A stretch of 64,000 nucleotides of DNA from contig MGKT01000006.1 in assembly GCA_001794755.1 (NCBI GenBank), positions 115,045 through 179,044 on the forward strand. The letters are read 5' to 3'. The notes under the pieces were generated by a model. That model was not told where the DNA came from, made no database searches, and worked only from the letters and a program-made list of their open reading frames with translations. Below are positions 1 through 64,000 of the stretch, piece by piece; the stretch's first letter is position 1, and the number at the start of each line of letters is the position of its first letter. The position numbers and the translations under genes were made by a program. The stretch comes from Candidatus Yanofskybacteria bacterium RIFCSPLOWO2_02_FULL_44_18 (lineage in GTDB: Bacteria; Patescibacteriota; Minisyncoccia; 2-02-FULL-40-12; GWA2-44-9).

Positions 1-956
1 ACTTCCTTATTTCCCCCGACGCCAGTCGTTACGATCGGTAAGCCGGCGCCCATGGCTTCCAGAATCTGATGAGAAAATCCCTCATAGCTCGTGTTCAGGA
101 CAAAAATATCCGCGGCGGCCAAATAATCAACCAGCTGTTCCTTGTTTTTTCGGCCAACGACATGAACCTTGCGCGACAATCCTAAATTTTTCACCATTGA
201 TTCAAGAATACTCTTTTCCGGGCCATCGCCGACGACTACTAGAGTAAAGAACTGATTGATTTCGAGCAACTTAGGCATTATTTTAATCAACATCTTGAAT
301 CCTTTCCACGGAACCAATCGCCCGACTGATAAAATAATATTACCGGCTATTCCTATTTTATTTTTCGCTTCTTGCCTATCAACAACATTAGGAACATCAA
401 CGCCGTTATATATGATTTTTATTTTTTCCAGCCTTACTCCCCAATCGCGGACGATTCCGGCCAAATATTCAGACGGGGCGATAACAGTATCTGCCTGACG
501 GCAGATTCGGCGTTGGATGCGGTCCAGGCGCCTGATTTTGCCTGTTTTGGGACTGTTCTGGAACTCGTCAATCAATAAATGAGTTTGGCCCCGATTCATC
601 GCCGTTTCCCAAGCGTAATCGCCGACAATTTTTACAACAAATTTTTTCTTATACACCCGAGCGGCAATAGAAGACGGCCAGCCCACGCTGACCGCATTCA
701 GGGCGAAGATAACATCATGGCCAGGCGTAAGCACAAAAAGTTTAACCAACAGTATTAAATGACGTAATCCTTTTGGCCAGATGCGTGAAACATAAACCAG
801 ATTAAAATCTTCTCTGGCATGTTTTTCTCCCCCGAATGTTAAAACCGTGACTTTGTGATTCCTAGACAAGTGCCGCGCCAATAACAGAGCGTACGTCGCC
901 GGACCACCTATTTCGGGAGGGAAAATACCTGTTGCTATTAATATTCTTTTTTTCAT
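1..956 (-). CDS. Glycosyltransferase family 4 (GT-B), C-terminally truncated by window edge
   Basis: Reverse-strand ATG at 954-956 overlaps stop of next gene (ATGA). N-term MKKRILIATGIFPPEIGGPATYALLLARHL...EGFSHQILEAMGAGLPIV is typical GT4; ORF runs off position 1. Confidence 0.7.
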   Translation of the reverse strand, partial: MKKRILIATGIFPPEIGGPATYALLLARHLSRNHKVTVLTFGGEKHAREDFNLVYVSRIWPKGLRHLILLVKLFVLTPGHDVIFALNAVSVGWPSSIAARVYKKKFVVKIVGDYAWETAMNRGQTHLLIDEFQNSPKTGKIRRLDRIQRRICRQADTVIAPSEYLAGIVRDWGVRLEKIKIIYNGVDVPNVVDRQEAKNKIGIAGNIILSVGRLVPWKGFKMLIKIMPKLLEINQFFTLVVVGDGPEKSILESMVKNLGLSRKVHVVGRKNKEQLVDYLAAADIFVLNTSYEGFSHQILEAMGAGLPIVTTGVGGNKE

Positions 957-1711
957 CTGAATATATTAAACCTGATTATGTGCCAAATGGCCGCCAGGCC
1001 GTCTTTCCAATTTATCTTTTTGCCTTCGTGATATGTACGGCCTTTATACGAAATTCCGACCTCATAAATCCGCAAGTTGTGCTGCGCGACTTGGGCTGTT
1101 AATTCCGGTTCTATGCCAAATCTTCTGGCTTTCAAATTCGGCAGAATTTTCTCTATCGCGTCCCGAGTAAACACTTTATAACCGGTTTCCATATCTGATA
1201 AATTCAATCCGGTCAGCATATTTGAAATAAACGTCACCAATTTATTGGCGATGTAGTGGGAAAAATAAAGAATGCGCCGCGGAAAAGGGGTTATAAACCG
1301 CGAACCATAGACGACATCGGCATCTCCGGCAAGAATCGGCCCGATAAGCAAGCGGTACTCATGGGGATCATATTCCAAATCCGCGTCTTGAATGATGATG
1401 ATGTCGCCCGTCGCTTCCTTAAATCCCCGCCTTATAGCCGTTCCTTTGCCTTGGTTTTTTCCATGAAAAATTATCTTGCAGCTGTTTTGATACTGTTCCA
1501 GAATTTCGCGGGTTCCGTCGTTTGATCCGTCATCAATAATAACAATTTCTTTTTCCAGCGGAAGTTCCGCGTCTTGAACCGCCGAAATAATCCTCGGAAG
1601 TGTTCTTTTCTCGTTAAACGCAGGAATAATAACGCTGATTTTGTTATACGCCATAAGTTTGGAATAATTCTTTATATTTTCTGGAAATAATCTCCCAGTC
1701 GTATTTTTCAT
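953..1711 (-). CDS. GT2 glycosyltransferase, polyprenol-phosphate mannose/glucose synthase-like (Dpm1/GtrB-like)
   Basis: VIIPAFNE...IIDDGSNDGT...DADL motifs of GT-A/GT2 dolichyl-phosphate mannosyltransferase family; probable true start at internal Met (about 1654). Confidence 0.85.
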   Translation of the reverse strand: MKNTTGRLFPENIKNYSKLMAYNKISVIIPAFNEKRTLPRIISAVQDAELPLEKEIVIIDDGSNDGTREILEQYQNSCKIIFHGKNQGKGTAIRRGFKEATGDIIIIQDADLEYDPHEYRLLIGPILAGDADVVYGSRFITPFPRRILYFSHYIANKLVTFISNMLTGLNLSDMETGYKVFTRDAIEKILPNLKARRFGIEPELTAQVAQHNLRIYEVGISYKGRTYHEGKKINWKDGLAAIWHIIRFNIFR

Positions 1712-2786
1712 TAATCAATTTCCGCGCGTTACTGACCATAAAATCTTTCAGAGTATTGTCTTTTAAAATCATATCTACTTTATCGGCAATGTCTTTGGAG
1801 TTGTTAACTTCACAGAAGAGCCCGGTTTCTCTGTTGATAATAAAATCTGTTATTCCGCCTGTTTTCGTACCGACAACCGGCAGCTTAGCGGCCATGGCCT
1901 CAAGAAAAGCCGTGCCTAAGCCTTCGGACAACGACGGTCGCACAAAAACATCGGCCGCAGCAAGATATTTCGGAAGATCGTCGTGCGTCACCTGCCCCGC
2001 AAATTTAATTCTGCCATCCAGTCCCAGTTCGTGCGATTTAAGTTTTAACGAGTCTCGAAGCGGCCCGTCGCCGATGATAAGTAATTTAACGTCATCTTCT
2101 AAGTACACTAGGGATTCAATTAAATCTTTCAATCCGTTTTTTGGCACCAGCCGTGAAACTGAGATAACGACCTTGTGATTATCGCCGTATCCGAGCTTCT
2201 GTCTTAAATCGTTATTTCTTAATATTGAAAATGCAGCAAAATCAACGCCGTTAGGAATGACCGATATTCGGGCTTTCAGATTTATATTCTTTGCGTATTC
2301 TTTCAGGTAATCACTGATGGTTATAATAGCGTCGGCTTTTATTATTATCAGGTTTCTGAAAAAATTAATCATTTTTCCTTGTTGTTTTAAATTTTTACCT
2401 TCCTGAATATTAAGAATAAAAGGAATGCGATTATTAAAAATCTTGAATAGCCATGCCGCACCGGCGGCTTGGGAGGCCTGGAGGGCAAAAACCATACCGT
2501 ATGAATTATTTTGAGATAATCTTAATGACTTAATGAAGGCAAAAAGAGGAAACAGTGCCTTCGGCATCAGTATTTTTAAAAAAGCGCCCTTGTTGCCGAT
2601 TCTAAATACATTTACATTTCCTATTCTTTCAAAGACGGGCAAAGATTTATCAAGATGCGCGGTGATAAGATCAAAATCAAATCCGTCAATGCGCTTCGTT
2701 ATTTCATGAAGGGCCAGTTCCGCGCCCCCGATATGTGGTAAGTAGTTGGAAGAGAACATTAAAATTCTCTTTGATTTATTGGCCAT
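1644..2786 (-). CDS. GT4 glycosyltransferase
   Basis: GGAELALHEI N-term and EGLGTAFLEAMAAKLPVVGT C-terminal GT-B motif. Confidence 0.85.
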   Translation of the reverse strand: MANKSKRILMFSSNYLPHIGGAELALHEITKRIDGFDFDLITAHLDKSLPVFERIGNVNVFRIGNKGAFLKILMPKALFPLFAFIKSLRLSQNNSYGMVFALQASQAAGAAWLFKIFNNRIPFILNIQEGKNLKQQGKMINFFRNLIIIKADAIITISDYLKEYAKNINLKARISVIPNGVDFAAFSILRNNDLRQKLGYGDNHKVVISVSRLVPKNGLKDLIESLVYLEDDVKLLIIGDGPLRDSLKLKSHELGLDGRIKFAGQVTHDDLPKYLAAADVFVRPSLSEGLGTAFLEAMAAKLPVVGTKTGGITDFIINRETGLFCEVNNSKDIADKVDMILKDNTLKDFMVSNARKLINEKYDWEIISRKYKELFQTYGV

Positions 2787-2789
2787 TTT

Positions 2790-3980
2790 GTGATAATTTT
2801 ACCACAAATGGAGCCAAAAATCAAGAAAAAGCGTATTTTATTCATTGTTACTCAATCGGAGATGGGTGGTGCTCAAAGGTTTCTGCTAAACACGATTTCA
2901 CGCTTGAATAAGGATATATATGAGATTGGCACGGCTGTCGGTTCTGATGGCGACGGCGAATTGTTAAATAAACTTGACGAACTTGGAATTGCATTCGAGA
3001 TAATTGAAAACCTAAAGCGGAATGCCAGCCCGATTAAAGATTTTTTCGCCGTATTTGAAACTCGCCGATTAATTATGCGCCATTCGCCGGATACTGTTTT
3101 TTTGTGCAGTTCAAAAGCCGGCTTCATCGGCTCTCTCGCTTGCCGAATGCCGACAATAATTAAAGACATTAAAGTAGTATATCGAATCGGCGGCTGGCAA
3201 TTTAATGATCCGCGCAAAGAATGGCAAAATAAAATTTATCTGATTCTGGAAAGATTAAGCGCTCATTGGAAAGATGTCATTATTCTTAATAACATCCATG
3301 ATTATAATCAGGCCGTAGAAAAGAAGATTCGCCCTCGAGAAAAAATTGAAATTATACACGGAGGAATCGATACGTATAAAATGAATTATCTACCCAGAGA
3401 GGAAGCCCGCCTAAAAATGCTTGAGCGAGCATCAAAACAATCGGGTAAAGTATTCCAGGCGGATTATATTGTTGGGACAATCGCCAATTTTTATCCGTCA
3501 AAGGGGCTTGGGCATCTATTAGACGCGGCACAATATTTAAAAGCCAAAATCAATGTTGTTTTCTTCGTCATTGGCGATGGGGAAAAAAGGATTGACTTGC
3601 AAACCGAGATTTTAAAAAAGGGCCTTGAAAAAAATGTGTTTCTTCTGGGGCGCATGCCGGAAGCCTACAAATTTTTAACCGGTTTTGATATTTTTGTCTC
3701 GCCTTCGTTGAAGGAAGGATTTCCTTGGAGCATATTGGAAGCGATGGCGGCAAAATTACCCGTTATCGCCACGCAAGTCGGCGGCGTTCCCGAAATAATC
3801 AAGAACGGCCATAACGGTTTTATAGTAAAGCCGGGTGACGGCAAAGCTATTGCTGAAAAAATAAAAGAACTGATTGCGAACGACCACTTGCGTCAGGAAT
3901 TGAGCATTAAATCACATCAAACCGTCCTGTTTGATTTCACGCTCGATAAAATGGTTAGCCGAATTGAGAGTCTGCTTTAG
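2790..3980 (+). CDS. GT4 glycosyltransferase
   Basis: EGFPWSILEAMAAKLPVIATQVGGVPEII motif; divergent from previous gene, with start codons only a few nt apart. Confidence 0.85.
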   Translation: MIILPQMEPKIKKKRILFIVTQSEMGGAQRFLLNTISRLNKDIYEIGTAVGSDGDGELLNKLDELGIAFEIIENLKRNASPIKDFFAVFETRRLIMRHSPDTVFLCSSKAGFIGSLACRMPTIIKDIKVVYRIGGWQFNDPRKEWQNKIYLILERLSAHWKDVIILNNIHDYNQAVEKKIRPREKIEIIHGGIDTYKMNYLPREEARLKMLERASKQSGKVFQADYIVGTIANFYPSKGLGHLLDAAQYLKAKINVVFFVIGDGEKRIDLQTEILKKGLEKNVFLLGRMPEAYKFLTGFDIFVSPSLKEGFPWSILEAMAAKLPVIATQVGGVPEIIKNGHNGFIVKPGDGKAIAEKIKELIANDHLRQELSIKSHQTVLFDFTLDKMVSRIESLL

Positions 3981-6211
3981 AGTTCTCTGCCCAGGCTTCT
4001 TACAAAAGCTCTGGCATCAGCTTCAAAAGACGGATCAACTTGAACCGCCCTGCGGGCCATTGCAACGGCATCATCTATCCGGCCAATATTTGCATAGGCC
4101 GTCGCCAGAGAAGCGAAATACTGAGCATTATTGGGATTAATTACTATAATTTTTTCGTAAATTCCGGCTATTTTGGAAAAATCCTTGTTGATAAGATAAA
4201 CATTTACTAGCCGCAAATATTCTTGTTCATTAGGACTGTAGCCACTACTCAGGGCTTTCTCCATATCTCTAAGACCTGACGCATCTCCGCTTTCAAATTT
4301 AGCTGCTCCAAGATACCAATAAGACAACACTGTTTCAGGATTTAAATCAACGGCTTTTTGAAAATATTCTATTGCTTTTTTATAGTCCTTCTTGTTTATA
4401 TAGGCTTGGGCGATTTCATAATAAGTCCTGATAAAAGTCGGGGAAAGTTCAAGCGCTTTTAGAGAATAGCTTAGCGCTTTATCATTGTAAAAAGATCCGG
4501 GATTGTCCTTGCCTAGTAAGATATTCAAGCGGGAAGCATAAAGATATGGCAAATAATCAATCGGATTTTCTTTAATGTTCTTTTCAACTTCAACAAGCGT
4601 AAATTCAAAAGCTCTCCGTACTTTTTCTTCCTTCAGGCTGGGACCGCCGCCGCCGACCAAATATTGGGCCAGGCGATGCCGGTACTCATACTTGCCGGGA
4701 ACATCGTAGGACAAGGATTCTTTATATTTTAAAAGAGCACCGTCAAAATCACCCGCCCAAGTTCTGACAATGGCTCTAGTGGTCGCGTAATTGGCCTTGG
4801 CCGGCAAAATATTTGTTTTATATATTAATACTGACATGAGAATCGCTAATATGATTCCAACCGTATTAACCAAAGATTTACTGGCCATAATCGGATTGGC
4901 AGCGCGTGCCTCTTCTTTTTCCGGGTTCAAATTCAGATAAGAGGTGAATCCCATGATAGTAAAGAAAACGATAAAATTGGCCGAGGTATCGAATATAAAA
5001 GAATTGTGGATTATATACGCGATAGTTGCCGGGATAAGGGCAATGCCATAAATAGAAAAATCATTATTTCTTAAAAGTTTCCGCAACGACCTGAAAATTG
5101 AGAAAAATATGTTTATGTATGCAAAAAAACCTATAATTCCCATGGTGACAAGAATTTCAACAAACATATTATGAGCCCTGTCAAAAAGTGTTTCTGAACC
5201 GGAGCCGACAAAAAATTTCGGATTAAAGTTTGTTGAAAAAGGAATATTGAAATTCTCCGGCCCCCAGCCTAGAAATATAGTTTTAGGATTTTCTCGCCAG
5301 CCCTTAAGACCGGCCTGCCAAGCCCAAAAACGAGTTTGGACAGTCGGTGAAGTGAGAGATAAGCTGGTAACCCTGCTAAGATATCCCGATTTTTTTACAA
5401 AAGAAGTATTGCCGAATAAAAGCGCAAAAGCAATGAATATTAACGCCGAGCTTATAAGAGTTTTGAATGCGATTTTTCCAATACCCGATTTTTTATACTT
5501 CATCCATAAAAACGCGAAAACCGTAAGCCCGACGGCATAACCCAAAAGTGATCCCCTGACAGCCGTCATCAAAACCGCAATAGAAGTAATCGCAAAAGCG
5601 GCCAGGTAATATTTTTTATATTTCTGGACCGACAAATACATCATCAGCGACAAAAATACTATTAACAGCTCATAGCCAGCGAATAGGGCTGGATTGCCGA
5701 TGGTACCGAATATTCTCTCGCGACCGCCCGAACCCACAAAAAATTCTATATTTGTTTTTTGTCCAAATCCGTAAAATGCTGATAGTACTCCTACAAATAC
5801 GGATAAGTTAAAAAGTTTTAACCAATATTCTTTTTTATTAAATACCGCGGTCAATATGATAAAAAATAGAAAATAATGCGCGAAAGTCCAAAGACCGCCC
5901 ATTCTTTCAAGTCCACCCCAAAAACTCGGGTATTGCAAAACGCTCGTTAAAGTTGTCAAAGAAAAGGCTGCTACAAACAAAAAGAAGGCCCAAAATATTT
6001 TATCGCGGCGGGGCAGATACGATCTGTTCTTTAAAATTAAAATTATATAAGCTACCGCCAGAATTTCAACTAAACTCCTGAAAACTAGCACTTTTCCAAA
6101 GTGAAAAGGAGAAATGAAATCTTTCCAAATAACAAGCGGCATAAATGCCGTTAGATAGATGCCAAAGCGCAAAAATTTTACCAGACCCGATTCTTTATTG
6201 GTTTGCTTCAT
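3977..6211 (-). CDS. Wzy_C (O-antigen ligase / O-oligosaccharyltransferase-like) polytopic membrane protein with C-terminal TPR repeats
   Basis: About 12 TM N-terminal region with large loop; C-terminal 250 aa are TPR-like (AQAYINKKDYKKAIEYFQKAVDLNP...). Confidence 0.7.
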   Translation of the reverse strand: MKQTNKESGLVKFLRFGIYLTAFMPLVIWKDFISPFHFGKVLVFRSLVEILAVAYIILILKNRSYLPRRDKIFWAFFLFVAAFSLTTLTSVLQYPSFWGGLERMGGLWTFAHYFLFFIILTAVFNKKEYWLKLFNLSVFVGVLSAFYGFGQKTNIEFFVGSGGRERIFGTIGNPALFAGYELLIVFLSLMMYLSVQKYKKYYLAAFAITSIAVLMTAVRGSLLGYAVGLTVFAFLWMKYKKSGIGKIAFKTLISSALIFIAFALLFGNTSFVKKSGYLSRVTSLSLTSPTVQTRFWAWQAGLKGWRENPKTIFLGWGPENFNIPFSTNFNPKFFVGSGSETLFDRAHNMFVEILVTMGIIGFFAYINIFFSIFRSLRKLLRNNDFSIYGIALIPATIAYIIHNSFIFDTSANFIVFFTIMGFTSYLNLNPEKEEARAANPIMASKSLVNTVGIILAILMSVLIYKTNILPAKANYATTRAIVRTWAGDFDGALLKYKESLSYDVPGKYEYRHRLAQYLVGGGGPSLKEEKVRRAFEFTLVEVEKNIKENPIDYLPYLYASRLNILLGKDNPGSFYNDKALSYSLKALELSPTFIRTYYEIAQAYINKKDYKKAIEYFQKAVDLNPETVLSYWYLGAAKFESGDASGLRDMEKALSSGYSPNEQEYLRLVNVYLINKDFSKIAGIYEKIIVINPNNAQYFASLATAYANIGRIDDAVAMARRAVQVDPSFEADARAFVRSLGREL

Positions 6212-6310
6212 ATATTAGATATGATAACAGAAAACCCAAAAATTTAGCAATCTTAGTAGTTGCAAGGATGGGTCAAAGTTGGCGACAAATAATATCAGAA
6301 GTTAAGGGGA

Positions 6311-6760
6311 TTAGCTTTTAAGAAATTGGAGGTGGTTTTCGATAAATTCTTTCTGTTCGGGGATCATATTCTTGGGCATCTCTTTAAATATTTTAATATC
6401 AGAGGCATTATTGTTTGGGCGCATATTTACATCCTTAGTTCCACATAAAACCGGAATGCTTATTGTCCAGCCAAATCCACGCTCCGCCTGTTCGCTTGGA
6501 TATTCAATATATCCAAGCATTTCTATTATTTTTACAGATATGCCGAGTTCATCTGAAGCTATTCGTTTCACCGCATCTTCAACTCGCTCCTTGTATTGAA
6601 GTGTTGCGCCTGGAAAATGCCACTGATTACTCCAAGTAGACAGTTTTCTTAGGGTTAAAACGATTCCTTTATCTGTTTGCACTATTAGATCAACACACAA
6701 TCTGGGGACCTTCGAATATATGTCATTAAATTCTTCTTTGGACAATAGCTTATCATTCAT
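6311..6760 (-). CDS. NUDIX hydrolase (GDP-mannose mannosyl hydrolase-like)
   Basis: Nudix-box-like QYKERVEDAVKRIASDELGISV; size about 149 aa. Confidence 0.65.
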   Translation of the reverse strand: MNDKLLSKEEFNDIYSKVPRLCVDLIVQTDKGIVLTLRKLSTWSNQWHFPGATLQYKERVEDAVKRIASDELGISVKIIEMLGYIEYPSEQAERGFGWTISIPVLCGTKDVNMRPNNNASDIKIFKEMPKNMIPEQKEFIENHLQFLKS

Positions 6761-6904
6761 AATTGTATATAAATTTAATCACTTAATTGGATTATTGTCG
6801 ATTAATAAAGTCATCATCAATCTAAAACCCGGGTTTTCCTTTGTATCAAAAACGATAAGACCCGCGGGATCTCTGTCTTATCGACGAGCTCTCCGCGGGC
6901 CACA

Positions 6905-7168
6905 CTACCAGATTGGAAGCATGATGTCTTCCATGATCCGAGCGATAGTCTGATTTTCTCCCACTATTCTCGCGATAGAAGTAAGTTGTTGTTGTACGAT
7001 GCTCTCTTGCCGTTGGCGTTCGGTGGTGAGATTACCAAAAGGTTTGAGCGCCTCAATTCCATCAATAATTTTTTTTACCTCTTTCCCGATTTGCGGGTTT
7101 TCCTTCGCAATCTTTTGAAGCCACGCAATGTGGCTATCAAGTTTTTCGTGTCGGTTATTGGCCATCAT
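6905..7168 (-). CDS. Hypothetical small protein
   Basis: 87-aa ORF, no recognisable motif. Confidence 0.3.
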   Translation of the reverse strand: MMANNRHEKLDSHIAWLQKIAKENPQIGKEVKKIIDGIEALKPFGNLTTERQRQESIVQQQLTSIARIVGENQTIARIMEDIMLPIW

Positions 7169-7235
7169 TGCCTCCTGAGTAAAATATTACCACCTTTCGG
7201 TGGCAATGTCAACTATTCAATATCTACCTGCATTT

Positions 7236-8492
7236 TTATTTAGGATTTACCTTATAAATAACCCCGGTGGCGTCATCAGAAATATAAAGCTTACCCTTGG
7301 AATCGAACTTCAAATCAACCGGCCGACCATATATTTTACCATTCACTAGCCACCCGGAAATAAAGTCTTCCGGAATTTGAGACAAAACATTGCCACCAGA
7401 GTCCAAATCATACCTTACGACATTATAGCCCACTTTTTCGCTCCTGTTCCATGATCCGTGAAGAGCGACCAATAAATCACCCTCCCATTCTTTGGGCCAG
7501 CCCTTGTTTGCCGGCACAAATGCCAAACCTAGCGGCGCTGAATGCGCTTGTATCTTGATTATCGGCGGCGTCGTTGTGCTGCAGTCGGAAGATATATCAA
7601 TACGATCAACCTTCTCGGGATTAAATTTTTTATCTCTAACCTTATCGCCGTAACAAAAAGGCCAGCCGTATCTTTTTGCACCATACTTATCTTCCGGTCC
7701 GGCCACCTTAATTATATTAATTTCGTCGGGAGGCAAATCATCGCCCAAATTGTCACGCCCCATTTCCGTGGCCCATATTTCTTTTGTTTTAGGATGGAAA
7801 GTAAAGAATACGGAATTCCTCAATCCGCCGGCAAATTCCGCCGTGTAATTTCCCGCCGGATCAGACTCCAAAATAGCGGCTCTTTTCCATGTATCTTCAA
7901 TGCATACATCGCACGAAGAACCGACGCTCATGTATAGCTTGTCGACGCTTAGTCCTAATCCACCCAATATTGATCCCTGGCGATAATTAGGCCCGAAGGC
8001 GATTGTTCTGGTAAAATGCCGACCGTCAGCGGGAAGAGTGGCAATATTTTCGCTCTTCTTATTCGCAATTGTGCCGGATTTGACGTCGTAGGAAAACCTT
8101 TTAACTTCGTTTGTTTCAGCCACGTATAAGTATGTGGCTTTAGAATCAGAATAGAAATCAAGTCCATGAGGTAATCGTAAGCCTTCTAAAATCGTTATTT
8201 TTTTATCAGATTTTCCATCCCCGTCGCTATCTTTAAGCATCGCAATTCTTCCGGCTTTAGTCTCGCTTACAAGCATATTCCCGACCGGATCAAAAGCAAT
8301 TACTCTTGGGTTTTCCAAATTATCAGCAAAAACATCAATCATAAATCCTGTCGGGAGCTTGAGAAAAGAGAGTCCTGTGTTTGGAATTTCCGTTACATTC
8401 GGTTCTTCAAGAGGCGGAACATAAAACCAGGCAAATGCAGTCAGCGTCACGGCCAAAACAACTATTATCAATATGTTGCGCTTATTGAACAT
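7236..8492 (-). CDS. PQQ-dependent sugar dehydrogenase (soluble glucose/sorbosone dehydrogenase family, beta-propeller), secreted
   Basis: N-terminal TM/signal; LPHGLDF, GRDNLGDDLPPDEINII, GWPFCYG, HGSWNR motifs of the sGDH/YliI family. Confidence 0.75.
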   Translation of the reverse strand: MFNKRNILIIVVLAVTLTAFAWFYVPPLEEPNVTEIPNTGLSFLKLPTGFMIDVFADNLENPRVIAFDPVGNMLVSETKAGRIAMLKDSDGDGKSDKKITILEGLRLPHGLDFYSDSKATYLYVAETNEVKRFSYDVKSGTIANKKSENIATLPADGRHFTRTIAFGPNYRQGSILGGLGLSVDKLYMSVGSSCDVCIEDTWKRAAILESDPAGNYTAEFAGGLRNSVFFTFHPKTKEIWATEMGRDNLGDDLPPDEINIIKVAGPEDKYGAKRYGWPFCYGDKVRDKKFNPEKVDRIDISSDCSTTTPPIIKIQAHSAPLGLAFVPANKGWPKEWEGDLLVALHGSWNRSEKVGYNVVRYDLDSGGNVLSQIPEDFISGWLVNGKIYGRPVDLKFDSKGKLYISDDATGVIYKVNPK

Positions 8493-8564
8493 TTTTTAAG
8501 GTATACTAACTCAAAAATAAGAGACCCGCAAACGGGCCCCTTGTTTTTAAAAAAATTCAAATTA

Positions 8565-9794
8565 CTAAATGGCCTGCAAATAATCACTGTGCACCCACGC
8601 GTCTTTAGTCTGATACTTAATCTTATGCCACAAACCAGATTGCCCCAAACTTTCTATAATCTGTCCGGCCGGCAGTTTGCCTAAAATGGCGCTTGAGGTG
8701 TTGGCCGATGCCCTCACATTAAGCTGACTCGTGCCGACAATCTTATATTTCTTGACCACTGAAACAGGAGCTGATGAAGAAGTGTTTTTTCTCGAATAAT
8801 CCGGTATCTGATTTACTGATGTATAGTTTGTCCCCTTCGGATACCAATTAAATTCTTTGGTATTGATACAGAAGACTTTCTTGAAGAAATCGGCATCGTC
8901 TTTAACCGCTTGTTCTCCGGTCGTATTCACCCAATGCAGAGTTCCAGTATCTTCACCCGTCATTTCTACACCATAGACCCTTTTATCATTTGTCTCGCAA
9001 TTTCTAAACAAACCGGAAGTGACAAAGACATCCCTGACCACTGAAGTCGTGCCTTTAACTTTGGAGAATCCGCCGAGATGGCCGTAGAAACCGAATATGG
9101 CAGGATTTAGGAATAATCTTTTGTAGCCATGTGGGTTGACTATGTAAATATCCGGATCGCTTGAACCGGCCGCACTGATAATGTCGCCATCTTTTAGGCT
9201 AACATTGGCCAAATTGACAAATCCTCTTGAAGCCGGGGTCGGCTTGCCTGTTGAAACAGGCGCTGGAGACGAAGCCGGAGTTGGTGTCGGACTCGAAAGT
9301 GCTACAACTGGAGTCGGGGTTGGGGTCGAAGTAGTAGTAGATGTCGTGCTTCCTCCTCCTCCTCCTCCACCACCACCACCACCGCCGCCAGTACCGCCAG
9401 TATCAGAACAAGTGGATGATCCGGGTGTTATCACAACAACTCTTTGAGGATCGCCCGCTGCCGGTGTTATGACAACTGTAGACTCTGATGTTGTACAAGT
9501 CTTAGATGTATAATCGCCACTAGTACCAAGACTTAATCTTCCGGTTGATCTAAAAGTAAATGTCTGATCAGGAGAAATGGTAACGGTTATCGAACTGCCC
9601 GTCGTCGTTACTTCATCTGCACTGGAACCGGCCACAATCAGAAAATCTCCCACGGAAAAAGTGACATTAGTATCTTGCGGAAAAGTTACCGCTCCAGCCA
9701 CTGCTTGAGCATAATTAGCGACTACTAAAGATACCCCCACTGCTAAAATGACAACGAATAGAGAGGGGAGAAATTTATATTTTATTAATTGCAT
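8565..9794 (-). CDS. Secreted surface protein with 14-Gly tract, TP-rich linker, conserved approx. 130-aa module and C-terminal SH3b-like domain
   Basis: Signal peptide; GGGGGGGGGGGGGG; STPTPTP linker; module shared with the 1245-aa protein; C-term LNVRASANTSSAILGKLPAGQII...WHKIKYQTKDAWVHSDYL resembles bacterial SH3. Confidence 0.6.
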   Translation of the reverse strand: MQLIKYKFLPSLFVVILAVGVSLVVANYAQAVAGAVTFPQDTNVTFSVGDFLIVAGSSADEVTTTGSSITVTISPDQTFTFRSTGRLSLGTSGDYTSKTCTTSESTVVITPAAGDPQRVVVITPGSSTCSDTGGTGGGGGGGGGGGGGSTTSTTTSTPTPTPVVALSSPTPTPASSPAPVSTGKPTPASRGFVNLANVSLKDGDIISAAGSSDPDIYIVNPHGYKRLFLNPAIFGFYGHLGGFSKVKGTTSVVRDVFVTSGLFRNCETNDKRVYGVEMTGEDTGTLHWVNTTGEQAVKDDADFFKKVFCINTKEFNWYPKGTNYTSVNQIPDYSRKNTSSSAPVSVVKKYKIVGTSQLNVRASANTSSAILGKLPAGQIIESLGQSGLWHKIKYQTKDAWVHSDYLQAI

Positions 9795-9819
9795 GGTTTA
9801 ATTTTGTTTGATGACGAGC

Positions 9820-10221
9820 TTACCGTAAGCCCTGAATTGTTTTAACTACTGCGGAATCTGATCTTAAGTTTTCCCAGAATAGAACCTGATCCTGGTTGAT
9901 AATCATTTCATTCTTGGGACTATGGGGTTCCCCCGCACCGAGTTTGACAAGCTGACCGGCACCATTTTCGTTTACTTTAACATAATAAACATCGGACAGA
10001 ATCAAGTAATCAGAACTGATATTTTTTAAACGCCCAAAGTATATCTGATCGTTTGTCAGAAATATAGCCTGATACACATCTGGATCAATAAAACTCTTTT
10101 TATCATATCCGTCGTATTTTAGAGAACTTATGGCTGGAAAGATGCTTATAATCCCAACCGCTACAGCCAGAACCGCAACGCCTATCATCATAATGGATGG
10201 AATATTCTTCCTGTAAATCAT
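9820..10221 (-). CDS. Hypothetical membrane-anchored protein
   Basis: 133 aa with a single N-terminal TM. Confidence 0.45.
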   Translation of the reverse strand: MIYRKNIPSIMMIGVAVLAVAVGIISIFPAISSLKYDGYDKKSFIDPDVYQAIFLTNDQIYFGRLKNISSDYLILSDVYYVKVNENGAGQLVKLGAGEPHSPKNEMIINQDQVLFWENLRSDSAVVKTIQGLR

Positions 10222-10232
10222 GTTCTAAATAA

Positions 10233-11231
10233 CTATCTGTTGCACTCAAGAGAATTAACCGTCCACGTTGTGCCAATAACACGGGCATAAACCCAATCCC
10301 CAGTTTCGTTCTTCATCTGGAAACATGTACCCTTGGATGAAGCCGCACTGCTGCCAAACAGGATACTAACTGTGGCAGTATTAGTGGAACCCCCACCAAA
10401 CTCAGCAGTATACAGCCCGGAAGATTGCGAAGCCGTGGATGAACCAACTAGAAAATTGCTGGATACGCTTAAATCACCAGTGAATGAATGGGAAGCGGTG
10501 CCGGCTCTAATTCTACCCGATGTTTCAAAATTTCCTGATACAGAAACCTTGGCATCAAAGAAGGCATTGTCGTCAAATTCTACCAGACCTGAAACGAGAA
10601 TATCGTCGGCCGCAGCTAATGAGTGGCCGGTCGTACCGATACCAAATCTAGAGTAGGCCACGGATGCGGCACCAAATGTGCCACCGGCTTGGAGAGTATT
10701 AACGGTAAAGAAGTATGATGCCGAGGCCGTGCCTTGGACTTCAAATTTTGTGGATGGTGCGCCGCCAATAGCCACATTGGCATCAAAGAAGGCATTGTCG
10801 TCAAATTCTACCAGACCTGAAACGAGAATATCGTCGGCCGCAGCCAGTCCATGGCCTGTCGTGCCAGCACCGAATCTTGAGTATGCCACGGATGCGGCTG
10901 CAAATGTGCCTCCGGCTTGAATGGTGTTGATGGTAAAGAAGTATGATGCCGAAGCCGTGCCTTGGACTTCAAAAACAGTAGCAGGATTTGTGGTATTAAC
11001 ACCGACTCTATTATTGGTAGTGTCGACAATAAGCGAAGTCACAGTTCCGGCCGCATTCTGGAATTGCGCTGCCGTGGCAGAACCAACGGTTTGCGTAAAG
11101 GTACCCGTGGTACTCATGTTCGTCCCCAAGGTGCTGGCAGCAAAAGCGCCGAAAGGCATGAGAGCGAAGGCAAAAATCAAGGCGACCGAAAAAATCGACC
11201 TATAAACAGACCCATTACGAAGTTTTTTCAT
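10233..11231 (-). CDS. Secreted G/A/T/S-rich protein with internal tandem 76-aa repeats
   Basis: Signal peptide; two near-identical units (FEVQGTASASYFFT[IV]NT[IL]QAGGTF...DDILVSGLVEFDDNAFFDA); 228-nt DNA period. Confidence 0.6.
   Translation of the reverse strand: MKKLRNGSVYRSIFSVALIFAFALMPFGAFAASTLGTNMSTTGTFTQTVGSATAAQFQNAAGTVTSLIVDTTNNRVGVNTTNPATVFEVQGTASASYFFTINTIQAGGTFAAASVAYSRFGAGTTGHGLAAADDILVSGLVEFDDNAFFDANVAIGGAPSTKFEVQGTASASYFFTVNTLQAGGTFGAASVAYSRFGIGTTGHSLAAADDILVSGLVEFDDNAFFDAKVSVSGNFETSGRIRAGTASHSFTGDLSVSSNFLVGSSTASQSSGLYTAEFGGGSTNTATVSILFGSSAASSKGTCFQMKNETGDWVYARVIGTTWTVNSLECNR
10520..11010. repeat. Tandem direct repeat, 228-nt period, about 2 copies (coding repeat within CDS 10233..11231)
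   Basis: ggcatcaaagaaggcattgtcgtcaaattctaccagacctgaaacgagaatatcgtcggccgcagc occurs at about 10551 and again at about 10779. Confidence 0.8.
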
Positions 11232-11285
11232 ATAACTTTAATTATAAACCGATCAATGATGTGCGCAATCAACTTATCCACAACT

Positions 11286-13055
11286 TTATTTATTCCTATT
11301 TATCGCCTCTATCATTTGGTCGATCTCAATTGCTTTATTCCCCAGTTCTTGGGCCCTTTTCAAGTGTATAAGGGCTTGAACATTATCACCTTTGACAAAA
11401 TAAGCTGTACCCAATAACGCTCTTACATCTACATTATTCATTTTCCCGCTAAAATACTTACTGACAGTATCAATTGCGCCGACCGGGTCACGGAGAGTTA
11501 TCTGAATATAAGCGTACCTGATGACGTATTCATCAACTGGGTAAAATTCTATAACTTTTTTCAAGCTCCGGCCTGCTTCTTCAAAACGGCCTTCTTTTAT
11601 ATAAAGCTCGGCTAAATTGATATGGGTATTGATTGAATCTGGATTTAATTCTAAAGACTTTTTATATCTTTCTTCCGCCAATCTGTAATTGCCGTCATGA
11701 TCGGCGACAATTCCTAAAAGATTCTGGATGCGAGAATTGTTTTCATGAATATTTCGGGCGATATCCAATTGTTCTCTAGCTTCTTTCCATTCATCGGCCT
11801 TTATATGTACCGCCGCCAAGGCGGCCCGGGCAACCAAACTATCCGGGACCGTATCCACGGTCGCGGTAAACAATGTTCTAGCATCGTGCCAATCTTTGTT
11901 TCTGGTAATCGTTCTGGCGCCGTAAAGTGTTACTATTAAAATTAGAATCGCGTAAGCAAACTTCTTGCCGATTGTATGGACCGATTTGGATAAAAAACAA
12001 GAAATGATGAGGATAAAGCCCAGTGACGGCAAATACATCAGCCGCTCGCCCATTATTGTTCCGACTGGTTTTATCAGATTGGATATCATTAAGTAGGGGA
12101 ACAGAAAAAACACAGACCCGAGGCCAAGCTCTGTCTTATTTGTCTTTTTATAAAACAGCAGAAACAATAAAAGACTCAAAAAAACAATCCCAAAGAGGAA
12201 ATAGGGATTTAAAGGATTAGAGATAACCGGAATAGAATTATAAGAATAATCGGCGGAAAGGCGAACCGGCCAGATAAGTTTTTCAACATACAAATAAAGG
12301 ACATTAATGGCCGTAATTAGCCTTTCACCGAGAGGGGCAAACTTTAAAGGATTAGTGATTAATGTCGTAACAGCATCTTCGACAAAATATCTGCCTAAAA
12401 CTATATATCTTAAAACCATATAGACTCCCAGCGGCAAGGCAAAAAACGACATTCTCCTTACCGACAAAAATAATTTATTTTTAACCAACACCCAATCAAT
12501 ATAAAAAATCACGGGCAGAATAGTTATCGCGATTTCCTTGCTAAGCAGGGCGAGCAAGAATGAAGTCAGGCTCAATACGGTTTTTTTCTTGATATAAAAG
12601 TGGATTGTAATCAGACTCCAGAAAAAAGCCCACAGCTCCGCCCGGCCGACAATGGAAGTTACAGCTTCGGTATGTATGGGATGAGTTAAAAACAACAGGA
12701 AGACGGCATAAGATAAAAATTTATTTTTAAATAAGTAGTTTACCAGGCAGAAAACCAGAAAAGAATTGAGAGCATGAATAATTATATTTACAATATGAAA
12801 TCCAGCCGGGGAATCATTAATGTAGTGATTGATAGCGTAGGATGTCATCGTAAACGGCCGATAAAGGCCCGTTTTTGGCATATTTTGATGGTATGGCGAA
12901 ACAAAAAGATTAAAAAAATTTCTAGCATCTTTGACATCCGGCCTATTTTGAATAACAGTCACATCATCAAAAACAAACTCGCCGGAAATGCCGTTTCCGA
13001 ATACTAAAAAAGATAAGACGAGAGACGCCAGGAAAATCTTTTTGAACTTAAGCAT
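11286..13055 (-). CDS. GT-C-like membrane protein with C-terminal TPR repeats (TMTC/PMT_2/DUF1736-like putative protein O-mannosyltransferase)
   Basis: N-terminal FVFDD motif, about 10 TM, C-terminal TPR block; architecture of TMTC-type O-mannosyltransferases. Confidence 0.65.
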   Translation of the reverse strand: MLKFKKIFLASLVLSFLVFGNGISGEFVFDDVTVIQNRPDVKDARNFFNLFVSPYHQNMPKTGLYRPFTMTSYAINHYINDSPAGFHIVNIIIHALNSFLVFCLVNYLFKNKFLSYAVFLLFLTHPIHTEAVTSIVGRAELWAFFWSLITIHFYIKKKTVLSLTSFLLALLSKEIAITILPVIFYIDWVLVKNKLFLSVRRMSFFALPLGVYMVLRYIVLGRYFVEDAVTTLITNPLKFAPLGERLITAINVLYLYVEKLIWPVRLSADYSYNSIPVISNPLNPYFLFGIVFLSLLLFLLFYKKTNKTELGLGSVFFLFPYLMISNLIKPVGTIMGERLMYLPSLGFILIISCFLSKSVHTIGKKFAYAILILIVTLYGARTITRNKDWHDARTLFTATVDTVPDSLVARAALAAVHIKADEWKEAREQLDIARNIHENNSRIQNLLGIVADHDGNYRLAEERYKKSLELNPDSINTHINLAELYIKEGRFEEAGRSLKKVIEFYPVDEYVIRYAYIQITLRDPVGAIDTVSKYFSGKMNNVDVRALLGTAYFVKGDNVQALIHLKRAQELGNKAIEIDQMIEAINRNK

Positions 13056-14818
13056 TATTTTTTCAACCGAGAAGCAAGATCTTGAAGCAGTTTGCCTATT
13101 TCTGGATCCGAGCTGGAAAATTCAAGGCCCTTTTGAACATCTACCAGTGCCTTTTCTCTATTATTCAAGGCGAGATAAACCAGCGCTGAATTATAGTAAA
13201 CACGTGGATTATTGGGAATAATCATCTTGAGTTTCTCTATGTTATCAGCCGCTTTAGTCAAATCTCCGCGCTGGGCATATATAAATGCTAAATTTTGATA
13301 CGGATAATAAAAGGCCGGATTTATCTCTATCGCCCTATCAAATAATTTAACAGCCTCGTCAATTTTTCCTCTTGACTGGAGAATCGTCCCCAAGTTGTAA
13401 TAAGGCTGGGCAAAAGCATCACCCGATTCGATTGCTTTTCGGTAATAAAATTCTGCTTCCCCAATATTCCCTTGATTATAATATGTGTTGCCGAGATTGT
13501 TATTTATCCTCGTACTGGACGGCTCGTATCTCAAAATGTCTTTGTAAAAATCAACAGGTTTCCCCCATAAAATATTTCTTTTAACAGACTGGAAAGAAAA
13601 GAATAATAAATAAACTGCCAGCGCAATTACCAGTAAAGTCCGGCCCTGAATTTTTAATAACAGTGCATTCCTATTATCAAATATCTGAATCAGATAAAAT
13701 GAAACAATAAACCAGAACCCAATCATCGGTAGATACAGCCAGTGTTCATATATCAATGCGTTAATCGGGGTAATTCCGGAAACCGGACCAAGACCGATAA
13801 AAAATACCCCCCAGCCAAACAGCCAGATACGAAAATAAGTAATGTTTTTCTTGTAAAAAAAATATCCTATGCCGAGAATACCTGCCGTTATCCCCGCTCC
13901 CAGCCAGACAGGCCATTGGAATAAGGAGGTGTTAACGGTCATGCTTCTTTCCATATGCAGTCCTATCGGAACAAGAAGAAGTTTGAAATAATCAACCAAG
14001 ACATGCATGAAAGTGAAAATTCTGTAGAGCAGATTTTCCGAATATGCGTTAGGGGCGGAATAGAAATTCAGCGTATTTTGGAAATTCAATACTGTCAGAC
14101 GCAAAATTCCGTATATAAATACAACCGCAAAATACGGCCATAATTTTATCAGGCCTTGCTTTATAGACCTTATAAATCTCCCCTCCGATCTAAAAGAAAC
14201 ATAATAGACAAGAGCTAATAATGGAAAGATAATTGCTGTTTCCCGGCTCAAGAGGGCCAGGATCAAAGACAATAATGATAAAAATAAATATTTTGTCCCG
14301 GCCTTATCGAAGAATAAAAGAGAAAGGAGCATAAAAAATACGACAAGTAAGTCGCCTCGGCCGGAGATATACGTCACGGCTTCCGTCTGGAGAGGATGAA
14401 TGCTGAAAATAAGAGCCGTCAAAAAAGCGACAGCCGTTTTCTGGCTTTTGGAAATGCCTAATTCCAATCCGCGCAGCAGAAAAAAAACAAGAATCGCGTT
14501 GGCAATATGGATGAAATTGCTTGTCAGATGCCAAAATAGCGGTTGGGCTCCGGCTACAATATAATTAAGGGCAAATGTTAGAAACAGAAAGGGGCGATAG
14601 TAGTTGCTCTGAAGTCCGACACCGGCCAAAACATCATGGGTAAACCAAAACTTAATATTTGTCCACGAAAACTCATGGACAAATATATTATTGATTATCC
14701 AGTCAGAGTCATCCCAAAAAAGCTTATTGTTGAGATTAAAGAAATAAACAAAACCCGCGGCAATCATTAAAACGGCAATCGGAAGCCAAATATCCTTTTT
14801 TAACGCAAATTTATTCAT
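13055..14818 (-). CDS. GT-C-like membrane protein with C-terminal TPR repeats (paralog of 11286..13055)
   Basis: N-terminal LFWDDSDWIINN motif, multi-TM, TPR tail (GNTYYNQGNIGEAEFYYRKAIE...); TAATG overlap with downstream paralog. Confidence 0.65.
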   Translation of the reverse strand: MNKFALKKDIWLPIAVLMIAAGFVYFFNLNNKLFWDDSDWIINNIFVHEFSWTNIKFWFTHDVLAGVGLQSNYYRPFLFLTFALNYIVAGAQPLFWHLTSNFIHIANAILVFFLLRGLELGISKSQKTAVAFLTALIFSIHPLQTEAVTYISGRGDLLVVFFMLLSLLFFDKAGTKYLFLSLLSLILALLSRETAIIFPLLALVYYVSFRSEGRFIRSIKQGLIKLWPYFAVVFIYGILRLTVLNFQNTLNFYSAPNAYSENLLYRIFTFMHVLVDYFKLLLVPIGLHMERSMTVNTSLFQWPVWLGAGITAGILGIGYFFYKKNITYFRIWLFGWGVFFIGLGPVSGITPINALIYEHWLYLPMIGFWFIVSFYLIQIFDNRNALLLKIQGRTLLVIALAVYLLFFSFQSVKRNILWGKPVDFYKDILRYEPSSTRINNNLGNTYYNQGNIGEAEFYYRKAIESGDAFAQPYYNLGTILQSRGKIDEAVKLFDRAIEINPAFYYPYQNLAFIYAQRGDLTKAADNIEKLKMIIPNNPRVYYNSALVYLALNNREKALVDVQKGLEFSSSDPEIGKLLQDLASRLKK

Positions 14819-16808
14819 TAAAATATTTGGATAGAAATTCTCGGGCCTGTATGTTGCCTTTATCTCTTTTTAGAGCTTCTCTAAACATAAATCTGGCCTC
14901 GTCAAATTTTCCCAAATTCATATAAACACCGCCTAAAATGAAGTAATAGCGGCTGTCTTTTAGACCCAAGTCGATCGCCTTTTTTATGTTTTCAGCCGCT
15001 AATTTTTGTAGTTCTTTATCCGCGTAGGAAGCATAAGCCAATCCTTTGTGAAGATACGGGTACGGATTATCGGAATCAATCTTTATCGCTTCATCGGCAA
15101 AGTAAACCACCGGTTCCAGCCATTTAATATTATACAAAAATCGGGACAAATCAACGTTCAAATCAATTCTGTTTTTGTTGGAGTCCCTAATATGGTCTGT
15201 AATTTTGTTTGCGGCGTTTATATTTGTAATCAAAAATTTTGAAATAATATCTCCGTTTTTGATATTATTTTTAACTATAATAATTACGTCTTCATTTATA
15301 TAGGCGGTCTTCCAGTCGGGATTTTTGACAATACTTTCCAAAAAATCCTGTCCCCATGGTGTGGCATCGGCATGACCGAAAAAAATAAAATTAATATTAT
15401 ACTTGTCAGAAAATTCCTCCCATTTTTTTTCATCTTCCTGCATCGGCTTGTAAATTTCGCTGAAAAATTTTACCGAATATGCCTCCGGCCTGTTGTCAAC
15501 AAAAACTTTTTCATCGGGATAAAGATTTCCTATCAAATATCCGCCGATATCAAAGTTATTAAACATCGGCCCCTCTATTCCATTATCTTTCACAAATGTC
15601 ACCGCCCGCTCCAGTCCATTAGGCACGGATAATCCGAATGCCTTGGAAGAATTTATGTGCTTATAAAACCAATTGTTGGAAACAAGAAAAATTAGCAAAA
15701 TCAAAAAGACAGAGACTGTTATTTTAAGAACGGGGTTTATCCGGCTTGATTTTTCTAGTCTGAATCTGTCTTTAATTTTGCCAAAAATATCATTCAAAAT
15801 TATCGCCATGACCGGAAAGGAAGAAAGGGCATATAGCGGCAGATTGCGGAGCATTCTAAATCCGGCGTAGACAAAAAAAATGGAAATTATGATTTCAAAT
15901 ATTCTATTTTTTAATTTTTTCCCGGTTAAAATAAAAACTATAATCAGAGCCGATGCAGAAAGTTTAAATGTAAAAATAGACAAATTAAAATTGAAAAAAT
16001 CGGCCAGAAAAAACAAGGTTTGGTTTTCGGCAATGGTATAGCCATACTCATTCAATATATTAAAGGGTAAAATCGCGCCCTGAAATCCCTCGGGGTTGAT
16101 TAACGTGGCCAAGCTGGTCAATGCTCCAATTAGGGTTATTCTGGCAAGATTTGATTTTTTTGGAGATTCAGAATCGGACGCTGAAGTAAATAAACAATCA
16201 AGAAAAAAAGATAAAATCAGAAACGGGCCGATAAAAAAATAAATATGAAAATTCACCCACAAAATTTCCAGTACGGGCAAAAACCATAGCCAAAAATATT
16301 TATTTTCATACTTTGCTTTGAAAAGCGCGAACAGAAAAAAAGAAAGAATTGCAAAGCTAAATATCTCAGGCCGAACCTCGGTTCGTTCAATAAAAATAAA
16401 AACTGAAAGCAAAAACGATATTAAAAGCGGCCAGAAACTGGAATATTTTTTTATACCAAAAAATAGCAGTAAAAAAACACCAAAAACCAAAAGTACTTTA
16501 ACCAAAATGAGGCCAGTGAAACCGCCAAAGTTGAAAATGTGATAAAAGATGATCTCACTTAACCAATGGTGGTTTGTGAACGGAGAATTCGGCTCGGTAA
16601 AAGAGAATAGATTTGTTTTCGGAATTTCTTTTGTCTGCCAAATAATCTCCCCGACTTTCAAATGCCGGCCGATATCCTGGCCGATGGAATTGAAGCTGTG
16701 AACAGATAAAACAAAAAGCAGAGCAAAGGCGAGAACAAATAAATAATTATATTTAAGGAAGAACCACAACCGTTTTGCCATCGCATTGTTTCTCGAAAAC
16801 CTTAACAT
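14811..16808 (-). CDS. Polytopic membrane protein with C-terminal TPR repeats (third GT-C-like/TPR member of the tandem set)
   Basis: More than 10 TM segments, large soluble domain, TPR-like C-terminus; 8-nt overlap with next gene. Confidence 0.6.
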   Translation of the reverse strand: MLRFSRNNAMAKRLWFFLKYNYLFVLAFALLFVLSVHSFNSIGQDIGRHLKVGEIIWQTKEIPKTNLFSFTEPNSPFTNHHWLSEIIFYHIFNFGGFTGLILVKVLLVFGVFLLLFFGIKKYSSFWPLLISFLLSVFIFIERTEVRPEIFSFAILSFFLFALFKAKYENKYFWLWFLPVLEILWVNFHIYFFIGPFLILSFFLDCLFTSASDSESPKKSNLARITLIGALTSLATLINPEGFQGAILPFNILNEYGYTIAENQTLFFLADFFNFNLSIFTFKLSASALIIVFILTGKKLKNRIFEIIISIFFVYAGFRMLRNLPLYALSSFPVMAIILNDIFGKIKDRFRLEKSSRINPVLKITVSVFLILLIFLVSNNWFYKHINSSKAFGLSVPNGLERAVTFVKDNGIEGPMFNNFDIGGYLIGNLYPDEKVFVDNRPEAYSVKFFSEIYKPMQEDEKKWEEFSDKYNINFIFFGHADATPWGQDFLESIVKNPDWKTAYINEDVIIIVKNNIKNGDIISKFLITNINAANKITDHIRDSNKNRIDLNVDLSRFLYNIKWLEPVVYFADEAIKIDSDNPYPYLHKGLAYASYADKELQKLAAENIKKAIDLGLKDSRYYFILGGVYMNLGKFDEARFMFREALKRDKGNIQAREFLSKYFNE

Positions 16809-17367
16809 AACCTCCCGCAGTCACAAATTTTCCCTTACCATCAACCAGTCGGCCATATTGAATCTTCGCAGTCAGTTCATATCTTTTGCTCTTGGGATTG
16901 TCCGGTAATACTACGCTTAATAAACTTTCTCCATTTGGAATGGCAATGTTGCTGAATACGTTAGGGCCTACCGATATGCTTTCGTTAGGTGTTACTGTCC
17001 ATAAGACGTTTCTGCCAGGATGGTCAATCCCTTTATAGGTAAAGAGTGCGTCTTGATTGTCGTAGGTATTATGATCCAGGAATTTAATTTCGCCTTTTAA
17101 TGTGCAAGATGCGTCAGCCAATAGCAGATTCCAAGGAACTGGTTCGCCGTAGAATGTAGTCCTGCCATCGCCGGTCGGAAGCGGAACTTTTGAAGTTCTC
17201 GGCGAAGATGACGGAGATACCGACGGGGAAACTCCGATTGATTCTTGCGGTGATGATGTTGGTGTCAATGTTTCTAAGGCAACATCGTCTCCGTCCTTAG
17301 AAAAATAGAATACTGACGATACTAGTATGGCCACTAAAACTACAGGAATGAATATTTTTTTAATCAT
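16753..17367 (-). CDS. Secreted hypothetical protein with S/P-rich linker
   Basis: N-terminal TM/signal; SSPQESIGVSPSVSPSSSPRTS linker. Confidence 0.5.
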   Translation of the reverse strand: MIKKIFIPVVLVAILVSSVFYFSKDGDDVALETLTPTSSPQESIGVSPSVSPSSSPRTSKVPLPTGDGRTTFYGEPVPWNLLLADASCTLKGEIKFLDHNTYDNQDALFTYKGIDHPGRNVLWTVTPNESISVGPNVFSNIAIPNGESLLSVVLPDNPKSKRYELTAKIQYGRLVDGKGKFVTAGGYVKVFEKQCDGKTVVVLP

Positions 17368-17402
17368 CCAATGATGCTATCAAAATATATCAATTATGTA
17401 AA

Positions 17403-17438
17403 CCAAAACCCCCGCTCAAGGCGGGGGTTTTGTCTTCC
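17403..17438 (-). terminator. Rho-independent terminator (bidirectional hairpin) after the 1245-aa gene
   Basis: cccccgc-tcaa-gcggggg stem flanked by A-run/T-run. Confidence 0.7.
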
Positions 17439-17475
17439 CTAATATCCCTTAGAAATCAGGACATCTGGAATGAGA

Positions 17476-20400
17476 TTACCTCTGGAATGTCGGACCGTAC
17501 AACGGAACACTTCTCAAGACACCGGTTGTTGAAGCCTGGTCCAAAGAATTGGTGTTTCCTGCATAGTCAGCCACCCAGTTAATCAATCCTGCTATATCAT
17601 CCTGTAATGTGACCTGGAAGTAGTCCGGAGCCCTGCCGGTCGTTCCGGCGTTGCCATAGTGCTGCGTCGGATTGTCCAGACGGATGCTGAAGGTTCTTGT
17701 TCCACCAGCTGGAATTTCTATATCCTGACTTCCAAAGTTGAAGGATATAGAAGCGTTCTTACCAGGCTGTACACCGGAGGCCGCGGCCGCCATGCTGATG
17801 GTTTGGCTTGTGTCAGCCGCACCAGGCGTACCGATGCTTCTCAATGTACCCGTATCAATCACGGTTCCGGATTCATCCAATATCGAGAAGGTGGTGCTGG
17901 TCGTGGTATTTACCGATGACTGACCGGAAGCCACAATCTCAAAGTTTATAGAACCAGAACTGTTGTGTTCATTGTCAAATCTCAAGTTGGAGCCGGGCGC
18001 ACCCATGGCTGTTACCGAGAATTTGAACACGATTGGTGTACCGAGCAAGCTGTAAGGCGACGAAAGCGCGACCTGTTCAATCTTCGGGAAGACCCGATAG
18101 ACATACTGGTCAAACGCGCCGGCCACATCAGCGATGTTCGAACCTGTGCCGTCAATGACAGTTCCTGAACCGTCGCCGACTGCTCTAAAGCCGTTAACAT
18201 AGCTGTTGTTGAACGAATCCATAAGATCCAAGGAGAAGAATACATCTTGCGGAGTGCTCGCAATTTGAGTCGCACCTTCCGTCTTGGTCTTCATGTTGGC
18301 GTTCACGGTAATATCCAAGCTGCCGTCCTGCGGTACATAAGGCCGGTTGGCATCGGTTGACTCCCAATTGAAGTTTACCGAAGCTCCCTGACCGAATGAC
18401 TGAGTTCTGGTGATGGTACTACCAGCCTTGTTCTTGTAGGACAAGATTACTTCTTTGACGTTCGCGGCCGCGTCTGCCTTTTCAGCGGCGGTCGAAGCAG
18501 CAATCGTCAGTTTTTCTATGTACTGGCCTTCATCCGTCGCGCTTATCCTGAACTTGGATATCGGCGCGTTGGTTTGGCCCCAGTAGACAGCACCTTTAAC
18601 CGGGCTATCAGCCGAGGTGGCCAATGTCATCGAACCGGAATTCTTGACCGTCAAAACTTGGGTCGGGCTGGTCGTGCCGTTTACGCCTGCGCTAGCTGCG
18701 CCCGGATTCACAGTGTTGGAATCAGAATCCAATGCCGTAACGTCTCCGGTGGCAGCGATATCAAAGGCATAAAGGTCTCCTGCCGTACCCGATGCTTGGT
18801 TATTGGACAAATCAACTCTAACCAGCATCGTTTTGGATGTGCCGGCCGGAATATTCCAATCCAGATTACCGAAGGTCATCGTACCAGTTCCAGAAGTACC
18901 TAATGAATTGTTGGTTACTTTTTCTGAACCGGCAATCAATGCGCCAGTTCCAGATTCATATAGCTGAACCTTGGCCATGGCGCTGGAAACCGAGACCGAG
19001 TTACCGCCATCTTCGACACCCTCATCAAAGGTTGTCGTATCAGCGGCATAACCGGTTATCTTAATCGTGGTCACTTTAAGTGCTGAAGCTTGGCTGGCGG
19101 CAAATGTGATGCCAACCGCGTCAACGTCCTTTGTACCTCGAATCTTTGTCTGGTCACTTGGCGTACCGGCCAAGCTCAAAGTCAAAGACGAAGCGGAAAG
19201 GGTAATGTTCGGACCGTTAATATCAGCTCGAGGGACAATATCAGCCGCTGCGACTGAAGTGTTTGTGCCCGAGTATTTCATTACGGTTACATCACCGGCA
19301 TCATCCGAGTAATCATCAAGAATTGCTCTGATGATACTTCCGTCAATTAATTCACCGGTAACATTGGCTGTGTTTATATCAGCCGTAACCTTGAAGTTAT
19401 ATGTCGTACCGGCCATTAAATCGAGGACATCGGTAAATGATTCCTGAACACCGCCTCCAGCCGGACAGCTGGTTGTGTCGTCGGCATGATCAAATGCTGT
19501 GGCATCCTTCGGACCGATGACAACAGTGTTGGTATCCTCGTTCCAGACTTTGAAGTCTGTAACGTCATCCCAATCTCCTTCGGTGGTTTCAGTATCATAT
19601 GTTCCGTCACCAGCTTGGTCAGCACAGAGAGTAAACTCTGTCTTCTTAACCTCAATGTTGCTGGCGGCAGTCACTGAATACCTCAAGAGAGTAACATCAG
19701 TGGCCGTGGTGCCGACAGTGCTGGCATTAGGACCATTGAATACTAATGTCAATGCTCCACCCTGAAGAGTCAAAGTCGTCGCTTCATCGGCGGTATCAAG
19801 GGTATTGGTGCCCTCAGCCATACCTTGGCCGTATTGGTCCCCAACAGCTAAAACATCTGAATTGTTCTCAAAATAGAGATCAATCGTTTCATCTTTCTTT
19901 CCGCCCACATCTCCATAGACCTTGAATGTGGCATTACCGCCTTTGGCGATAGAATAGCCGGAACCGAGGTCAAATACGAGATAGCTGTCGGAAGTTACCG
20001 AACCGGACCATTCCATGGCACCGGTTTTTATCTTGACATTGGTCAAATCGGCCGGTTTCAAGTTTCCGCCGTTTAACAGAGTCAGGCGCTTAACTGAAGC
20101 ACCTTCGGTATTGGCCGTTAACTTGAATTCCGCGAGCTGGGCTTGCTTCTGACCCACGGTTGGGTTTGAAAGCGAACCGACTTCAGCGACATCAATTGTT
20201 CCGGACGAGGTTCCTGAAGTCGTAAAGTTATTGCCGCTTAACGGTGTACCTGAAATAGCGGCTCCACCCGTTGCAACCATGCCCGTCAACTGAAGATAGT
20301 TAACGTTGCCGGCCGTATTTGCGGAAGCCATATCAGCCACGATCGAAAAATCTTTTGTTCCATTGACTGCTCCATCAGTGGAGTCCAGCAAGAACGTCAC

Positions 20401-21213
20401 CTCACCGGTCGAAGATGAGAACGACTTGCCTGAAGTCAATCTGCTGGCGCCTTGATATACGAAAACGTTATCAAAGTCGTCTGTCTGACCAGCACCCAAT
20501 CTCTTCACAGTTAAGGTGTTAACCGTGCCGCTGCCGTTGACTCTCACTCGCAGCATCTCAACGCCAACTGCGTTTAGAGTTATTGTCTGCGCGCCTGGGT
20601 TATTTGGAGCCAAGCTTACGGACAATGGGCCGGACGGGGTCGGAGTCGGTGATGTCCCCGGTGTTCGAGAGTAGTTCGGAACCTGGTTTACTGAAGTGTA
20701 GTTTGAACCCTTCGCGTACCAGTTGAACTCGTTGTTGTTGATGCAGAATACTTTTTTGAAGAAATTCGCGTCATCAGCAACTGCTTGAGCGCCGGTGGTG
20801 TTTACCCAGTGAAGGACACCTGTGTCCTCGCCTGTAGTTTCAACACCATATACTTTCTGATCTCCAGTTTCACAGTTTCGGAAAAGTCCTGAAGTCGGAA
20901 ATGCGTCGCGCGCTGTGGCGCTGACATTTTTGACACTCGCAAAACCTCCGAGATGACCGTAGAAATTGAAGATGGCCGGATTCAAGAACAATCTCTTGTA
21001 TCCCTGCTCGTTGACGATGTATATATCCGGATCGTCAGAACCGGCTGCGCTGATCGTATCGCCTTCTCTCAGGCCATAGTCAGAGGGCATTGCCGCACTC
21101 GCCGATGGGACGAATACCGCAAACCCAGCCAACGACAATATTGTCGTTGCCGCAGTTAGAGTCGCGATTGCTCTTTTGAGCAAATCTCGATTCCTGCGTG
21201 ATAAACTATTCAT
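17476..21213 (-). CDS. Large (1245 aa) secreted surface/adhesin-like protein, T/S/G/A-rich beta-rich repeats
   Basis: Signal peptide; N-terminal approx. 130-aa module about 75% identical to the one in 8565..9794; TPSPTPTPSGP linker; long low-complexity beta-rich body. Confidence 0.7.
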   Translation of the reverse strand: MNSLSRRNRDLLKRAIATLTAATTILSLAGFAVFVPSASAAMPSDYGLREGDTISAAGSDDPDIYIVNEQGYKRLFLNPAIFNFYGHLGGFASVKNVSATARDAFPTSGLFRNCETGDQKVYGVETTGEDTGVLHWVNTTGAQAVADDANFFKKVFCINNNEFNWYAKGSNYTSVNQVPNYSRTPGTSPTPTPSGPLSVSLAPNNPGAQTITLNAVGVEMLRVRVNGSGTVNTLTVKRLGAGQTDDFDNVFVYQGASRLTSGKSFSSSTGEVTFLLDSTDGAVNGTKDFSIVADMASANTAGNVNYLQLTGMVATGGAAISGTPLSGNNFTTSGTSSGTIDVAEVGSLSNPTVGQKQAQLAEFKLTANTEGASVKRLTLLNGGNLKPADLTNVKIKTGAMEWSGSVTSDSYLVFDLGSGYSIAKGGNATFKVYGDVGGKKDETIDLYFENNSDVLAVGDQYGQGMAEGTNTLDTADEATTLTLQGGALTLVFNGPNASTVGTTATDVTLLRYSVTAASNIEVKKTEFTLCADQAGDGTYDTETTEGDWDDVTDFKVWNEDTNTVVIGPKDATAFDHADDTTSCPAGGGVQESFTDVLDLMAGTTYNFKVTADINTANVTGELIDGSIIRAILDDYSDDAGDVTVMKYSGTNTSVAAADIVPRADINGPNITLSASSLTLSLAGTPSDQTKIRGTKDVDAVGITFAASQASALKVTTIKITGYAADTTTFDEGVEDGGNSVSVSSAMAKVQLYESGTGALIAGSEKVTNNSLGTSGTGTMTFGNLDWNIPAGTSKTMLVRVDLSNNQASGTAGDLYAFDIAATGDVTALDSDSNTVNPGAASAGVNGTTSPTQVLTVKNSGSMTLATSADSPVKGAVYWGQTNAPISKFRISATDEGQYIEKLTIAASTAAEKADAAANVKEVILSYKNKAGSTITRTQSFGQGASVNFNWESTDANRPYVPQDGSLDITVNANMKTKTEGATQIASTPQDVFFSLDLMDSFNNSYVNGFRAVGDGSGTVIDGTGSNIADVAGAFDQYVYRVFPKIEQVALSSPYSLLGTPIVFKFSVTAMGAPGSNLRFDNEHNSSGSINFEIVASGQSSVNTTTSTTFSILDESGTVIDTGTLRSIGTPGAADTSQTISMAAAASGVQPGKNASISFNFGSQDIEIPAGGTRTFSIRLDNPTQHYGNAGTTGRAPDYFQVTLQDDIAGLINWVADYAGNTNSLDQASTTGVLRSVPLYGPTFQR

Positions 21214-21840
21214 TTTTATTTTTATTTAATTCTTCTGATCGGTATTGCATTATCACTCGAATCGACCGAGGATAACGTGACCAATTCCGGTTCAGAATTT
21301 AATACTGACTTTATACTTACTTTCTTAATCGACATTCTTTCTGACTCGAGATTTTATTGAAAGCGCCTGGCGCTCAAACCTCGAGTGAATTTTGCCAGAA
21401 TCACCCCAACGAAGAATATAATCTTCGCATATGAGAGTTACTCTGCCTCGACCTAGTACATCTCGGGAGTGTCCTTATCGACTGCAAAATTCTTTAAACT
21501 CAAAAATTAATATAACTATCGTTTGCAACATTTTTATCTTTCATAGATTAAATTTTCAATGTCCTTTCTTTAGCTATCCGCCTCTGGACTCGATGAATCA
21601 GGTTCAGGGGCCGATCTCTAAAAAACAAAAGCAACCAAACAATTGGCTACTTATCCGTTTTGACGAATTTATCGTTCATTTTTATATATTTTCTCTGTGT
21701 TACAGGCTTCTGGTTAATATCCACTAAAGACTACACCAGAGAACCCTAAAAGTCAATGAAACCTTATTTATGTTTATTTATTGATATTATATGACCTCCC
21801 ACTATGCTAAACAATAGGAAAATTGTGGATAAATCATGAA

Positions 21841-23406
21841 TTAATTGTTTACGCTGTTTGTCTTGCCCGGAGTTCCGTTTATGGCTGAACCGCTTGCATC
21901 AAGACCGTTCTTAGTCACTCCGTCATTCGTACCCCAACTATTTTGACTTTCTCCCGATCCGGTATTTACCCTTTCCATCGTCGATCTGCTGTCCTTATTT
22001 CCGCCATACCAGCCGTTATCTCCGCATGTGACTTTATCAATTAAAACCCCGTTATTATCCCTTAATTCCAATATTTCGCACGAATCTGATAATGCCCCAG
22101 TGTAAGTCTGATTCGCCGATACATCGTAAACAGAAGTATCATCTGTTCTTTCCAACAAGAAATATCCATTCGCCGCTATTAAACCACTCATATTTATTTG
22201 CGGATCAGGGTTTGACCCTGTTAACGATTTCAGTGTCCAACCTGATATATCAATTGCCAGTGTCGAGTAATTGTATAATTCAATCCATTCGTCAGAAGCA
22301 GACGAGCCGGTCCCCATCCAGGCTATCTCATTTATAACGACTTGGTTTGTATTTTGCGGGGTTGGTGTTGGGGTTGCTTGCGGTGAGGTTGTCAAAACCG
22401 GTGTCACCTCTGGTGTCGGTAATGGTGTCACTGTCGCCAATGGTGTCGGTGACGTGGTGACAGTTGGTGACATTGTTGGTGTCACCAACTGGGTAGGTGA
22501 CGGTGACGGACTTGGTGATGGTGACACCTGTGGTGTCGGCGCGGGAGTTGCAGTGCTGTTGGAAGATTTGGGTGTGCCCTTTATTGAATTTCCTTTGGCA
22601 TCTCTGCCTGTGGAATTTCCAAAAAATGTTTTCCAATTGCTCGGCCCGTTTGAGTATATAAGAGGGTCGATTCTTTCCATTGATAATCTCGACGCGCTCT
22701 CGCCGGCATGCCATTTATCGCCCCATGTGCCGACTCTGTCTATCTCGCCACGCGTATTCTTAAGCAGCAGCACTTCGCCTGAATCAGACAGGCCATTACC
22801 AAAACCCGTTGTATAATCAGCCTTTATATCGCTAATGGCATTATCATCCGTGCGCTCGATGAGAAAGTATCCCCTGGCGGTAATATGCGTTCCGTTTGGA
22901 AAAATAATCTTGGGCGACTCCGACTCTGTAGTCAGCGCCCAGCCAGACATGTCGACATCAAATGACTCGTTATTGTATAACTCTATCCACTCATCGAACG
23001 CCGATGCCAAGGTACCGGACCAGCCGATTTCATTTATGACCACTCTGCCGTCATTGGGCATGGTGACGGTTGGTGACACTGTTGGTGACAGTCCGTTGTT
23101 TGTTGGTGTCACTTGAGGTGTCACTTGAGGTGTCACCTCAGGTGACACCATGCGAGCAGGTGACAGTTTGGTGTCACCTGCAACCGTCACCTGTTTCGAC
23201 GAGCTCACAGCAGGCAATAGCGATGGTGACACCTTGGATGATCTGGCACCATTATTTTTTGAGGGAGCTGTGGATAAAGTGCTTTCAACGGCATCTCCAA
23301 TTGCAGATAATGTCTTTTCTTTGTCGCCTTGATGGGCAAAAATAGTGCTGACGACTGCACCAACCGATAAAGCAAGAATAATATATTTATTTGACCCCAT
23401 AAACAT
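21841..23406 (-). CDS. Secreted protein with two lamin-tail domains (LTD) separated by PT-rich linkers
   Basis: Two copies of VVINEI[GA]W.G.....DEWIELYN.S...D[MI]SGW.L...FLIERTDD; SPSPSPSPSP/TPTPTP linkers. Confidence 0.7.
   Translation of the reverse strand: MFMGSNKYIILALSVGAVVSTIFAHQGDKEKTLSAIGDAVESTLSTAPSKNNGARSSKVSPSLLPAVSSSKQVTVAGDTKLSPARMVSPEVTPQVTPQVTPTNNGLSPTVSPTVTMPNDGRVVINEIGWSGTLASAFDEWIELYNNESFDVDMSGWALTTESESPKIIFPNGTHITARGYFLIERTDDNAISDIKADYTTGFGNGLSDSGEVLLLKNTRGEIDRVGTWGDKWHAGESASRLSMERIDPLIYSNGPSNWKTFFGNSTGRDAKGNSIKGTPKSSNSTATPAPTPQVSPSPSPSPSPTQLVTPTMSPTVTTSPTPLATVTPLPTPEVTPVLTTSPQATPTPTPQNTNQVVINEIAWMGTGSSASDEWIELYNYSTLAIDISGWTLKSLTGSNPDPQINMSGLIAANGYFLLERTDDTSVYDVSANQTYTGALSDSCEILELRDNNGVLIDKVTCGDNGWYGGNKDSRSTMERVNTGSGESQNSWGTNDGVTKNGLDASGSAINGTPGKTNSVNN
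22380..22560. repeat. Low-complexity GGTGTCAC/GGTGAC-type tandem repeats encoding PT/SP linker (coding)
   Basis: Imperfect repeats of ggtgtcac/ggtgacgg units; a second block at 23085-23220. Confidence 0.7.
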
Positions 23407-23942
23407 TAGTCTGGTCTTGAGGAATAAAACACGGCCCTATTTTCATTCATTTTTGATATGAGGCCGGCTGACAGAAGTTCTTTGAGATTTCTTATAACCG
23501 TTCTTTTGGGCAGCAGATTGAATTCGTCGACGACGTCTTTCGACCGGACGTTTCGATTTTTTTTAATAAAATCTAGTATCTTTCCCTTGTTTCCTTTAAA
23601 CAATTCTGTATTTGCTGACCTAGTTGAAGGCCGGCTGGTCGTTTTAGTATTTTTTGGATTATTGGACCTGTAAACATCAACTTTGAGCTGGAGAATATAT
23701 TTTTTGGCGTTTAGAATTTCTTCCTTAATGTCCGCTTGGTCATGCTCGATAAAATCCAGGCAATCAATCAGTTCATTTAAAATATGAATGAGGGAATTGT
23801 TCTTGCCTGAATCAGCAAGAACGGAAATCTGTATATCAATATATCTTTTAATTTTCTCATCGAGTTTTGAAACATAAAATTGGTCGCTTAGCCGAGCAAG
23901 CACTTTTGAAAGAGATAGGAGAGAGTCGGCAAAAACAGACAT
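23406..23942 (-). CDS. Hypothetical protein with C-terminal winged-helix-like DNA-binding domain
   Basis: ILDFIKKNRNVRSKDVVDEFNLLPKRTVIRNLKELLSAGLISK resembles wHTH; 1-nt overlap with LTD gene. Confidence 0.4.
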   Translation of the reverse strand: MSVFADSLLSLSKVLARLSDQFYVSKLDEKIKRYIDIQISVLADSGKNNSLIHILNELIDCLDFIEHDQADIKEEILNAKKYILQLKVDVYRSNNPKNTKTTSRPSTRSANTELFKGNKGKILDFIKKNRNVRSKDVVDEFNLLPKRTVIRNLKELLSAGLISKMNENRAVFYSSRPD

Positions 23943-24020
23943 ATCTTAAGAACCAGTTTGTCATAATAGAAAAATCAGTCAACAGCCGGGTAAAATTAAA
24001 AACGTTATTTCCGCGCTAAT

Positions 24021-24521
24021 TTATTTTTTAATGATCAAGAGTTCGACGTCAAAAATCAAAATAGAGTTCGGCGGGATAAGTCCGTTTCCCACTTCCTTGT
24101 CCCCGTAGCCAAAAGCCGGCGGGATTATTAAACGCCTCTTTCCGCCTGCTTTCATTCCGGCTACGCCGATATCCCAGCCTTTAATTACTTCACCTGCGCC
24201 GATGGTAAATGTAAACGGCTGTCCCCTGTCCAGTGAGCTGTCAAATTTCTTCCCATCTATTAAATATCCGGTGTAATGAACATTAACGGTATTCCCGTTT
24301 TTTGCTTCTGGGCCGGAACCGACTTGAATTTCTTGAGCCGATATTTTATCCATAGGTATTTGTTGATTGCCTTCAGCCGCGCTTGAAACAGCCGGCGAAG
24401 AACTTGCTGAAGGCGATTGCTGAGCTGATTCCTTAGTTGAATTAAACTTGCGGACAAAAAGCCATGCCGCCGCCGAAAGCACCGCTAAAACCACAATCCA
24501 AATAAAAATATTTTTTATCAT
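24021..24521 (-). CDS. FKBP-type peptidyl-prolyl cis-trans isomerase, membrane-anchored/secreted
   Basis: VHYTGYLIDGKKFDSS...FTIGAGEVIKGWDIGVAGMKAGGKRRLIIPPAFGYG canonical FKBP motifs. Confidence 0.85.
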   Translation of the reverse strand: MIKNIFIWIVVLAVLSAAAWLFVRKFNSTKESAQQSPSASSSPAVSSAAEGNQQIPMDKISAQEIQVGSGPEAKNGNTVNVHYTGYLIDGKKFDSSLDRGQPFTFTIGAGEVIKGWDIGVAGMKAGGKRRLIIPPAFGYGDKEVGNGLIPPNSILIFDVELLIIKK

Positions 24522-24522
24522 T

Positions 24523-25464
24523 TTATTTTAGTCGGGATGGGTAAAGATCCGGATCGATTTCCCTTAAGAAACACTGTCGGCCCGCGTCATGAGTCCAGTT
24601 GTCGGACGGATAAGGATAGACAACGGTTTTTGGGTATGAATCCATTCCGGTAACTTGCGGATCTGACGGATACTTAAATGTCGCGCATAGCTGAAATGAC
24701 GGACTTGCCGATGTCGATTTGGCCGTAGGCAGATATTCATAAGATGTACCCGTTTCAGGATCAATAGGAGCTCTGAATCCTGGAATTGAGTTGGTCAAAT
24801 CGGATAAATCACCGGGCAAAACTCTCTTTGACTGCCAATAACTGACAATTTCATTTTGTATTACCTGTAAATCATTTATTCTCCTTTGGTCAAACGCTTT
24901 CGCCCTTTGTGTCATCGGGGAGCCGATGACTATAAATCCGCCGACAATAGACGCAGCCACGGCCCCAACTACTATCCAGCTGTAAACTTTGACGCCGGCC
25001 AGAGGTTTTTCCTTCAATTGGGAAATATAATAGTAAAAAACGGAGCCGGCGATGAACAACACGGTTAAAGCCTTGAATATAAACCTGATTGTAAGCTCGC
25101 CATGGAGCAAACCGTTAAGCACGGCCACCAAATCCCCGATAATAACCAGACCGGCCACAAACAACGTCAGGTAAAGAAGCCAGCGGCGAATTCCCAAATC
25201 TCTTTTTTCGGGATTGCCTTCTATGTCCTTTCTTAAAAATCTGGCTACCCACCAAAAAACAGGGAAAATAATAATCAAGGCTGCCATCGCGCCGCGCAGC
25301 GGCTCCAAAACGTTTTCTCTGGAGTAATAATGATAATTTAACATATCGGGGTAATAGTTATTAATCAGCTGAAAAACCACGATGCCAAAACTGACGGCGC
25401 TTGCGGCCAGTGTGGCGATGGAAAGCAAGTACAAAAAAGTATCGCGGGGCGTGTTTATTTTCAT
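24523..25464 (-). CDS. DUF5671-like polytopic membrane protein
   Basis: N-terminal TM bundle; conserved C-region QRRINDLQVIQNEIVSYW...LPGDLSDL typical of CPR DUF5671 proteins. Confidence 0.55.
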   Translation of the reverse strand: MKINTPRDTFLYLLSIATLAASAVSFGIVVFQLINNYYPDMLNYHYYSRENVLEPLRGAMAALIIIFPVFWWVARFLRKDIEGNPEKRDLGIRRWLLYLTLFVAGLVIIGDLVAVLNGLLHGELTIRFIFKALTVLFIAGSVFYYYISQLKEKPLAGVKVYSWIVVGAVAASIVGGFIVIGSPMTQRAKAFDQRRINDLQVIQNEIVSYWQSKRVLPGDLSDLTNSIPGFRAPIDPETGTSYEYLPTAKSTSASPSFQLCATFKYPSDPQVTGMDSYPKTVVYPYPSDNWTHDAGRQCFLREIDPDLYPSRLK

Positions 25465-25539
25465 ATATTTAATTTAGCACAAATCGTACACATTATCCAC
25501 ACTTCTAAATTCTGAATAAATATATAGTATGAATGTGAA

Positions 25540-26808
25540 ATGAGGAAGACAAAAATTTTAATCTATGGTTTTTTGGTTTTGGCGTCGTTCAGCATCGGCG
25601 CCGGCGGGACGTATTATTTTTCCCAGCATCGAACTACCGCTCAAATAAGTGAGCCTGTTGATGCTAATTTGAATGAATACCAAAAATTTACGGCTGAAAT
25701 TTTTGACACGATAAAAGAAAGGTATTGGGAAAAGATTACCGATGAGCAATTGGCGGCGATATATAAGCTTGGCGCTGAAAAATTGCTGGACAAAAGCCAG
25801 AGTCTGGAATCTATGAATCGGAAGGGTGTGTTAAGCATGGTGGATTCGATAACGTCATCGATGCCGGACGAAAAAAAGAAAATTTTTACGGCAGAACTGG
25901 CCAACATAGTGCTCGTAAACTTAAAACCTTTCGGCCGCAGCCAGCTTTTGTCAGAAAAGCAGCTGCAGACGATAAGTGAAACGGTTCAAAACAAAGACTC
26001 CAGCACCGACTTATACGCCGTTTTGGGACTGGAAAAAGGCGCTTCCCAGGAAGATGTTGACCGGGCGTATAACAATAAAATAAAAGAATCCGGACCGGTG
26101 CCTATTCTGGAGAGAGCATATAATGCCCTGCTTAAACCTGAAGCAAAACAAAAATACGACCAATCGGGCATCGAACCGACAGTTGAGCACCGCATTATCA
26201 AGCCTGATATTTTTTATATGCACGTGAAAAAAATATCGCCGCAAACTCTGGATGAATTCCAGAAAGCAAGCGACTCGACTGACAGAAACCCGGAACTTAA
26301 AACATTAGTTCTTGATTTGAGAGGCAACATCGGCGGAGCCATTGACATAATGCCCTATTTCCTGGGCCCGTTCATCGGACCCGACAATTATGCATACGAT
26401 TTTTTTCATCAAGACGAGTATGTTCCTTTTAAAACAAAAACAGGCTGGCTTCCCAGTTTGGTAAAATTCAAAAAGGTCGTTATCTTAATCGACGGAGAAA
26501 GCCAATCATCGGCCGAAGTCATGGCCGCGACACTGAAAAAATACAATGTCGGAGTGTTAATCGGAAGCCGCACCAAGGGCTGGGGCACAATTGAACAAAT
26601 TACGCCTATCAAAAATCAGTTTGACCCGACTCAAAAATTTTCACTCCTTCTTGTTCACAGCCTAACTCTCCGCGAAGACGGCCAGCCAATTGAGGGAAGA
26701 GGGGTTGAACCGACGATTTATATAAGCGACAAGAACTGGCCAAAGCTCTTTCAAGACTACTATAATTCCCCTGTTCTCATGCAAGCAATAAAGAATTTAT
26801 TGAAATAA
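25540..26808 (+). CDS. S41 family C-terminal processing peptidase with central degenerate J-domain-like segment
   Basis: C-terminal LDLRGNIGGAID, VILIDGESQSSAEVMAATLK, RTKGWGTIEQ (S41 motifs); central DLYAVLGLEKGASQEDVDRAYNNKIKE...KYDQ resembles DnaJ J-domain. Confidence 0.65.
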   Translation: MRKTKILIYGFLVLASFSIGAGGTYYFSQHRTTAQISEPVDANLNEYQKFTAEIFDTIKERYWEKITDEQLAAIYKLGAEKLLDKSQSLESMNRKGVLSMVDSITSSMPDEKKKIFTAELANIVLVNLKPFGRSQLLSEKQLQTISETVQNKDSSTDLYAVLGLEKGASQEDVDRAYNNKIKESGPVPILERAYNALLKPEAKQKYDQSGIEPTVEHRIIKPDIFYMHVKKISPQTLDEFQKASDSTDRNPELKTLVLDLRGNIGGAIDIMPYFLGPFIGPDNYAYDFFHQDEYVPFKTKTGWLPSLVKFKKVVILIDGESQSSAEVMAATLKKYNVGVLIGSRTKGWGTIEQITPIKNQFDPTQKFSLLLVHSLTLREDGQPIEGRGVEPTIYISDKNWPKLFQDYYNSPVLMQAIKNLLK

Positions 26809-26823
26809 TTATCACAAAATGGT

Positions 26824-27009
26824 ATGCTTCATGCTGCCAAAATGATAAGGCTAGTCATAAGAATTTTAGGCAATATTATAGGAATCTACGTCATTTCTTT
26901 AATTATCCCCGGATTCAGTATAACCGGCGGCTGGCAAACAATAGTTTTGGCCGGCGTAGCTTTGGGAATCGTTAACGTAATAATCCGGATGTTCACTTTC
27001 TTCATTTGA
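26824..27009 (+). CDS. Small membrane protein (possibly truncated DUF360/holin-like)
   Basis: 61 aa, two hydrophobic helices. Confidence 0.3.
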   Translation: MLHAAKMIRLVIRILGNIIGIYVISLIIPGFSITGGWQTIVLAGVALGIVNVIIRMFTFFI

Positions 27010-27218
27010 TGATTATTTCATACGTACAAATAGGGTTAGCGCTTCTGCTTATAATCGCCATACTTTTGCAACAGAGAGGATCGGGCTTATCTTCGGCTTT
27101 CGGAGGCAGTAGCATTGAATACAGCACAAAGAGAGGCGCTGAAAAAGTGATTTTTAACGCCACGATAATTCTGGCTATTCTTTTCTTCAGCATTTCTCTT
27201 TGGAGAATAATCGGCTAG
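27006..27218 (+). CDS. secG: Preprotein translocase subunit SecG
   Basis: ILLQQRGSGLSSAFGG signature, two TM helices, 70 aa. Confidence 0.7.
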   Translation: MMIISYVQIGLALLLIIAILLQQRGSGLSSAFGGSSIEYSTKRGAEKVIFNATIILAILFFSISLWRIIG

Positions 27219-27227
27219 GTCTACATA

Positions 27228-28991
27228 ATGCGCAAAGACGACAATCAGCTTGATGATTTTTTTGGATTGAAACCGGAATTGCCGGAGAAGCGGCCAAAAG
27301 AGTCGCGATTCAAAAAAATCAAATCTAAAATTAAACTGATACCTAAGGTACTTTCAAAGAAAGAAAGGTATGTTATTTTTTTATTGCTAATACTGATGGC
27401 CGGAGCCGTTATTTCAATTCCTTTCACGACTTACAACAGATTTACGACCGCCCAAGCCGAATACGGCGGATCATTTACAGAAGGCGTAATAGGAGAACCG
27501 AGGCACATAAATCCCCTGCTTTCCCAAACAAACGACGCAGACCGGGATTTGGTGTCTTTGATATATTCCGGACTTTTAAAGTACAACGAGAACGGAAAAC
27601 TGATTCCGGCTCTGGCGAAATCATATGAAATTTCAAGTGACGGCCTCAATTACACCGTCTACTTAAAGCCAAACGCAGTTTGGCACGACGGCAGGGCCGT
27701 CACTGCCGGCGATATAATATTCACGGTAAACGCGGCCCAGAATCCAGACTATGGAAGTTTGCAGAGAATCAATTGGCAAGGAGTGGAAGTCGAAAAAATC
27801 AATGACACCGCCGTGATGTTTAAATTGAAAAATAAATACGCCCAGTTTCTGAACAACCTGACGCTGCCCATCATCCCTGAACACATTTGGTCCGATGTGA
27901 AACCTATAAATTTCGCGTTATCCGACTTAAATCTAAAACCGATCGGATCCGGACCGTATCAGTTTAAAAAATTAAAAAAAGATAGCTCGGGCCGCGTCGT
28001 ATCATATGAGCTTGAGTCGAATAAGAAATTTTACGACGGCAGGCCTTATGTCGACAAAATGACGATTCAATTTTACGGAACTGAAGACGAACTAATCGAC
28101 GCGTATAATAAAAATGAGGTTGCAAATCTCGGCTACATCAGCCCGCAGAATTTAAAAAAGATTAAATTCAAGCAGCGGTTGCACATTGAAGAACTGAAAC
28201 TACCCCGATATTTCGCCGTATTTTTCAATACTTCCCAATCAAGATTGCTGGCCGACAAAAATATCAGACTGGCCCTGAATTACGGCACGGACAAGGGAGC
28301 TCTAGTTAAAACGATTCTGGATGATAAGGGCAACGCCGTTAATTCTCCGCTGGTTGGAGAAGTTACCGGTATGAGCGATATTCAAAAGTACTCGTATGAT
28401 CCAGACATGGCAAAAAAAATACTGGCCGCGACCGGCTGGGGAAATCCCGATGAAAACGGAATCCTGTCTAAAAACAAGGACTCCCTTAAATTAACACTAG
28501 TTACCTCAACTTGGCCGGAATTATCCCAAGTCGCTAATATTTTGAAGGATCAATGGAAAAAAATAGGAGTGGACTTGGATGTAAAAGTTTACCCGACTAC
28601 TTCGCTTCAGGACGCCATTAAGAACAGGGATTACCAGATGCTGCTGTTCGGCGAAATATTAACAATCGACCCCGATCCATTCAGCCTCTGGCACTCGTCT
28701 CAAAAAAGAGAGCCCGGATTAAATTTAGCGTTATACGACAACAAGACGGCGGATAATATATTGGAAGACGCCCGGCAGACTTTGAATCCTCTGGAGCGCA
28801 TGAAAAAATATGACGATTTTCAAAAAATACTGGTTGAGGATGCGCCTGCAGTATTTCTTTATAATCCATATTACATTTACGCTCACAGCAAAAACATCCG
28901 CGGATTTGAAAGCAAAATTATTTCCATGCCCTCCGACCGATTCGTCAACGTGGAAAAATGGTATATTAACACCAAAAGGACATTCAACTGA
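27228..28991 (+). CDS. ABC transporter substrate-binding protein, family 5 (peptide/nickel-type)
   Basis: N-terminal TM anchor; SBP_bac_5-like length and motifs (YGGSFTEGVIGEPRHINPLL...). Confidence 0.75.
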   Translation: MRKDDNQLDDFFGLKPELPEKRPKESRFKKIKSKIKLIPKVLSKKERYVIFLLLILMAGAVISIPFTTYNRFTTAQAEYGGSFTEGVIGEPRHINPLLSQTNDADRDLVSLIYSGLLKYNENGKLIPALAKSYEISSDGLNYTVYLKPNAVWHDGRAVTAGDIIFTVNAAQNPDYGSLQRINWQGVEVEKINDTAVMFKLKNKYAQFLNNLTLPIIPEHIWSDVKPINFALSDLNLKPIGSGPYQFKKLKKDSSGRVVSYELESNKKFYDGRPYVDKMTIQFYGTEDELIDAYNKNEVANLGYISPQNLKKIKFKQRLHIEELKLPRYFAVFFNTSQSRLLADKNIRLALNYGTDKGALVKTILDDKGNAVNSPLVGEVTGMSDIQKYSYDPDMAKKILAATGWGNPDENGILSKNKDSLKLTLVTSTWPELSQVANILKDQWKKIGVDLDVKVYPTTSLQDAIKNRDYQMLLFGEILTIDPDPFSLWHSSQKREPGLNLALYDNKTADNILEDARQTLNPLERMKKYDDFQKILVEDAPAVFLYNPYYIYAHSKNIRGFESKIISMPSDRFVNVEKWYINTKRTFN

Positions 28992-29917
28992 TGCGAGACG
29001 CGATTCTTAAATTCCCTTCCCAAATCGAAATTGGTTTTGATATTGGGAATAAAAATAAGTTTGAAGGCGCGTATCGGAATATCTATATTTGCGCCATGGG
29101 CGGATCGGCCATACCCGGCGAAATACTGGCCATTATCCGGCCGGATTTAAACATATATTTAAACTCCGACTACCGCTTGCCCTCGACGGCAACGACGAAT
29201 GACTTGGTAATATGCGTTTCCTGGTCCGGCAATACGGAAGAAACCATTGCCGCGTACGATGACGCTGTGGAAAGGGCCTGTCCAGTCATTGTTATTTCGA
29301 AAGGCGGAATATTGCGCGAAAAAGCTGTCCGACAATCAATATCCGTTGCGGCTATGCCGGATGAAAATGTTCCCGCCCGCTTCGCTGTCGGATATATGTT
29401 TGGAGCTTTAGCCGGGATTCTGGGAATTTCTGATTTTAACGTCAGAAATATAAACGCCGAGGCGTTGGAAATCAAAGGCCGCGACATTGCTTCGGAAATT
29501 GATGCCAAGATTCCGGTGATATACGGCTCATACAAATGGCGGTATTTGGCTAAATTTTGGAAAACATTGATAAATGAAAACGCCAAGATACCGGCATTTT
29601 GGAATTATTTCCCAGTCTTGGGCCACAATGAAATATGCCAGTTCGCCGACAGACATATGCGTTTAACGCCCATTTTATTAAGAAATTTGGACGATTCACC
29701 GGAAGCTTTAAAAGACATAAAAGCCACTATTGCAATATTGGATAATATGGAGTATAATTATACTATCATTGATATCTCTACCGGCATGTCAGTGCTGGAA
29801 CAGGTTCTCAATAACTACATTTTGGCTCTTTGGACTAGTTTTTATCTGGCAAAAAATTTGGGCGTCGATCCAATAGACACTCTTTTAGTAGAGAAATTTA
29901 AAAGCTATAAAAATTAA
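28991..29917 (+). CDS. Bifunctional phosphoglucose/phosphomannose isomerase (SIS domain)
   Basis: ICAMGGSAIPGE..., VSWSGNTEET SIS motifs; about 308 aa archaeal-type PGI/PMI. Confidence 0.75.
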   Translation: MRDAILKFPSQIEIGFDIGNKNKFEGAYRNIYICAMGGSAIPGEILAIIRPDLNIYLNSDYRLPSTATTNDLVICVSWSGNTEETIAAYDDAVERACPVIVISKGGILREKAVRQSISVAAMPDENVPARFAVGYMFGALAGILGISDFNVRNINAEALEIKGRDIASEIDAKIPVIYGSYKWRYLAKFWKTLINENAKIPAFWNYFPVLGHNEICQFADRHMRLTPILLRNLDDSPEALKDIKATIAILDNMEYNYTIIDISTGMSVLEQVLNNYILALWTSFYLAKNLGVDPIDTLLVEKFKSYKN

Positions 29918-29924
29918 ACCTGAT

Positions 29925-30008
29925 GCCGTGGTGGCGAAATTGGCAGACGCGCTACGTTCAGGTCGTAGTGAGAGCAATCTCATGGGAGTTCAAATCTCCC
30001 CCACGGCA
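29925..30008 (+). tRNA. tRNA-Leu(CAG), long variable arm
   Basis: Acceptor GCCGTGG/CCACGGC, anticodon stem CTACG/CGTAG, loop TTCAGGT, T-arm GGGAG-TTCAAAT-CTCCC, discriminator A; no encoded CCA. Confidence 0.85.
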
Positions 30009-30071
30009 CAAATTTGACGGAGCGGGTAAATTATCTGTGACCCCAAAAAACACTAATCAAATATATTATAT

Positions 30072-31934
30072 ATGGAAGATAAAAAAGAATTTGTGGTGAC
30101 TCCTGTCGTCTCCACCCAAAAAAATGACACTCAAGGCGAAGAGCGGAAGTTTAGCATTCGATCGCCGAGAAAACCAAGGTATCGGGACCGTCGGCCGCAG
30201 CAGCCGGTGGTACGCCGCGTTCGGGTTCTTCGTCGCGATGAAAAAGACTACCGAGAAACAGAAAAAGACAGCGGTCTCAAAATAGTCCACTTCGGTGGAT
30301 TGGGAGAGGTCGGCCGGAATATGTCGGCCGTGCAATATGACGACGAGATAATTCTCATTGATGCCGGTGTTCGTTTTCCGGGTGAAGACATGCCGGGAAT
30401 AGACGCCATTATTCCCAATGCCAGCTACTTGGATGACAAGAAAGATATGATTAAGGCCATGTTCTTTACCCACGGCCACATGGACCATATCGGAGCCTTG
30501 CCTTTTATACGAGACAAGATCGGCGATCCTGACATATACGCCGCCGCCCTGACTCGGGCCATCCTCATAAAGCGGATGGAAGATTTTAAAACCCAAAGAC
30601 CCCTGGACATAATTGAGATAAAGGCCGGGGAGGAAATTAAGATTAGCGACAAATTAACTGTCAAAGTTCTTAGAATCAACCATTCTATTCCCGATGATTT
30701 GGAGATTGTAATCAAAACTCCGGTTGGAAACGTCGTCCATACGTCCGACTATAAATTTGACGACACGCCAGTCAATGATTTGCCGGCTGATATCGAGGGC
30801 ATGCAGAAAATAAGCGAAGAGGGTGTTCTGTTGCTGATGTCCGACTCAACGGGCGCGGAAAAAGAAGGCCACTCCATGTCCGAAGCGGAAGTTACAGCCA
30901 GCTTGGAAAAGTTATTCGCGGAAGCAACAGGCATGATTATTTTAGGCACGTTCGCGTCACTGATTAATCGTATCCAACAGGTTATTACCATTGCGGAGAA
31001 ATTTGGCCGTAAAATTGTTTTTGACGGCTATTCAATGAAATCAAACGTGGAAATATGCAAAAAATTGGGATATTTAAAAATCAAGAAAGGCACGCAGATT
31101 AGCATGGAAGAAATCGACGATTATCCTCACGACAAGGTTGTGGCCGTAGTCACCGGCGCCCAAGGTGAAGGCAATGCTGTTCTTATGCGTATTGCTTCCG
31201 GAGACCATCGCCACATAAAAGCCAGAACAAACGATACATACATATTCTCTTCTTCCGTTATTCCCGGAAATGAAAGAAACGTGCAATTCTTGAAAGATCA
31301 GCTTTATCGCAACGGCGCCAAAGTTTTCAATTATTACATGCTTGACGTCCATACCGGCGGACATGGAAACAAAGAAGATTTAAGAAGAATGATTCGATTG
31401 CTCAAACCTAAATTTTTAATGCCCATCCACGGCCAATACTCAATGATGGTCAACCATGGCTTTTTGGGAAATGAGGAGGGCATCCCGAAAGAAAACGTGA
31501 TTATCGCCGATAACGGCTCGATTGTTCACGTTGAAAAAGACAAATGGTGGTTCGATAAAAAGATGGCCCCATCGGAATATGTTTTTGTTGACGGTCTCGG
31601 CATCGGTGACGTGGGCAATGTCGTTCTTAGAGACAGACAAATATTGGCCGCCGACGGCTTCATCACTCTCGTCGTCCTAATCGACGCTCAAACCGGAAAA
31701 GTCAAAGGCAGTCCCGATATCATTTCCCGAGGATTCATATATCTTAAAGAAAACAGGGAAATGCTTATGCACGTCAGAAAAAAGATTCGATACATCGTGG
31801 AAAATCACGCTCCGATTGGCGGCCAGCCGAATCTGGCGTTTATAAAGGAAAATATCCGAAACCAAATCGGCCAATTCTTGTTCCAGAAAACAGAGCGCCG
31901 GCCAATGGTTCTCCCTGTAGTAATCGAGATCTAA
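30072..31934 (+). CDS. rnj: Ribonuclease J (metallo-beta-lactamase/beta-CASP) with basic low-complexity N-terminal extension
   Basis: HGHMDHIGALP motif, beta-CASP and RNase J C-terminal domain; N-term KPRYRDRRPQQPVVRRVRVLRR. Confidence 0.9.
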   Translation: MEDKKEFVVTPVVSTQKNDTQGEERKFSIRSPRKPRYRDRRPQQPVVRRVRVLRRDEKDYRETEKDSGLKIVHFGGLGEVGRNMSAVQYDDEIILIDAGVRFPGEDMPGIDAIIPNASYLDDKKDMIKAMFFTHGHMDHIGALPFIRDKIGDPDIYAAALTRAILIKRMEDFKTQRPLDIIEIKAGEEIKISDKLTVKVLRINHSIPDDLEIVIKTPVGNVVHTSDYKFDDTPVNDLPADIEGMQKISEEGVLLLMSDSTGAEKEGHSMSEAEVTASLEKLFAEATGMIILGTFASLINRIQQVITIAEKFGRKIVFDGYSMKSNVEICKKLGYLKIKKGTQISMEEIDDYPHDKVVAVVTGAQGEGNAVLMRIASGDHRHIKARTNDTYIFSSSVIPGNERNVQFLKDQLYRNGAKVFNYYMLDVHTGGHGNKEDLRRMIRLLKPKFLMPIHGQYSMMVNHGFLGNEEGIPKENVIIADNGSIVHVEKDKWWFDKKMAPSEYVFVDGLGIGDVGNVVLRDRQILAADGFITLVVLIDAQTGKVKGSPDIISRGFIYLKENREMLMHVRKKIRYIVENHAPIGGQPNLAFIKENIRNQIGQFLFQKTERRPMVLPVVIEI

Positions 31935-32006
31935 TCTTCAACTCGCACAAAGACGCACTTGTGTATTTGTATTGGCTATTTTATATTTTTTCGATATTCT
32001 AAATAT

Positions 32007-32978
32007 ATGTCTAAAATCTTCTCCGGCATTCGTCCTAGCGGCAAGCTGCATTTGGGAAATTATCTGGGGGCAATCAAGAATTGGATTTCCCTTCAGGATG
32101 AAGCCGATCAGGCCATATTCGCCGTCGTCGACTACCATGGCATAACGACGCCGTTTGATCCGAAAACTTTCCACCAGCAGGTAATGGATGTCATTTTAGA
32201 TTATCTGGCTGCTGGATTAAATCCCGACAAGTCTCTTCTTATACGCCAATCGCATGTTCCTCAACATACGGAATTGGCCTGGATTTTTAATACCATAACC
32301 CCGGTCAGCTGGCTTGACCGCCTGCCGACATACCGTGAACAGCTTGAGAAAACAAAGGCCAACAATATGGGACTTCTTGACTATCCTGTTTTAATGGCCG
32401 CCGATATTTTGGTATATAAATCGGATTTGGTGCCCGTCGGAGAGGATCAACTGCCCCACATAGATTTGACCAATGAAATCGGGGCCAGGTTCAATTCTTC
32501 GTTTGGAGAAACATTTCCGAATGTAAAAGCCAAATTAACGGAAGGGGCAAGGATAATGTCTCTTAAAGATCCTCTGGCGAAAATGTCAAAAACCGGTGAT
32601 GAAGGCATTGCATTATCCGACTCACCCGATGAAATTGAAAGAAAAATATCCGTGGCCACGACTGATTCAGGAAAAGAAATACACTATGACGAGAAAGAAA
32701 AACCGGGCATTTCAAATTTAATGACGATATATCACCTGCTGTCCGACAAATCCTTAACTGATATCGAAAGCGGCTATGCCGGTAAAACATATGTCGAATT
32801 CAAAAAAGACTTATCGGATATAATCGTGTCTTTCTTGCAACCGTTCCAATCCCGCCGTAAAGAATTCGAGAACAACTTGGATCAAGTGGTATCAATACTG
32901 GAAAAATCAGAACAAAAATGCCGCGCCTTGGCGGACGAAACTCTTTCTGATGTCAAGTCCAAAATGGGATTGATTTGA
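32007..32978 (+). CDS. trpS: Tryptophan--tRNA ligase
   Basis: SGIRPSGKLHLGNYLGA (HIGH-type) and KMSKTGDEG (KMSKS) motifs; start taken at internal ATG 32007 of ORF 31959..32978. Confidence 0.9.
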   Translation: MSKIFSGIRPSGKLHLGNYLGAIKNWISLQDEADQAIFAVVDYHGITTPFDPKTFHQQVMDVILDYLAAGLNPDKSLLIRQSHVPQHTELAWIFNTITPVSWLDRLPTYREQLEKTKANNMGLLDYPVLMAADILVYKSDLVPVGEDQLPHIDLTNEIGARFNSSFGETFPNVKAKLTEGARIMSLKDPLAKMSKTGDEGIALSDSPDEIERKISVATTDSGKEIHYDEKEKPGISNLMTIYHLLSDKSLTDIESGYAGKTYVEFKKDLSDIIVSFLQPFQSRRKEFENNLDQVVSILEKSEQKCRALADETLSDVKSKMGLI

Positions 32979-33044
32979 CTTATTTCACATTGAAATTCTC
33001 ATCCTTTGCTGATATAATTTCAAGGTTTAGTTCTTGAAAATTAT

Positions 33045-33310
33045 TCCGCGGTAGCTCAATGGTAGAGCGGCGCCCTGTGAAAGAATCGCAGCTTTCAGAC
33101 GAAAGTCTGACTGAAACTTTTCGGGATATCGGTGAAGCCTTGACTGGTAATACCGAGGGAACCCCGACAATAAATGTCGGGGGCACCGTAGAGACTAGAT
33201 ACCGAAGATCCGTACGATTAAATTCACGGATAAGATATAGTCCACGCCGTAACGAAAGTTATGGATTATGTGTAAGGCGATGGTTCCAGGTTCGAGTCCT
33301 GGCCGCGGAG
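33045..33310 (+). tRNA. tRNA-Asn(GUU) interrupted by a group I intron in the anticodon loop (exons 33045-33078 and 33273-33310)
   Basis: 5' exon TCCGCGG-TA-GCTC-AATGGTA-GAGC-G-GCGCC-CTGT; 3' exon TAA-GGCGA-TGGTT-CCAGG-TTCGAGT-CCTGG-CCGCGGA-G. U1-A72 and G73 as in bacterial tRNA-Asn. Alternative splice junction would give Thr(UGU). Confidence 0.7.
33079..33272 (+). ncRNA. Group I self-splicing intron (compact, about 194 nt, no ORF)
   Basis: Core elements GTAGAGACTAGA (R-like) and AAGATATAGTCC (S, exact consensus); candidate IGS GCAG pairing exon CTGT with U.G; ends in G. Confidence 0.7.
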
Positions 33311-33321
33311 CAGACATTTAC

Positions 33322-33350
33322 AAAATACCACTCGAGTGGTATTTTGTTTC
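33322..33350 (+). terminator. Rho-independent terminator after tRNA
   Basis: ataccactcgagtggtat hairpin followed by tttgtttctt. Confidence 0.6.
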
Positions 33351-33372
33351 TTATCGAGAGAAGGAGTTATCA

Positions 33373-33684
33373 ATGTCCGAATGTAAAATTATCAATTCGG
33401 TCTTTCTTGGGCACCAGCTCGAGACAACAGGTATTGAAATAAGTGTAGGCGTAGGCCGTGTAATAGGAAGCGCCACAAAAGTGATCCGCATTGGTCTTCC
33501 CATGATTTCGATTCTGACAGCCGAAAGCACTCCCCAAATTGCCAAGATTGATCCTGGCGCCGAGGACGCATTTCTGGCAGCAGCCGACACTTTACTGAAA
33601 GGCGGCACGGAGTTTTACACTGTACTTCGTCCAGACTGGGCACTGGCGGCATTAAGCTGGAAAGCCGTGCCAACATATGCTTAG
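33373..33684 (+). CDS. Hypothetical protein (about 103 aa), GC-richer than surroundings
   Basis: Strong RBS gagagaaggag 7 nt before ATG; same frame as track ORF 33268..33684 but starting after the tRNA. Confidence 0.4.
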   Translation: MSECKIINSVFLGHQLETTGIEISVGVGRVIGSATKVIRIGLPMISILTAESTPQIAKIDPGAEDAFLAAADTLLKGGTEFYTVLRPDWALAALSWKAVPTYA

Positions 33685-33721
33685 CCACACTAGCCACCAA
33701 GAATTGGAGAAGTCTCCTCGC

Positions 33722-33750
33722 TGACCGAGAACGGTCATTTTTTATTTGTC
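33722..33750 (+). terminator. Rho-independent terminator
   Basis: gaccg-agaa-cggtc hairpin followed by attttttattt. Confidence 0.55.
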
Positions 33751-33825
33751 TAATTTTAGGTTTTAACGTCGCCCATCAGGGGTGTTTTATTTGAAGTTAA
33801 AACCTGAAGGTGGTTAAATTGGGGC

Positions 33826-34338
33826 ATGGAAAATAAGATTTTTATTTACGGTGTCCCTGGGGCTGGAAAAACTACCTACAGTATTCGCTTAAAAAATGAG
33901 CTGGGTTATCCGGTTGTAGAGGCTGATTATCTTCGCGAAATTGCTCAAAAAGAAAAATCAGAAGCGGAGGACCCCTTTTTATACATTGGCACAAAAGAAG
34001 CGTGGAAAAAGTTTGGTGAACTCAATGAGGAAAATATAATTAAAGGTCTTAAAGCAGTTCGTACGAGTATGATGCCATATGTAAATCAAGAGATACTTAA
34101 ATACCCTAATGAACTAATAATGGAAGGGGCTTTTTTAGAACCTCAACAATTAATTGGAAAAGGCAAGCTTCTCTTGGTGGTAACTACAGACGAAGAACAA
34201 CATCGAAAACAATATTTTATTCATCGAGAACATTCTTCTCTTCACGAGGAGACATTTACAGCTGTTCGTATAATCCAAAAGTATTTAATTGATGAGACTT
34301 CTCAGTACTCAGTAGAGATTATCGAGAATAAGTTCTAA
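33826..34338 (+). CDS. P-loop NTPase, small nucleotide/nucleoside (or polynucleotide) kinase-like
   Basis: Walker A GVPGAGKTT; hydrophobic-D/E Walker B-like LLLVVTTDEE; 170 aa. Confidence 0.55.
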   Translation: MENKIFIYGVPGAGKTTYSIRLKNELGYPVVEADYLREIAQKEKSEAEDPFLYIGTKEAWKKFGELNEENIIKGLKAVRTSMMPYVNQEILKYPNELIMEGAFLEPQQLIGKGKLLLVVTTDEEQHRKQYFIHREHSSLHEETFTAVRIIQKYLIDETSQYSVEIIENKF

Positions 34339-34360
34339 CATCAGAGAACCAGATGAGCAA

Positions 34361-34395
34361 CGATAAAATACTAGATTTTATCTAGTATTTTATTT
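34361..34395. terminator. Bidirectional hairpin terminator (perfect 12-bp inverted repeat)
   Basis: AAAATACTAGAT-tt-ATCTAGTATTTT followed by T-run. Confidence 0.55.
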
Positions 34396-34467
34396 TACCC
34401 CAGTGTGGACGTCCGAACTTTTTTGTAATATCTTTATTTCTAGTTCTAATATATACGGAGGTTTAAT

Positions 34468-34752
34468 ATGCGCTGGCGGTTAACTTACGTCATGAGATCA
34501 CATGGTATGACGGAAGATGAGCCACTTTGGACCGATGAGACACATATCTGGAACATGGAAAATATAGAAACAGATGCCGACGCCTCAGAAAAAGCAAAAA
34601 CTTTTTTAGAAAATCTTAGGCGTAAGAATGGCTCAATTGAGCGATATGACTTAGTTCGTATTGTTCAAGAAGAAGTTGTCGTCTCCGTTAAAATACCACC
34701 CCTGAAATCCTATTCAGAGTTAAGGTGTCCAAAGAATGTTGGAGCAACATAA
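34468..34752 (+). CDS. Hypothetical protein (94 aa)
   Basis: RBS ggagg upstream of ATG; followed by hairpin plus T-run (34753-34790). Confidence 0.4.
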   Translation: MRWRLTYVMRSHGMTEDEPLWTDETHIWNMENIETDADASEKAKTFLENLRRKNGSIERYDLVRIVQEEVVVSVKIPPLKSYSELRCPKNVGAT

Positions 34753-34865
34753 AGCGGTGCGATAATATCAATCCGCTTTTTATTTTTTATCTAATTTTAG
34801 ATTCTAACATTTCAGATTCAGTGGAGCAGATTAACAGAGGGTGTTTTAAGTGATATACTATAATC

Positions 34866-35066
34866 ATGCAAAAAATAACTACAAAAGTTTTCGTTTGGGC
34901 GTCAATTGCTTTTGGTATTGTGGGGCTGTTAATGGTTATAACCACTTCTCCCGAAAGTGACGGTCCCAATGTGTATTTGTTGAAACTTTTATTTACGGCC
35001 GTTATCGTCATCTTGGTCTCCTTCGCCTTGACCGTGGCCGGTAGGTACTTCAACAATAAGTCTTAG
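34866..35066 (+). CDS. Small membrane protein (2 TM)
   Basis: 66 aa, two hydrophobic helices. Confidence 0.4.
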   Translation: MQKITTKVFVWASIAFGIVGLLMVITTSPESDGPNVYLLKLLFTAVIVILVSFALTVAGRYFNNKS

Positions 35067-35156
35067 TCTTTAGTGAAAGGTGTTAGATTCATTAAGGAAC
35101 CGACGAATGTGGGGCCTTCTACTATTGCTATATTTGACGATACTTGCGGCAACCTG

Positions 35157-35190
35157 ATACAAATTGCCCAGCTTAACTGAATCGTGTATA
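35157..35190 (+). promoter_or_regulatory. Sigma-70-type promoter (TTGCCC-17-TATAAT)
   Basis: ttgccc agcttaactgaatcgtg tataat upstream of small basic ORF. Confidence 0.5.
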
Positions 35191-35219
35191 ATAACTGGGA
35201 TTAAATTAATCTAAAAACA

Positions 35220-35336
35220 TGGCAAAAAGAAATTCAGGGTTGGGAGCAAGCCGTAAGCGCAAGACTCACTCGCCTAAGACAAAGAAACGTCTTGCCGCAA
35301 AGAGAGAAATGCTGGCGGCAAGAAAGCGCAGATAGC
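35220..35336 (+). CDS. Small highly basic protein (38 aa), possible ribosome-associated or nucleic-acid-binding peptide
   Basis: MAKRNSGLGASRKRKTHSPKTKKRLAAKREMLAARKRR; below 60-aa track cutoff; strong promoter upstream. Confidence 0.35.
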
Positions 35337-35371
35337 GTAAAACAGTTTAGGAAGAATTATAATTTTAAGGC

Positions 35372-35845
35372 ATGGATATCTGGACAACCTTAACGTCTAA
35401 GCCCGTCCTCATTGGTCTGCATCTTGGATTTGCCATTTTGGGGATTGATGCTTTCCTTTGGCTTTTGGGCGAAGTTGTGGCAAACGCGGGTTCCATGTTT
35501 AGACGGACTCTGGCCGCCGTGTTGGGCTTGGCGGGATTTGTCGGTGCTTGGCTGATTGGCGGTTATTATTATGTCAAATATTACGGGCCGATTGTAAAAC
35601 CAATCATCAAAGCCGGCTCCGCTCCGTGGGCTCATGCCATTGCCATGGAAGCTAAGGAGCACATTTTTCTATTCTTAATTCCCATGGCCGTCACCGCCTT
35701 AATTCTTTCACGCTTGTCGCCGGATGAATTGGATACGTTTAAGTTAAAAAACAGTTATATCGCCTTACTAATAATTATCTCGGGATTGGCATTAAGTTTA
35801 GGGCTTATGGGTTATATTATTTCCGCAGCGGCGAGGTGGGCATAA
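35372..35845 (+). CDS. Hypothetical polytopic membrane protein
   Basis: 157 aa, about 5 TM. Confidence 0.5.
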   Translation: MDIWTTLTSKPVLIGLHLGFAILGIDAFLWLLGEVVANAGSMFRRTLAAVLGLAGFVGAWLIGGYYYVKYYGPIVKPIIKAGSAPWAHAIAMEAKEHIFLFLIPMAVTALILSRLSPDELDTFKLKNSYIALLIIISGLALSLGLMGYIISAAARWA

Positions 35846-35851
35846 AATCTA

Positions 35852-36160
35852 ATGGCTAAAACAGAAACAATCTATACCTCGGCGATGTCGGCAGCGATTA
35901 CGATTATTGTTGTCGCTTTAATTACGATTCTGGCCGACACAAATCTCGCCTTTAAAACATGGCTGGCCTCATGGACCGGCCATCATTGGGTGACAAAAAG
36001 TTTTATAACCGCCATTTTATACCCCCTATTCTTTGTCTTGCTTAGAACGAGAAAACCGCGCGTAAATGACGCAGGAACAGCGACGCTGACTCTAAATCTC
36101 GTCGCCATTGCTGGATTTGTTTTAATACTCGCTTTTTACTTTTTCGAATATCTCAAATAA
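35852..36160 (+). CDS. Hypothetical membrane protein
   Basis: 102 aa, 3 TM. Confidence 0.5.
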   Translation: MAKTETIYTSAMSAAITIIVVALITILADTNLAFKTWLASWTGHHWVTKSFITAILYPLFFVLLRTRKPRVNDAGTATLTLNLVAIAGFVLILAFYFFEYLK

Positions 36161-36335
36161 TTACTTTTTTGAGATTTGCTGCCAGAGCCAGATGCCGACG
36201 AGAACCAGATCCACCAGAACCACGGCCCATGTTATGAAGCCGAGAGATCCGATCCCGCCCATCATGCCCCAGTTTTGATATCCCATCATTATTCATGTAT
36301 AGCAAAAAAATGTATTTTATGCTACAATACAAGAA

Positions 36336-36713
36336 ATGAAGCTCCTGGCCGTATTAATCATAGGAATATTCGTAATCGCCGGATTTAATCTGGCAACTAT
36401 GGATCACCATAATGCCTGCCCTTTTGATTCCACGATTGCGTCAGATTGCGCTCTGGTCAGAAGCTCTTTTGATTCTGCGACTTCTCACCTATCAGCTTTT
36501 TCTCAGTTGTCTCTGGCCACGATTTTAGTTACATTTTCTCTTTTGCTTTTGCCTATTTTTTTGTTCTTTCTGCGTACATATTCCCATCCCGGGTTATCAT
36601 TATCTTTCCTTAGAGAAAGATCAAGGAATAACAAGACGCCTCTTGAACAAAGATTGAGGTTTTGGTTTTCTTTGCACGAAAATAGCCCAACTGTCTCTTT
36701 AGGGCGCGCATAG
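36336..36713 (+). CDS. Hypothetical membrane protein
   Basis: 125 aa with TM helices; TGcTACAAT extended -10 immediately upstream (near-leaderless); terminator-like hairpin aatccttacacaaggattttttt at about 36755-36780. Confidence 0.35.
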   Translation: MKLLAVLIIGIFVIAGFNLATMDHHNACPFDSTIASDCALVRSSFDSATSHLSAFSQLSLATILVTFSLLLLPIFLFFLRTYSHPGLSLSFLRERSRNNKTPLEQRLRFWFSLHENSPTVSLGRA

Positions 36714-36792
36714 CTTTGACTTGAGTCGAAAGTCTGCTTGTTCGCGCCGCAAATCCTTACACAAGGATTTTTTTGTATTTAACACTAAAGAT

Positions 36793-37293
36793 ATGAACAA
36801 ACAAACATTAATTATCATAGCCGGTGTAGTTGTAATCGTGGCCGGATTCATATGGCTGGCGCGGCCGGCGGCAGATACGATCCGAAAAGAAGAGAAAACC
36901 GATGCTGTTTCCGATTTTCTGGAAATTCCGGAAAAATACTATGACTTCGGAAACATATCAATGGCCAACGGTAATGTCAGTCACGCATTTAAAGTAAAAA
37001 ACGCCGGCTCTGAAAAAATTACTCTTGATAAAATGTATACGTCCTGCATGTGCACAAGCGCGGTTATGCAGCTGAATGGAAAAGAGTACGGGCCATTCGG
37101 CATGCCCGGCCATGTCGGCATACCGAAAATAAACGCGATGCTCGAGCTCGGCGATGAAGCTGTAATTGAAATCGTATTTGATCCGAATGCCCACGGCCCG
37201 GCTGGCATCGGAAAAATCGAACGCACGGTCATTATTGAAAATTCAGCCGGCGGGCCTATCATGTTGAATTTTAGCGCCAACGTCACACCATGA
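36793..37293 (+). CDS. DUF1573 domain protein (membrane-anchored)
   Basis: YDFGNISMANGNVSHAFKVKNAGSEKITLDKMYTSCMCT matches DUF1573 signature; start at internal ATG of ORF 36721..37293. Confidence 0.65.
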   Translation: MNKQTLIIIAGVVVIVAGFIWLARPAADTIRKEEKTDAVSDFLEIPEKYYDFGNISMANGNVSHAFKVKNAGSEKITLDKMYTSCMCTSAVMQLNGKEYGPFGMPGHVGIPKINAMLELGDEAVIEIVFDPNAHGPAGIGKIERTVIIENSAGGPIMLNFSANVTP

Positions 37294-38066
37294 AAAAATT
37301 AATATTTCTAATCGCAATAGCGGTAGTGCTGACGGTGCTCGTTTTTGTTCTTAAATCTCCGGTCGGGACAAAAATGGTTTGGAATATCAGCAGCCAAGGC
37401 TCGTGGCTGCTGCCTCTTGTAGGCGTCTCTGCGCTGATTGACAGCATCAACCCCTGCGCTTTCTCGATACTACTTCTGACTATCGCCTTTCTGTTCAGCA
37501 TCGGCAAATTAAGAACAAGTATCCTCAAAATCGGAATATTCTACATTCTGGGAATATTTATCGTCTATCTGTTAATCGGTCTTGGCATTACCCAAACCCT
37601 ACACATATTCAACACACCCCATTTCATGGCCAGACTCGGAGCGATTCTTTTGATTATCCTGGGAATGATTGGTCTGATTAATGAATTCTTTCCTGCTTTC
37701 CCGATAAAATTCCGTATTCCCCATGCCGCTCATCGTAAAATGGCCGAGCTCATGGAAAAAGCTTCTCTTCCGACGGCATTTGGTTTGGGAGTGCTGGTGG
37801 GAATATGCGAATTCCCTTGCACGGGCGGACCGTATTTAATGGTCTTGGGACTGCTGCACGATAACTTAACTTACCTTTCTGGAGCCGGTTATCTGCTTCT
37901 GTACAACTTAATATTTGTTTTGCCTTTGATTGTAATTTTGCTGATTGCCAGCAATAAAAACATGCTTGAGAGGGTAAAGAATTGGCAAATGAAAGAGAGA
38001 AATCAAATGCGCCTTATTGCCGGAATTGCCATGATTGGGCTGGGAATATTAATTCTAAACATATGA
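37290..38066 (+). CDS. DsbD/CcdA-like transmembrane thiol-disulfide (cytochrome c biogenesis-type) protein
   Basis: TM1 DSINPCAFSIL and TM4 CEFPCTGGPY cysteine motifs of DsbD_2/CcdA family; ATGA overlaps with flanking genes. Confidence 0.65.
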   Translation: MKKLIFLIAIAVVLTVLVFVLKSPVGTKMVWNISSQGSWLLPLVGVSALIDSINPCAFSILLLTIAFLFSIGKLRTSILKIGIFYILGIFIVYLLIGLGITQTLHIFNTPHFMARLGAILLIILGMIGLINEFFPAFPIKFRIPHAAHRKMAELMEKASLPTAFGLGVLVGICEFPCTGGPYLMVLGLLHDNLTYLSGAGYLLLYNLIFVLPLIVILLIASNKNMLERVKNWQMKERNQMRLIAGIAMIGLGILILNI

Positions 38067-38452
38067 GAATAAAAATATGTCTAATCTGCGTGTTAGTGAG
38101 CGGACTGTGGCTTATATTGAGCGCGGGTATCGCCTGGAGCTTTCTTGCCGCTGATAAATTAATCATTCCGATTTCATTGCTCATGGGCGGCACGGTTATC
38201 GGCATTTCCGATATGGGCCCAAAGAGATTGGCCTGGGCCAACCGCAAGTCTAGGTTATGGAAATTAATTATCATCGTCATCGGCTTTCCTTTGGCATATC
38301 TGGCTGTGACAAACATATCCGTCCCGGTTGTTATCGCCGATTTTATATTCCTTCTGGTAATCGCCTCCTTGTTTTTCATTAAGAGAGAACCCGAACATTC
38401 TTTACAAGAGAATGTCCGGAAAATAGAAAAACAAATGGAAGAATGCTGTTAA
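38063..38452 (+). CDS. Hypothetical membrane protein (ends EECC)
   Basis: About 129 aa, 4 TM; translationally coupled (ATGA) to upstream gene. Confidence 0.45.
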   Translation: MRIKICLICVLVSGLWLILSAGIAWSFLAADKLIIPISLLMGGTVIGISDMGPKRLAWANRKSRLWKLIIIVIGFPLAYLAVTNISVPVVIADFIFLLVIASLFFIKREPEHSLQENVRKIEKQMEECC

Positions 38453-39091
38453 ATGAAAAAATATATCATAGGAACATTGGCTCTCGCCTCCGGATTTGCA
38501 CTTTTTTGGATATGGCTGGGCGGGGTTGGTATTGAGATTAAGACAGCAGGCGTAAGATTGCCTTTTTCTCTGGCTGATATCGGGCCGAAATTAATTGAGT
38601 TGGGCGTTATTGATGAAAACAAATATTCGAGCCCCTATTTAACCAGACAGTACGCACCTCTGGAAATATCAAGCGAAAACAGCCGAGATATCCTAAACAT
38701 ATTATGGGGTTTCGGACTGGCGAACAAAAATGAAATACTAGAAACGGGCCCAATGGCGGATCCCAAATACGGCGGGCCGGAAGGATTTGCCTCCACCGGC
38801 GGCTGGACAATCGGCACTAACCATCCCATGTCTCACTATTCAAAACACGATATTGTGACGCTGAACGCCCAACAGCAGAAGCTAGTGAATTCTGTTTCCA
38901 AAAGAATATTCCGGCCCTGCTGTCCCAATCCCGCTTACTTTCCCGATTGCAACCACGGTATGGCCATGCTTGGCCTCCTGGAATTGATGGCCCACAACGG
39001 TCTGGATGAAAAAAATATGGAACAATACGCGCACAAAGTAAATGAAATGTGGTTTCCCGAGTTAAGGCAAAATTCGAGCTGCGCGGTATAA
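38453..39091 (+). CDS. Hypothetical Cys-containing exported protein
   Basis: N-terminal TM; C-terminal CCPNPAYFPDCNHG motif. Confidence 0.5.
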   Translation: MKKYIIGTLALASGFALFWIWLGGVGIEIKTAGVRLPFSLADIGPKLIELGVIDENKYSSPYLTRQYAPLEISSENSRDILNILWGFGLANKNEILETGPMADPKYGGPEGFASTGGWTIGTNHPMSHYSKHDIVTLNAQQQKLVNSVSKRIFRPCCPNPAYFPDCNHGMAMLGLLELMAHNGLDEKNMEQYAHKVNEMWFPELRQNSSCAV

Positions 39092-39095
39092 TTAT

Positions 39096-39124
39096 ATGAC
39101 AAAGCTTGACATGTTTGGTATAAT
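39096..39124 (+). promoter_or_regulatory. Strong sigma-70-type promoter (ATGACA-17-TGgTATAAT)
   Basis: -35 atgaca, 17-nt spacer, extended -10 tggtataat. Confidence 0.55.
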
Positions 39125-39148
39125 AAAAATAAGAGGGAGGTGGTTCAT

Positions 39149-39253
39149 TTGAAGAAGTGGATGTTGCGTGCGGTGGCTCATTGTTCGGAGGGCTGCTGTA
39201 CCAAGGGGCGGTGCTCCCGCCGCCCCGCTTTAAATTTAATTAAATTAAAATAA
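39149..39253 (+). CDS. Cys-rich micro-ORF (35 aa, TTG start) in a GC-rich patch; leader peptide or small metal-binding peptide
   Basis: SD gagggaggtgg 6 nt upstream; MKKWMLRAVAHCSEGCCTKGRCSRRPALNLIKLK; stop TAA then T then ATG of next gene. Confidence 0.3.
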   Translation: MKKWMLRAVAHCSEGCCTKGRCSRRPALNLIKLK

Positions 39254-39254
39254 T

Positions 39255-39509
39255 ATGATTAATACAAAACATTTATTAAAAGTGTCGTCAGCTTGGATTT
39301 CGATTGTCTATATTATCTGCTTTGTCGGTGTGGCCATGTTCCCAAGCATCAGAACAGATTTTATGACATACGGCTTGCATACGAGAATGATGCTGGGCGA
39401 TAATCTGGTAACATTGAACACGTTTATTTCCGGTTTAATTATCTGGAATATTATAGGATTGCTTGGAGTATGGCTTTTTGCCGTGCTATTCAACGGAATT
39501 AAAAAGTAA
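39255..39509 (+). CDS. Small membrane protein (84 aa)
   Basis: 2-3 TM; coupled to upstream micro-ORF. Confidence 0.5.
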   Translation: MINTKHLLKVSSAWISIVYIICFVGVAMFPSIRTDFMTYGLHTRMMLGDNLVTLNTFISGLIIWNIIGLLGVWLFAVLFNGIKK

Positions 39510-39537
39510 CATCCGGGCTTAATCGCTAATCAAAAAA

Positions 39538-39578
39538 CCGTCCTGAGTTTGGCGAAGGGCGGTTTTTTGATTCTTAGA
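39538..39578. terminator. Bidirectional rho-independent terminator
   Basis: aaaaaaccgtcc-tgagtttggcgaa-gggcggtttttt. Confidence 0.65.
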
Positions 39579-39789
39579 GTCTTTCCAATGTTTTCAGAGT
39601 GCGTTCGGGAAAATATAGAAATAACAGGCCGATAATAATGCCAATTACCGCCGTAATGACATGGCCGCCGCCAAAAAGCCAATTATCAAGCAAGTCCAGC
39701 AAAATCCATATCCCCCGCCAGACCAGGACCAAGCCGATGGCGATAATGATACTTTTACTGAAATAGTGGAGTCCGAAGTTATTGGCCAT
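39574..39789 (-). CDS. Small membrane protein (71 aa)
   Basis: Two TM helices. Confidence 0.45.
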   Translation of the reverse strand: MANNFGLHYFSKSIIIAIGLVLVWRGIWILLDLLDNWLFGGGHVITAVIGIIIGLLFLYFPERTLKTLERL

Positions 39790-39869
39790 GCTTATATTTT
39801 AAATAATCCCCACATTTTTACAATACCATGCTCATCCAATTTTTATTTTCCTTCTGTTATCATTGAATA

Positions 39870-40634
39870 ATGCGAAAAATTATAATTTTGTCTGCCTTGG
39901 TTGTGGCGGCCGCGGTTATGGGTTTTATTACGATAGCGGACGATATCGGCGAAATACCGTTATCCGAACCCATTTCATCTTCTTCGCCATCGCCGGCATA
40001 TTCCGTACAGCCGACGAAAAGTGTCAGCCCGACCCCCGTATCCGAAGCGAACATATTAATCCGCAATGTTCCCTTTACGCCCCAAGCTCCGACCGGTAAT
40101 TGGAGCGATGAAAGACAGCAAGACGGCTGCGAGGAATCCTCGGCATTGATGGCCGTGGCCTGGGCCAAAAATGAAAAATTACCGACATCGGCTGAAGTCG
40201 AAAAAAAGATTATAGCAATATCAAATTACGAGCAGCAGATATACGGAGAATTTCACAGCACCAACGTCAGCGATACTGTCGAAAGAATATTCAAAGGATA
40301 CTTAAAGTATAACAATGTCGAGGCTAGATATAATATTGATAAAAATGACATAATTGATGAGTTAAAAAAAGGAAATCTCGTAATCGTGCCCTTGAACGGA
40401 CAAAAAATAGGAAACCCCTATTACACGCCGCCGGGACCCTTGGAGCATGAGCTTGTCATCAAGGGATACGATCCGGCCAAAGACCAGTTCATAACAAACG
40501 ACCCAGGAACAAGACGCGGTGAAAATTACCATTATCCGGCAAACACGCTCATGGCCGCCATATACGACTACCCGACCGGGCACAGAGAACCCGTTTCCAG
40601 AATAATCAAAGCGATGATTGTGGTATCAAGGTGA
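39870..40634 (+). CDS. Peptidase C39-like (papain-fold) domain protein, secreted
   Basis: Signal/TM, S/P linker, then NVPFTPQAPTGNWSDERQQDGCEESSALMAVAW typical of Peptidase_C39_2. Confidence 0.6.
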   Translation: MRKIIILSALVVAAAVMGFITIADDIGEIPLSEPISSSSPSPAYSVQPTKSVSPTPVSEANILIRNVPFTPQAPTGNWSDERQQDGCEESSALMAVAWAKNEKLPTSAEVEKKIIAISNYEQQIYGEFHSTNVSDTVERIFKGYLKYNNVEARYNIDKNDIIDELKKGNLVIVPLNGQKIGNPYYTPPGPLEHELVIKGYDPAKDQFITNDPGTRRGENYHYPANTLMAAIYDYPTGHREPVSRIIKAMIVVSR

Positions 40635-40770
40635 TATTTTTCTCACGGTATATTCATGCAGTTGGGGTAATAATATGGGGAGTAATATTGATGCGGTTAA
40701 TTCGTCTTTATATACAGGTCGAGGACGAAAAACAATAACCTAGCGCGTTTGAACAACGCGCTAAAAACAA

Positions 40771-41349
40771 ATGAGATCATTAGCAACTGCTTTGCTCATC
40801 ATTGCCGTCATATGGGGCGGATGGTATGTATGGTCCCAGCGCGGGAATGATGAAACGGCGGTAGCCACAGAAACGCCATCGCCGACATTCTTCAGGGGTG
40901 AAGGAGGGCAAGATATAGAAAATGAGTCTGTTCCTTTTGATCAGGATATGGAAAGTCCTGTTCCAACGCCCACGCCGATTGTTATATTTCGGACTGTGAC
41001 TCCACAACCGACCCCAACGCCTGTGTTGGCCTTCAGAGCCGTAAGTTCACTGAATGGATCGGGCCAATTTGGAGTAGCTTTGATATCAGCCGACGTGAAC
41101 GGCAATGCCAAAGTCTGGTTCAATGTAAACGGTTCGCCGGCGGGAGTTTTGCAACCTGCATTCATATATTTAGGCACTAACTGTATGACTGCGGATGTTC
41201 TTGGATTCAGACTGGAACCGCTCTTCGACGGCAGTTCCACGACAACGCTAAATATTAAGGCCTCCAATCTTTTGGCCGGAAATTATGTAATTGTGATACA
41301 TAAATCGGCTGATGAAATGGAAACCAGATTCGCTTGTGCCCAAATATAG
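40771..41349 (+). CDS. Secreted hypothetical protein with TP-rich linker
   Basis: N-terminal TM/signal; PTPTPIV...PQPTPTP. Confidence 0.5.
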   Translation: MRSLATALLIIAVIWGGWYVWSQRGNDETAVATETPSPTFFRGEGGQDIENESVPFDQDMESPVPTPTPIVIFRTVTPQPTPTPVLAFRAVSSLNGSGQFGVALISADVNGNAKVWFNVNGSPAGVLQPAFIYLGTNCMTADVLGFRLEPLFDGSSTTTLNIKASNLLAGNYVIVIHKSADEMETRFACAQI

Positions 41350-41388
41350 CAATTTAAAACCACCGGCATTTCTGCCGGCGGTTTTAAA

Positions 41389-42387
41389 TTATCTCGCCTG
41401 GCTTTTCCACCAAGACACTATATACGTCGCCGTTTCGCTCACTTTCAAAGCGGTTGTGGAATTTCCAGTCCGAACAAAAAAGTTCTCGCTATCATCGGCC
41501 CGAAGATATGCCGGCTTATCCGCCGGATACACGCTAACCAAACAAACATCTTTCTCTTTAATATTTTCAAACTTCATATGGACATAGCGGCGGAAATCAG
41601 CCCCCACTGACTGCATGAATATATTATTGAAATGATTTTCGAATCCGTCGCGATTAGGTTTGCCCAAGGATTTGTAATCATTCTCCACGCCTTCAACTTC
41701 GCCAAAGTCACTGACTCCGATTATCAACTGTCCGCCTTCTGAATTTAAAAATGCGGTCACGGTTTTTAAAACTCCTCTCTCCAAATTTTTATTGACTCGG
41801 TTTTCTCTGACATCCCATCTGAATGTTGATTTGAATTCAAGCTTCGAGTGCTCCCCTAAATTCAGCAATTCCGGAATATTTTCGGAAAATTTTATTTCTG
41901 TGGAGTCGCGGCGCAGAATTTTCAAAACAGATTCAATTGAATTTCTGTATGTTTTCGGATTGGCGACCATCGGCATTGATATGATATTCTCTGTGCCATC
42001 TTCTCGAATCATTATTTTCCCGTACGGCACAAGCCAGGAAAGAAGGCCCTCGGACATAAACACGGAAACGGGGTGGGATATTTTTTTAATCGTTCTCTTT
42101 CTCAATATCATGCCCCAAGCGTGAACCACCTTGTCGTTACTGACATAATATCTGTCCCGAGACCAGCGCAGAAATACGATGATGAATATCAATGCTTCGA
42201 CAAAAACGATGCCGGCCAACTGGGCAATCTGATACGGAAGAAACGCCGTTAAATTGAATTGCCTGTATATCTGGGCATAGTTCGTTAAAATGGCCAGCAT
42301 GAAGAAGATGGCCACGGCTAAACCTTCTATGACAAGAAAGTTTCTCAATATTACAATCGGGCTTATTTTTATTACTATCTGTCTCAT
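41389..42387 (-). CDS. Membrane-anchored bPH_2 (YdbS/T-like PH) plus AlbA_2/Schlafen-like putative DNA-binding domain protein
   Basis: Two N-terminal TM, then PH-like segment; C-terminal EHSKLEFKSTF...VTAFLNSEGGQLIIGVSDFGEVEGV matches AlbA_2 (PF04326)-type motif. Confidence 0.55.
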   Translation of the reverse strand: MRQIVIKISPIVILRNFLVIEGLAVAIFFMLAILTNYAQIYRQFNLTAFLPYQIAQLAGIVFVEALIFIIVFLRWSRDRYYVSNDKVVHAWGMILRKRTIKKISHPVSVFMSEGLLSWLVPYGKIMIREDGTENIISMPMVANPKTYRNSIESVLKILRRDSTEIKFSENIPELLNLGEHSKLEFKSTFRWDVRENRVNKNLERGVLKTVTAFLNSEGGQLIIGVSDFGEVEGVENDYKSLGKPNRDGFENHFNNIFMQSVGADFRRYVHMKFENIKEKDVCLVSVYPADKPAYLRADDSENFFVRTGNSTTALKVSETATYIVSWWKSQAR

Positions 42388-42851
42388 TTAATATTCTTAA
42401 AATCCCGTATTACCTCTTCAGCGTGAATCTCGGGTTTGACGTTCTCGTATATCTTGAATATTTTTCCGCCGGGAGCGATTAAAAAAGAGGTTCTCATGAT
42501 GCCCATATACTCCTTGCCCATAAATTTCTTTTTGGCCCAGACTCCGTATTTTTTTATGACTCCCTTTTTCTCGTCTGCCAGTAAAGTGAACGGCAAACCG
42601 TATTTATCCCTGAATTTTTTGTGGCTTTTGACCGAATCCGCGCTTATTCCAAGAACCGTGATTTTCAGTTTCTTGAAATCTGGCAGATTATCTCTAATCA
42701 TGCAAGCCTCTTTGGTGCATCCCGGCGTGTCGTCTTTGGGATAGAAATAAAGCAAAACCCATTTGTCTTTGTAATCTTTCAGAGAATGCGATTTTCCGTC
42801 CTGGTCTGAAAGTTTAAATTCCGGCGCTTTGGATTTGATTTTTAGTTTCAT
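42384..42851 (-). CDS. bcp: Peroxiredoxin (Bcp/PrxQ-type thiol peroxidase)
   Basis: WVLLYFYPKDDTPGCTKEAC motif; start at internal Met of ORF 42384..42893. Confidence 0.85.
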   Translation of the reverse strand: MKLKIKSKAPEFKLSDQDGKSHSLKDYKDKWVLLYFYPKDDTPGCTKEACMIRDNLPDFKKLKITVLGISADSVKSHKKFRDKYGLPFTLLADEKKGVIKKYGVWAKKKFMGKEYMGIMRTSFLIAPGGKIFKIYENVKPEIHAEEVIRDFKNIK

Positions 42852-42941
42852 AAAATGAAGCTGATTTGCCAGTAAAAGGCATTTTAAGGCCATTTTATCA
42901 AAAATTAACCCTAGCTTCTATTGCTTCTAATTATACCGCAA

Positions 42942-44240
42942 TTATTCACCGCTAAACATTGGGATGCCCAAGCGCCTTCTTTTAGTTTCACCCAGAAACA
43001 TATTTTGCTTGCGTTCCGGTATATCGCCCCGATCTCCAAGATGTTGACTGTATTTATTGGCCAGAAAGCTCGATGCGAGATAGAGCTTGTGCTTGCCGTA
43101 CTTTTTATTGACCGCATCCACGGCCTCATAGAGTTTTTTCTTTTCAGTCATCTTTATGGCATCGCCGAATAAATCTAATTGGGCTGTCTCATCTTCTTGA
43201 AGCCCCAGTAATATTACACTCGTAGCCCGATACTCTGTCTTCGAATAAAAAAATTCGTCGAAATGCTCGTCAGCCAATTTAATTAGGTCAGCTGGAATGG
43301 CCGTTAAGCGAGAAAGCTTTAACTCTAAGCCGGTATGCCTGAAATCTTGCTGTCTAAGATAAAAGGCCACCCCGCTGGCCGCAAGGTTATACCGCCTGGC
43401 TTTGATGCAGGCATTTTCAATATTTTTTGAAAGCTGGGAAAAAACATACTTTCTGTCCCTAGAAGGCGGAGTAAACGTTTTGGTCTTTCCGATAGTGTAA
43501 TAGTTAGTTTTAGGTTCGGTTTCTAACTGAAAGACATACTCGCCATTCAGTTCTCGCCAGATCTCTTGAAAAGGCTTGCTCAAATTTGTCTTGATCCAAT
43601 CCCAATGTTTCCTCGCAAAATGCAGTGCAGTAAAAATTCGATGCCGTTCTAAAAAAGAAGCCGTATTAGAGCCGATGCCCCAAATCTTTACGGCCGGCAG
43701 CTTCTCGAGATAGGTTGGAATGTTTTGATAAGGAATGATGGTTAGACCCGATGGCTTTTTCCATTTTGAACCAAGCTTAGCGATAGATTTATTGACTCCT
43801 AAGCCGACAGAGAAGGTAAAACCTAAAGCAGCATCCAAGTCTCGTTTAATAGATTCTGCGATTTCAGGATAACCCATTTGTAGCGTCCGCCGCATGCCTG
43901 TTATATCAGCAAAGCATTCATCAATTGAATATTCTTCAACTTCAGGAGTATATCGCCTGACTATCATAAAAAAACGCTTTGATAGCAGGCTATATGTTTC
44001 ATAATCAGAAGGAAGCATAACTACACCAGGACAAGTCTTCTTGATTTCGTGTAGACTCATTCCACGAGTTATACCAAGAGCCTTAGCTTCATAGCTTATT
44101 GAAGCGGCTATGCCGCGCTCCTTGCCCGTTATCACGGGCTTGCCTTGTAATTTAGGATTGCGAGCCTGCTCGCAACTAGCAAAGAAGGCGTCGCCATCAA
44201 TATGAATTATTGCACGGGGAAAAGAGCTTATATGAGACAT
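42942..44240 (-). CDS. Y-family translesion DNA polymerase (UmuC/DinB-like)
   Basis: IIHIDGDAFFASCEQ, GIGS..A motifs of the ImpB/MucB/UmuC family. Confidence 0.85.
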   Translation of the reverse strand: MSHISSFPRAIIHIDGDAFFASCEQARNPKLQGKPVITGKERGIAASISYEAKALGITRGMSLHEIKKTCPGVVMLPSDYETYSLLSKRFFMIVRRYTPEVEEYSIDECFADITGMRRTLQMGYPEIAESIKRDLDAALGFTFSVGLGVNKSIAKLGSKWKKPSGLTIIPYQNIPTYLEKLPAVKIWGIGSNTASFLERHRIFTALHFARKHWDWIKTNLSKPFQEIWRELNGEYVFQLETEPKTNYYTIGKTKTFTPPSRDRKYVFSQLSKNIENACIKARRYNLAASGVAFYLRQQDFRHTGLELKLSRLTAIPADLIKLADEHFDEFFYSKTEYRATSVILLGLQEDETAQLDLFGDAIKMTEKKKLYEAVDAVNKKYGKHKLYLASSFLANKYSQHLGDRGDIPERKQNMFLGETKRRRLGIPMFSGE

Positions 44241-44241
44241 A

Positions 44242-44820
44242 TTAAAATTTGTACTTTCTGATAACCGAGACTAAGACAGCCGCTACTTTAAGCTCTTCAT
44301 TCGGATATATCAACCCGTACTTTTTATTTGCCGCTTCAAGATATACTTTGCCATTCCTCTTCCTAAAATACTTCAGCGTCCATTCACGATCTATTTCAGC
44401 CAAGACAATATCGCCGTCTTTTGCCTGCCTGCCTCTTTCAACTAAGGCCATATCGCCGTCCATAATGCCTGCTCCACTCATTGAGTCGCCCTTCACCTTA
44501 AAGAGATAGGTCGCTTCTTTGTTTCGGATAAGATAGTCATCAAGGTTCATTGTGTTCGAAATTTCTTCTTCGGCCGGACTTGGCCAGCCAGCCGCTACGG
44601 TTCCCAGAATGGGCAATTCACTAAAGATGGCAGTGGGTAACAATCTACCGCTAGCATCTTTTCCTATGAGGCCTTGATCCAAAAGCTTGGCGGTAAATTT
44701 ATATGCAGGACTCTTAGATTTTAGACCAAAAAGCTTAACCAGTTCTCCGTAACTAGGCATTCGCTTGTGCTTTCGATAAAAGCTGATTAGTTGCTGGAAA
44801 CGGTCTTGAGACATAACCAC
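44242..44820 (-). CDS. lexA: LexA repressor (wHTH plus S24 peptidase)
   Basis: N-terminal HTH; AAG cleavage site; catalytic GDSM and LKYF...K. Confidence 0.85.
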   Translation of the reverse strand: MVMSQDRFQQLISFYRKHKRMPSYGELVKLFGLKSKSPAYKFTAKLLDQGLIGKDASGRLLPTAIFSELPILGTVAAGWPSPAEEEISNTMNLDDYLIRNKEATYLFKVKGDSMSGAGIMDGDMALVERGRQAKDGDIVLAEIDREWTLKYFRKRNGKVYLEAANKKYGLIYPNEELKVAAVLVSVIRKYKF

Positions 44821-44825
44821 AGTAT

Positions 44826-44843
44826 AGAGAACGTTCGTTCTCT
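44826..44843. promoter_or_regulatory. LexA operator, Cheo-type SOS box (GAAC-N4-GTTC)
   Basis: agAGAACGTTCGTTCTct palindrome directly upstream of lexA start. Confidence 0.7.
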
Positions 44844-44889
44844 GTCAATTTACATCTGTGGAAAAAGAGGATAAGAAGGATTCATGGCC

Positions 44890-45099
44890 CTAAGTACCAG
44901 GTATACAGCTTTCGTCCCTGTCACCAAGTCTTGGCTGCCGATAGTCAGAAATAATTTCACTGATCTTGATGCCCTTTTCTTTAAGGAACGGGAATAGAAC
45001 TTCTTTATCGAAGTTTATTGAAGGACGAATTTTGTAATGCTTACCGCCCTCGGCGGTAAAGTCATTTTGTAAGTCTACAGACAGAAATTGATATCTCAT
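44890..45099 (-). pseudogene. Isochorismatase-family hydrolase N-terminal fragment (probable gene remnant)
   Basis: FLSVDLQNDFTAEGG matches cysteine-hydrolase N-terminus, but ORF is only 69 aa and stops before the SOS box. Confidence 0.3.
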
Positions 45100-45419
45100 G
45101 TATTTTCTAAGGGGTAAATATCAAAAGCCACTTCTTCGTAGGGATGTACTTTCTTCATTGCCTCGACCACTTGTTCCAGTTTTGCTTTTTCGCATACAAA
45201 CTCAATTCGTTCTTCTTCAACAACTTCAGATTTTCCAACTTCTCCTATCATTGGGTTAGCTCCTTGTAACGGCAAGAAGCGACCCTGTCCTTTTGATGAG
45301 AAAGAACAATGACTATAGTTTCCAATTTTTCCAGCTCCAGCATCGCCGACAGCTTTTCTTACCGCGTCGGAGTGGATCTCTGGAACAAATACTACGATTT
45401 TTACTTTTTCAGTATTCAT
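45096..45419 (-). CDS. Hypothetical small alpha/beta protein (CutA/Nif3-like C-terminal motif HPYEE)
   Basis: 107 aa; KIVVFVP...VHPYEEVAFDIYPL. Confidence 0.4.
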   Translation of the reverse strand: MNTEKVKIVVFVPEIHSDAVRKAVGDAGAGKIGNYSHCSFSSKGQGRFLPLQGANPMIGEVGKSEVVEEERIEFVCEKAKLEQVVEAMKKVHPYEEVAFDIYPLENT

Positions 45420-46033
45420 GAATTATGTTGCTGTATTTTAAATACATGCGTTTCTTTTGGTGCTGATTCTTCTGATAGCTCTAGTAATTCAGAGTTCCCA
45501 AAATGGAACATGCTGAGTACTTCTTTCCAGTCCAAATTATAGTAGGCAGTATAAATCATTTTCCCGAAATCGCCATGTGTCACAAGTAGAATGTTCCCGG
45601 CTTTGTGTTTTGTCTTGAGTATGTCTAATAACTTATTCGCCCTTTCAATAAGTTGCGGGAATGTTTCAGCGCCATCAGGATTTAAAAAGTAGCAAATGGT
45701 ATCGGTTTGAAAAATATCAGGAGAGCAGACATCTTTTATAGTGTTCTGCAGTTTTCCGGTCATGATGCCGAAATCTCGCTCAATTAAATCAGCGAGTGGT
45801 TCTGGTTTTTTGATGTCTAGCGTATCCGTAATTATTTCGGCTGTTTTATATGCCCGCTGAAGTGGCGAAGTATAGACGTGGTCAAAATGGATACCCGTAT
45901 CTTTAATCTTGTTGGCCACTTCGTTGGCCTGTTCAATCCCCTTTTCAGATAGTGGCTCATCCCTTAAACCATTCAAAATACCATTTGCATTGTCTTTGTC
46001 TTGTCCATGTCGAGCTAAATAAATTTTGAGCAT
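45416..46033 (-). CDS. Histidine phosphatase (phosphoglycerate mutase family)
   Basis: LARHGQ catalytic RHG motif at N-terminus; 205 aa. Confidence 0.8.
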   Translation of the reverse strand: MLKIYLARHGQDKDNANGILNGLRDEPLSEKGIEQANEVANKIKDTGIHFDHVYTSPLQRAYKTAEIITDTLDIKKPEPLADLIERDFGIMTGKLQNTIKDVCSPDIFQTDTICYFLNPDGAETFPQLIERANKLLDILKTKHKAGNILLVTHGDFGKMIYTAYYNLDWKEVLSMFHFGNSELLELSEESAPKETHVFKIQQHNS

Positions 46034-46035
46034 AT

Positions 46036-46434
46036 TTATAGAAAATCTATTTGTTCCTTAGGGATATCCTTGGAAATAGCATAATCAGTTATTTCTTGAT
46101 AAGTCTTTTTGTCGTCTCGCTTAAAAACATAAATTCTGCCGCCTTCACCGTCGTCGGCACCAAAGGCACAGATGACCGTATCCCTATCATTAGCGAGCCA
46201 GCCATCCATATACCAAGGAGATGGACCCTCGTAATGTTTTATCATAGCTTTCTGGATTTCTTTGATTTGACTAAATGGAACTTGAACTTCAAGTAATTGA
46301 TTCCAATTAGGATCATCGGCAAATATTTGCAAAACTTTTTGAGGGAAATTTGCAATACAAGACTTATCAATTAATGCGCCCTCGACAACCCTTATCACAC
46401 ATTGTTCGTTTGGTTGTAATTCCATTACGGCCAT
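46036..46434 (-). CDS. Hypothetical protein
   Basis: 132-aa ORF in operon context. Confidence 0.45.
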   Translation of the reverse strand: MAVMELQPNEQCVIRVVEGALIDKSCIANFPQKVLQIFADDPNWNQLLEVQVPFSQIKEIQKAMIKHYEGPSPWYMDGWLANDRDTVICAFGADDGEGGRIYVFKRDDKKTYQEITDYAISKDIPKEQIDFL

Positions 46435-46543
46435 AATAGCTTAAAAACTGGGAGATTTAAAGATATGGCGACTCGATTATAAAACCACCGAATTCGGTGG
46501 TTTTATAATCTTGATTTTAACCCTACTCGGACGATTATATTTA

Positions 46544-47044
46544 CTATAATTCTCTAGTCCACACCTGGGAAAGTCTACCGCTTAATTCCGTAATAGTCCC
46601 AGCCCTTTCAAAACCAAGTTTATCATAAAATGGCCAGCTTTCTTTCCACCGATTAGCGCTTAATACCATCATCTCTGAGTAACCTTTCTGTCTACAAATC
46701 TCTATGATTTTATTCACCAGACTTTTGCCAACTCCCAGATTCTTTTCCAATACAAATAAAGAGTAGAGTTCTACTGAATTATCCGTCTTAGCAAGTGGCA
46801 ACAATCTGACATGTGGTTTTCTAGTTCCAATTACACCGATAACTTTTGTATTATTTTCAGCCACCAAATAGTAATAATCCGAACCCAAGCTTTCTTTTGT
46901 CTGGTCGACATAATCTTCGACTTTTTTGGTAAAATAATCTACATCTTCGTCCTTCGGACGACCAGACTCTTCATCAATATATGATTTAGAATAAATATTT
47001 CGTATTTCTGTTATATCTTCTTTTTTGACGTTTCTAATTTCCAT
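46544..47044 (-). CDS. GNAT family N-acetyltransferase
   Basis: LFVLEKNLGVGKSLVNKIIEICRQKGY acetyl-CoA-binding motif. Confidence 0.75.
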   Translation of the reverse strand: MEIRNVKKEDITEIRNIYSKSYIDEESGRPKDEDVDYFTKKVEDYVDQTKESLGSDYYYLVAENNTKVIGVIGTRKPHVRLLPLAKTDNSVELYSLFVLEKNLGVGKSLVNKIIEICRQKGYSEMMVLSANRWKESWPFYDKLGFERAGTITELSGRLSQVWTREL

Positions 47045-47092
47045 ATTATAAAACTTTGACGCTCCTCGGAAGCCTAACCTGTCTCAACGTAG

Positions 47093-47163
47093 CTGCCGGC
47101 CAGGGACTCGAACCCCAATACCATCCTCCAGAGGGATGTGTCCTACCATTAGACGAGCCGGCA
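47093..47163 (-). tRNA. tRNA-Gln(CUG)
   Basis: Reverse strand TGCCGGC-TC-GTCT-AATGGTA-GGAC-A-CATCC-CTCTGGA-GGATG-...-TTCGAGT-...-GCCGGCA-G; U1-A72 and G73 as in bacterial tRNA-Gln. Confidence 0.8.
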
Positions 47164-47229
47164 ATTATTAGATTCTACAATAAAAACTATGTTAAATCAA
47201 TTGAAATCTGGCAAGAAATATGAATACTT

Positions 47230-47709
47230 ATGCCAGTACATTGGAGAAAAAACATGGCAGTTCAGCCGAAATCAAAATACCGTTATCACTATGATGAGAT
47301 GAAGGAACCTTTTGATCTAGCCGTCAGAGACGCCGGAATCCATATTTGGCATGGGAGTCTCCATAAAGAAATTCTTTTTGATGCTGCTACGGCAGACAAA
47401 AAAATCTATTGGTTTGAGATTCCGACATACATGCTTACATCAAAAATCGCAGCTTCGATAAAAAAATCCGGTTTTATCTTTTCCGATGTTAAAAATTTTC
47501 TCCGCGAATTAAAAAAATTAGACGCCGCCGGCGAGATTATTTTCGGACGCCCTTATGTCTGCATGTTCACTGCCGAAGATGGCGGACAAGCTGGCACCGG
47601 CCTTGGCGCTATTGTCGCGCTTTACAATCATATTCAGCCAAGCTTGTCAGCCCTTCCATGCGGGGATGGCTGGGGCCGGTCATGTTTATTTGCAGTTTGC
47701 GCTCCCTGA
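47230..47709 (+). CDS. Hypothetical protein
   Basis: 159-aa ORF. Confidence 0.4.
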   Translation: MPVHWRKNMAVQPKSKYRYHYDEMKEPFDLAVRDAGIHIWHGSLHKEILFDAATADKKIYWFEIPTYMLTSKIAASIKKSGFIFSDVKNFLRELKKLDAAGEIIFGRPYVCMFTAEDGGQAGTGLGAIVALYNHIQPSLSALPCGDGWGRSCLFAVCAP

Positions 47710-47761
47710 CCGGGAGCTTTTTCTTCATTGCATATTTTAATACATGTGATATACCGCATGC

Positions 47762-48058
47762 ATGATTAAATATTTTGCGGTTGCAATATTGGTTGCCGCT
47801 TCGGTCTTAATTCCGGCTTCGGCTTTTGCCGGTTACGGCGGATACTCATATCCGGCGTATCAGTATGGCCAATACGGATACCCGTCGTACGGCTATCCGT
47901 CGTATGGTTATCCCTATGGTTTCAGGGATGATTTGGGGCTATTGGTCAATAGCCACGTGCAGATGATAAATCATTATGTGGCCCAATTTCCCCGTTATTA
48001 TCCCAATTATCCCATCCAGCCGTGCTGGTACGGAGGATGTTATTGGGCTCAGTGGTAA
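47762..48058 (+). CDS. Secreted Tyr/Gly-rich repetitive small protein
   Basis: Signal peptide; YGYPSYGYPSYGYPYG repeats. Confidence 0.5.
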   Translation: MIKYFAVAILVAASVLIPASAFAGYGGYSYPAYQYGQYGYPSYGYPSYGYPYGFRDDLGLLVNSHVQMINHYVAQFPRYYPNYPIQPCWYGGCYWAQW

Positions 48059-48059
48059 T

Positions 48060-48100
48060 CAAAAAGCGCCCTTCGACAAACTCGGGGCGCTTTTTGATTT
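48060..48100. terminator. Bidirectional rho-independent terminator
   Basis: aaaaagcgccc-ttcgacaaactc-ggggcgcttttt. Confidence 0.75.
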
Positions 48101-48106
48101 AACGGG

Positions 48107-49015
48107 CTATATTTTTAAAAATTTTCGGATAGCTATAAGGCTCGAGGCCGTTCCCAGCAGAACTCCGGCCAGCAGAATCAAGAATATATATTGAAAGAAG
48201 TTGGATATGAAATAACTGATTACGCTCACCTCCGGCATAAGGGAGGCAATTCGAGGCGATATTATATACGCCATCGGATAAAACAAGACCGCTGTCACTC
48301 CGGCCGCGATTACGCCGTAGACGGCGCCCTCAACCAGATATGGAGCTTTAATCTGCCAATTTGACCCGCCCACCAGCCTCATTATTTCTATCTCCTGCTT
48401 TTGATTATATATAGTCAAGCGTATGGTATTGAATGTCACCAGAACGGCTATCACCGCTAGAACCAATGTGGCCAGAAGCCCCCAATTCTTTAAACCGCCG
48501 GCAATTCCCTCAACCCTCTGTATCACAGCCTCATTTTCATAATAGTTTATCTTGTCGATTAATGTCCGGTATTTGTTGCCTTCCAACGCATTGGCTATTT
48601 CCGCGTACTTGGATGTATCTTTGGCTTTAATATTCAGAGAAGCCTGGAGGGGGTTTTCGGCCAATTCGGCCAGAGAATCTTGTATCAATGCGTCGCCGGC
48701 ATGGCGGGCCTTAAAATCGGCAAGGGCTTGCTCCCGGGAAATATATGTCACGCTTTTCACGTTCGGCATCGCTTCGACGTCTTTTTTAACTTCCAATATT
48801 TCATTCTCGTTGGCATCCTGCTTGAAATACGCACTGACATCAACTTTGTCTTGTAGGCTTGACACTATCTCGTCGGATAAGAAATTAACCGTCATTAATC
48901 CTGAAAACAGAATCAAAACCAGGACCATAATTCCTGTGGTGCCGATGCTCGTGTAAGTGTTGCGCCGGAAATTAGTCCAGGCGACATCAAATATTCTCTT
49001 TATTTTTTTCTTCAT
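48107..49015 (-). CDS. ftsX: Cell division permease FtsX
   Basis: Four TM with large periplasmic loop; FtsX topology; downstream of ftsE with overlap. Confidence 0.85.
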   Translation of the reverse strand: MKKKIKRIFDVAWTNFRRNTYTSIGTTGIMVLVLILFSGLMTVNFLSDEIVSSLQDKVDVSAYFKQDANENEILEVKKDVEAMPNVKSVTYISREQALADFKARHAGDALIQDSLAELAENPLQASLNIKAKDTSKYAEIANALEGNKYRTLIDKINYYENEAVIQRVEGIAGGLKNWGLLATLVLAVIAVLVTFNTIRLTIYNQKQEIEIMRLVGGSNWQIKAPYLVEGAVYGVIAAGVTAVLFYPMAYIISPRIASLMPEVSVISYFISNFFQYIFLILLAGVLLGTASSLIAIRKFLKI

Positions 49016-49707
49016 ATCACGTATTTGCCCTGCTCCATTTGGTCTCTGACTATTTTACCCGTGTCCATAGTTATTACCCGTCGGCCTATGGCGTTTACGA
49101 CTTCGTGATCATGGGTCGCCAATATTATCGTCGTTCCCAGTTCATTTATCTTTGTTAATAATTTTACCACATCGTATGTATTAACCATGTCCAAATTTCC
49201 TGTCGGCTCATCGGCCAGTATTACTTTGGGTCTGTGAATTAAAGCTCGAGCCACGGCTAATCTTTGTTTTTCGCCTCCCGAGAGTTGATGCGGAAAGTTG
49301 TTCATTTTATCGGCCATCCCGACGATGCCCAATACTTTAGGCACATCTTCGGCAATTTCTTCCGGCTCGACGCCGCAAACTTCCATTGCAAAAGCTACGT
49401 TTTCAAACGTGGTCTTGTTGGAAAGCAATTTAAAATCCTGGTAAACCGTTCCGATTTTTCTGCGTAAATACGGAACTTCACTTTGGGGAAGATCATTAAG
49501 ATTCATGCCTTCCACGGTTACAACGCCTTCGGTCGGCTTTAATTCGTGAGTGAGAAGTTTTAATAACGTCGACTTGCCTGCTCCAGAAGGTCCGACCAAA
49601 GACACGAATTCTCCATGCTTAATATGCAAATTGATTTCGTCTAGAGCCTTGAATTCTCCGTTTCCTTTCACATGGTAAACGGCGGAAACATCTTCAAATT
49701 TAATCAT
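49012..49707 (-). CDS. ftsE: Cell division ATP-binding protein FtsE
   Basis: GPSGAGKSTLLK Walker A, LSGGEKQRLAVARAL signature, ILADEPTGNLD Walker B. Confidence 0.9.
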   Translation of the reverse strand: MIKFEDVSAVYHVKGNGEFKALDEINLHIKHGEFVSLVGPSGAGKSTLLKLLTHELKPTEGVVTVEGMNLNDLPQSEVPYLRRKIGTVYQDFKLLSNKTTFENVAFAMEVCGVEPEEIAEDVPKVLGIVGMADKMNNFPHQLSGGEKQRLAVARALIHRPKVILADEPTGNLDMVNTYDVVKLLTKINELGTTIILATHDHEVVNAIGRRVITMDTGKIVRDQMEQGKYVI

Positions 49708-50449
49708 TATCTATAAACTTGTCCAAGTCGCCGTCCAGAACTTTATCGGGTTGCGATGATTTAATTCCGGTGCGGTGATCTTTAACCATTTGATACGGAT
49801 GCAGAACATACGACCTTATCTGGTTCCCCCATTCTATGGATCCGGGCTTGGCTTTCAATTCCGATATTTCTTTGACATGCTCTTCCTCCATTTTGTTTAT
49901 GAGCCGAGAATATAAAATCTGCAATGCTTTTTCTTTATTCTGGGCTTGAGATCTTTCTGATTGGACTGCCACGGAGATTCCTGTCGGTATATGAGTGATT
50001 CTGACCGCCGTCTCCAGCTTATTCACGTTTTGGCCGCCGGGGCCCGATGAGCGGAAAGTGTCAATTCTTAATTCTTTGTCTTCAATTTTTACTTCTCGAG
50101 CTGATATCTCCGGCAATATTTCCACCAAGGCAAATGATGTGTGCCTTAAATTTTTTGCCGAGAAAGGGGATATTCTTACCAGCCGGTGGACGCCATTTTC
50201 TTTTTTTAACGCATCATATGCGCCTTTGCCGGAAATTTCAGAGGCGGCGCTTTTTAAACCCTTCTGTTCCCCCAATGATTCATGCAAAACAACCATGTTC
50301 CAGCCTTTCTTCTGAATATACCGCTGATACATTCTAAAGAGCATGCCGGCCCAATCTTGAGCGTCCACTCCTCCAGCCCCAGAGAAGATGTATAAAAGGG
50401 CTTTATTTTTGTCATATTCCGCCACTCGGGAATTATACCAAAAAAACAA
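49700..50449 (-). CDS. prfB: Peptide chain release factor 2 lacking N-terminal domain 1 (domains 2-4 only; TTG start as called)
   Basis: SPF (LVRISPFSAKNLRHTSF) and GGQ (SGPGGQNVNKLETAVRITHIPTG) motifs; aligns to E. coli RF2 from about residue 110; only 65 nt upstream before divergent gene. Confidence 0.8.
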   Translation of the reverse strand: MFFWYNSRVAEYDKNKALLYIFSGAGGVDAQDWAGMLFRMYQRYIQKKGWNMVVLHESLGEQKGLKSAASEISGKGAYDALKKENGVHRLVRISPFSAKNLRHTSFALVEILPEISAREVKIEDKELRIDTFRSSGPGGQNVNKLETAVRITHIPTGISVAVQSERSQAQNKEKALQILYSRLINKMEEEHVKEISELKAKPGSIEWGNQIRSYVLHPYQMVKDHRTGIKSSQPDKVLDGDLDKFIDND

Positions 50450-50514
50450 GCTTATTCAAACAACTGTAAATATTTTTCACGCTCGATTCACCACAGAAGG
50501 TTATTCTATGTTCT

Positions 50515-51045
50515 ATGGGAATCAAAACAAATGCAATAACCTTTGCGGCCGTAATCATTTTTTCATCACAAACGGCGTTCGCGTCTACGGCCGGAGAAAA
50601 TACTTATGACATCAGCGGCAACTTAGAACCGATTATGGACCCGGCGATTGCGCCAGATAACATCATGACTTCTAATGTTGAAATGCTGCAAAAAAGGATA
50701 GAAATAGATTTAAGCGAGCAGACATTAAGCTACTATTACGGCCACCATTATAAAGTTGATGAGTTTAAAATATCTTCAGGTCTGCCCAAAACGCCTACTC
50801 CTACGGGTGAATTTGAAATAAAAGATAAAATCCCCGTCAAAGCTTACCGCGGCAGAGATTATTATTTGCCGAACACTCTTTGGAATTTGAAATTCATCGA
50901 CAGCGGATATTATATCCATGGCGCTTACTGGCACAACAATTTCGGTCAGCCCATGAGCCACGGCTGCATTAATGTCCCTTATTCAGAAATGGAAAATCTA
51001 TATGTTTTCGCCGATATCGGCACGAAAGTCATTATCAAAAAATAA
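50515..51045 (+). CDS. L,D-transpeptidase (YkuD domain)
   Basis: HGAYWHNNFGQPMSHGCINV catalytic His/Cys motif; signal peptide. Confidence 0.8.
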   Translation: MGIKTNAITFAAVIIFSSQTAFASTAGENTYDISGNLEPIMDPAIAPDNIMTSNVEMLQKRIEIDLSEQTLSYYYGHHYKVDEFKISSGLPKTPTPTGEFEIKDKIPVKAYRGRDYYLPNTLWNLKFIDSGYYIHGAYWHNNFGQPMSHGCINVPYSEMENLYVFADIGTKVIIKK

Positions 51046-51068
51046 CTTTATGAGATAACCAACATCAC

Positions 51069-51143
51069 TGGAGCCGCCTCCCAGATTTGCACTGGGGGTC
51101 TTCGCTTTACGAAAGCGCTGCTTTACTACTAAGCTAAGGCGGC
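51069..51143 (-). tRNA. tRNA-Thr(CGU), encoded CCA, atypical T-loop (G55)
   Basis: Reverse strand GCCGCCT-TA-GCTT-AGTAGTA-AAGC-A-GCGCT-TTCGTAA-AGCGA-AGACC-CCCAG-TGCAAAT-CTGGG-AGGCGGC-T-CCA. Confidence 0.55.
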
Positions 51144-51177
51144 AATTGTATTAATTTTACCAGAAATTAAGCGAACA

Positions 51178-51202
51178 AAAAAGGCCGTGTGGCCTTATTT
51201 AG
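51178..51202. terminator. Bidirectional hairpin terminator
   Basis: aaaaaggcc-gtgt-ggccttattt. Confidence 0.6.
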
Positions 51203-51755
51203 CTCCCCAAATTCCTGACCTTAATCTTTGACCAATCTGTTTTCTTCTCTCGACTTCGTCCAGAATGTCTTTGAATATTCTTTCTAGAGGGTCATAAAAA
51301 ATTCCCAATGTCCAATTTCCGGCATGGCGCGAAGTAAAAAAACGATGACTGCCATGAAAATGTTTAAATGCCCATGTCGCAACTTTACGGCCTTTTTTCT
51401 TGACTTCAACTTTGGCTCCAACCTCATGAAAACCGCATATGAGGCAAATTTTTGTGTATGATACGATCTTGCCGGATCTTACTTTTTCCCATTCTACATG
51501 AAATAGGTGGCGGCATATTCTTTTTAATTCGACAATTTTTTGAGCCCGGCTCTTAAATTGAGGATTGTTCTTTTTATCAATTATTTCCTGATGTAAACTT
51601 CTATCTTCTTCCGGGACAAGGGTACAAATTAAGGCTGGGGACATTGCATTTATCATTGCAGCTTCATGGCGCCGTGGAAATGCAATAAGTTTTCCTGTTT
51701 CCATAGTGCTCTCAAGTAACTGATGAAATTTTACATGGCAGAGTGAAAATTTCAA
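51195..51755 (-). CDS. Hypothetical Cys/His-rich protein (possible zinc-binding nuclease-like) nested between two tRNA genes
   Basis: 186 aa, TTG start; CLICGFHEVG...HFHGSHRFF motifs. Confidence 0.4.
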   Translation of the reverse strand: MKFSLCHVKFHQLLESTMETGKLIAFPRRHEAAMINAMSPALICTLVPEEDRSLHQEIIDKKNNPQFKSRAQKIVELKRICRHLFHVEWEKVRSGKIVSYTKICLICGFHEVGAKVEVKKKGRKVATWAFKHFHGSHRFFTSRHAGNWTLGIFYDPLERIFKDILDEVERRKQIGQRLRSGIWGAK

Positions 51756-51758
51756 GGA

Positions 51759-51829
51759 GCGGGATACGGGAGTTGAACCCGTGTCTTAACCTTGGGAAGG
51801 TCACGTTAGACCGCTTAACTAATCCCGCT
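51759..51829 (-). tRNA. tRNA-Gly(CCC)
   Basis: Reverse strand GCGGGAT-TA-GTTA-AGCGGTC-TAAC-G-TGACC-TTCCCAA-GGTTA-AGAC-ACGGG-TTCAACT-CCCGT-ATCCCGC-T. Confidence 0.75.
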
Positions 51830-52181
51830 TGAAAATATTTTTAATTTTTTGCCAAAATGAATAATCGCCTTCTTCGGACTTGCTGGCGATAGTTTCTTTG
51901 TTTTTATCTTCATAAAAGAAAACGACCTGCTCTCCGATTGATTTATAGTTCAACTTTATCCTCGCTTCCTTATCCAGAAATCCGGGATTATTCAAATTGG
52001 CAATATACAGTTCAAGGGCCCGGTTAGTTTTTTCGATATCGGAGGCTTTTGATTCCAGTCCCGATATTTCAGAAGCCAGCTCTTTTTTCCTGTCGTCGAG
52101 CTTCAGTAAGTTAACGCCGAGCCAAAAAATCATAATAATCAACGCCGCTGTTATTATTTTCAATGGAAGTATGTTTCTCAT
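51819..52181 (-). CDS. Septum formation initiator-like (FtsB/DivIC-type) membrane coiled-coil protein
   Basis: N-terminal TM, then coiled coil LDDRKKELASEISGLESKASDIEKTNRALE; last codons overlap 5' end of tRNA-Gly. Confidence 0.55.
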   Translation of the reverse strand: MRNILPLKIITAALIIMIFWLGVNLLKLDDRKKELASEISGLESKASDIEKTNRALELYIANLNNPGFLDKEARIKLNYKSIGEQVVFFYEDKNKETIASKSEEGDYSFWQKIKNIFKRD

Positions 52182-52305
52182 ATCAAAAAAATCTGTTAAT
52201 ATCCAATCATGAAGAAAAGCGTGCGCGTAATATGGGTCATTATCTCCATTTTAGTGGCAATATCAATGGTCGCTTTTCTCTCCGTCCCTCTATTATACTA
52301 GTATA

Positions 52306-54090
52306 TTAACGTTTCAACATTTTTAGGAACACTTCTTGGGGAATATTGACCCTTCCTCTTTCTTTCATCTTTTCTTTTCCCTTTTTCTGTTTTTCCAAAA
52401 GCTTCATTTTTCTGGTCACGTCGCCTCCGTACAGATATCCGGTTACGTCTTTTCTCCGGGCTCGGATAGTTTCTCTGGCGATAATCTTGCCGCCGATGGC
52501 AGCTTGAATGGGAACCTCAAACCATTGCGGCGGAATTACGTCTTTTAATTTGGCAACAACAGCCCGGCCTTCAAAAAACGCTTTCTCTCTGGGCACAATC
52601 TTCGAAAACGGCTCAACCAAATCTCCGGCCACCAGAATATTAAGCCTTACCAAATCGCTGACTTGTATGCCCATGGGTTCATAACCCATGGAAGCGTAGC
52701 CAGATGAAACGCTTTTTAGCTTGTCATAGAAATCAGTAACAATTTCTGATAATGGGATTTCATATTTCAATACCGCGGTTTCTTTGCCGATATATTCCGT
52801 GTCTCGATATACGTTGCGTATCGTGGACGTTAACTCCATAATATTGCCCAGATATTCCACCGGCGTTATTATCTCCAAACTTACCACCGGTTCGGAAATA
52901 CTCTTAATCTTTGAGAAATCAGGCAGCATTGAGGCTGATCTGATTTTTATTTTTTCTCCGTTAGACATTAAAATCTCATATTCGACGGAAGGCGACGATA
53001 TAATCAGATTCAGATTAAATTCTCTTTTTAGTCTTTCCGATATTATCTCCACATGGAGCATGCCCAAAAATCCCAAGCGGAATCCCCTCCCCAATCCGCC
53101 CGATGATTCAACTTCATACACAAGCGAAGCGTCTGTTAATTTAAGCTTGGCCAGGGCGTCTTTAAGCAAATCATAATCGTCGGCATTTTCGGGAAAAAAG
53201 CTGGCAAACACCATCGGCCGGGGTTCTTTATAGCCGGGCAAGGGTTCAAATTGATTTTGGGAAATATTGGTGACGGTGTCGCCGACACGGATTAAACCCG
53301 GGTCTTTAAATCCGGTGGCGATGTAGCCGATACTGCCCGTTTTAATTCCCTCATCGGCAATCAAAGACGGAGAAAAATATCCGGCTTCAATGACGTCTGT
53401 TCGGGCTTTGGTGGCAAAAGCCAAAATCTTATCGCCTCTTTTGACTTGACCTTCAAATACGCGGACATAGGCTAAAACTCCTTTGTAGGCATCGAATGTG
53501 GAATCGAATATTAATGCTTTAAGGGGGGCATGTTCATCCGCCTGTTTTGGTTCGGGGATTTTTTCGATGACTGCTTCCAGAACTTTCTCGACGTTGGCTC
53601 CCGTTTTGGCTGATATTCCTATTATCTCCTCCGGTTCCACGGCCAAGAGATACGACAACTCTTCTTTAATATGTTCCGTGCGGGCGTTAGATAAATCAAT
53701 CTTGTTTATCACCGGAATAATTTTTAAATTTTGGGCTTGGGCTAAATGAAGATTGGCCAGAGTCTGGGCTTGTATGCCCTTGGACGCATCAACGAGCAAT
53801 ACCGCGCCCTCTACCGCGGCCAGAGAACGAGAAACTTCATATGAAAAATCAACATGGCCGGGAGTGTCAATCAGATTCAATTCATATTTTTTTTCGTCAT
53901 GGATATACGCCATCCGCACCGGCTGAAGCTTGATGGTAATGCCTCTTTCTCTTTCCAAATCCATTTGGTCGAGATACTGTTCGTGCATTTTTCTCTTTTC
54001 GACTGTTCCCGTCAATTCCAAAAAACGGTCGGCCAATGTCGACTTTCCGGCGTCTATGTGGGCGATTATACAGAAGTTTCTGATATTCAT
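52306..54090 (-). CDS. lepA: Elongation factor 4 (LepA)
   Basis: NFCIIAHIDAGKST, DTPGHVDF G-domain motifs plus LepA-specific C-terminal domain. Confidence 0.95.
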   Translation of the reverse strand: MNIRNFCIIAHIDAGKSTLADRFLELTGTVEKRKMHEQYLDQMDLERERGITIKLQPVRMAYIHDEKKYELNLIDTPGHVDFSYEVSRSLAAVEGAVLLVDASKGIQAQTLANLHLAQAQNLKIIPVINKIDLSNARTEHIKEELSYLLAVEPEEIIGISAKTGANVEKVLEAVIEKIPEPKQADEHAPLKALIFDSTFDAYKGVLAYVRVFEGQVKRGDKILAFATKARTDVIEAGYFSPSLIADEGIKTGSIGYIATGFKDPGLIRVGDTVTNISQNQFEPLPGYKEPRPMVFASFFPENADDYDLLKDALAKLKLTDASLVYEVESSGGLGRGFRLGFLGMLHVEIISERLKREFNLNLIISSPSVEYEILMSNGEKIKIRSASMLPDFSKIKSISEPVVSLEIITPVEYLGNIMELTSTIRNVYRDTEYIGKETAVLKYEIPLSEIVTDFYDKLKSVSSGYASMGYEPMGIQVSDLVRLNILVAGDLVEPFSKIVPREKAFFEGRAVVAKLKDVIPPQWFEVPIQAAIGGKIIARETIRARRKDVTGYLYGGDVTRKMKLLEKQKKGKEKMKERGRVNIPQEVFLKMLKR

Positions 54091-54126
54091 TTAATATTTA
54101 GCAAAGCCCCGGGGACGGGGCTTGGG

Positions 54127-54465
54127 TTAGCTGGCCTTTTCGACGGCCTTTTTTAAATCCTTGAGCCGTCCGCTATTGTCGGGGTAAAGAAAATCATTCT
54201 TAGTTTTCTCAACTAGTTCGTTATACACATCCAGGCATCTCGAGCATCGGCTCGATTCCAGATGAAGACGCATAAGAGCTTTTTCTTCACCGGAGAAATT
54301 ATCCGGATTTTCGGCGCCAAAGACCATCGCCTGATCGACACAATCCGGATGTTCGGGGTCATCGCCGCCGTTAAACACAACTTCTCGAGCACTTCTTCTT
54401 CTGTTTTCGGGGCTGTTCGGATCTTTTTTAGGGTCGGCCTGCGGCGGCCAGTTTCGTTCTCGCAT
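54127..54465 (-). CDS. Hypothetical protein
   Basis: 112 aa, charged, with C-terminal CSRC motif. Confidence 0.4.
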   Translation of the reverse strand: MRERNWPPQADPKKDPNSPENRRRSAREVVFNGGDDPEHPDCVDQAMVFGAENPDNFSGEEKALMRLHLESSRCSRCLDVYNELVEKTKNDFLYPDNSGRLKDLKKAVEKAS

Positions 54466-54511
54466 TATAGTTCCTTAATATACTGCCGTTATTCTACATG
54501 AAAAATCACTT

Positions 54512-55840
54512 CTAGTAAAGACGGTATTTGGTATTGAAGATTATTAAAAGCAAAATAAAATGAATGTTGTACGCAATTGCCGTGGCAACGGCGATTCCCC
54601 GCACGCCCATATCAAATTTCAAGCCTAATATGTAGCTAAGGGCCACATTTAAAGCAATCGCGAAAACAGAAACCCAAAAAGGCGTTTTTGTGTTCTGAAA
54701 AGAATAATAGGCTCTGGTTACGACATGCATCAGACTTTGGGACACGGCGCTGAACATGAAAATTCCGACCACCGATGCCGTCAGGGCCCGATCCGCATCT
54801 TTGAATTGGCCGACTTTAAATATGGCGTCAACGATTATGTTTCTGAAAATAAATATGGCAACGGCCAGAAGGCCAGTGAAAACAAGAGTCAGCCAGAGAG
54901 CATGGTTGAGTTTCTTTTTAAATTCCAACAGTTCATTTTTCGCGGCGTGTGTTGATAATTGGGGAAATACGGCTGTGGCCAGAGAAATACCGACAATAGA
55001 AATAGGGACAAACTGAAGATTGGTGGCCAGATTGAGAATTGTGATACTGCCGCTTCCAAGCAACGAAGCTATGCTTGTAATAACGACCAGACCGATATTA
55101 TAGGCGCCCAAAGCAAGCGTTCTTGGCAGCATAAGCGATATCATCCGCCTGAAGGCACCGTCGTATATATCAAACAGCAGAGTGAACCGGAACCCGGCCC
55201 GCCAGGCTACGGGCAACTGTATAAGAAGATGAAGCAAGGCTCCAAGAACGACACCGAAGCCCAAGCCGTATATTCCAAGATAGCCCCAACTCTCAAAGAG
55301 CGGAACAAACCATATTGCCCCAACAATAATGCCGAGATTGTAAAATATCGAAGCCAAAGAATATACCAGAAAACGCTGCAGAGCCTGAAGGATGGAACCC
55401 AGAATCGTGCTTACCGCGAATATAATCGAACTAATCAGCATTATCCTAATCAACATTGCCAGAACGTGCGCTTGAGAAGAAGTAAATCCCGGTCCAATCA
55501 AACCGGCCAAAGGTTCGGCGAAAATCATAACAACGACGGAAACCGCTAAAATTCCCGCCGCCATGACATTCAAGAAATTCTGGGCGGCGCGCCAAGCGGT
55601 CGAAATTTCCTTGTGATAATATTCCAGAAAAATCGGCACGATTGCCGATGATGTCGCACCAAGAATAAATAAGTTGAAGATGAGATCCGGAATTCTGAAA
55701 GCCGCGTAATACACGTCAAGCTCGGACGAAGCGCCGAATTGGCCGGCCAGTATCCGATCGCGGTACAGCCCAATCAATTTGCCGATAATCGTAAAAAAGG
55801 CCAGCAGAGCTCCGGCCCGAAAAATTTTAGACTTGAACAT
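54512..55840 (-). CDS. murJ: Lipid II flippase MurJ (MviN)
   Basis: N-term GKLIGLYRDRILAGQFGASSELDVYYAAFRIPD signature; 12-14 TM. Confidence 0.85.
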   Translation of the reverse strand: MFKSKIFRAGALLAFFTIIGKLIGLYRDRILAGQFGASSELDVYYAAFRIPDLIFNLFILGATSSAIVPIFLEYYHKEISTAWRAAQNFLNVMAAGILAVSVVVMIFAEPLAGLIGPGFTSSQAHVLAMLIRIMLISSIIFAVSTILGSILQALQRFLVYSLASIFYNLGIIVGAIWFVPLFESWGYLGIYGLGFGVVLGALLHLLIQLPVAWRAGFRFTLLFDIYDGAFRRMISLMLPRTLALGAYNIGLVVITSIASLLGSGSITILNLATNLQFVPISIVGISLATAVFPQLSTHAAKNELLEFKKKLNHALWLTLVFTGLLAVAIFIFRNIIVDAIFKVGQFKDADRALTASVVGIFMFSAVSQSLMHVVTRAYYSFQNTKTPFWVSVFAIALNVALSYILGLKFDMGVRGIAVATAIAYNIHFILLLIIFNTKYRLY

Positions 55841-55847
55841 TAAGTAT

Positions 55848-58175
55848 TCACTTGAGTTTAATCTTCAGATCTATATCGTTATCAAATTTCCGGCTTAATA
55901 TATACCCGTCGGAAATTCTGTCCAGCGTAGGCTGTGACTCTATGACCGCCGTATTTGACGGCAGTGACAAGGAATAATTGAATTCATCAACGATTAAGCC
56001 GGGTTGTTTTTGCATATATAGATTGTAATCGCCGCCAATATATTTGTCGGGTACTGAATATTGGATTGTGACGGTCTTTGTCTCACCGGGATTCGTAATA
56101 AGCCAAAATCCGAATCCGGTCTTGCCGCTTTCCCGATAAACATCGACTCCCGTTTTGGCGTCAATATGCACAGTCGCTTCCAGTCCGGAAAGATCTTCAT
56201 CTTTCTTGAAATTGTAATCAGCGTATCCCAGGAGCGGCCGGAAATCCGGCTTGGAATTTCCTTTGATACTTTTTAATTGCGAGCCGGCCGGCGCTAAAAT
56301 TCTGACATACGTCGGATTTTGCTTATTGTAAAAGCCGTACTGATTTTTGCCGCCGTTATGTTTTCGGGAAATGCTAACGGTATGCGCAAGCTCGTCCGAT
56401 ATTTGAGTGTTTACGGATATTGAGTTGTCAATCACCGCGTCAGTTTTCGATCCTTTCACGTTGCTGAAAGTAATCATCATGTAATCCCCGTCCGTATTTT
56501 TTACATGGCCGGAAAGGCCGTGATCATACGCGAAACTCTGCAGTTTTAATTCCTTGAAATACATCAGGATGTCTTTTCTCTCTATGCTCATCACGATCAT
56601 ATTAAATATGTCCATCCATTGTTGAGAATCCGACGAATATATTTTTTCAAGCAGTTTCGGCGCAAAATCAACGAGTATTTGTTTGGGCTGGGCCCGATTC
56701 GGGCCGTACTCCACTTCTTTTTGAATGGTATCCGTGAAGTTTTCTCCGGTTAAAGTCAGTCCGTATTCCGGCATATCAATGGGGCCGATGACATCCAAGA
56801 TTCCGGATACCAGCTTCGGGCTCAAGGTAATGACGCCGTCTATGTCGGAGCCGGACTCTTTTTTGTAGAAGGACATGATTTTTTTGGCTGAAGCCGGGAA
56901 GTCAATAAACCAGTTGGCGTCTCTCATTCCCCAAGTCGGCGTTATGTGCTGCAATTGCTTGGGCGGAATGATATTTTCCTTCAATTGGCCGTCCAGATTA
57001 TACACGTCATCGACTTTGAAATCCGCGAGATCGCCGTCTTGAAACATTAACACCCCGTAACTCCCGGGAAAGCCGCCGGTCGGCCGCAATTCAGACGGAT
57101 TTTGAAACATGATTAAAAATTTCTTTGTTCCCGATGATCCGGTCAAGTCATCAAAGAACTTGGCGTAATCAAGTCCGACCGAAATCAATTTTTCAAATTC
57201 CGGCAATTTGGATTTAAAAGCTTCAAAACTCGATTGCTTTTCTTCCGGCAAACTTAAGACATCGACATTTGCCAGCAAGGTCCCGGCTTTTTTTATGTTC
57301 CCGTTCGAAACATTGAAAGCGTTTCTTAACGACTCGGCCATTTTGTTTACTTTTCCGGAACTGTTCCATACACCATCCATAGCCTCGGTCATCGCTTTGC
57401 CCGCGTCCGCGATTAACTGTCCGGCTTGTATTAAATTGTTTGCCGATTTTAACTTTTCCGCTCCGGGCAAATCAGCCAAAAGCGAGCCCAGAGTAGAGCC
57501 CATAAAATTTAGGTTGTCTCCCGCCTTTGAAAACTGTTCATATGCTTCCAGAAAGCTGCCCGACGCGCCGTTGAAATCCAAAGTTTCCAATTTAGCCTTG
57601 GCTTCTTCAAGATTTTGGACCGCCGAACTGCTTTGCTGAACAACTTGCTTCTTTGCCCCGACAATGTATTTGCTTCCCAGAAAACTCAAAGCGACGATGA
57701 CCAGGACAATGAATATTCTGGTGCCGGATTTACCCTTTTTAGGATTTGAATAACTACTGAGAGCCACGTCCAGATCCGTGGCTCGAGTGGCGCTTCTTTC
57801 TTCAGCGAGAACAACGGGGTTCTGAACGGTTTCTAAATCGACAAATTTAACGGGCGCGCGGATGTGCTTTAAGGCAACATTAATTTGTTCTTCCCGGATG
57901 GGCTCCAAACGGACAACAGCCGGTATTTGCTCGCGCAGGTATATTTCAAATTCCCTTAAAATATCTTCCTTGCTTATTTGAGAGGCCAAAATGGGCTCAA
58001 TTTTAATATCCGAGGTCTCGTCCGTTTCCGGAAGGGAAATATTTTTTTCTTTCTTTTTGCGCAGGCATACGAGAGCGGAAATTTCCGTAGTTTCGGAAAC
58101 GGCAACTCGACCGGTTTCGTCTACCGGTTTAACATCAAACATCGCCCCCATGACATGATACGGATTACGGGGCAT
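55848..58175 (-). CDS. DUF4012-like large membrane-anchored extracellular protein
   Basis: Single TM near residue 200; QNPSELRPTGGFPGSYGVLMFQDGDL motif characteristic of DUF4012; adjacent to murJ and glycosyltransferases. Confidence 0.6.
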   Translation of the reverse strand: MPRNPYHVMGAMFDVKPVDETGRVAVSETTEISALVCLRKKKEKNISLPETDETSDIKIEPILASQISKEDILREFEIYLREQIPAVVRLEPIREEQINVALKHIRAPVKFVDLETVQNPVVLAEERSATRATDLDVALSSYSNPKKGKSGTRIFIVLVIVALSFLGSKYIVGAKKQVVQQSSSAVQNLEEAKAKLETLDFNGASGSFLEAYEQFSKAGDNLNFMGSTLGSLLADLPGAEKLKSANNLIQAGQLIADAGKAMTEAMDGVWNSSGKVNKMAESLRNAFNVSNGNIKKAGTLLANVDVLSLPEEKQSSFEAFKSKLPEFEKLISVGLDYAKFFDDLTGSSGTKKFLIMFQNPSELRPTGGFPGSYGVLMFQDGDLADFKVDDVYNLDGQLKENIIPPKQLQHITPTWGMRDANWFIDFPASAKKIMSFYKKESGSDIDGVITLSPKLVSGILDVIGPIDMPEYGLTLTGENFTDTIQKEVEYGPNRAQPKQILVDFAPKLLEKIYSSDSQQWMDIFNMIVMSIERKDILMYFKELKLQSFAYDHGLSGHVKNTDGDYMMITFSNVKGSKTDAVIDNSISVNTQISDELAHTVSISRKHNGGKNQYGFYNKQNPTYVRILAPAGSQLKSIKGNSKPDFRPLLGYADYNFKKDEDLSGLEATVHIDAKTGVDVYRESGKTGFGFWLITNPGETKTVTIQYSVPDKYIGGDYNLYMQKQPGLIVDEFNYSLSLPSNTAVIESQPTLDRISDGYILSRKFDNDIDLKIKLK

Positions 58176-58209
58176 TCTGGCTTAATTATACCCCCGAATC
58201 CCATATTAT

Positions 58210-58245
58210 ATCTGTTGATTAAAACAAAAAAAACAGCGCTTTCGC
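58210..58245 (-). terminator. Rho-independent terminator for the flotillin operon
   Basis: Reverse strand cagcgc-gaaa-gcgctg followed by tttttttt. Confidence 0.65.
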
Positions 58246-58294
58246 GCTGGCCTGATCATAATAACAATGATCAGGACTTGATATTGCCGCCGTT

Positions 58295-59572
58295 TCACTT
58301 CTTGGTAGTTCGGCCGGCGCCGGAAGCCTTCAGGTCAAGCCCGAGGTCGATCGCCGCCTTTGATCCCATGATCTCCAGCAATTGCATCGCTCCCGATCCG
58401 GCCTGACTGCCTGCGCCCCCGCCGGAACTGACGAGTGGCATCCAGTTGCCCTGATAGTTCTTGACAGCGTCGGCCCAGTACTTCTGGGTCTCAATGTACG
58501 CGGCAAGCTTCTTGTCGAGCGCCCCGTCGGCCTCCATGACGAGTTGCCGACGCCGTGCTTCACCCTCGCCCAGAAGAATATTCTGCGACTTGGTTTGCTC
58601 GGCAGCGCGCCTATCGAGTTCGGCAACGGCCAGCCGCTGTTCGGCCGCCGTTACCTCCTTGGCCTTGATGACCTCCTGTTCCCACTTGGCCTTGGCCGCA
58701 TTCGCCTCGCCTTCTTTGGCAACAGTAATTGCTCTCTGTTCGGCTTGTCGAGCTTCGGCAATCGCCGTCTGAACTTGCATCGTCAGCTGCTGCTGCTGCT
58801 GAATCTGCTTCTCCACCACGTCGTCGTACGGCATGTCCTTGATGGAGAAGTTGAAGGGCCGAATTCCGAAAGCCGTGAGCTGGCCGGGCTCCTGGCGTTC
58901 ATGATTCCCGTCCCGACCGTTCACTATCTCCACGATAGTGACGGTTTTCTCCACTCCCGTTAGAGGATCCTTCGTCTTGACATCCTTCTGAATCGTCTTG
59001 ACGACGCCGTTGAGCACCTGGTCCTCCACCAGACTGATCAAGGCGTTGCGCTTCTCGGCGTAGGATTCCTTCGAGCTCATCAGCGGTCCTATCATGTAGA
59101 TCGACTTGTTGACGACCGTCTCGACGAGCTGTTTCTGAATTGCCTCCGGGTTTCCGAAGCGCACATGGAGATCCGTCAGATTCTTGTTGTCCAGCGGCAT
59201 CTCATACTGGATGGAGCCGCTCATATACGCGTGGCCGCCGTCGTTGAACCGCAGCTTGATGCGTTGGTCCTCTTCCGGCACGCAGTCACGCTGCTTGGTC
59301 GTTTCATTCTCCTGCCACTTCAGGCAGGCGAATTCGTACATGTGGCGCTTCGGATACGTCGTCAGTTTCCCGAAGCCCTGCCACTTGACGCCGGGCGTGA
59401 CGTGCCACGTCATCTTGCCCCAGACCGACTGGACGAGCAGGATCTCGTTCGCGTTCACCGTCTCGAAGACGTTGAACAGAAACAAGATTCCGACTAGCAT
59501 CGCGACGAGGGCCGCGATGCCCTTCCCATACCTCCTCACCGAATCCGGCGCCACCGCCATCGTATCTTTCAC
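58295..59572 (-). CDS. SPFH/Band-7 (flotillin-like) protein with long coiled-coil; GC-rich
   Basis: N-terminal TM, SPFH-like domain, then QQQQQ and Ala/Glu-rich coiled coil and Gly-rich tail; local GC about 58-60%. Confidence 0.7.
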   Translation of the reverse strand: MKDTMAVAPDSVRRYGKGIAALVAMLVGILFLFNVFETVNANEILLVQSVWGKMTWHVTPGVKWQGFGKLTTYPKRHMYEFACLKWQENETTKQRDCVPEEDQRIKLRFNDGGHAYMSGSIQYEMPLDNKNLTDLHVRFGNPEAIQKQLVETVVNKSIYMIGPLMSSKESYAEKRNALISLVEDQVLNGVVKTIQKDVKTKDPLTGVEKTVTIVEIVNGRDGNHERQEPGQLTAFGIRPFNFSIKDMPYDDVVEKQIQQQQQLTMQVQTAIAEARQAEQRAITVAKEGEANAAKAKWEQEVIKAKEVTAAEQRLAVAELDRRAAEQTKSQNILLGEGEARRRQLVMEADGALDKKLAAYIETQKYWADAVKNYQGNWMPLVSSGGGAGSQAGSGAMQLLEIMGSKAAIDLGLDLKASGAGRTTKK

Positions 59573-59886
59573 AGTTCACTCCTTGTGGAATGGTCCACAA
59601 CCTTGGCCGGCCGTGGACGGTTGACGTCCCTTGCCCGTCTCTGGGCATCCACGATCTCTTTCTTCAACCTTGCCTCGTCCTCCCTCTCACGTGCCTCCCG
59701 GAGCTCACGCTCCAGTCGGCGTTGACGGAAGAAAGGAAACAAGGGTTTGTCCTGAAAAATCGGAATCAGGACTTGGGTGATGCTCGCGTAAACAAACGCG
59801 ACGACAACAACAAAGACGACGAGATCGAGAGCCGCAATCGCTCCCATTTGCTCCTCGCTATTTTTGGGCAACATGGCCCGCGGCAT
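59569..59886 (-). CDS. Small membrane protein with charged coiled-coil tail (flotillin-operon partner, NfeD/YqiJ-like role inferred)
   Basis: TM helix then RRLERELREAREREDEARLKKE; ATGA-type overlap with flotillin gene; GC-rich. Confidence 0.5.
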   Translation of the reverse strand: MPRAMLPKNSEEQMGAIAALDLVVFVVVVAFVYASITQVLIPIFQDKPLFPFFRQRRLERELREAREREDEARLKKEIVDAQRRARDVNRPRPAKVVDHSTRSEL

Positions 59887-59914
59887 AGCTGCCTTAAGAC
59901 CTGTTAATGAACTT

Positions 59915-59951
59915 ATATATCAATTATAACACAGAACAATACATAAATCAA
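59915..59951 (-). promoter_or_regulatory. Sigma-70 promoter (TTGATT-17-TATAAT) for the GC-rich two-gene operon
   Basis: Reverse strand ttgatt tatgtattgttctgtgt tataat about 30 nt upstream of ATG at 59886. Confidence 0.6.
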
Positions 59952-59969
59952 GGGTTTGTCATGATTCCA

Positions 59970-61115
59970 TTAACTAGTCAGAACTTCCAGTGTTTTCTCG
60001 GCAATCTGGGGCCAGGAAAATTTCTCGGCCCTGTTGAGCCCTTTTGCTTTGAGTTTCTGGCTTAAAGCAGAATCGGACAGTACGCATTCAATTCCCTTGG
60101 CAATGTCCGACGCATCATAGGGGTCAACCAGTATTCCGGCGTCGCCAACCACTTCCGGAAGAGAGGAAGTGTGAGATACAATTACCGGCGTGGAGCAAGC
60201 CATCGCTTCCAGCGGCGGCAAGCCGAAACCTTCAAAGAAAGATGGATACACCAAAGCCAGAGCGCAATTGTAGTAGTTGACGCGATCAACGCGATCGACG
60301 TTTCCCGCAAGCCGGATATATTTATTCTCCGTCGATGAAGATACGACCGAATTGAATTCTTCAGCCAGCCAGCCTTCGGAGCCGGCAATTACCAGATGCA
60401 GGTCGGGGTGATTTTTTCTGACGATTTCAAACGCTTTTATTATCCCTCGTAAATTCTTCCGCGGCTCCAATGTCGCCAAAGACAAAATGAATCTTTCGGG
60501 CAAAGAATTTTCCCACTTAAATATCTCCTTAGCCTCCTCATCCAAAGGACGGAATGATGGATGACATCCTTGGTATATGACGCTTATTTTTTCCCCGTCA
60601 ATATCGTATATATCAGCCAGATCATTTTTTGTTGATTCGGAAACGGCAATAATCCGATCAGAAAATTTAGCCTGCCATCGAGGCTGCATGTGAAAATGCC
60701 ACATTCTTCTTTTCAAAGAAAACATTTCCGGAAAATGAATGAATGACAAATCATGAAATGTCGTAATCCGGCGGCAGGAATCAGTCAAAGAGCCCAGAAG
60801 AAAATGGGGAAAAAAGAATACGTCGGTACCGCCGATAAGCCGGTCGAGTTTGGGCTGATTTAAAACATTCGAACCCAAAAAAAGAGTCCGGTTCGGAATC
60901 CGCTTGTTTATCAATTCAACATTGGGAAGTTTAAGCCAGGGAAAATCAAAGTCTTGAGAATTCGAAAAAAGAGACGGCTTGTATGAGGAATAAAAAAGTT
61001 TGTAGTTAATCAGTGGGGTTAAGGGCAAGACATGCGCCAAAAGATTTTCAGTGTATTCCTGAATTCCGCCCCATTGCTTTGCCCCCAATACACGAATATC
61101 AATTCCTATTGTCAT
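59970..61115 (-). CDS. GT4 glycosyltransferase
   Basis: EGFGLPPLEAMACSTPVIVS GT-B motif. Confidence 0.8.
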   Translation of the reverse strand: MTIGIDIRVLGAKQWGGIQEYTENLLAHVLPLTPLINYKLFYSSYKPSLFSNSQDFDFPWLKLPNVELINKRIPNRTLFLGSNVLNQPKLDRLIGGTDVFFFPHFLLGSLTDSCRRITTFHDLSFIHFPEMFSLKRRMWHFHMQPRWQAKFSDRIIAVSESTKNDLADIYDIDGEKISVIYQGCHPSFRPLDEEAKEIFKWENSLPERFILSLATLEPRKNLRGIIKAFEIVRKNHPDLHLVIAGSEGWLAEEFNSVVSSSTENKYIRLAGNVDRVDRVNYYNCALALVYPSFFEGFGLPPLEAMACSTPVIVSHTSSLPEVVGDAGILVDPYDASDIAKGIECVLSDSALSQKLKAKGLNRAEKFSWPQIAEKTLEVLTS

Positions 61116-62190
61116 TTATTTTTTCCAATATTTTCTTCTTAAATATTTCAGTATCGAATTTTTCGGCCTGCGCGCGGCAAAATTCGAAGTTGAATTTGAA
61201 ATTTCTGAACTTTTCTATTGCTTCGATTAAAGAATCAGAATTCTGAACGTCAAAGAAAATTCCTGTCTTATTTTCAAGAATTGTTTCCGTTGCCCCGCCG
61301 CCCCGATAAGCAATCACCGGCCGGCCCGAGGCCATCGCTTCCAGAGGCACGATGCCAAAATCTTCTTCCTGGGGAAAAACAAGGGCTTGGGCCTGCGAGT
61401 ATAGCCGAGCCAGCTCGTCGTCGCTGACCATGCCCAGAAATACAATATTGGCGTTGGCCGTCTTTTTTAATTTATTCATCTCCGGACCGATTCCCGCGAT
61501 TTTCAGGGGTAAACCCAATTTATTAAACGCTTCGATGGCAATGTCAAATTTCTTATATGAAACAAGCCGGCCCACCATTAAGAAATAGTCGGCGACATGA
61601 TTTGAAGGTGAAAACTTAGAAACATCTACCGGCGGATATATTACTTCCGCCGGTAGATTGTAGTACTTAGCGATTCTGGATTGGACGAAGTTGGATATAG
61701 CCCAGTACTTGTCAGGCCTTTGGGCCGCGGCCGAGTCCCAAACTCGCAGATAGCTCATGAACGGGGGAAGAAGTTTTCGAATCGGCTTGGGATAGCCAAA
61801 TTCCTCTATAAATTTTTGGCTGCTGTCCCATAAAAATCGGGGCGGCGTCAGGCAATAGCAGATATGGCGGGTGTCCGGTTTGGTTATAATGCCTTTGGCG
61901 AACGAGGCCGATATTGATATAATGAGATCGAAATTATCAAAATTGAATTGTTCGATGCCCAGAGGCATCAGAAGCGGAAACGCGTAGTGATGGCTCTTGG
62001 CAAACGGCATTTTCTGAAGAAATGAAGTTCGGATTTCTCTGTCCTTAAATATCCCGTTGGTGGCGGCCTCATCGTATATAAGCGTGTATATCGGCGCGTC
62101 GGGAAAAATGTCGCAAAGGGCTTGGAGCATTCTTTCGGCTCCGCCGAATTGATTCAAATATTCGTGGACAAAAGCGATTCTCATTGCCAA
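61099..62190 (-). CDS. GT4 glycosyltransferase
   Basis: EDFGIVPLEAMASGRPVIA motif; 17-nt overlap with downstream GT4. Confidence 0.8.
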   Translation of the reverse strand: MAMRIAFVHEYLNQFGGAERMLQALCDIFPDAPIYTLIYDEAATNGIFKDREIRTSFLQKMPFAKSHHYAFPLLMPLGIEQFNFDNFDLIISISASFAKGIITKPDTRHICYCLTPPRFLWDSSQKFIEEFGYPKPIRKLLPPFMSYLRVWDSAAAQRPDKYWAISNFVQSRIAKYYNLPAEVIYPPVDVSKFSPSNHVADYFLMVGRLVSYKKFDIAIEAFNKLGLPLKIAGIGPEMNKLKKTANANIVFLGMVSDDELARLYSQAQALVFPQEEDFGIVPLEAMASGRPVIAYRGGGATETILENKTGIFFDVQNSDSLIEAIEKFRNFKFNFEFCRAQAEKFDTEIFKKKILEKINDNRN

Positions 62191-62212
62191 TCACAATATC
62201 AAGACCGGCTAG

Positions 62213-62587
62213 TTGTTGCAACAACGCGTTAAAAGTGTAAAATATCTTAAGAACTCGGAGGAATTTATGCAAGTTCTTTCAGGAAAAGAAGAATGGGAAT
62301 GGATTGGTCTTACTCTGCCGAGGTCTTACAGGTTTCATGAGGTAAAAGACCGAGTCGAAAAAATTTGCCGTAAACTCAGGCCCGGAATGAGAGTGAGGAA
62401 CGGCAACACCCATACGATCGGAGTTCTTACCGCGAATCCGAATAATCCAAAAAAACTTGAACTTGGATCATGGATATTCGTCATGGTCACAGCTAGAACT
62501 AAAGCCGGTAAAACTATCGGTCGCAAGACAAAACGCGTATGGTATTTAGGTCACATCCAAATTCCCGCCAAATCCAGAACCCGCTAA
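62213..62587 (+). CDS. Hypothetical protein
   Basis: 124-aa ORF; true start possibly internal Met (about 62267). Confidence 0.3.
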   Translation: MLQQRVKSVKYLKNSEEFMQVLSGKEEWEWIGLTLPRSYRFHEVKDRVEKICRKLRPGMRVRNGNTHTIGVLTANPNNPKKLELGSWIFVMVTARTKAGKTIGRKTKRVWYLGHIQIPAKSRTR

Positions 62588-62596
62588 GGGTTCTTT

Positions 62597-63976
62597 TTAA
62601 ACTGCCGAAGGGTCTCGAAACATTTTAAGGAATGTCCGGAATATTATTCTCATGTCCAAAAGTAAAGACCAGTGTTCAATATAGAAGCTGTCAATGGCCA
62701 CTTCTTCGTCAAAAGGAAGATCAGAACTCCCCGATATCTGGGCTAATCCCGTGGCCCCGGCTTTTATGGCCAGAACTTTTTTGTGATGCTTCTCGTATTT
62801 TTGAATCTCATCCGGCTGATGCGGCCGGGGGCCAACCAGTGATATGTCCCCTTTTAATATGTTTATAAACTGGGGGAGTTCATCGATTCGGGTTCGGCGC
62901 AATATCCGGCCAACTCTCGTCACCCTGGGATCATCTTTCATTTTAAACAAAGGCCCGTCTTTTCTTTCGTTGTAAGCGATAAGCGACGGCTTTAACTCTT
63001 CGGCATTGGCAATCATTGAGCGGAATTTGTATAAATAGAATTCTCTGTTTTTACTGACCCTCTTTAATCTGGCAAAAACAGGACCCTTGGTTTCGTTCTT
63101 AATTATGAGAGCGCATGTTAAAAATATTGGTGATGTTAGAAGCAGTCCTAATGAGGCGGCTGCGATATCGATGCTTCTTTTTATAACTCTTCCCCAGCCG
63201 TCCAATGATGTCCGCTTTAGCTCAATCACCGGAAAGCGGTCAATCAAATCAATCCCGAAGTTGGTGGTCAGAGTTTGATATATGTTGGGAATGAATTTAA
63301 AAACAATATGGTTGTCGTTGCAGAAATCAACCAATTCGCGAACGCGATCGGCCGGATAATTCGGATTAGCCAAGATTACTTCATCAATGTCCGATTGAAT
63401 CTCCCGAATCTTCAAAAAATCCGGTTCAATAATATGGCCGACGATTCTGTACCCATGGTGCGGATTCTCGCTAATCCTCGCCTTAATTGTTTGGGCCACT
63501 TCGTCGGCGCCAATTAGCAGAACCCGGTGGATACCGAAATCGTATTTGCCCACGAAAATTTTCTGCAAAAGCCTGACTAATTGCCGGCCGATAGTCACTA
63601 ACAATATGGCAAAAATCCAACCGCCTAAAACCAGGAATCGGGAATTAAAAAGCTCCTGGCGCAAGAATATGAATATAATGACAAGCATTATGCCCGCCGA
63701 GGAACCGATAATTATTTTTACGAATTCTTCCCAGCGCCCAATTTTGGCCCTCATCCCGTAAAGACCGACGGCGGCGTATGCTCCCAGAAATACAAATGAC
63801 ACAAAAACGACTAAATATAAGAACTGGGTCAAGGGCAAATTGAATTGGAACAATACCGGACGATAACCCGATAAGAGCTGGGTTCGGAAAATATACGCGG
63901 TCAATCCGGCCAATAGCAGCATCCCAAAATCTACCGGCAGGCGGATAACATTGAAAAATAGGTCGCTTTTCTTCAT
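62597..63976 (-). CDS. Polyprenyl glycosylphosphotransferase (WbaP/sugar transferase family), initiating enzyme
   Basis: Four to five N-terminal TM; C-terminal bacterial sugar transferase domain with LKGDISLVGPRPHQPDEI. Confidence 0.85.
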   Translation of the reverse strand: MKKSDLFFNVIRLPVDFGMLLLAGLTAYIFRTQLLSGYRPVLFQFNLPLTQFLYLVVFVSFVFLGAYAAVGLYGMRAKIGRWEEFVKIIIGSSAGIMLVIIFIFLRQELFNSRFLVLGGWIFAILLVTIGRQLVRLLQKIFVGKYDFGIHRVLLIGADEVAQTIKARISENPHHGYRIVGHIIEPDFLKIREIQSDIDEVILANPNYPADRVRELVDFCNDNHIVFKFIPNIYQTLTTNFGIDLIDRFPVIELKRTSLDGWGRVIKRSIDIAAASLGLLLTSPIFLTCALIIKNETKGPVFARLKRVSKNREFYLYKFRSMIANAEELKPSLIAYNERKDGPLFKMKDDPRVTRVGRILRRTRIDELPQFINILKGDISLVGPRPHQPDEIQKYEKHHKKVLAIKAGATGLAQISGSSDLPFDEEVAIDSFYIEHWSLLLDMRIIFRTFLKMFRDPSAV

Positions 63977-64000
63977 TTATACAGGAAATATATATCTTTT

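Follow-up and report, generated by a model that had tools for sequence, protein, structure and literature searches.

A conserved locus of glycosyltransferases and secreted proteins in Candidatus Yanofskybacteria, most likely acting outside the cytoplasmic membrane

What is glycosylated, and by which enzymes, where glycosyltransferase genes lie among genes for secreted proteins with Ser/Thr/Pro linkers is the question raised by the first 23 kb of the DNA analysed here (the window, 64,000 bp), for positions 1-21213 of which the original prediction had proposed a lipid-linked donor and GT-C transferases dedicated to surface-protein glycosylation. The window proteins are 100% identical to their counterparts in Candidatus Yanofskybacteria GW2011_GWA1_44, confirming the proposed CPR host, and open reading frames are present at all predicted coordinates (Table 1). 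The locus comprises a DPM1/ArnC/GtrB-like GT2, three GT4s, a Wzy_C-TPR protein and three overlapping GT-C-TPR genes (A, B and C), with the secreted proteins interspersed among and flanking the glycosyltransferase genes. Taken together, the domains and motifs, the folds, the overlapping genes and the synteny across genomes observed here point most likely to a conserved glycosylation locus acting outside the cytoplasmic membrane of this monoderm host, and its end product is best read as an O-glycosylated surface protein, a reading to which we give about an even chance.

Table 1. Features of the cluster and of the second glycan locus, in window coordinates
Feature	Coordinates	Strand	Description
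GT4	3..950	-	N-terminal ~316 aa within window; window start cuts C-terminus; full length 380 aa
GT2	953..1711	-	PF00535, 1e-36
GT4 (cytoplasmic GT-B)	1644..2786	-	PF00534, 2e-43
GT4	2790..3980	+	PF00534, 1.2e-40
Wzy_C-TPR polytopic membrane protein	3977..6211	-	PF04932, 64.8 bits, 9.5e-18
NUDIX hydrolase	6311..6760	-	PF00293, 8e-10; weakly GDP-mannose mannosyl hydrolase-like
Hydrophilic hypothetical protein	6905..7168	-	87 aa; called as 86 aa in L001/L088
Beta-propeller, glucose/sorbosone dehydrogenase (GSDH)- or TrAA12-like	7236..8492	-	PF22807, 9e-13; PF07995, 1e-9
Terminator-like hairpin	8519..8542	-	10-bp stem, 6 GC pairs, then ATTTTT
p409, secreted 409-aa protein	8565..9794	-	C-terminal SH3_3, PF08239, 2e-13
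p133, 133-aa protein	9820..10221	-	One N-terminal TM segment; no family match
p332, secreted Ser/Thr/Gly/Ala-rich 332-aa protein	10233..11231	-	Signal-like N-terminus; no family match
A, TMTC-like GT-C glycosyltransferase	11286..13055	-	PF08409, 33.7-35.2 bits
B, divergent TMTC-like paralogue of A with TPRs	13055..14818	-	25% identity to A
C, unannotated GT-C family	14811..16808	-	~11 TMs, 150-aa alpha/beta domain, ~4 TPRs
p204, anchored 204-aa protein	16753..17367	-	Ser/Pro linker, Cys-containing C-terminal domain, TM segment
p1245, secreted 1245-aa surface protein	17476..21213	-	Candidate main acceptor or S-layer-like
LTD protein, secreted	21841..23406	-	Two lamin-tail domains, PF00932, 5e-31
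Second glycan locus	54512..63976	-	MurJ/MOP flippase, DUF4012, Band_7, two GT4s, WbaP-like phosphoglycosyl transferase

As predicted, the GT2 resembles polyprenyl-phosphate-sugar synthases (DPM1/AglJ/ArnC/GtrB) at the sequence level, with PDB matches to Dol-P-Man synthase (DPMS, 5mlz; 2.7e-20), ArnC (2e-16) and GtrB (1.6e-10), and NCBIfam matches to AglJ (1.4e-34), ArnC, PpgS and a Dol-P-hexose transferase that all lie below the equivalog cutoffs. Its start is likely at position 1654, giving a protein of 233 aa, in which no TM segment is predicted. All three predicted GT4s are present, the one cut by the window start (translation beginning MKKRILIATG) being found at full length, with PF00534/PF13439, in locus L088. 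The top NCBIfam matches of the GT4 at 1644..2786 (BshA, TuaC and PEP-CTERM glycosyltransferases) are below cutoff; the GT4 at 2790..3980 is the sole plus-strand gene of the cluster, a divergent orientation retained in L005-L007. The GT4 and GT2 genes match the teichuronic-acid enzymes TuaC and TuaG.

The Wzy_C domain (PF04932 cutoff, 31.7 bits) and its fusion to a C-terminal TPR array (residues 577-730) are likewise as predicted, and the gene is syntenic in L005-L008, L013, L026 and L030. The link drawn to PglL/PilO-type oligosaccharyltransferases holds for the family and not for the PglL-specific motif, since PglL_A (PF15864; PMC3643930) finds no match in a Pfam search, so that a wall-polymer polymerase or ligase, e.g. 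TuaE, is equally compatible. NCBIfam matches are weak (IctB, TfpM, Wzy), and the protein may act in any of three ways, as an O-oligosaccharyltransferase, as a polymerase or as a ligase. Among its neighbours, the GSDH-like protein has an N-terminal hydrophobic segment, is membrane-anchored or secreted, and is a conserved cluster member, its gene sitting between those of A and Wzy_C in L005-L007 as well as in further loci. The NUDIX hydrolase scores under cutoff against NF011963 (2e-8; 34 bits, cutoff 146) and is missing from the related clusters L005-L007. The small gene at 6905..7168 encodes a hydrophilic protein and not a flippase.

The three tandem GT-C-TPR proteins had all been described as TMTC-like with FxxDD motifs, a description that fits A, fits B in part and fails for C; no match to PMT_2 (PF13231) was found in any of them. 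A alone passes the PF08409 (DUF1736) gathering cutoff of 27 bits. It carries the motif FVFDD and consists of an 11-TM domain, with the DD motif and the DUF1736 loop, followed by an extracytoplasmic TPR array; in its AF2 model (pLDDT 85.6) the TPRs follow 11 TM helices, which places them on the outer side of the membrane, an arrangement shared with TMTC and TfpW. A search of this model against solved structures was dominated by TPR matches, masking the GT-C comparison. According to the TMTC motif scheme (PMC7801869), D30 D31, R66 P67, H125 P126 E130, E174 and E337 are invariant in 41 homologues of A, and R338 nearly so. B (identity to A over 563 aa, E 3e-18) remains below the PF08409 threshold (16.9-17.8 bits) and keeps WDD, with W35 D36 D37, Y73 R75 P76, H141 P142 E146 and P284 G286 H288 M289 R291 retained in 29 orthologues. 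The TMTC catalytic motifs are thus supported for both A and B, as is a TPR array on the extracytoplasmic side. Like the protein O-mannosyltransferases TMTC1-4 of the eukaryotic ER (PMC7801869), they combine an 11-TM GT-C domain and non-cytoplasmic TPRs with DD in loop 1, YRP, HPxHTEAV and Glu-Arg before TM10. They differ in being bacterial and shorter (~590 aa, 5-6 TPRs); where TMTC has DW in the TM7/8 loop, A has DY and B has GLHMER, the loop-5 Arg is His in B, the donor would be a bacterial polyprenyl-P-sugar, and the acceptors are not cadherins. Full-length prokaryotic TMTC-like proteins were noted earlier and never studied.

C, whose start gene callers place at 16781, is of a different kind: it has no FxxDD or DD motif, its membrane part has no Pfam match even at E<=10 and no NCBIfam match, and no relationship to A was found by BLASTP or hhalign. 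It is not TMTC/PMT-like. Judged by its AF2 model (pLDDT 90.9), C is a GT-C fold enzyme: its best solved Foldseek matches are STT3 (E 3e-7), AglB, DPY19, PglB and AftA (~1e-3). Each of these is a GT-C enzyme, and four of the five (all except AftA) act on proteins. With STT3/AglB/PglB (GT66) and DPY19 (E 3e-7 to 1e-4, TM-score 0.41-0.53) it shares a membrane GT-C domain to which an extracytoplasmic domain is joined C-terminally, as well as acidic residues conserved in the external loops; it differs from them by the lack of sequence-level kinship, ~11 rather than 13 TMs, the absence of WWDXG and its additional C-terminal TPRs. Across 116 sequences D45, E148, H188, E261 and D438 are invariant; external loops 1, 2 and 4 contain invariant acidic residues, and loop 5 an Arg that is nearly invariant. 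The family numbers 25,566 cluster representatives, and in most other lineages C stands alone beside housekeeping genes, so that its role is probably a general one in the envelope.

The non-enzyme proteins of the cluster all have one N-terminal hydrophobic segment. Scored by the 25-residue stretch in which S+T+P make up the largest fraction, the Ser/Thr/Pro linkers predicted for four of them are pronounced in p409 (0.84, residues 149-173) and p204 (0.72, residues 35-59), moderate in p1245 (0.64) and absent from p332 (0.48), which is 24% S+T overall, has no Pro-rich linker and shows an internal duplication in its translation. In p409 the N-terminal anchor is followed by a Gly run, a Thr/Ser/Pro linker, a 136-aa domain and SH3_3. 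The same domain (77% identity over 136 aa) forms the N-terminal part of p1245, where a TPGTSPTPTPSGP linker connects it to an extended body rich in Thr/Ser/Gly/Ala, and is 60-85% conserved, far above the cluster enzymes. No Pfam, NCBIfam or PDB sequence match was found for p1245, whose gene is preceded by 627 nt without an ORF. The LTD protein, with long Thr/Pro/Ser linkers (0.80) joining its lamin-tail domains, borders the cluster in several genomes, an LTD protein being found upstream of p1245 in L007, L009, L012, L014, L015 and L019. The p204 gene overlaps the start of C and always comes after that of p1245, and p133 always accompanies p332 and p409.

The predicted coupling of the GT-C-TPR genes was read directly from the sequence as TAATG at the B/A junction and an 8-nt overlap, ATGAATAA, at C/B. 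The genes for p204, C, B and A overlap or abut and continue with p332-p133-p409 up to the hairpin, a match to the terminator consensus only, in the 72-nt gap after p409; these seven genes appear to be one transcription unit ending there. The gene set (p1245, p204, B, A in some loci, GSDH, Wzy_C, GT4s, GT2 and C) recurs, shuffled, in about 30 related Parcubacteria genomes, its core intact through inversions and reshuffling at 45-67% protein identity; the glycosyltransferase genes are co-transcribed or syntenic with those of secreted Ser/Thr/Pro-linker proteins across genomes. When the 30 loci with close C homologues were compared, A or B was present in 24 and an orthologue of p1245 in 22. The order p1245-p204-(C)-B is seen in more than 20 loci. 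B is the GT-C most constantly linked to p1245, and is tied gene-to-gene to p1245/p204, not to the GT4 block, even after rearrangement. The trio p332-p133-p409 moves as a unit in L026, L030 and L075. Such recurrence in many divergent genomes indicates that the arrangement is not due to chance, and speaks for a single functional unit.

The locus is also larger than first described. In the full version (L088), five further GT4-type (Glycos_transf_1) genes, a radical-SAM enzyme, an epimerase and a split transketolase are found upstream, bringing the GT4-type genes to eight, three of them in the window. This extension looks like the assembly of a complex glycan, beyond single-sugar protein mannosylation; the proposal of a lipid-linked donor and GT-C protein glycosylation holds in part. 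The cluster itself contains neither a GtrA-type lipid-sugar flippase nor a priming transferase, the nearest lying 33-41 kb away in the second glycan locus (PF03023, 6e-74; PF13196; PF00534 twice; PF02397, 6e-60), which, as we infer, may supply priming and flipping.

We infer the following scheme for which donor and sugar are used, which proteins accept the sugar and how the enzymes share the work. By family resemblance, the soluble GT2 would work at the inner membrane face, charging polyprenyl phosphate with one sugar taken from a nucleotide sugar. After flipping, A and B, whose active sites are laid out as in TMTC (DD in the first external loop, YRP, HPxxTEAV, long TM7-TM8 loop), would use this lipid-phosphate-sugar outside the membrane and transfer the sugar to Ser/Thr of secreted proteins gripped by the TPR arrays. 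The best acceptor candidates are the co-encoded p1245, p204, p409 and LTD proteins, because of their N-terminal signal-like or anchor segment and their Ser/Thr/Pro linkers. C, a third GT-C from a different family, would add another sugar or serve another acceptor. In parallel, the GT4s would assemble an oligosaccharide on a polyprenyl-diphosphate carrier, and the Wzy_C-TPR protein would either attach it en bloc to protein, in the manner of WsfB and PglL, or polymerise or ligate it.

There are precedents for such a scheme. In actinobacteria (Ppm1/Pmt), in streptococci, where GtrB with a GT-C (PgtC2) glucosylates S/T-rich disordered regions (PMC11092751), and in the case of the GT39 Cbes_1864, encoded beside its acceptor CelA and glycosylating Thr/Pro linkers (PMC6151902), a GT2 makes a lipid-P-monosaccharide, a GT-C modifies Ser/Thr-rich linkers outside the membrane, and the GT-C gene adjoins that of the acceptor. 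Here, the GT-Cs are TMTC-like and of a new family rather than GT39 or YfhO, are three in tandem and all TPR-fused, and the GT2 is without the C-terminal TM hairpin that GtrB and ArnC have. TfpW, the Pseudomonas aeruginosa pilin O-arabinosyltransferase (bioRxiv 10.1101/2020.04.19.049825), is an 11-TM GT-C with a periplasmic C-terminal TPR domain and an essential DDx in loop 1, whose gene adjoins pilA, by its description a comparable placement beside the acceptor; it uses decaprenyl-P-arabinofuranose, and no pilin gene is present here. The slg clusters with the S-layer O-oligosaccharyltransferases WsaB/WsfB, and PglL/PilO of the same Wzy_C family (PMC2943079, PMC3643930), share the Wzy_C and C-terminal TPR architecture (WsfB, PglL) and a GT-rich cluster near a large surface-protein gene, and differ in that no priming transferase, Wzx or ABC exporter lies inside the present cluster. 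TPR domains are also found in polysaccharide export and assembly proteins, which counts against a protein-glycosylation reading.

A cell-wall glycopolymer is a possible, though less probable, product, and the Wzy_C/GT4 half of the cluster may have a wall-polysaccharide role. A secondary wall polysaccharide or teichuronic-acid-like polymer would be made by the GT2 and the GT4s together with the Wzy_C-TPR protein, here a TuaE-like polymerase or ligase; to it A, B and C would add single sugars from polyprenyl-P-sugar, like YfhO, GtrC and Emb/Aft; the surface proteins would not be substrates but anchored to the polymer, e.g. via the 136-aa or SH3_3 domain, as S-layer genes lie beside SCWP genes. 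The eight GT4-type genes with their epimerase, radical-SAM enzyme and transketolase pair, the TuaC- and TuaG-type matches, the missing PF15864, the WbaP-like transferase, MurJ/MOP flippase and DUF4012 in the same window, the SH3_3 domain of p409 and the high conservation of the 136-aa domain, as expected of a wall-binding module, all fit this explanation. Several of these, namely the polysaccharide-like upstream half, the Tua matches, the lack of PF15864 and the flippase and priming transferase outside the cluster, also count against protein glycosylation, as does the stand-alone occurrence of C. However, the only TMTC family members studied experimentally all act on proteins (PMC7801869), B follows p1245/p204 rather than the GT4 block, the seven genes from p204 to p409 apparently form one transcription unit, and the Wzy_C-TPR fusion is the architecture of the S-layer O-oligosaccharyltransferase WsfB (PMC2943079).

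It is unlikely that C alone is an oligosaccharyltransferase, a divergent STT3/AglB/PglB relative transferring the GT4-built glycan en bloc to many secreted proteins while A and B add O-linked monosaccharides. The catalytic subunits heading its Foldseek matches (TM 0.44-0.53), the large and usually stand-alone family, a near-invariant NN[FY]DxG at a helix start in the C-terminal extracytoplasmic alpha/beta domain, recalling WWDYG, and the invariant E261, part of a [ST]-I-x-E motif within a floppy loop and recalling TIXE, are set against the lack of an STT3 Pfam match even at E<=10, a PDB profile search that yields no such enzyme, an hhalign probability of 0.8% against verified PglB, the topology count of 11 TMs and the absence of a literal WWDXG. 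That the genes are neighbours merely by chance or shared expression is very improbable: NUDIX, the p332-p133-p409 trio, A and C are each missing from individual genomes, and C is unlinked in distant lineages, but the core set has stayed together despite rearrangement, and the overlapping starts and stops are typical of translational coupling.

For this tiny groundwater bacterium, the locus, with four membrane enzymes whose protein-binding repeats face outward, thus most likely serves the sugar decoration of the cell surface, and one of its membrane enzymes, C, comes from a very large family, with some 25,000 representatives, that has been without annotation so far.

The main cluster combines GT4 and GT2 glycosyltransferase genes, a Wzy_C-TPR membrane protein, three tandem multi-TM TPR proteins (A, B and C) and a series of secreted or anchored proteins named by their length in amino acids (p1245, p204, p332, p133 and p409). 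Every ORF named in the original prediction was present, and the proposed stop/start overlaps, TAATG between B and A and ATGAATAA between C and B, were seen by direct reading of the sequence; C is also overlapped by p204. A strong terminator-like hairpin is located 3' of p409 (8542..8519), and based on the gene overlaps and this hairpin, p204-C-B-A-p332-p133-p409 are plausibly transcribed as a single unit. Overall, the promoter and terminator scans displayed no enrichment over shuffled sequence, and the two intergenic hairpins alone were used, cautiously. The 627 nt upstream of the p1245 gene (21214..21840) contain no convincing ORF and no Rfam family at or above the gathering threshold; this stretch could represent an extended leader or a promoter region of the kind seen at highly expressed surface-layer genes. 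The presumed CPR host was borne out, A and C being 100% identical to deposited proteins of Candidatus Yanofskybacteria bacterium GW2011_GWA1_44. The genome, which occurs in aquifer or groundwater samples, recurs at 100% identity in many JGI/ENA assemblies.

Genes of the main cluster, exported proteins with Ser/Pro/Thr-rich linkers, and genes of the second glycan-assembly locus
Feature	Position	Strand	Domain match
GT4, cut by window start	3..950	-	
GT2	953..1711	-	
GT4	1644..2786	-	
GT4	2790..3980	+	
Wzy_C-TPR membrane protein	3977..6211	-	
NUDIX hydrolase	6311..6760	-	
87-aa protein	6905..7168	-	
GSDH, secreted glucose/sorbosone-dehydrogenase-like beta-propeller	7236..8492	-	
p409, secreted protein	8565..9794	-	
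p133, secreted protein	9820..10221	-	
p332, secreted protein	10233..11231	-	
A, multi-TM TPR protein	11286..13055	-	
B, multi-TM TPR protein	13055..14818	-	
C, multi-TM TPR protein	14811..16808	-	
p204, 204-aa anchored protein	16753..17367	-	
p1245, 1245-aa secreted protein	17476..21213	-	
LTD protein, secreted, two lamin-tail domains	21841..23406	-	
FKBP prolyl isomerase with Ser/Pro/Thr-rich linker	24021..24521	-	
Peptidase_C39_2-like protein with Ser/Pro/Thr-rich linker	39870..40634	+	
192-aa protein with Ser/Pro/Thr-rich linker	40771..41349	+	
MurJ/MOP-family flippase	within 54512..63976	-	PF03023, 6e-74
DUF4012 protein, 775 aa	within 54512..63976	-	
Band_7 protein	within 54512..63976	-	
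Two GT4s	within 54512..63976	-	
WbaP-like phosphoglycosyl transferase (Bac_transf)	within 54512..63976	-	PF02397, 6e-60

The GT2 protein contains a GT-A domain (PF00535, 1e-36), and its DxD motif is readable in the translation (QDADLEYDP). Its nearest solved relatives in a PDB search were the Pyrococcus Dol-P-Man synthase 5mlz (2.7e-20), followed by ArnC and GtrB, which together with PF00535 upholds its description as polyprenol-phosphate-sugar-synthase-like: the protein is closest to lipid-phosphate-sugar synthases and not to processive or polysaccharide GT2s. The top NCBIfam matches include AglJ (the best, with 119.8 bits against an equivalog cutoff of 325 bits), ArnC, PpgS and a Dol-P-hexose transferase, all below their equivalog cutoffs and interspersed by score with the other GT2 types PgaC, PgfS and GpgS. 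A hydropathy scan detected no TM segment, so GT2 does not share the C-terminal TM anchoring of the GtrB/ArnC subclass; presumably it fits the anchor-less DPM1/Ppm1-D2 subclass. Judged from its sequence, a DPM1-like polyprenyl-phosphate-sugar synthase is the most fitting description of GT2. The neighbouring NUDIX hydrolase, weakly similar to a GDP-mannose hydrolase, gives only a hint as to its sugar.

The three tandem proteins had all been predicted to be TMTC-like and to carry an Asp-Asp motif, which proved true for A and B but not for C. Against PF08409 (TMTC_DUF1736), which spans the TM7/TM8 loop and has a gathering score of 27 bits, A scored 33.7 bits at full length and 35.2 bits with its TM domain alone, while B remained below the threshold (16.9-17.8 bits) and C showed no match. 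With 25% identity to A over 563 residues (E 3e-18), B is its paralogue. The additional likeness to PMT_2 was not recovered, A, B and C having no match to PF13231 or PF02366, for the TM domains even at E ≤ 10. Searches of the PDB by sequence or profile with full-length A, full-length C and one alignment returned TPR proteins only, and the TPR-trimmed profiles of the A/B and C families matched no solved glycosyltransferase.

In A, the residues D30 D31, R66 P67, H125 P126 E130, E174 and E337 are invariant among 41 homologues, R338 is near-invariant, and A also carries K61...Y65 before R66 P67, K173 before E174 and G336 before E337 R338. Judged by motif and position only, these residues would sit at the places given by Eisenhaber et al. 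(PMC7801869) for the catalytic and donor-binding residues of TMTC, namely the loop-1 DD, the YRP motif, an acidic residue before TM4 and an Arg (AERV) before TM10, to which the TMTC feature set adds a basic residue in loop 1 and a Lys after TM5; the residues of B were matched to human TMTC in the same way. B displays D36 D37 (invariant in 30 sequences), Y73 R75 P76, H141 P142 E146 and R192 E193, with E358 H359 where TMTC has Glu-Arg. Its 29 orthologues (45-67% identity) retain W35 D36 D37, Y73 R75 P76 and H141 P142 E146 as well as a loop motif of its own (P284 G286 H288 M289 R291), and from this retention B would seem to be enzymatically active but to differ in specificity. In the AF2 model of A (pLDDT 85.6), DSSP gives 11 TM helices ahead of residue 390, and the TPR helices come after them; with the Lys-rich N-terminus placed inside, these 11 segments would put the TPRs outside the membrane. 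The mannosyltransferase activity of TMTC itself had not been directly demonstrated as of the 2021 analysis (PMC7801869). Prokaryotic TMTC-like proteins have already been noted in the literature, and databases already name some of these proteins 'DUF1736' or 'protein O-mannosyl-transferase', so the parts of the cluster are of known kinds.

The membrane part of C matched no Pfam or NCBIfam family, in the case of Pfam even at E ≤ 10. C has a single Asp (D45) in place of the DD motif and is unrelated to A by BLASTP and hhalign; when its family was aligned with the A/B family, hhalign gave a probability of 0.6% with the Arg-containing helix alone aligned, and C was ruled out as TMTC-like on this basis. 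A deeper C alignment gave a probability of 0.8% against Campylobacter lari PglB (sequence checked against 3rce beforehand), again with the Arg-containing helix alone, and in view of this value and of the lack of an STT3 Pfam match, membership of GT66 was ruled out as well. A profile search of the PDB with the C family retrieved no solved OST. The AF2 model of C is confident (pLDDT 90.9, pTM 0.86), and Foldseek matched it, ahead of any TPR match in the PDB, with GT-C enzymes only: yeast and human STT3, AglB (TM-score 0.53), DPY19 and PglB (entries 8age_A, 2.8e-7; 7e9s_A, TMq 0.53; 6s7t_A; 7zlg_A, DPY19; and 6gxc_A), with AftA lower in the list. The modelled C thus resembles STT3, AglB and PglB in overall fold, and this match combined with the absence of a GT66 sequence match identifies C, as modelled, as a GT-C by fold outside GT66.

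From the DSSP helices of the model and the positive-inside rule, C has 11 TM segments, as compared with 13 in OSTs. It has no WWDXG motif, the nearest being N417 N418 F419 D420 x G422. The first external loop is long and highly conserved, with D45 and G47 invariant; the second is short and has invariant R142, P147 and E148; H188 is found at the third; and the fourth, long and partly disordered (low pLDDT at 250-280), bears the invariant E261, while R321, located before TM10, is near-invariant (D45, E148, E261 and R321 scored over 116 sequences). With the loops assigned by our own reading of the model helices, these conserved positions would be those of a generic GT-C active-site layout, in which acidic residues in loops 1 and 2 are joined by a long mobile external loop and by a phosphate-binding Arg ahead of a late TM helix. 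The PglB motifs TIXE and WWDYG may have counterparts in [ST]-I-x-E261 and F-D420-x-G of C, a likeness that can serve as a lead. Beyond the membrane domain, C has an alpha/beta domain of 150 residues, in which NN[FY]DxG is near-invariant and D438 invariant, and then about four TPRs. Among 1.84 billion representatives searched, the C family had 25,566 matches at E ≤ 1e-3 and 4,520 at E ≤ 1e-30, corresponding to approximately 25,000 clusters at 50% identity. Its genome matches belong mainly to Patescibacteria, with distant members in Nitrospirota, Omnitrophica, Planctomycetota, Acidobacteria and Bacteroidales MAGs.

The Wzy_C-TPR protein, linked in the original prediction to PglL/PilO-type O-oligosaccharyltransferases, contains a Wzy_C domain at residues 204-366 (PF04932, 64.8 bits with a cutoff of 31.7) and TPRs at residues 577-730, and syntenic surface-protein genes are located 2-11 kb from its gene. 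Both PglL and the S-layer O-oligosaccharyltransferase WsfB are reported to combine a Wzy_C domain with a C-terminal TPR (PMC2943079), and the protein follows the same pattern of a C-terminal TPR and a candidate glycoprotein gene nearby. The PglL_A motif (PF15864), which distinguishes PglL from WaaL ligases (PMC3643930), was not among the 17 Pfam matches of this protein at E ≤ 0.01. As PilO also lacks PglL_A, its absence is compatible with O-OTase activity. The Wzy_C family also comprises polymerases and ligases, and several reactions would be possible for this protein.

One N-terminal hydrophobic segment is present in each non-enzyme protein of the cluster. Expressed as the maximum fraction of Ser, Thr and Pro in any 25-residue window, their enrichment is highest in p409 (0.84), the LTD protein (0.80) and p204 (0.72) and moderate in p1245 (0.64); p332, also predicted to be S/T/P-rich, has no such stretch (0.48). 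Relatives of p1245 were not found by sequence in Pfam, NCBIfam or the PDB. Proteins p409 and p1245, otherwise unrelated, have a 136-aa domain in common (residues 200-335 and 48-183, respectively; 77% identity), which is 60-85% identical in many Parcubacteria proteins and better kept than the cluster enzymes. This domain has no Pfam family, and a homology search with it retrieved only short or incomplete proteins, annotated with nothing more than SH3_3; it may serve either in recognition by the TPR enzymes or in wall binding. A pilin-glycosylation system in the style of TfpW/PglL was rejected, no pilin-like N-terminus being found among the translated cluster proteins. Exported proteins outside the cluster (the FKBP prolyl isomerase, the Peptidase_C39_2-like protein and the 192-aa protein) likewise have an N-terminal hydrophobic segment and, behind it, Ser/Pro/Thr-rich linkers, and glycosylation targets may therefore be genome-wide. 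These linkers recall the Ser/Thr-rich disordered regions of PrsA and other proteins that are glucosylated by a streptococcal GtrB and a GT-C (PMC11092751).

The cluster runs on past the window start into adjoining sequence (L088, 10699..20683), where the remainder of the cut GT4, three further Glycos_transf_1-type genes and one more GT4 are accompanied by an NAD-dependent epimerase/dehydratase, a transketolase split into N and C halves and, on the opposite strand, a B12-binding radical-SAM enzyme. This gene content suggests an unusual, modified sugar, and so many genes for cytoplasmic glycan building would imply an oligo- or polysaccharide on a lipid carrier beyond single sugars alone. The cluster itself encodes no priming phosphoglycosyl transferase and no flippase, and the region between 24 and 54 kb, examined for both, contains housekeeping genes only. 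The 87-aa ORF was considered as a small lipid-sugar flippase and rejected, as its product is hydrophilic. A second glycan-assembly locus is present in the window (54512..63976, minus strand), with a flippase and a WbaP-like transferase but without a Wzy, whereas the main cluster has the Wzy_C protein and lacks the other two functions.

Two further features were observed in the window. A group I intron match (Rfam RF00028, 50.5 bits with a gathering score of 50) is located at 33069..33264 on the plus strand, downstream of a Trp/Tyr-tRNA-synthetase gene and overlapping a small ORF (33059..33442), with no rRNA or tRNA host gene evident. At 42942..44820 on the minus strand, a Peptidase_S24 (LexA/UmuD-like) gene is followed immediately downstream by the gene of a Y-family DNA polymerase (IMS); the two resemble a mutagenesis pair of the SOS type, here within the reduced genome of a CPR bacterium.

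Gene order is conserved in related genomes: around A homologues of 53-58% identity it runs from a protein of about 1200 aa and one of about 200 aa through [C], B, A and variable secreted proteins to the GSDH propeller, Wzy_C-TPR, GT4 (minus strand), GT4, GT2 and GT4(s). In locus L006, the position immediately downstream of the A homologue is taken not by the p332-p133-p409 trio but by a true PMT/PMT_2 GT-C gene (11854..13464, 536 aa) together with the gene of a 719-aa protein, which looks like modular swapping of GT-C enzymes at that position. GSDH, a secreted PQQ-type glucose/sorbosone-dehydrogenase/TrAA12-like protein, is a constant member between the TMTC-like genes and Wzy_C-TPR. Relatives of C, scanned at one genome per species, gave 80 loci, and all loci collected were then searched with the window proteins. 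The set {p1245, p204, B, (A), GSDH, Wzy_C, GT4s, GT2, C, p332-p133-p409} stays grouped despite reshuffled order and orientation, C being placed between GT4 and Wzy_C in L026 and L030. A or B was found in 24 of the 30 loci with a close C relative, and p1245 in 22, while only 6 of the 50 loci with a distant C encode A or B; the neighbours of C in the distant loci are unrelated housekeeping genes, save in two Bacteroidales MAGs with a small GT2 directly upstream of the C homologue. The most persistent pairing is that of B with p1245/p204, and A is frequently missing. Many loci (L008, L010, L011, L014, L046, L048 and others) have a Yanofskybacteria/Parcubacteria-type gene content and are labelled 'uncultured Candidatus Saccharibacteria' or 'uncultured Gammaproteobacteria', taxon labels that look unreliable. 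Conservation of the cluster through rearrangement is good evidence that it forms a functional unit in this lineage, and the distribution of C suggests a role more general than the cluster.

The best reading, to which we give about an even chance, is surface-protein glycosylation by GT2, A, B and probably C, with a larger glycan made by the GT4s and Wzy_C-TPR. GT2 would form a polyprenyl-phosphate-sugar; outside the membrane A and B, probably joined by C, would pass its sugar on to those surface proteins that are encoded beside them and held by the TPRs of the enzymes; the larger glycan would be built by the GT4s and Wzy_C-TPR, its acceptor perhaps being those same surface proteins. Precedents are provided by TMTC (PMC7801869), TfpW, GT39 beside CelA, GtrB/PgtC2 (PMC11092751) and WsfB (PMC2943079). 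The main rival, less probable, is that a wall polymer is produced by the GT4/GT2/Wzy_C half and decorated by the GT-Cs, the surface proteins being tenants of the locus rather than substrates. Matches of the TuaC/TuaG type point to such a polymer, as do the absence of PglL_A from Wzy_C-TPR and the possible anchoring role of the shared 136-aa domain and SH3_3; the WsfB-like build of the protein is in line with glycosylation of the surface proteins.

We consider it unlikely that the main story is C itself, as a distant structural cousin of STT3, AglB and PglB and a general protein glycosyltransferase of a never-annotated family, whose Yanofskybacteria member works beside two TMTC-like enzymes on an S-layer-like giant surface protein. 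The fold of C and its occurrence outside the cluster are consistent with this view, and the 11 TM segments and the absence of WWDXG set it apart from the OSTs. That the neighbourhood arose by chance is very improbable given its persistence through rearrangement. The original prediction was therefore largely right in what it observed, and its interpretation as a protein O-glycosylation neighbourhood was reasonable and is supported in part.

Our literature searches found no study of protein glycosylation in Patescibacteria. What is new here is a conserved CPR assembly of two TMTC-like enzymes, Wzy_C-TPR and a third GT-C beside a giant surface protein, and the placement of this third GT-C in a very large unannotated family with a predicted OST/DPY19-like fold, a family that represents a large gap in present domain databases. 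The CPR/Patescibacteria are tiny, mostly uncultured episymbionts that attach to their hosts via the cell surface, and almost nothing is known of how this surface is built. The locus supplies concrete players, namely a candidate lipid-sugar synthase, two bacterial TMTC-like enzymes, a Wzy_C-TPR enzyme and a new GT-C family, and names candidate acceptors conserved beside the enzymes. If C were an OST-like general protein glycosyltransferase, OST-like protein glycosylation would be widespread among CPR bacteria, as a near-core trait. If confirmed, the cluster would be the first system for protein glycosylation to be defined in CPR and would provide easily expressed bacterial models for the TMTC O-mannosyltransferases.

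Follow-up and report, generated by a model that had tools for sequence, protein, structure and literature searches.

Group I introns in the tRNA genes of Patescibacteria have been described by Nakagawa et al. (mSystems 2026, PMC13011429; preprint 10.1101/2025.07.03.662931, July 2025), who analyzed 95 complete genomes and found introns between positions 35 and 36 of 15 tRNA-Asn(GUU) and 3 tRNA-Asp(GUC) genes. In the same work, bacterial/Patescibacteria tRNA introns are given lengths of 184 to 894 nt, 4 of the 15 tRNA-Asn introns carry an HNH endonuclease ORF, and covariance models assign 25 of 28 introns at 35/36, together with nearly all Patescibacteria tRNA introns, to subgroup IA, with none of the Patescibacteria introns in IC (PMC13011429). 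Two of them, the 196-nt intron of a tRNA-Asp(GUC) gene (GCA_001029755.1) and the 234-nt intron of a tRNA-Asn(GUU) gene (GCA_016700035.1), were spliced in vitro at 35/36 and the ligated exons were sequenced; an omega-G to C mutant, in which exon ligation was blocked, served as negative control (PMC13011429). According to Nakagawa et al. (PMC13011429), the class had been mapped computationally earlier by Williams 2020 (10.1101/2020.01.27.920355), under the name 'Asn.4Ug'.

The window studied here, by which we mean the whole 64-kb stretch of DNA that was analyzed, very probably holds a gene of this kind at 33045-33310 (+ strand, as for all features below unless stated otherwise): a single-gene tRNA-Asn(GUU) unit with its own promoter and terminator, in whose anticodon loop a compact group I ribozyme, devoid of an endonuclease gene, separates U35 from U36. 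The two tRNA halves, the insert and the core motifs that the initial annotation had described are all present. The 5' exon (33045-33078, tRNA positions 1-35) comprises the acceptor strand TCCGCGG, a GCTC-AATGGTA-GAGC D-arm, the anticodon stem strand GCGCC and C32 U33 G34 U35. The 3' exon (33273-33310, positions 36-73) continues with U36 A37 A38, GGCGA, the variable loop TGGTT, a CCAGG-TTCGAGT-CCTGG T-arm, CCGCGGA and G73. Joined, the two form a clean cloverleaf, with a 194-nt insert (33079-33272) between them, and ARAGORN calls a 73-nt tRNA-Asn(gtt) once the exons are spliced in silico at 33078|33273. The acceptor end, U1-A72/G73, is that of Asn hosts, and the acceptor is identical to that of the published Paceibacteria tRNA-Asn. 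One mismatch, G27·A43 (33070/33280), is located at the top of the anticodon stem. It recurs in two relatives, L043 and L059, whose tRNA-Asn exons are 100% identical to those of the window, and is therefore a feature of the lineage rather than damage. CCA is not encoded (33311-33313): G73 is followed by GCAG, unlike the tRNA-Thr(CGU) gene of the window, which does encode CCA (…GGCU-CCA; 51069-51071, - strand). At least part of the tRNA set must therefore receive its 3' end from a CCA-adding enzyme.

The gene appears to form an independent transcription unit, bracketed by a near-consensus promoter and a terminator hairpin. The putative promoter, sigma-70-like, reads TTGAAA-17 nt-TATAAT with an extended -10 TG (32990-33018; 11 of 12 consensus matches) and lies 27 nt upstream of tRNA position 1. 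The candidate intrinsic terminator (33320-33347), again recognized by its match to consensus, lies 10 nt past the tRNA and consists of a 12-pair hairpin with a T-rich tail behind it. Upstream are genes for RNase J and for a class I (Trp/Tyr-type) tRNA synthetase. An exact-protein look-up matched the RNase J; the synthetase, searched from its TTG start, gave no match, as the gene on record has a later start (323 aa). When the flanking proteins were compared by tblastn with the 120 listed intron loci (see below), no match was obtained, so that gene order around the tRNA-Asn is not conserved. The proteins of the window and those of the Patescibacteria metagenome-assembled genome (MAG) intron loci share about 35 to 70% identity, which makes it likely that the window comes from a member of Patescibacteria. 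The window, this locus included, is 100% identical to contigs of independent ENA metagenome assemblies. In one of these assemblies (ERZ28563591) an 85-aa gene has been called over the intron (L122, 6988-7242), and elsewhere gene callers leave the stretch empty; such calls arise because the RNA gene is not recognized. The six-frame ORFs that cross the intron in the window, of 127 aa (33059-33442, + strand) and 68 aa (32980-33186, - strand), are likewise artefacts, as the initial annotation had held. Downstream, the genuine coding sequence probably begins with the ATG at 33374, the start chosen in L121 (103 aa).

The insert has the full architecture of a group I intron: it is 194 nt long, has no ORF, begins with G (33079) and ends with the omega-G at 33272, and the 5' exon ends in U, as noted previously. 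P1 (33075-33091) is formed by the strand CUGU|GA, which runs across the exon/intron boundary (33075-33080), and the internal guide UCGCAG (33086-33091; TCGCAG in the DNA), with a wobble between U35 (33078) and G33088. It is followed by the P2 hairpin UCAGAC-GAAA-GUCUGA (33095-33110), and by the 5' strand of P3, UUUCGG (33119-33124), which pairs with CCGAAG (33202-33207) in a pseudoknot with P7. P4 (33129-33134 with 33151-33156), J4/5 (AA) and a trimmed P5 (33137-33139 with 33146-33148, 6-nt loop) occupy 33129-33156; P6 (GG/CC) and P6a (CCCCGACA/UGUCGGGG) occupy 33157-33187. The 5' strand of P7, G-(A bulge)-GACUA (33191-33197), lies within the R-like element GTAGAGACTAGA (33188-33199), and its 3' strand, preceded by J8/7 (AAGAUA-UAGUCC), within the S-like element AAGATATAGTCC (33232-33243), so that both motifs are where they had been reported. 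P8 is the hairpin AUCCGU...ACGGAU (33208-33231). P9.0 (ACG 33244-33246 with UGU 33269-33271) encloses P9, CCGUAAC-GAAA-GUUAUGG (33247-33264), and is followed directly by the omega-G, the whole covering 33244-33272. L2 and L9 are both GAAA tetraloops. Within P7, the pair G33193-C33242, next to the bulged A33192 in the hand-drawn and the computed fold, is presumed to bind guanosine. There is no extra helix between P7 and P3', nor between P3' and P8, and no core helix contains a disrupted pair. A P10, in which the P1 loop would pair with the 3' exon (UAAGG), was sought as well, and at most one pair, nothing convincing, was found; we assume that the exons are aligned by the anticodon stem in its place.

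Several results support this structure. All 59 pairs of the hand-drawn P1-P9 and P9.0, with the P3/P7 pseudoknot, are standard (59/59). An unconstrained, pseudoknot-free minimum free energy (MFE) fold of the 194 nt returns P2, P4, P5, P6, P6a, P7 with its bulged A, P8 and P9, and the MFE is unusually low (z=-4.9; 0 of 200 shuffled sequences fold as well). The 64 kb of the window contain a single copy of the 16-nt P7 motif. The covariance search proposed along with the initial annotation gives a significant match to Rfam Intron_gpI (RF00028; 50.5 bits, E=7e-10, model positions 1-253), which spans 33069-33264 and thus takes in 10 nt of the 5' exon and stops 8 nt before the omega-G. The gathering score of this model being 50, the match is borderline, 0.5 bit over threshold, and this counts against the group I reading. 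However, a family covariance model (R1) built in a leave-one-out manner from 29 related Asn-hosted introns, window excluded, matches the window end to end over 33070-33280 with 189.4 bits (E about 1e-56), as its sole match in the 64 kb, and the borderline Rfam score is therefore no longer a worry. The ends of the Rfam match were also considered as splice sites and rejected, the in-silico spliced product being an unfoldable molecule of 81 nt.

To collect relatives, the P7/J8-7 core motif was used to scan 185,579 species-representative genomes, which yielded at least 120 loci (those listed are L001-L120), spread over at least as many species genomes. Nearly all of the latter are MAGs of Patescibacteria, with Paceibacterota, Parcubacteria-group lineages, Gracilibacteria, Peregrinibacteria and Doudnabacteria among them. 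By blastn, the closest among the matches listed is L048, with 85% identity to the window, and L043 and L059 are 80% identical. Counting that of the window, 90 family members were parsed among the matches listed; every one has a terminal G, nearly always as part of GUG. For the analysis of covariation, 34 Asn-hosted introns from the matches listed were aligned with that of the window (MAFFT, 35 sequences) and pairs were counted on the hand-drawn structure. Standard pairing is observed in 89.1% of cells, versus 34 to 41% when the 3' partners are slid by 1 to 3 columns; 32 pairs have changed on both sides, and none of 500 shuffles reaches the observed covariation score. Changes on both sides affect 6 of 6 pairs in P2, 4 of 6 in P3 (where 99.5% of cells are paired), 5 of 6 in P8 and 6 of 7 in P9. 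P6 is invariant, and P6a, of variable length, is paired in 65% of cells. The outer A-U and C-G pairs of P9.0 are kept in all 35 introns. P7 is invariant too, which says nothing on covariation since the relatives were selected by their P7 motif. In P1, the U35•G wobble and the U33-A pair are both found in 35 of 35, and the guide varies in step with the first intron base (GC in 17, CG in 8, AU in 7 and UG in 3). The fold from P1 to P9 and the P3-P7 pseudoknot, which the initial annotation had proposed as checks, thus form in full, and covariation backs the core.

Among the parsed listed loci, the hosts are tRNA-Asp(GUC), tRNA-Asn(GUU) and tRNA-Tyr(GUA), and the insertion is always at 35/36, after C32-U33-G34-U35. 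Hence three of the four tRNAs with G34-U35 host the core among the matches listed, and His is missing. Odd calls made by ARAGORN at L089 and L090 had raised the suspicion of a tRNA-His(GUG) host; both proved on inspection to be tRNA-Asn, and no such host is present among the 120 loci listed. All have the exon end CUGU, to which the GCAG guide, itself invariant, corresponds; this suggests a spread between Asp, Asn and Tyr tRNAs by guide-sequence matching. Two further observations concern subsets of these loci. In 14 of them (L001, L003, L013, L019, L047, L056, L063, L074, L083, L087, L101, L103, L105 and L114) the intron-bearing tRNA-Asp has an atypical T-arm, with a GUGGG/CCCAU or GAGGG/CCCUU stem and a 7-nt loop GUCAGCA instead of UUCGAAU, and ARAGORN fails to fold these genes, intron mode included. 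In eight tRNA-Asn introns (L014, L020, L032, L041, L053, L058, L086 and L117) the P1 loop contains an ORF whose end, a C-x-N-C-H-type motif, lies immediately before the guide; judging from this motif, these ORFs would agree with the HNH homing endonucleases of PMC13011429.

How does the window intron compare with those already described? The nearest listed member of the Nakagawa et al. set is the 205-nt intron of the Paceibacteria genome GCA_030583765.1, an obvious homologue. With the Patescibacteria tRNA-Asn introns at 35/36, the window intron has in common the host tRNA, the TCCGCGG/CCGCGGA-G acceptor, the site after C-U-G-U, the GCAG guide, the P2 and P9 tetraloop hairpins, the GUG tail and the ARAGORN miscall as Thr(UGU) at 33/34, as well as the core strings CCGTAGAGACTAGATACC and AAGATATAGTCCACGCC, shared with GCA_030583765.1. 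It differs from the latter by its P5 (12 nt versus about 29 nt) and its total length (194 versus 205 nt), and from 4 of the 15 published Asn introns by having no HNH ORF. The exact window sequence had no match in the part of the supplementary tables of PMC13011429 that was examined. The two introns spliced in vitro likewise sit at 35/36 and obey the U35•G/omega-G rule. The Asp intron of GCA_001029755.1, in a different host tRNA, has the same compact P1-P2-P3-P4/5/6-P7-P3'-P8-P7'-P9-tail build without an extra helix between P7 and P3', as we read its sequence. In contrast, the Saccharimonadia Asn intron of GCA_016700035.1 has an extra P7-P3' hairpin and a GGTTCAGAGACTAGAG-type core, where the window has CCGTAGAGACTAGATACC, and thus belongs to a different structural sub-lineage.

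The Azoarcus tRNA-Ile and Agrobacterium tRNA-Arg group I introns adjoin the anticodon and are small, self-splicing and ORF-less. The classical introns of cyanobacterial tRNA-Leu(UAA) (34/35) and of tRNA-fMet (33/34) share with that of the window a small size without ORF, a place in the anticodon loop, GAAA in L2 and L9, and a very similar P7/J8-7 core (GUAGAGACUA..., AGAUAUAGUC). However, classical introns lie at 33/34, 34/35 or 36/37 in tRNA-fMet, tRNA-Leu and tRNA-Arg, whereas that of the window lies at 35/36 in a tRNA-Asn, and it falls outside their class. Loosely gapped global identity to published introns is not discriminating (68 to 77%, with even the Nostoc IC3 tRNA-Leu intron at 71%) and was left unused as evidence. 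From its insertion site in a G34-U35 tRNA and its homology in sequence and structure, we assign the window intron to the Patescibacteria-type 35/36 class. This class, described and spliced in vitro in 2025-2026, is not new, and the window intron is one more ordinary member of it.

Its only individual trait is the trimmed P5. The initial annotation had placed a length of 194 nt at the lower size limit of group I introns, and this does not hold: introns of 184, 185, 186, 188 and 192 nt exist among the matches listed, where the window intron is the seventh shortest of 90 family members, and the published range starts at the same 184 nt. In contrast, the P5 segment, GCC-UUGACU-GGU (33137-33148; 12 nt, 3 bp and a 6-nt loop), is the shortest of the 87 measured among the matches listed (median 27 nt), and is devoid of the CUAA-type motif found in 52 of these 87. 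Given that the closest listed relative, L048, has a longer P5 (GCCUUUCCGCCAGCUGGCGGAUGGU), the trimming looks like a recent deletion, as far as this sequence comparison goes. A short P5 without the CUAA-type motif might weaken the tertiary docking of the GAAA loop of L9.

Three other readings of the locus have to be weighed, of which one concerns the splice site. The sequence TGTG is present at both junctions, so that two cuts, after U33 and after U35, satisfy the requirement for a U at the end of the exon and a G at the end of the intron (G33270 or G33272). The first would place the intron two bases upstream, at 33/34, and make the gene a tRNA-Thr(UGU), and this is how ARAGORN reads it: no call is made by default, and its intron mode (-i) returns tRNA-Thr(tgt) i(33,194), a failure of tRNA finders that had been anticipated. 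However, the P1 pair at U33 is the Watson-Crick U33-A in 35 of 35 Asn-hosted introns and the U•G that defines the splice site is at U35 in the same 35, and the P9.0 pairs that place the terminal G fit G33272. Moreover, all 39 intron-less tRNA-Thr genes from the listed loci and the window, including 10 true Thr(UGU), have a G1-C72/U73 acceptor, against U1-A72/G73 here, and none of these genes exceeds 73% identity to the spliced window tRNA. The identical miscall by ARAGORN/tFind of tRNA-Asn introns as Thr(UGU) at 33/34 is documented, and was refuted by the sequenced spliced products of a homologue (PMC13011429). The Thr reading is thus effectively refuted, and we leave it almost no probability. 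Because of the invariant U35•G wobble, the positioning of G33272 by P9.0 and the U1-A72/G73 acceptor, the splice site is settled as 35/36, with anticodon GUU and tRNA-Asn as host, in agreement with the preference for Asn over Thr expressed in the initial annotation.

The other two readings concern activity. The intron could be genuine and yet not splice autonomously, if the trimming of P5 has cost it a tertiary contact and splicing in vivo requires help from a protein (chaperone or cofactor) or an unusually high Mg2+ concentration. The exceptional shortness of P5 relative to the listed median, the missing CUAA-type motif, the longer P5 kept by L048 and the failure to draw a clear P10 all point in this direction. 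Small group I ribozymes, however, tolerate the loss of peripheral contacts. All elements of the catalytic core are intact here and the family model matches end to end, short P5 segments (13 to 18 nt) are present in other members among the matches listed, and the compact 196-nt tRNA-Asp intron splices protein-free (PMC13011429). We consider a loss of autonomous splicing very unlikely. It could also be that the locus is a decaying pseudogene whose intron no longer splices, Asn being decoded by another gene: the window represents 64 kb of the genome, so that a second tRNA-Asn gene may exist elsewhere, and the anticodon stem contains the G27·A43 mismatch. However, this mismatch is shared by L043 and L059, whose exons are identical to those of the window, whereas their introns are only 75% identical with pairing kept, a sign that tRNA and ribozyme alike are under selection. 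[quoted passage not shown] Decay appears extremely improbable.

The reading that we retain, a tRNA-Asn(GUU) gene split by an active ribozyme, implies the following course of splicing. In the precursor, the guide UCGCAG would pair with C32-U33-G34-U35 and the two bases that open the intron, giving P1, in which U35 is held in the U•G wobble. Next, exogenous guanosine held by the P7 G-C pair would attack after U35. The terminal G33272, placed by P9.0, would take over the guanosine site, and the freed 3'-OH of U35 would attack after G33272, ligating U35 to U36 and producing the anticodon loop C-U-G-U-U-A-A. Across the junction, the ligated tRNA would read ...CCCUGUUAAGG..., and, as CCA is not encoded, it would be added after splicing. 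The exons, the complete core helices and their covariation, the homology to the Patescibacteria family and the splice-site position are features of the window locus itself. That its intron catalyzes these steps without protein we infer from textbook group I chemistry and from the in vitro splicing of 35/36 homologues, namely the 196-nt Asp intron, of the same compact build, and the 234-nt Asn intron, of a different sub-lineage.

More speculatively, the intron-bearing gene could be the sole tRNA-Asn of this reduced genome, in which case all decoding of Asn would depend on a guanosine-dependent ribozyme and splicing might act as a growth-state checkpoint on translation, and the P5-minimized ribozyme would splice without the usual L9-P5 contact. 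A regulatory role of this type for tRNA introns has been floated (PMC13011429); for the window locus we regard the whole of this proposal as unlikely.

The window intron adds a compact example to a described and experimentally validated family, and changes no open question. Its trimmed P5 is possibly of minor interest for the engineering of minimal group I ribozymes. The practical meaning concerns annotation: the tRNA-Asn is missed by default finders and mislabeled as tRNA-Thr(UGU) by intron-aware ones, and spurious ORFs are called over the intron. As a consequence, the genome would seem to be without tRNA-Asn, and its apparent completeness would be lowered.

Follow-up and report, generated by a model that had tools for sequence, protein, structure and literature searches.

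A candidate release factor 2 without domain 1 encoded by prfB in Candidatus Yanofskybacteria

Introduction

Does the prfB gene on this Candidatus Yanofskybacteria contig encode a working release factor 2 (RF2) that naturally has no domain 1, or is it an artefact, one half of a split gene or a specialised paralogue? In model bacteria, domain 1 touches the bL12/uL11 stalk and has been linked with recycling assisted by RF3, and every characterised housekeeping RF1 and RF2 has, to our knowledge, this domain. The domain is dispensable for codon recognition and hydrolysis, and N-terminally truncated release factors are reported to function in vitro and also, though slowly, in vivo (Mora et al. 2003, via PMC1586002). 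RF1 without domain 1 is still recycled by RF3, and the bL12 C-terminal domain touches domain 1 (PMC6076264). Approximately 87% of bacterial RF2 genes carry a CUU-UGA-C +1 frameshift (PMC5009743). The first-pass annotation of the window (the whole 64-kb stretch of DNA analysed) had described an otherwise typical RF2 confined to domains 2-4, without a frameshift site or room upstream for the rest.

Gene identity and start site

The gene and the features within it are as follows.

49700-50425, minus strand: prfB, encoding a 241-aa RF2; GTG start at 50425-50423, TAA stop at 49702-49700
50426..50449, minus strand: extension to an upstream TTG (MFFWYNSR), not conserved in homologues, holding the -10 box
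50170-50162, minus strand: SPF tripeptide 'anticodon' (UGA/UAA specificity), read from the sequence
50038-50030, minus strand: GGQ peptidyl-tRNA hydrolysis motif of domain 3, read from the sequence

A profile search matched the product to positions 111-350 of the 353 in TIGR00020 (prfB) with 366.4 bits, far above chance for the RF2 family (E=1e-109). Pfam PCRF (positions 96-194 of 194) and the RF-1 domain were matched in the mechanical open reading frame (49700..50449, minus strand; 249 aa if counted from TTG), the prfB product matching PF00472 with E=2e-40. In the 241-aa form, residues 2-239 correspond to residues 121-358 of both E. coli RF2 (365 residues) and B. subtilis RF2 (366 residues; PDB numbering for both); the alignment starts at the domain 1/2 boundary and then runs end to end, which bears out the description of domains 2-4 only. 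Both expected motifs were located (S94 P95 F96 and G138 G139 Q140 in alignment A1) and are invariant there, together with 100 further columns, across 26 homologues. Of the 86 loci listed, all but L076, which gave no match to the search pattern, have SPF. The best Foldseek matches of an AF2 model are the RF2 structures 2ihr and 1gqe (TM-score 0.65-0.70), and a database protein (P0001, RF2 of Cand. Yanofskybacteria GW2011_GWA1_44_21) is 100% identical to the window protein.

The predicted true start is GTG 50425 rather than the upstream TTG, because 25 homologues share it, always beginning 2-3 residues ahead of a conserved EY(E/D)KNKA, and because the eight TTG-encoded residues are modelled as disordered (pLDDT <50 for residues 1-9 of the TTG form). 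The extension is probably not translated, in agreement with the earlier suspicion of a downstream start. The earlier count of about 22 codons ahead of domain 2 was too high: 9 residues precede the first RF2-aligned residue in the TTG reading frame, and 1 in the GTG reading frame.

Profile scores for the window protein were 366 bits for prfB, 241 for prfA, 117 for prfH and 52 for ArfB, in line with the first reading of the gene as RF2 and not PrfH. The curated TIGR00020 cutoff of 370 bits is narrowly missed, by 3.6 bits, because domain 1 is missing, although a different domain-1-less type (L155) clears it with 402.6 bits. Scores below this cutoff are why NCBI names relatives 'release factor-like protein'. 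The other families are further off: the RF1 profile (prfA, TIGR00019) gives 241 bits against a cutoff of 423, with SPF in place of PxT; PrfH (TIGR03072) gives 117.2 against 166.65; and ArfB (NF006718) gives 51.7 against 100, the match being confined to the GGQ loop. Unlike ArfB, which consists of about 140 aa with a GGQ domain and a basic C-terminal tail, the window protein has full domains 2/4. It shares the absence of domain 1 with PrfH, yet that trait is not diagnostic alone.

Absence of domain 1 and of the frameshift site

The N-termini of 23 full-length RF2 proteins were made into a domain-1 HMM, which was then compared with the window and all fetched loci, translated in six frames. Neither the 64-kb window nor any of six orthologous loci gave a match (best E=1.1), and the 17 domain-1-less loci with their 5-10 kb flanks gave none either; the separate domain-1 fragment for which a search had been advised was found in neither the window nor the orthologous loci. 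A low-sensitivity search of 5.8 billion proteins with a domain-1 profile (A2) gave only 5 fragments, on contigs of at most 1.2 kb. The lack of room upstream was confirmed, an in-frame TGA (50458-50456) sitting 3 codons 5' of TTG and a divergent gene beginning 65 nt from TTG:

50515-51045, plus strand: YkuD gene (PF03734, E=3e-22)

No in-register CTTTGAN frameshift site is present at the window prfB, again as first described. The window holds no second release factor gene, and neither prfA nor prfC occurs in it or in the 10 kb past either end. Its 61 ORFs end in TAA (37), TGA (14) and TAG (10), and UGA serves as a stop codon here.

Promoter and operon

Transcription of prfB and its neighbours can be read from the following features.

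50432..50459, minus strand: putative sigma-70-type promoter; TTGAAT (50459-50454), 16 nt, extended -10 TGgTATAAT (50440-50432)
49012..49707, minus strand: ftsE, ATG at 49707-49705 (TIGR02673 FtsE, 272 bits, above cutoff)
48107..49015, minus strand: ftsX, third gene of the prfB-ftsE-ftsX block (FtsX models, E=3e-56 and 6e-54)

The promoter has 10 of 12 consensus matches plus TG. An extended -10 inside the first codons of the longer reading frame had been noted before; it is present, with coordinates shifted by about 3 nt from those first given. Since the -10 box ends 6 nt before GTG, the prfB mRNA probably has no leader or almost none, judging from a transcription start predicted from the sequence. 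The arrangement TTGAAx-N16/17-xAxAAT, 6-8 nt 5' of the start codon, recurs in 9 of 11 orthologous loci, and no SD motif lies ahead of the prfB GTG. In E. coli, leaderless translation from GTG is inefficient.

The ftsE ATG runs 8 nt into the 3' end of prfB, and because of this overlap ftsE is probably co-transcribed and translationally coupled with prfB; ftsX and ftsE overlap by 4 nt. The order prfB-ftsE-ftsX is conserved among loci of the candidate phyla radiation (CPR), to which this bacterium belongs, whether domain 1 is full, short or absent. No rtcB lies within 10 kb on either side, and the upstream neighbour is the divergent YkuD gene.

Conservation

Canonical prfB is often mis-annotated owing to its frameshift, and a truncated call could in principle reflect an assembly indel, a wrongly called start that conceals an upstream reading frame, or gene decay. 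Against this, three independent assemblies carry the gene and its neighbours in identical form, in-frame stops lie 3 codons upstream with a real divergent YkuD gene 65-89 nt off, and more than 120 clusters share the architecture. All of the best 120 database homologues (120/120) are 238-275 aa long and begin at the same position as the window protein, many of them on contigs of 100-445 kb. The ratio of changes (pN 0.14-0.21 vs pS 0.76-0.93, synonymous sites being saturated) points to strong purifying selection on the domain-1-less prfB. Both the indel and the pseudogene that the first-pass annotation named as grounds for rejecting its reading can be set aside, and an artefact of any of these kinds is hardly credible. 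Short non-CPR RF2 proteins (e.g. the P0145 cluster, members 233-314 aa) were left out of the tally of natural truncations, since they resemble partial gene calls.

Domain 1 across CPR

Among 161 RF2 loci, 110 have a full domain 1, 34 a short one of ~48 aa (a large CPR clade) and 17 none; an in-register CUU-UGA-N site accompanies 91, 1 and 0 of these, respectively. The short form is a single helical hairpin with a (P)DFW motif, equivalent to residues 27-72 of B. subtilis RF2, and its loci are labelled Saccharibacteria, Nomura-, Adler-, Taylorbacteria and Paceibacterota. In-cis remnants of 85, ~55, ~48, 10-13, 7 and 2 aa were found in related lineages. An NJ tree places two short-domain-1 genes (L095, L098) as sister to the window clade, and together they nest inside full-length, frameshift-bearing genes (L097, L099; 67% identity), giving a nesting order around the window clade of full, then short, then none. 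From this simple NJ tree we infer at least three complete losses of domain 1. Across CPR, domain 1 forms a series of reductions that ends in the window protein; this had been missed in the first look at this locus. Because the prfB-ftsE-ftsX slot is occupied also by full-length CPR RF2 genes, the window gene is, by sequence and position, assigned as the prfB orthologue and not a PrfH-like paralogue.

Two further observations concern neighbouring subjects. In every domain-1 locus group, 9-24% of ORFs have GGAG or GAGG upstream (crude test); a tie between SD/anti-SD usage and domain-1 state is speculation. No CPR RF1 was present among the best 120 matches to an X-masked RF1 consensus, all of which were Bacillota RF1 of ~355 aa, and a 265-aa RF1 match (P0331) was rejected as probably a low-coverage assembly error.

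Discussion

The gene is most probably the organism's orthologous, functional prfB, its predicted product an RF2 cut down to superdomain 2/4 (SPF) and domain 3 (GGQ), and we infer that it is the sole RF2. Such a factor would bind the A site at UGA or UAA and release the peptide as other RF2 proteins do. Lacking the N-terminal helical domain, it would be delivered and would dissociate unassisted, and may be independent of RF3. Loss of the 5' part of the gene would also have taken the CUU-UGA +1 frameshift site, and with it the autoregulation of RF2 through its own activity; prfB would instead be transcribed with ftsE and ftsX from a consensus promoter, as an apparently leaderless GTG mRNA.

A specialised rescue or quality-control paralogue, comparable to PrfH or ArfB and present beside a normal full-length RF2 encoded elsewhere, would explain the missing domain, which both of those proteins also lack (PMC1586002, PMC6514570), and would suit the 'release factor-like' name given to relatives. 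We regard it as unlikely: SPF and the entire decoding region are RF2-like and invariant, the prfH and ArfB scores fall below their cutoffs, and no rtcB is nearby. A second full-length prfB elsewhere is itself unlikely, given that the gene sits in the usual CPR prfB position ahead of ftsE-ftsX and falls phylogenetically within full-length CPR prfB genes; no genome among 80 GTDB loci contributes two RF2 loci. A split gene, with domain 1 supplied in trans by a separate small protein, is less probable still and has nothing positive in its favour; the HMM search of the window and the 17 flanked loci had no domain-1 match, and the protein database yielded small-contig fragments only, at low sensitivity. 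The progressively shorter in-cis remnants of related lineages argue for decay rather than fission.

Altered function is also improbable, whether as the only class-I factor reading all three stops or through dependence on a new partner, ribosomal or accessory, in place of domain 1. The failure to find RF1 in the window or its flanks, the TAG codons closing 10 of 61 ORFs and the reduced ribosomes of CPR (PMC9297842) would fit such a change; however, SPF and the neighbouring residues are of the standard RF2 type, and 84 kb without prfA is uninformative for a genome of ~1 Mb. With an orthologous RF2 of ordinary specificity as the preferred reading, a wider proposal can be made tentatively, and it is rather doubtful: termination may have been rewired in several CPR lineages, with class-I factors (possibly RF1 too) lacking the domain for the stalk and RF3, no RF3 in the cell, and compensation by the ribosome or some other protein. 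On this proposal, repeated loss of domain 1 would be explained by bL12 recruitment and SD-stimulated frameshift feedback being unselected in small, slow-growing, SD-poor cells.

The dispensability of domain 1 rested until now on engineered E. coli truncations. The present data suggest that natural stop-codon termination can do without it as well, a large natural clade apparently terminating at UGA/UAA with a 241-aa RF2. This clade and its relatives with 85-, 55-, 48-, 10- and 7-residue remnants form a ready-made deletion series, which could be used to probe what domain 1 contributes to recruitment speed, recycling and accuracy, and how the RF2 level is set without a frameshift feedback loop. 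The loss of domain 1 also accounts for the 'release factor-like' annotation, and caution is advised before such genomes are scored as prfB-less. No description of a domain-1-less or short-domain-1 RF2 in CPR was found in the literature.

Comparison with known systems

Compared with canonical RF2 of E. coli, B. subtilis and T. thermophilus, the window protein is alike in domains 2, 3 and 4 (45-49% identity, same fold) but is without the ~120 N-terminal residues of domain 1, and its gene has neither the CUU-UGA-C +1 frameshift nor the internal SD stimulator, the GTG standing directly behind the -10 box. Full-length CPR RF2 genes hold the same position upstream of ftsE-ftsX as the window prfB. 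The domains 2-4 architecture is the same as in engineered truncated E. coli RF1/RF2 (Mora, Zavialov, Ehrenberg & Buckingham 2003, via PMC1586002, PMC6076264), which are reported to keep codon-specific peptide release, so that a natural domain-1-less RF2 is plausible as a working factor. Those proteins are laboratory deletions with slow growth in vivo, whereas the window form is naturally fixed under clade-wide purifying selection. PrfH (RFH; TIGR03072) shares the absence of domain 1 and has a codon-recognition-like domain and GGQ, but its 'anticodon' region is divergent and it occurs sporadically, always with rtcB, in contrast to the window prfB with its intact SPF, no rtcB and vertical orthology. 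The short-domain-1 CPR RF2 (~48 aa) shares with the window prfB the ftsE-ftsX position, SPF, GGQ and the absence of the frameshift; it retains one hairpin, whereas the window protein retains nothing of domain 1.

Results

The window carries an RF2 gene (prfB) that encodes domains 2-4 and lacks the N-terminal helical domain 1. Its features are:

49700-50449, minus strand: RF2 ORF, 249 aa counted from TTG
50170-50162, minus strand: SPF motif within RF2
50038-50030, minus strand: GGQ motif within RF2
50440-50432, minus strand: extended -10, preceded by TTGAAT at 50459-50454
50515-51045, plus strand: divergent L,D-transpeptidase gene (YkuD; PF03734, E=3e-22), 65 nt from the TTG

The ORF covers positions 111-350 of 353 in TIGR00020 (NCBIfam prfB; 366 bits, E=1e-109) and matches Pfam PCRF (positions 96-194 of 194) and the RF-1 (GGQ) domain. 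Alignment to solved structures places residues 2-239 of the 241-aa form on E. coli RF2 121-358 (of 365) and B. subtilis RF2 121-358 (of 366) with no large gaps. With SPF and GGQ kept, these alignments bear out the RF2 without domain 1 reported by the first-pass annotation. The AlphaFold model has a mean pLDDT of 72, and its best Foldseek matches are RF2 crystal structures (2ihr, E=5e-24; 1gqe, TM-score 0.70).

The in-frame TGA three codons 5' of the TTG and the 65 nt to the transpeptidase gene, both described previously, were seen again. The true start is almost certainly the GTG at 50425, used in the 100% identical RF2 of Candidatus Yanofskybacteria bacterium GW2011_GWA1_44_21 (P0001); all aligned homologues (25/25) start 2-3 residues ahead of the conserved EY(E/D)KNKA, and the eight residues encoded from the TTG are disordered in the predicted model. 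Homologue starts thus favor the downstream start raised as a possibility in the first-pass annotation over the TTG that it called; the extended -10 it described is present, at corrected coordinates.

Among the 11 loci of the window clade, nine have a TTGAAx-N16/17-xAxAAT promoter ending 6-8 nt 5' of the start codon. Seven of these nine start with GTG, and no SD motif was found upstream of prfB in the nine, so the mRNA is predicted from sequence to be leaderless or near-leaderless. Because a GGAG core precedes only 3/37 called gene starts (window-wide; starts of RF2 loci L001 and L087) and several operon-first genes place a -10 box 5-9 nt ahead of the start codon, SD-independent or leaderless initiation is probably a whole-genome habit and not a prfB-specific device. 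The rarity of SD motifs fits the reported absence of the anti-SD sequence from part of Parcubacteria (PMC9297842).

An identical 241-aa gene with the same neighbors occurs in three independent assemblies, ruling out an assembly artefact. A search of 5.8 billion proteins, with the best 120 matches considered, returned homologues all of 238-275 aa and 73-100% identical to the window RF2, many on contigs of 100-445 kb. A 26-sequence alignment has a mean column identity of 72%, with SPF, GGQ and about 100 more columns invariant. Comparison with ten orthologues gives 0.14-0.21 non-synonymous and 0.76-0.93 synonymous differences per site, the latter saturated. The comparison with orthologues proposed in the first pass thus yielded one length class among the best 120 homologues and low non-synonymous change: the gene is real and under selection.

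The window genes overlap, prfB with ftsE over 8 nt and ftsE with ftsX over 4 nt, and relatives repeat the order lepA, divIC, variable region, prfB, ftsE, ftsX. RF2 loci from GTDB species genomes (80) and metagenomes (80) were compared. ftsE-ftsX lies directly 3' of RF2 in almost every CPR locus, whatever the state of domain 1 (full, partial or absent), and does not in most non-CPR loci; SPF is present throughout, the sole exception being locus L076, where the search pattern was unmatched. The window gene is thus orthologous to prfB rather than paralogous, and a housekeeping role as that orthologue likely explains it. The divIC-prfB interval (window 50515-52181) differs between orthologous loci: the window has tRNA-Gly(ccc), an orphan ORF (51195-51755; 169-186 aa, no Pfam match), tRNA-Thr(cgt) and the divergent YkuD gene, L006 and L092 have a tRNA directly 5' of the prfB promoter, and L004 and L005 have different ORFs.

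An HMM built from the N-termini of 23 full-length RF2 found no domain 1 better than E=1.1 in six-frame translations of the 64-kb window and six orthologous loci. Searching the window with a profile of the RF2 core revealed no further class-I factor, and no prfA or prfC lies within 10 kb past each window end. The 61 non-overlapping window ORFs stop at TAA (37), TGA (14, with ftsE itself ending in TGA) or TAG (10), and the window has four ordinary tRNAs; the standard genetic code is therefore in use and the organism needs RF2 activity. The RF1 search returned a 265-aa 'RF1' (P0331; L169:3710-4798) adjoining rpmE and prmC, on a contig with 2.4x coverage and a 290-nt gap 5' of it; a sequencing frameshift probably explains it better than a natural loss of domain 1 from RF1.

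Loci were classed by coverage by the domain-1 HMM, and a frameshift site was counted when an in-register CUU-UGA-N and an upstream start were present; the literature frequency is about 87% (PMC5009743).

Domain-1 class and CUU-UGA-N frameshift site in RF2 loci
Full domain 1: 110 loci, site in 91 (83%)
Partial domain 1: 34 loci, site in 1
No domain 1: 17 loci, site in 0
RF2 cut by contig end: 3 loci, left out of the site count

In a neighbor-joining tree of RF2 cores, the window clade (L001, L004-6, L089-94, L096), with 2-3 residues ahead of the core, is sister to L095 and L098, and both groups nest in the full-length, frameshift-bearing L097 and L099 (67% identical to the window protein). Metagenomic L095 (L095:1839-2142; core 71% identical) has a domain 1 of about 85 aa and uses a non-canonical CUU-UGA-G shift site without an SD-like stimulator, apparently an intermediate linking full-length RF2 to the forms without domain 1; L098 keeps about 55 aa and lacks the site. 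A separate clade (L007, L110, L112, L153, L155) has 10-13 residues left (MKDLSEKLKD|KYDK), and L102 has seven. A 27-locus clade labeled Saccharibacteria, Nomura-, Adler- and Taylorbacteria and Paceibacterota keeps a remnant (median 48 aa, range 45-55) that aligns to B. subtilis RF2 27-72, a helical hairpin with the (P)DFW motif. L140, L161 and L147 have a domain 1 shortened to 78-90 aa, no shift site and no ftsE linkage, so domain-1 length also varies beyond the main CPR clades; the short domain 1 of L132 was dismissed as a contig-edge artefact. On this simple tree, domain 1 would have been lost completely three or more times and shortened independently at least twice.

Elsewhere in the window, 33047-33313 (plus strand) looks like a tRNA with a group I intron in its anticodon loop (RF00028, Rfam; 33069-33264; 50.5 bits, gathering score 50; E=1e-11): its sides read as tRNA-gene halves, tccgcggtagctcaatggtagagcggcgccct ... 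ggttccaggttcgagtcctggccgcggagca, and ARAGORN called no tRNA there. Large minus-strand ORFs without a Pfam match at 17476-21213 (1245 aa), 10233-11231 (332 aa) and 23406-23942 (178 aa) lie beside a lamin-tail-domain protein and a series of TPR/O-antigen-ligase-like membrane proteins.

Discussion

By homology, the SPF loop would read UGA and UAA and GGQ would hydrolyse peptidyl-tRNA. Published truncation work supports release without domain 1: as summarised in PMC1586002, E. coli RF1/RF2 lacking the N-terminus keep codon-specific release in vitro and work in vivo with slow growth (Mora et al. 2003), and domain-1-less RF1 is still recycled by RF3 (PMC6076264). The bL12 C-terminal domain touches domain 1 and helps delivery (PMC6076264). 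Recruitment and release may be slower and unassisted without domain 1, which slow-growing, small-genome cells might tolerate, and RF2 autoregulation would be lost. The RF2 frameshift relies on an internal SD stimulator (PMC5009743), so we hypothesize that loss of SD-based interactions could have undermined it and favored downstream starts.

Our full-text literature search turned up no account of an RF2 with a missing or short domain 1 in CPR bacteria, and a comprehensive survey of release-factor evolution leaves it unmentioned (PMC6514570). The window RF2 falls 3.6 bits short of the NCBI TIGR00020 cutoff, which explains the name 'release factor-like protein' given to relatives. RF2 is nevertheless the best model, and the protein does not belong to PrfH, ArfB or RF1. 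PrfH, the comparison raised in the first pass, scores 117 bits where the cutoff is 166.65, SPF is intact and no rtcB lies within 10 kb on either side; ArfB reaches 52 against 100, and RF1 241 against 423, with no PxT. Canonical RF2 has domain 1 and a frameshift site, both missing here, but the motifs, the best-scoring model, the fold, the locus and the phylogeny all identify the window protein as RF2.
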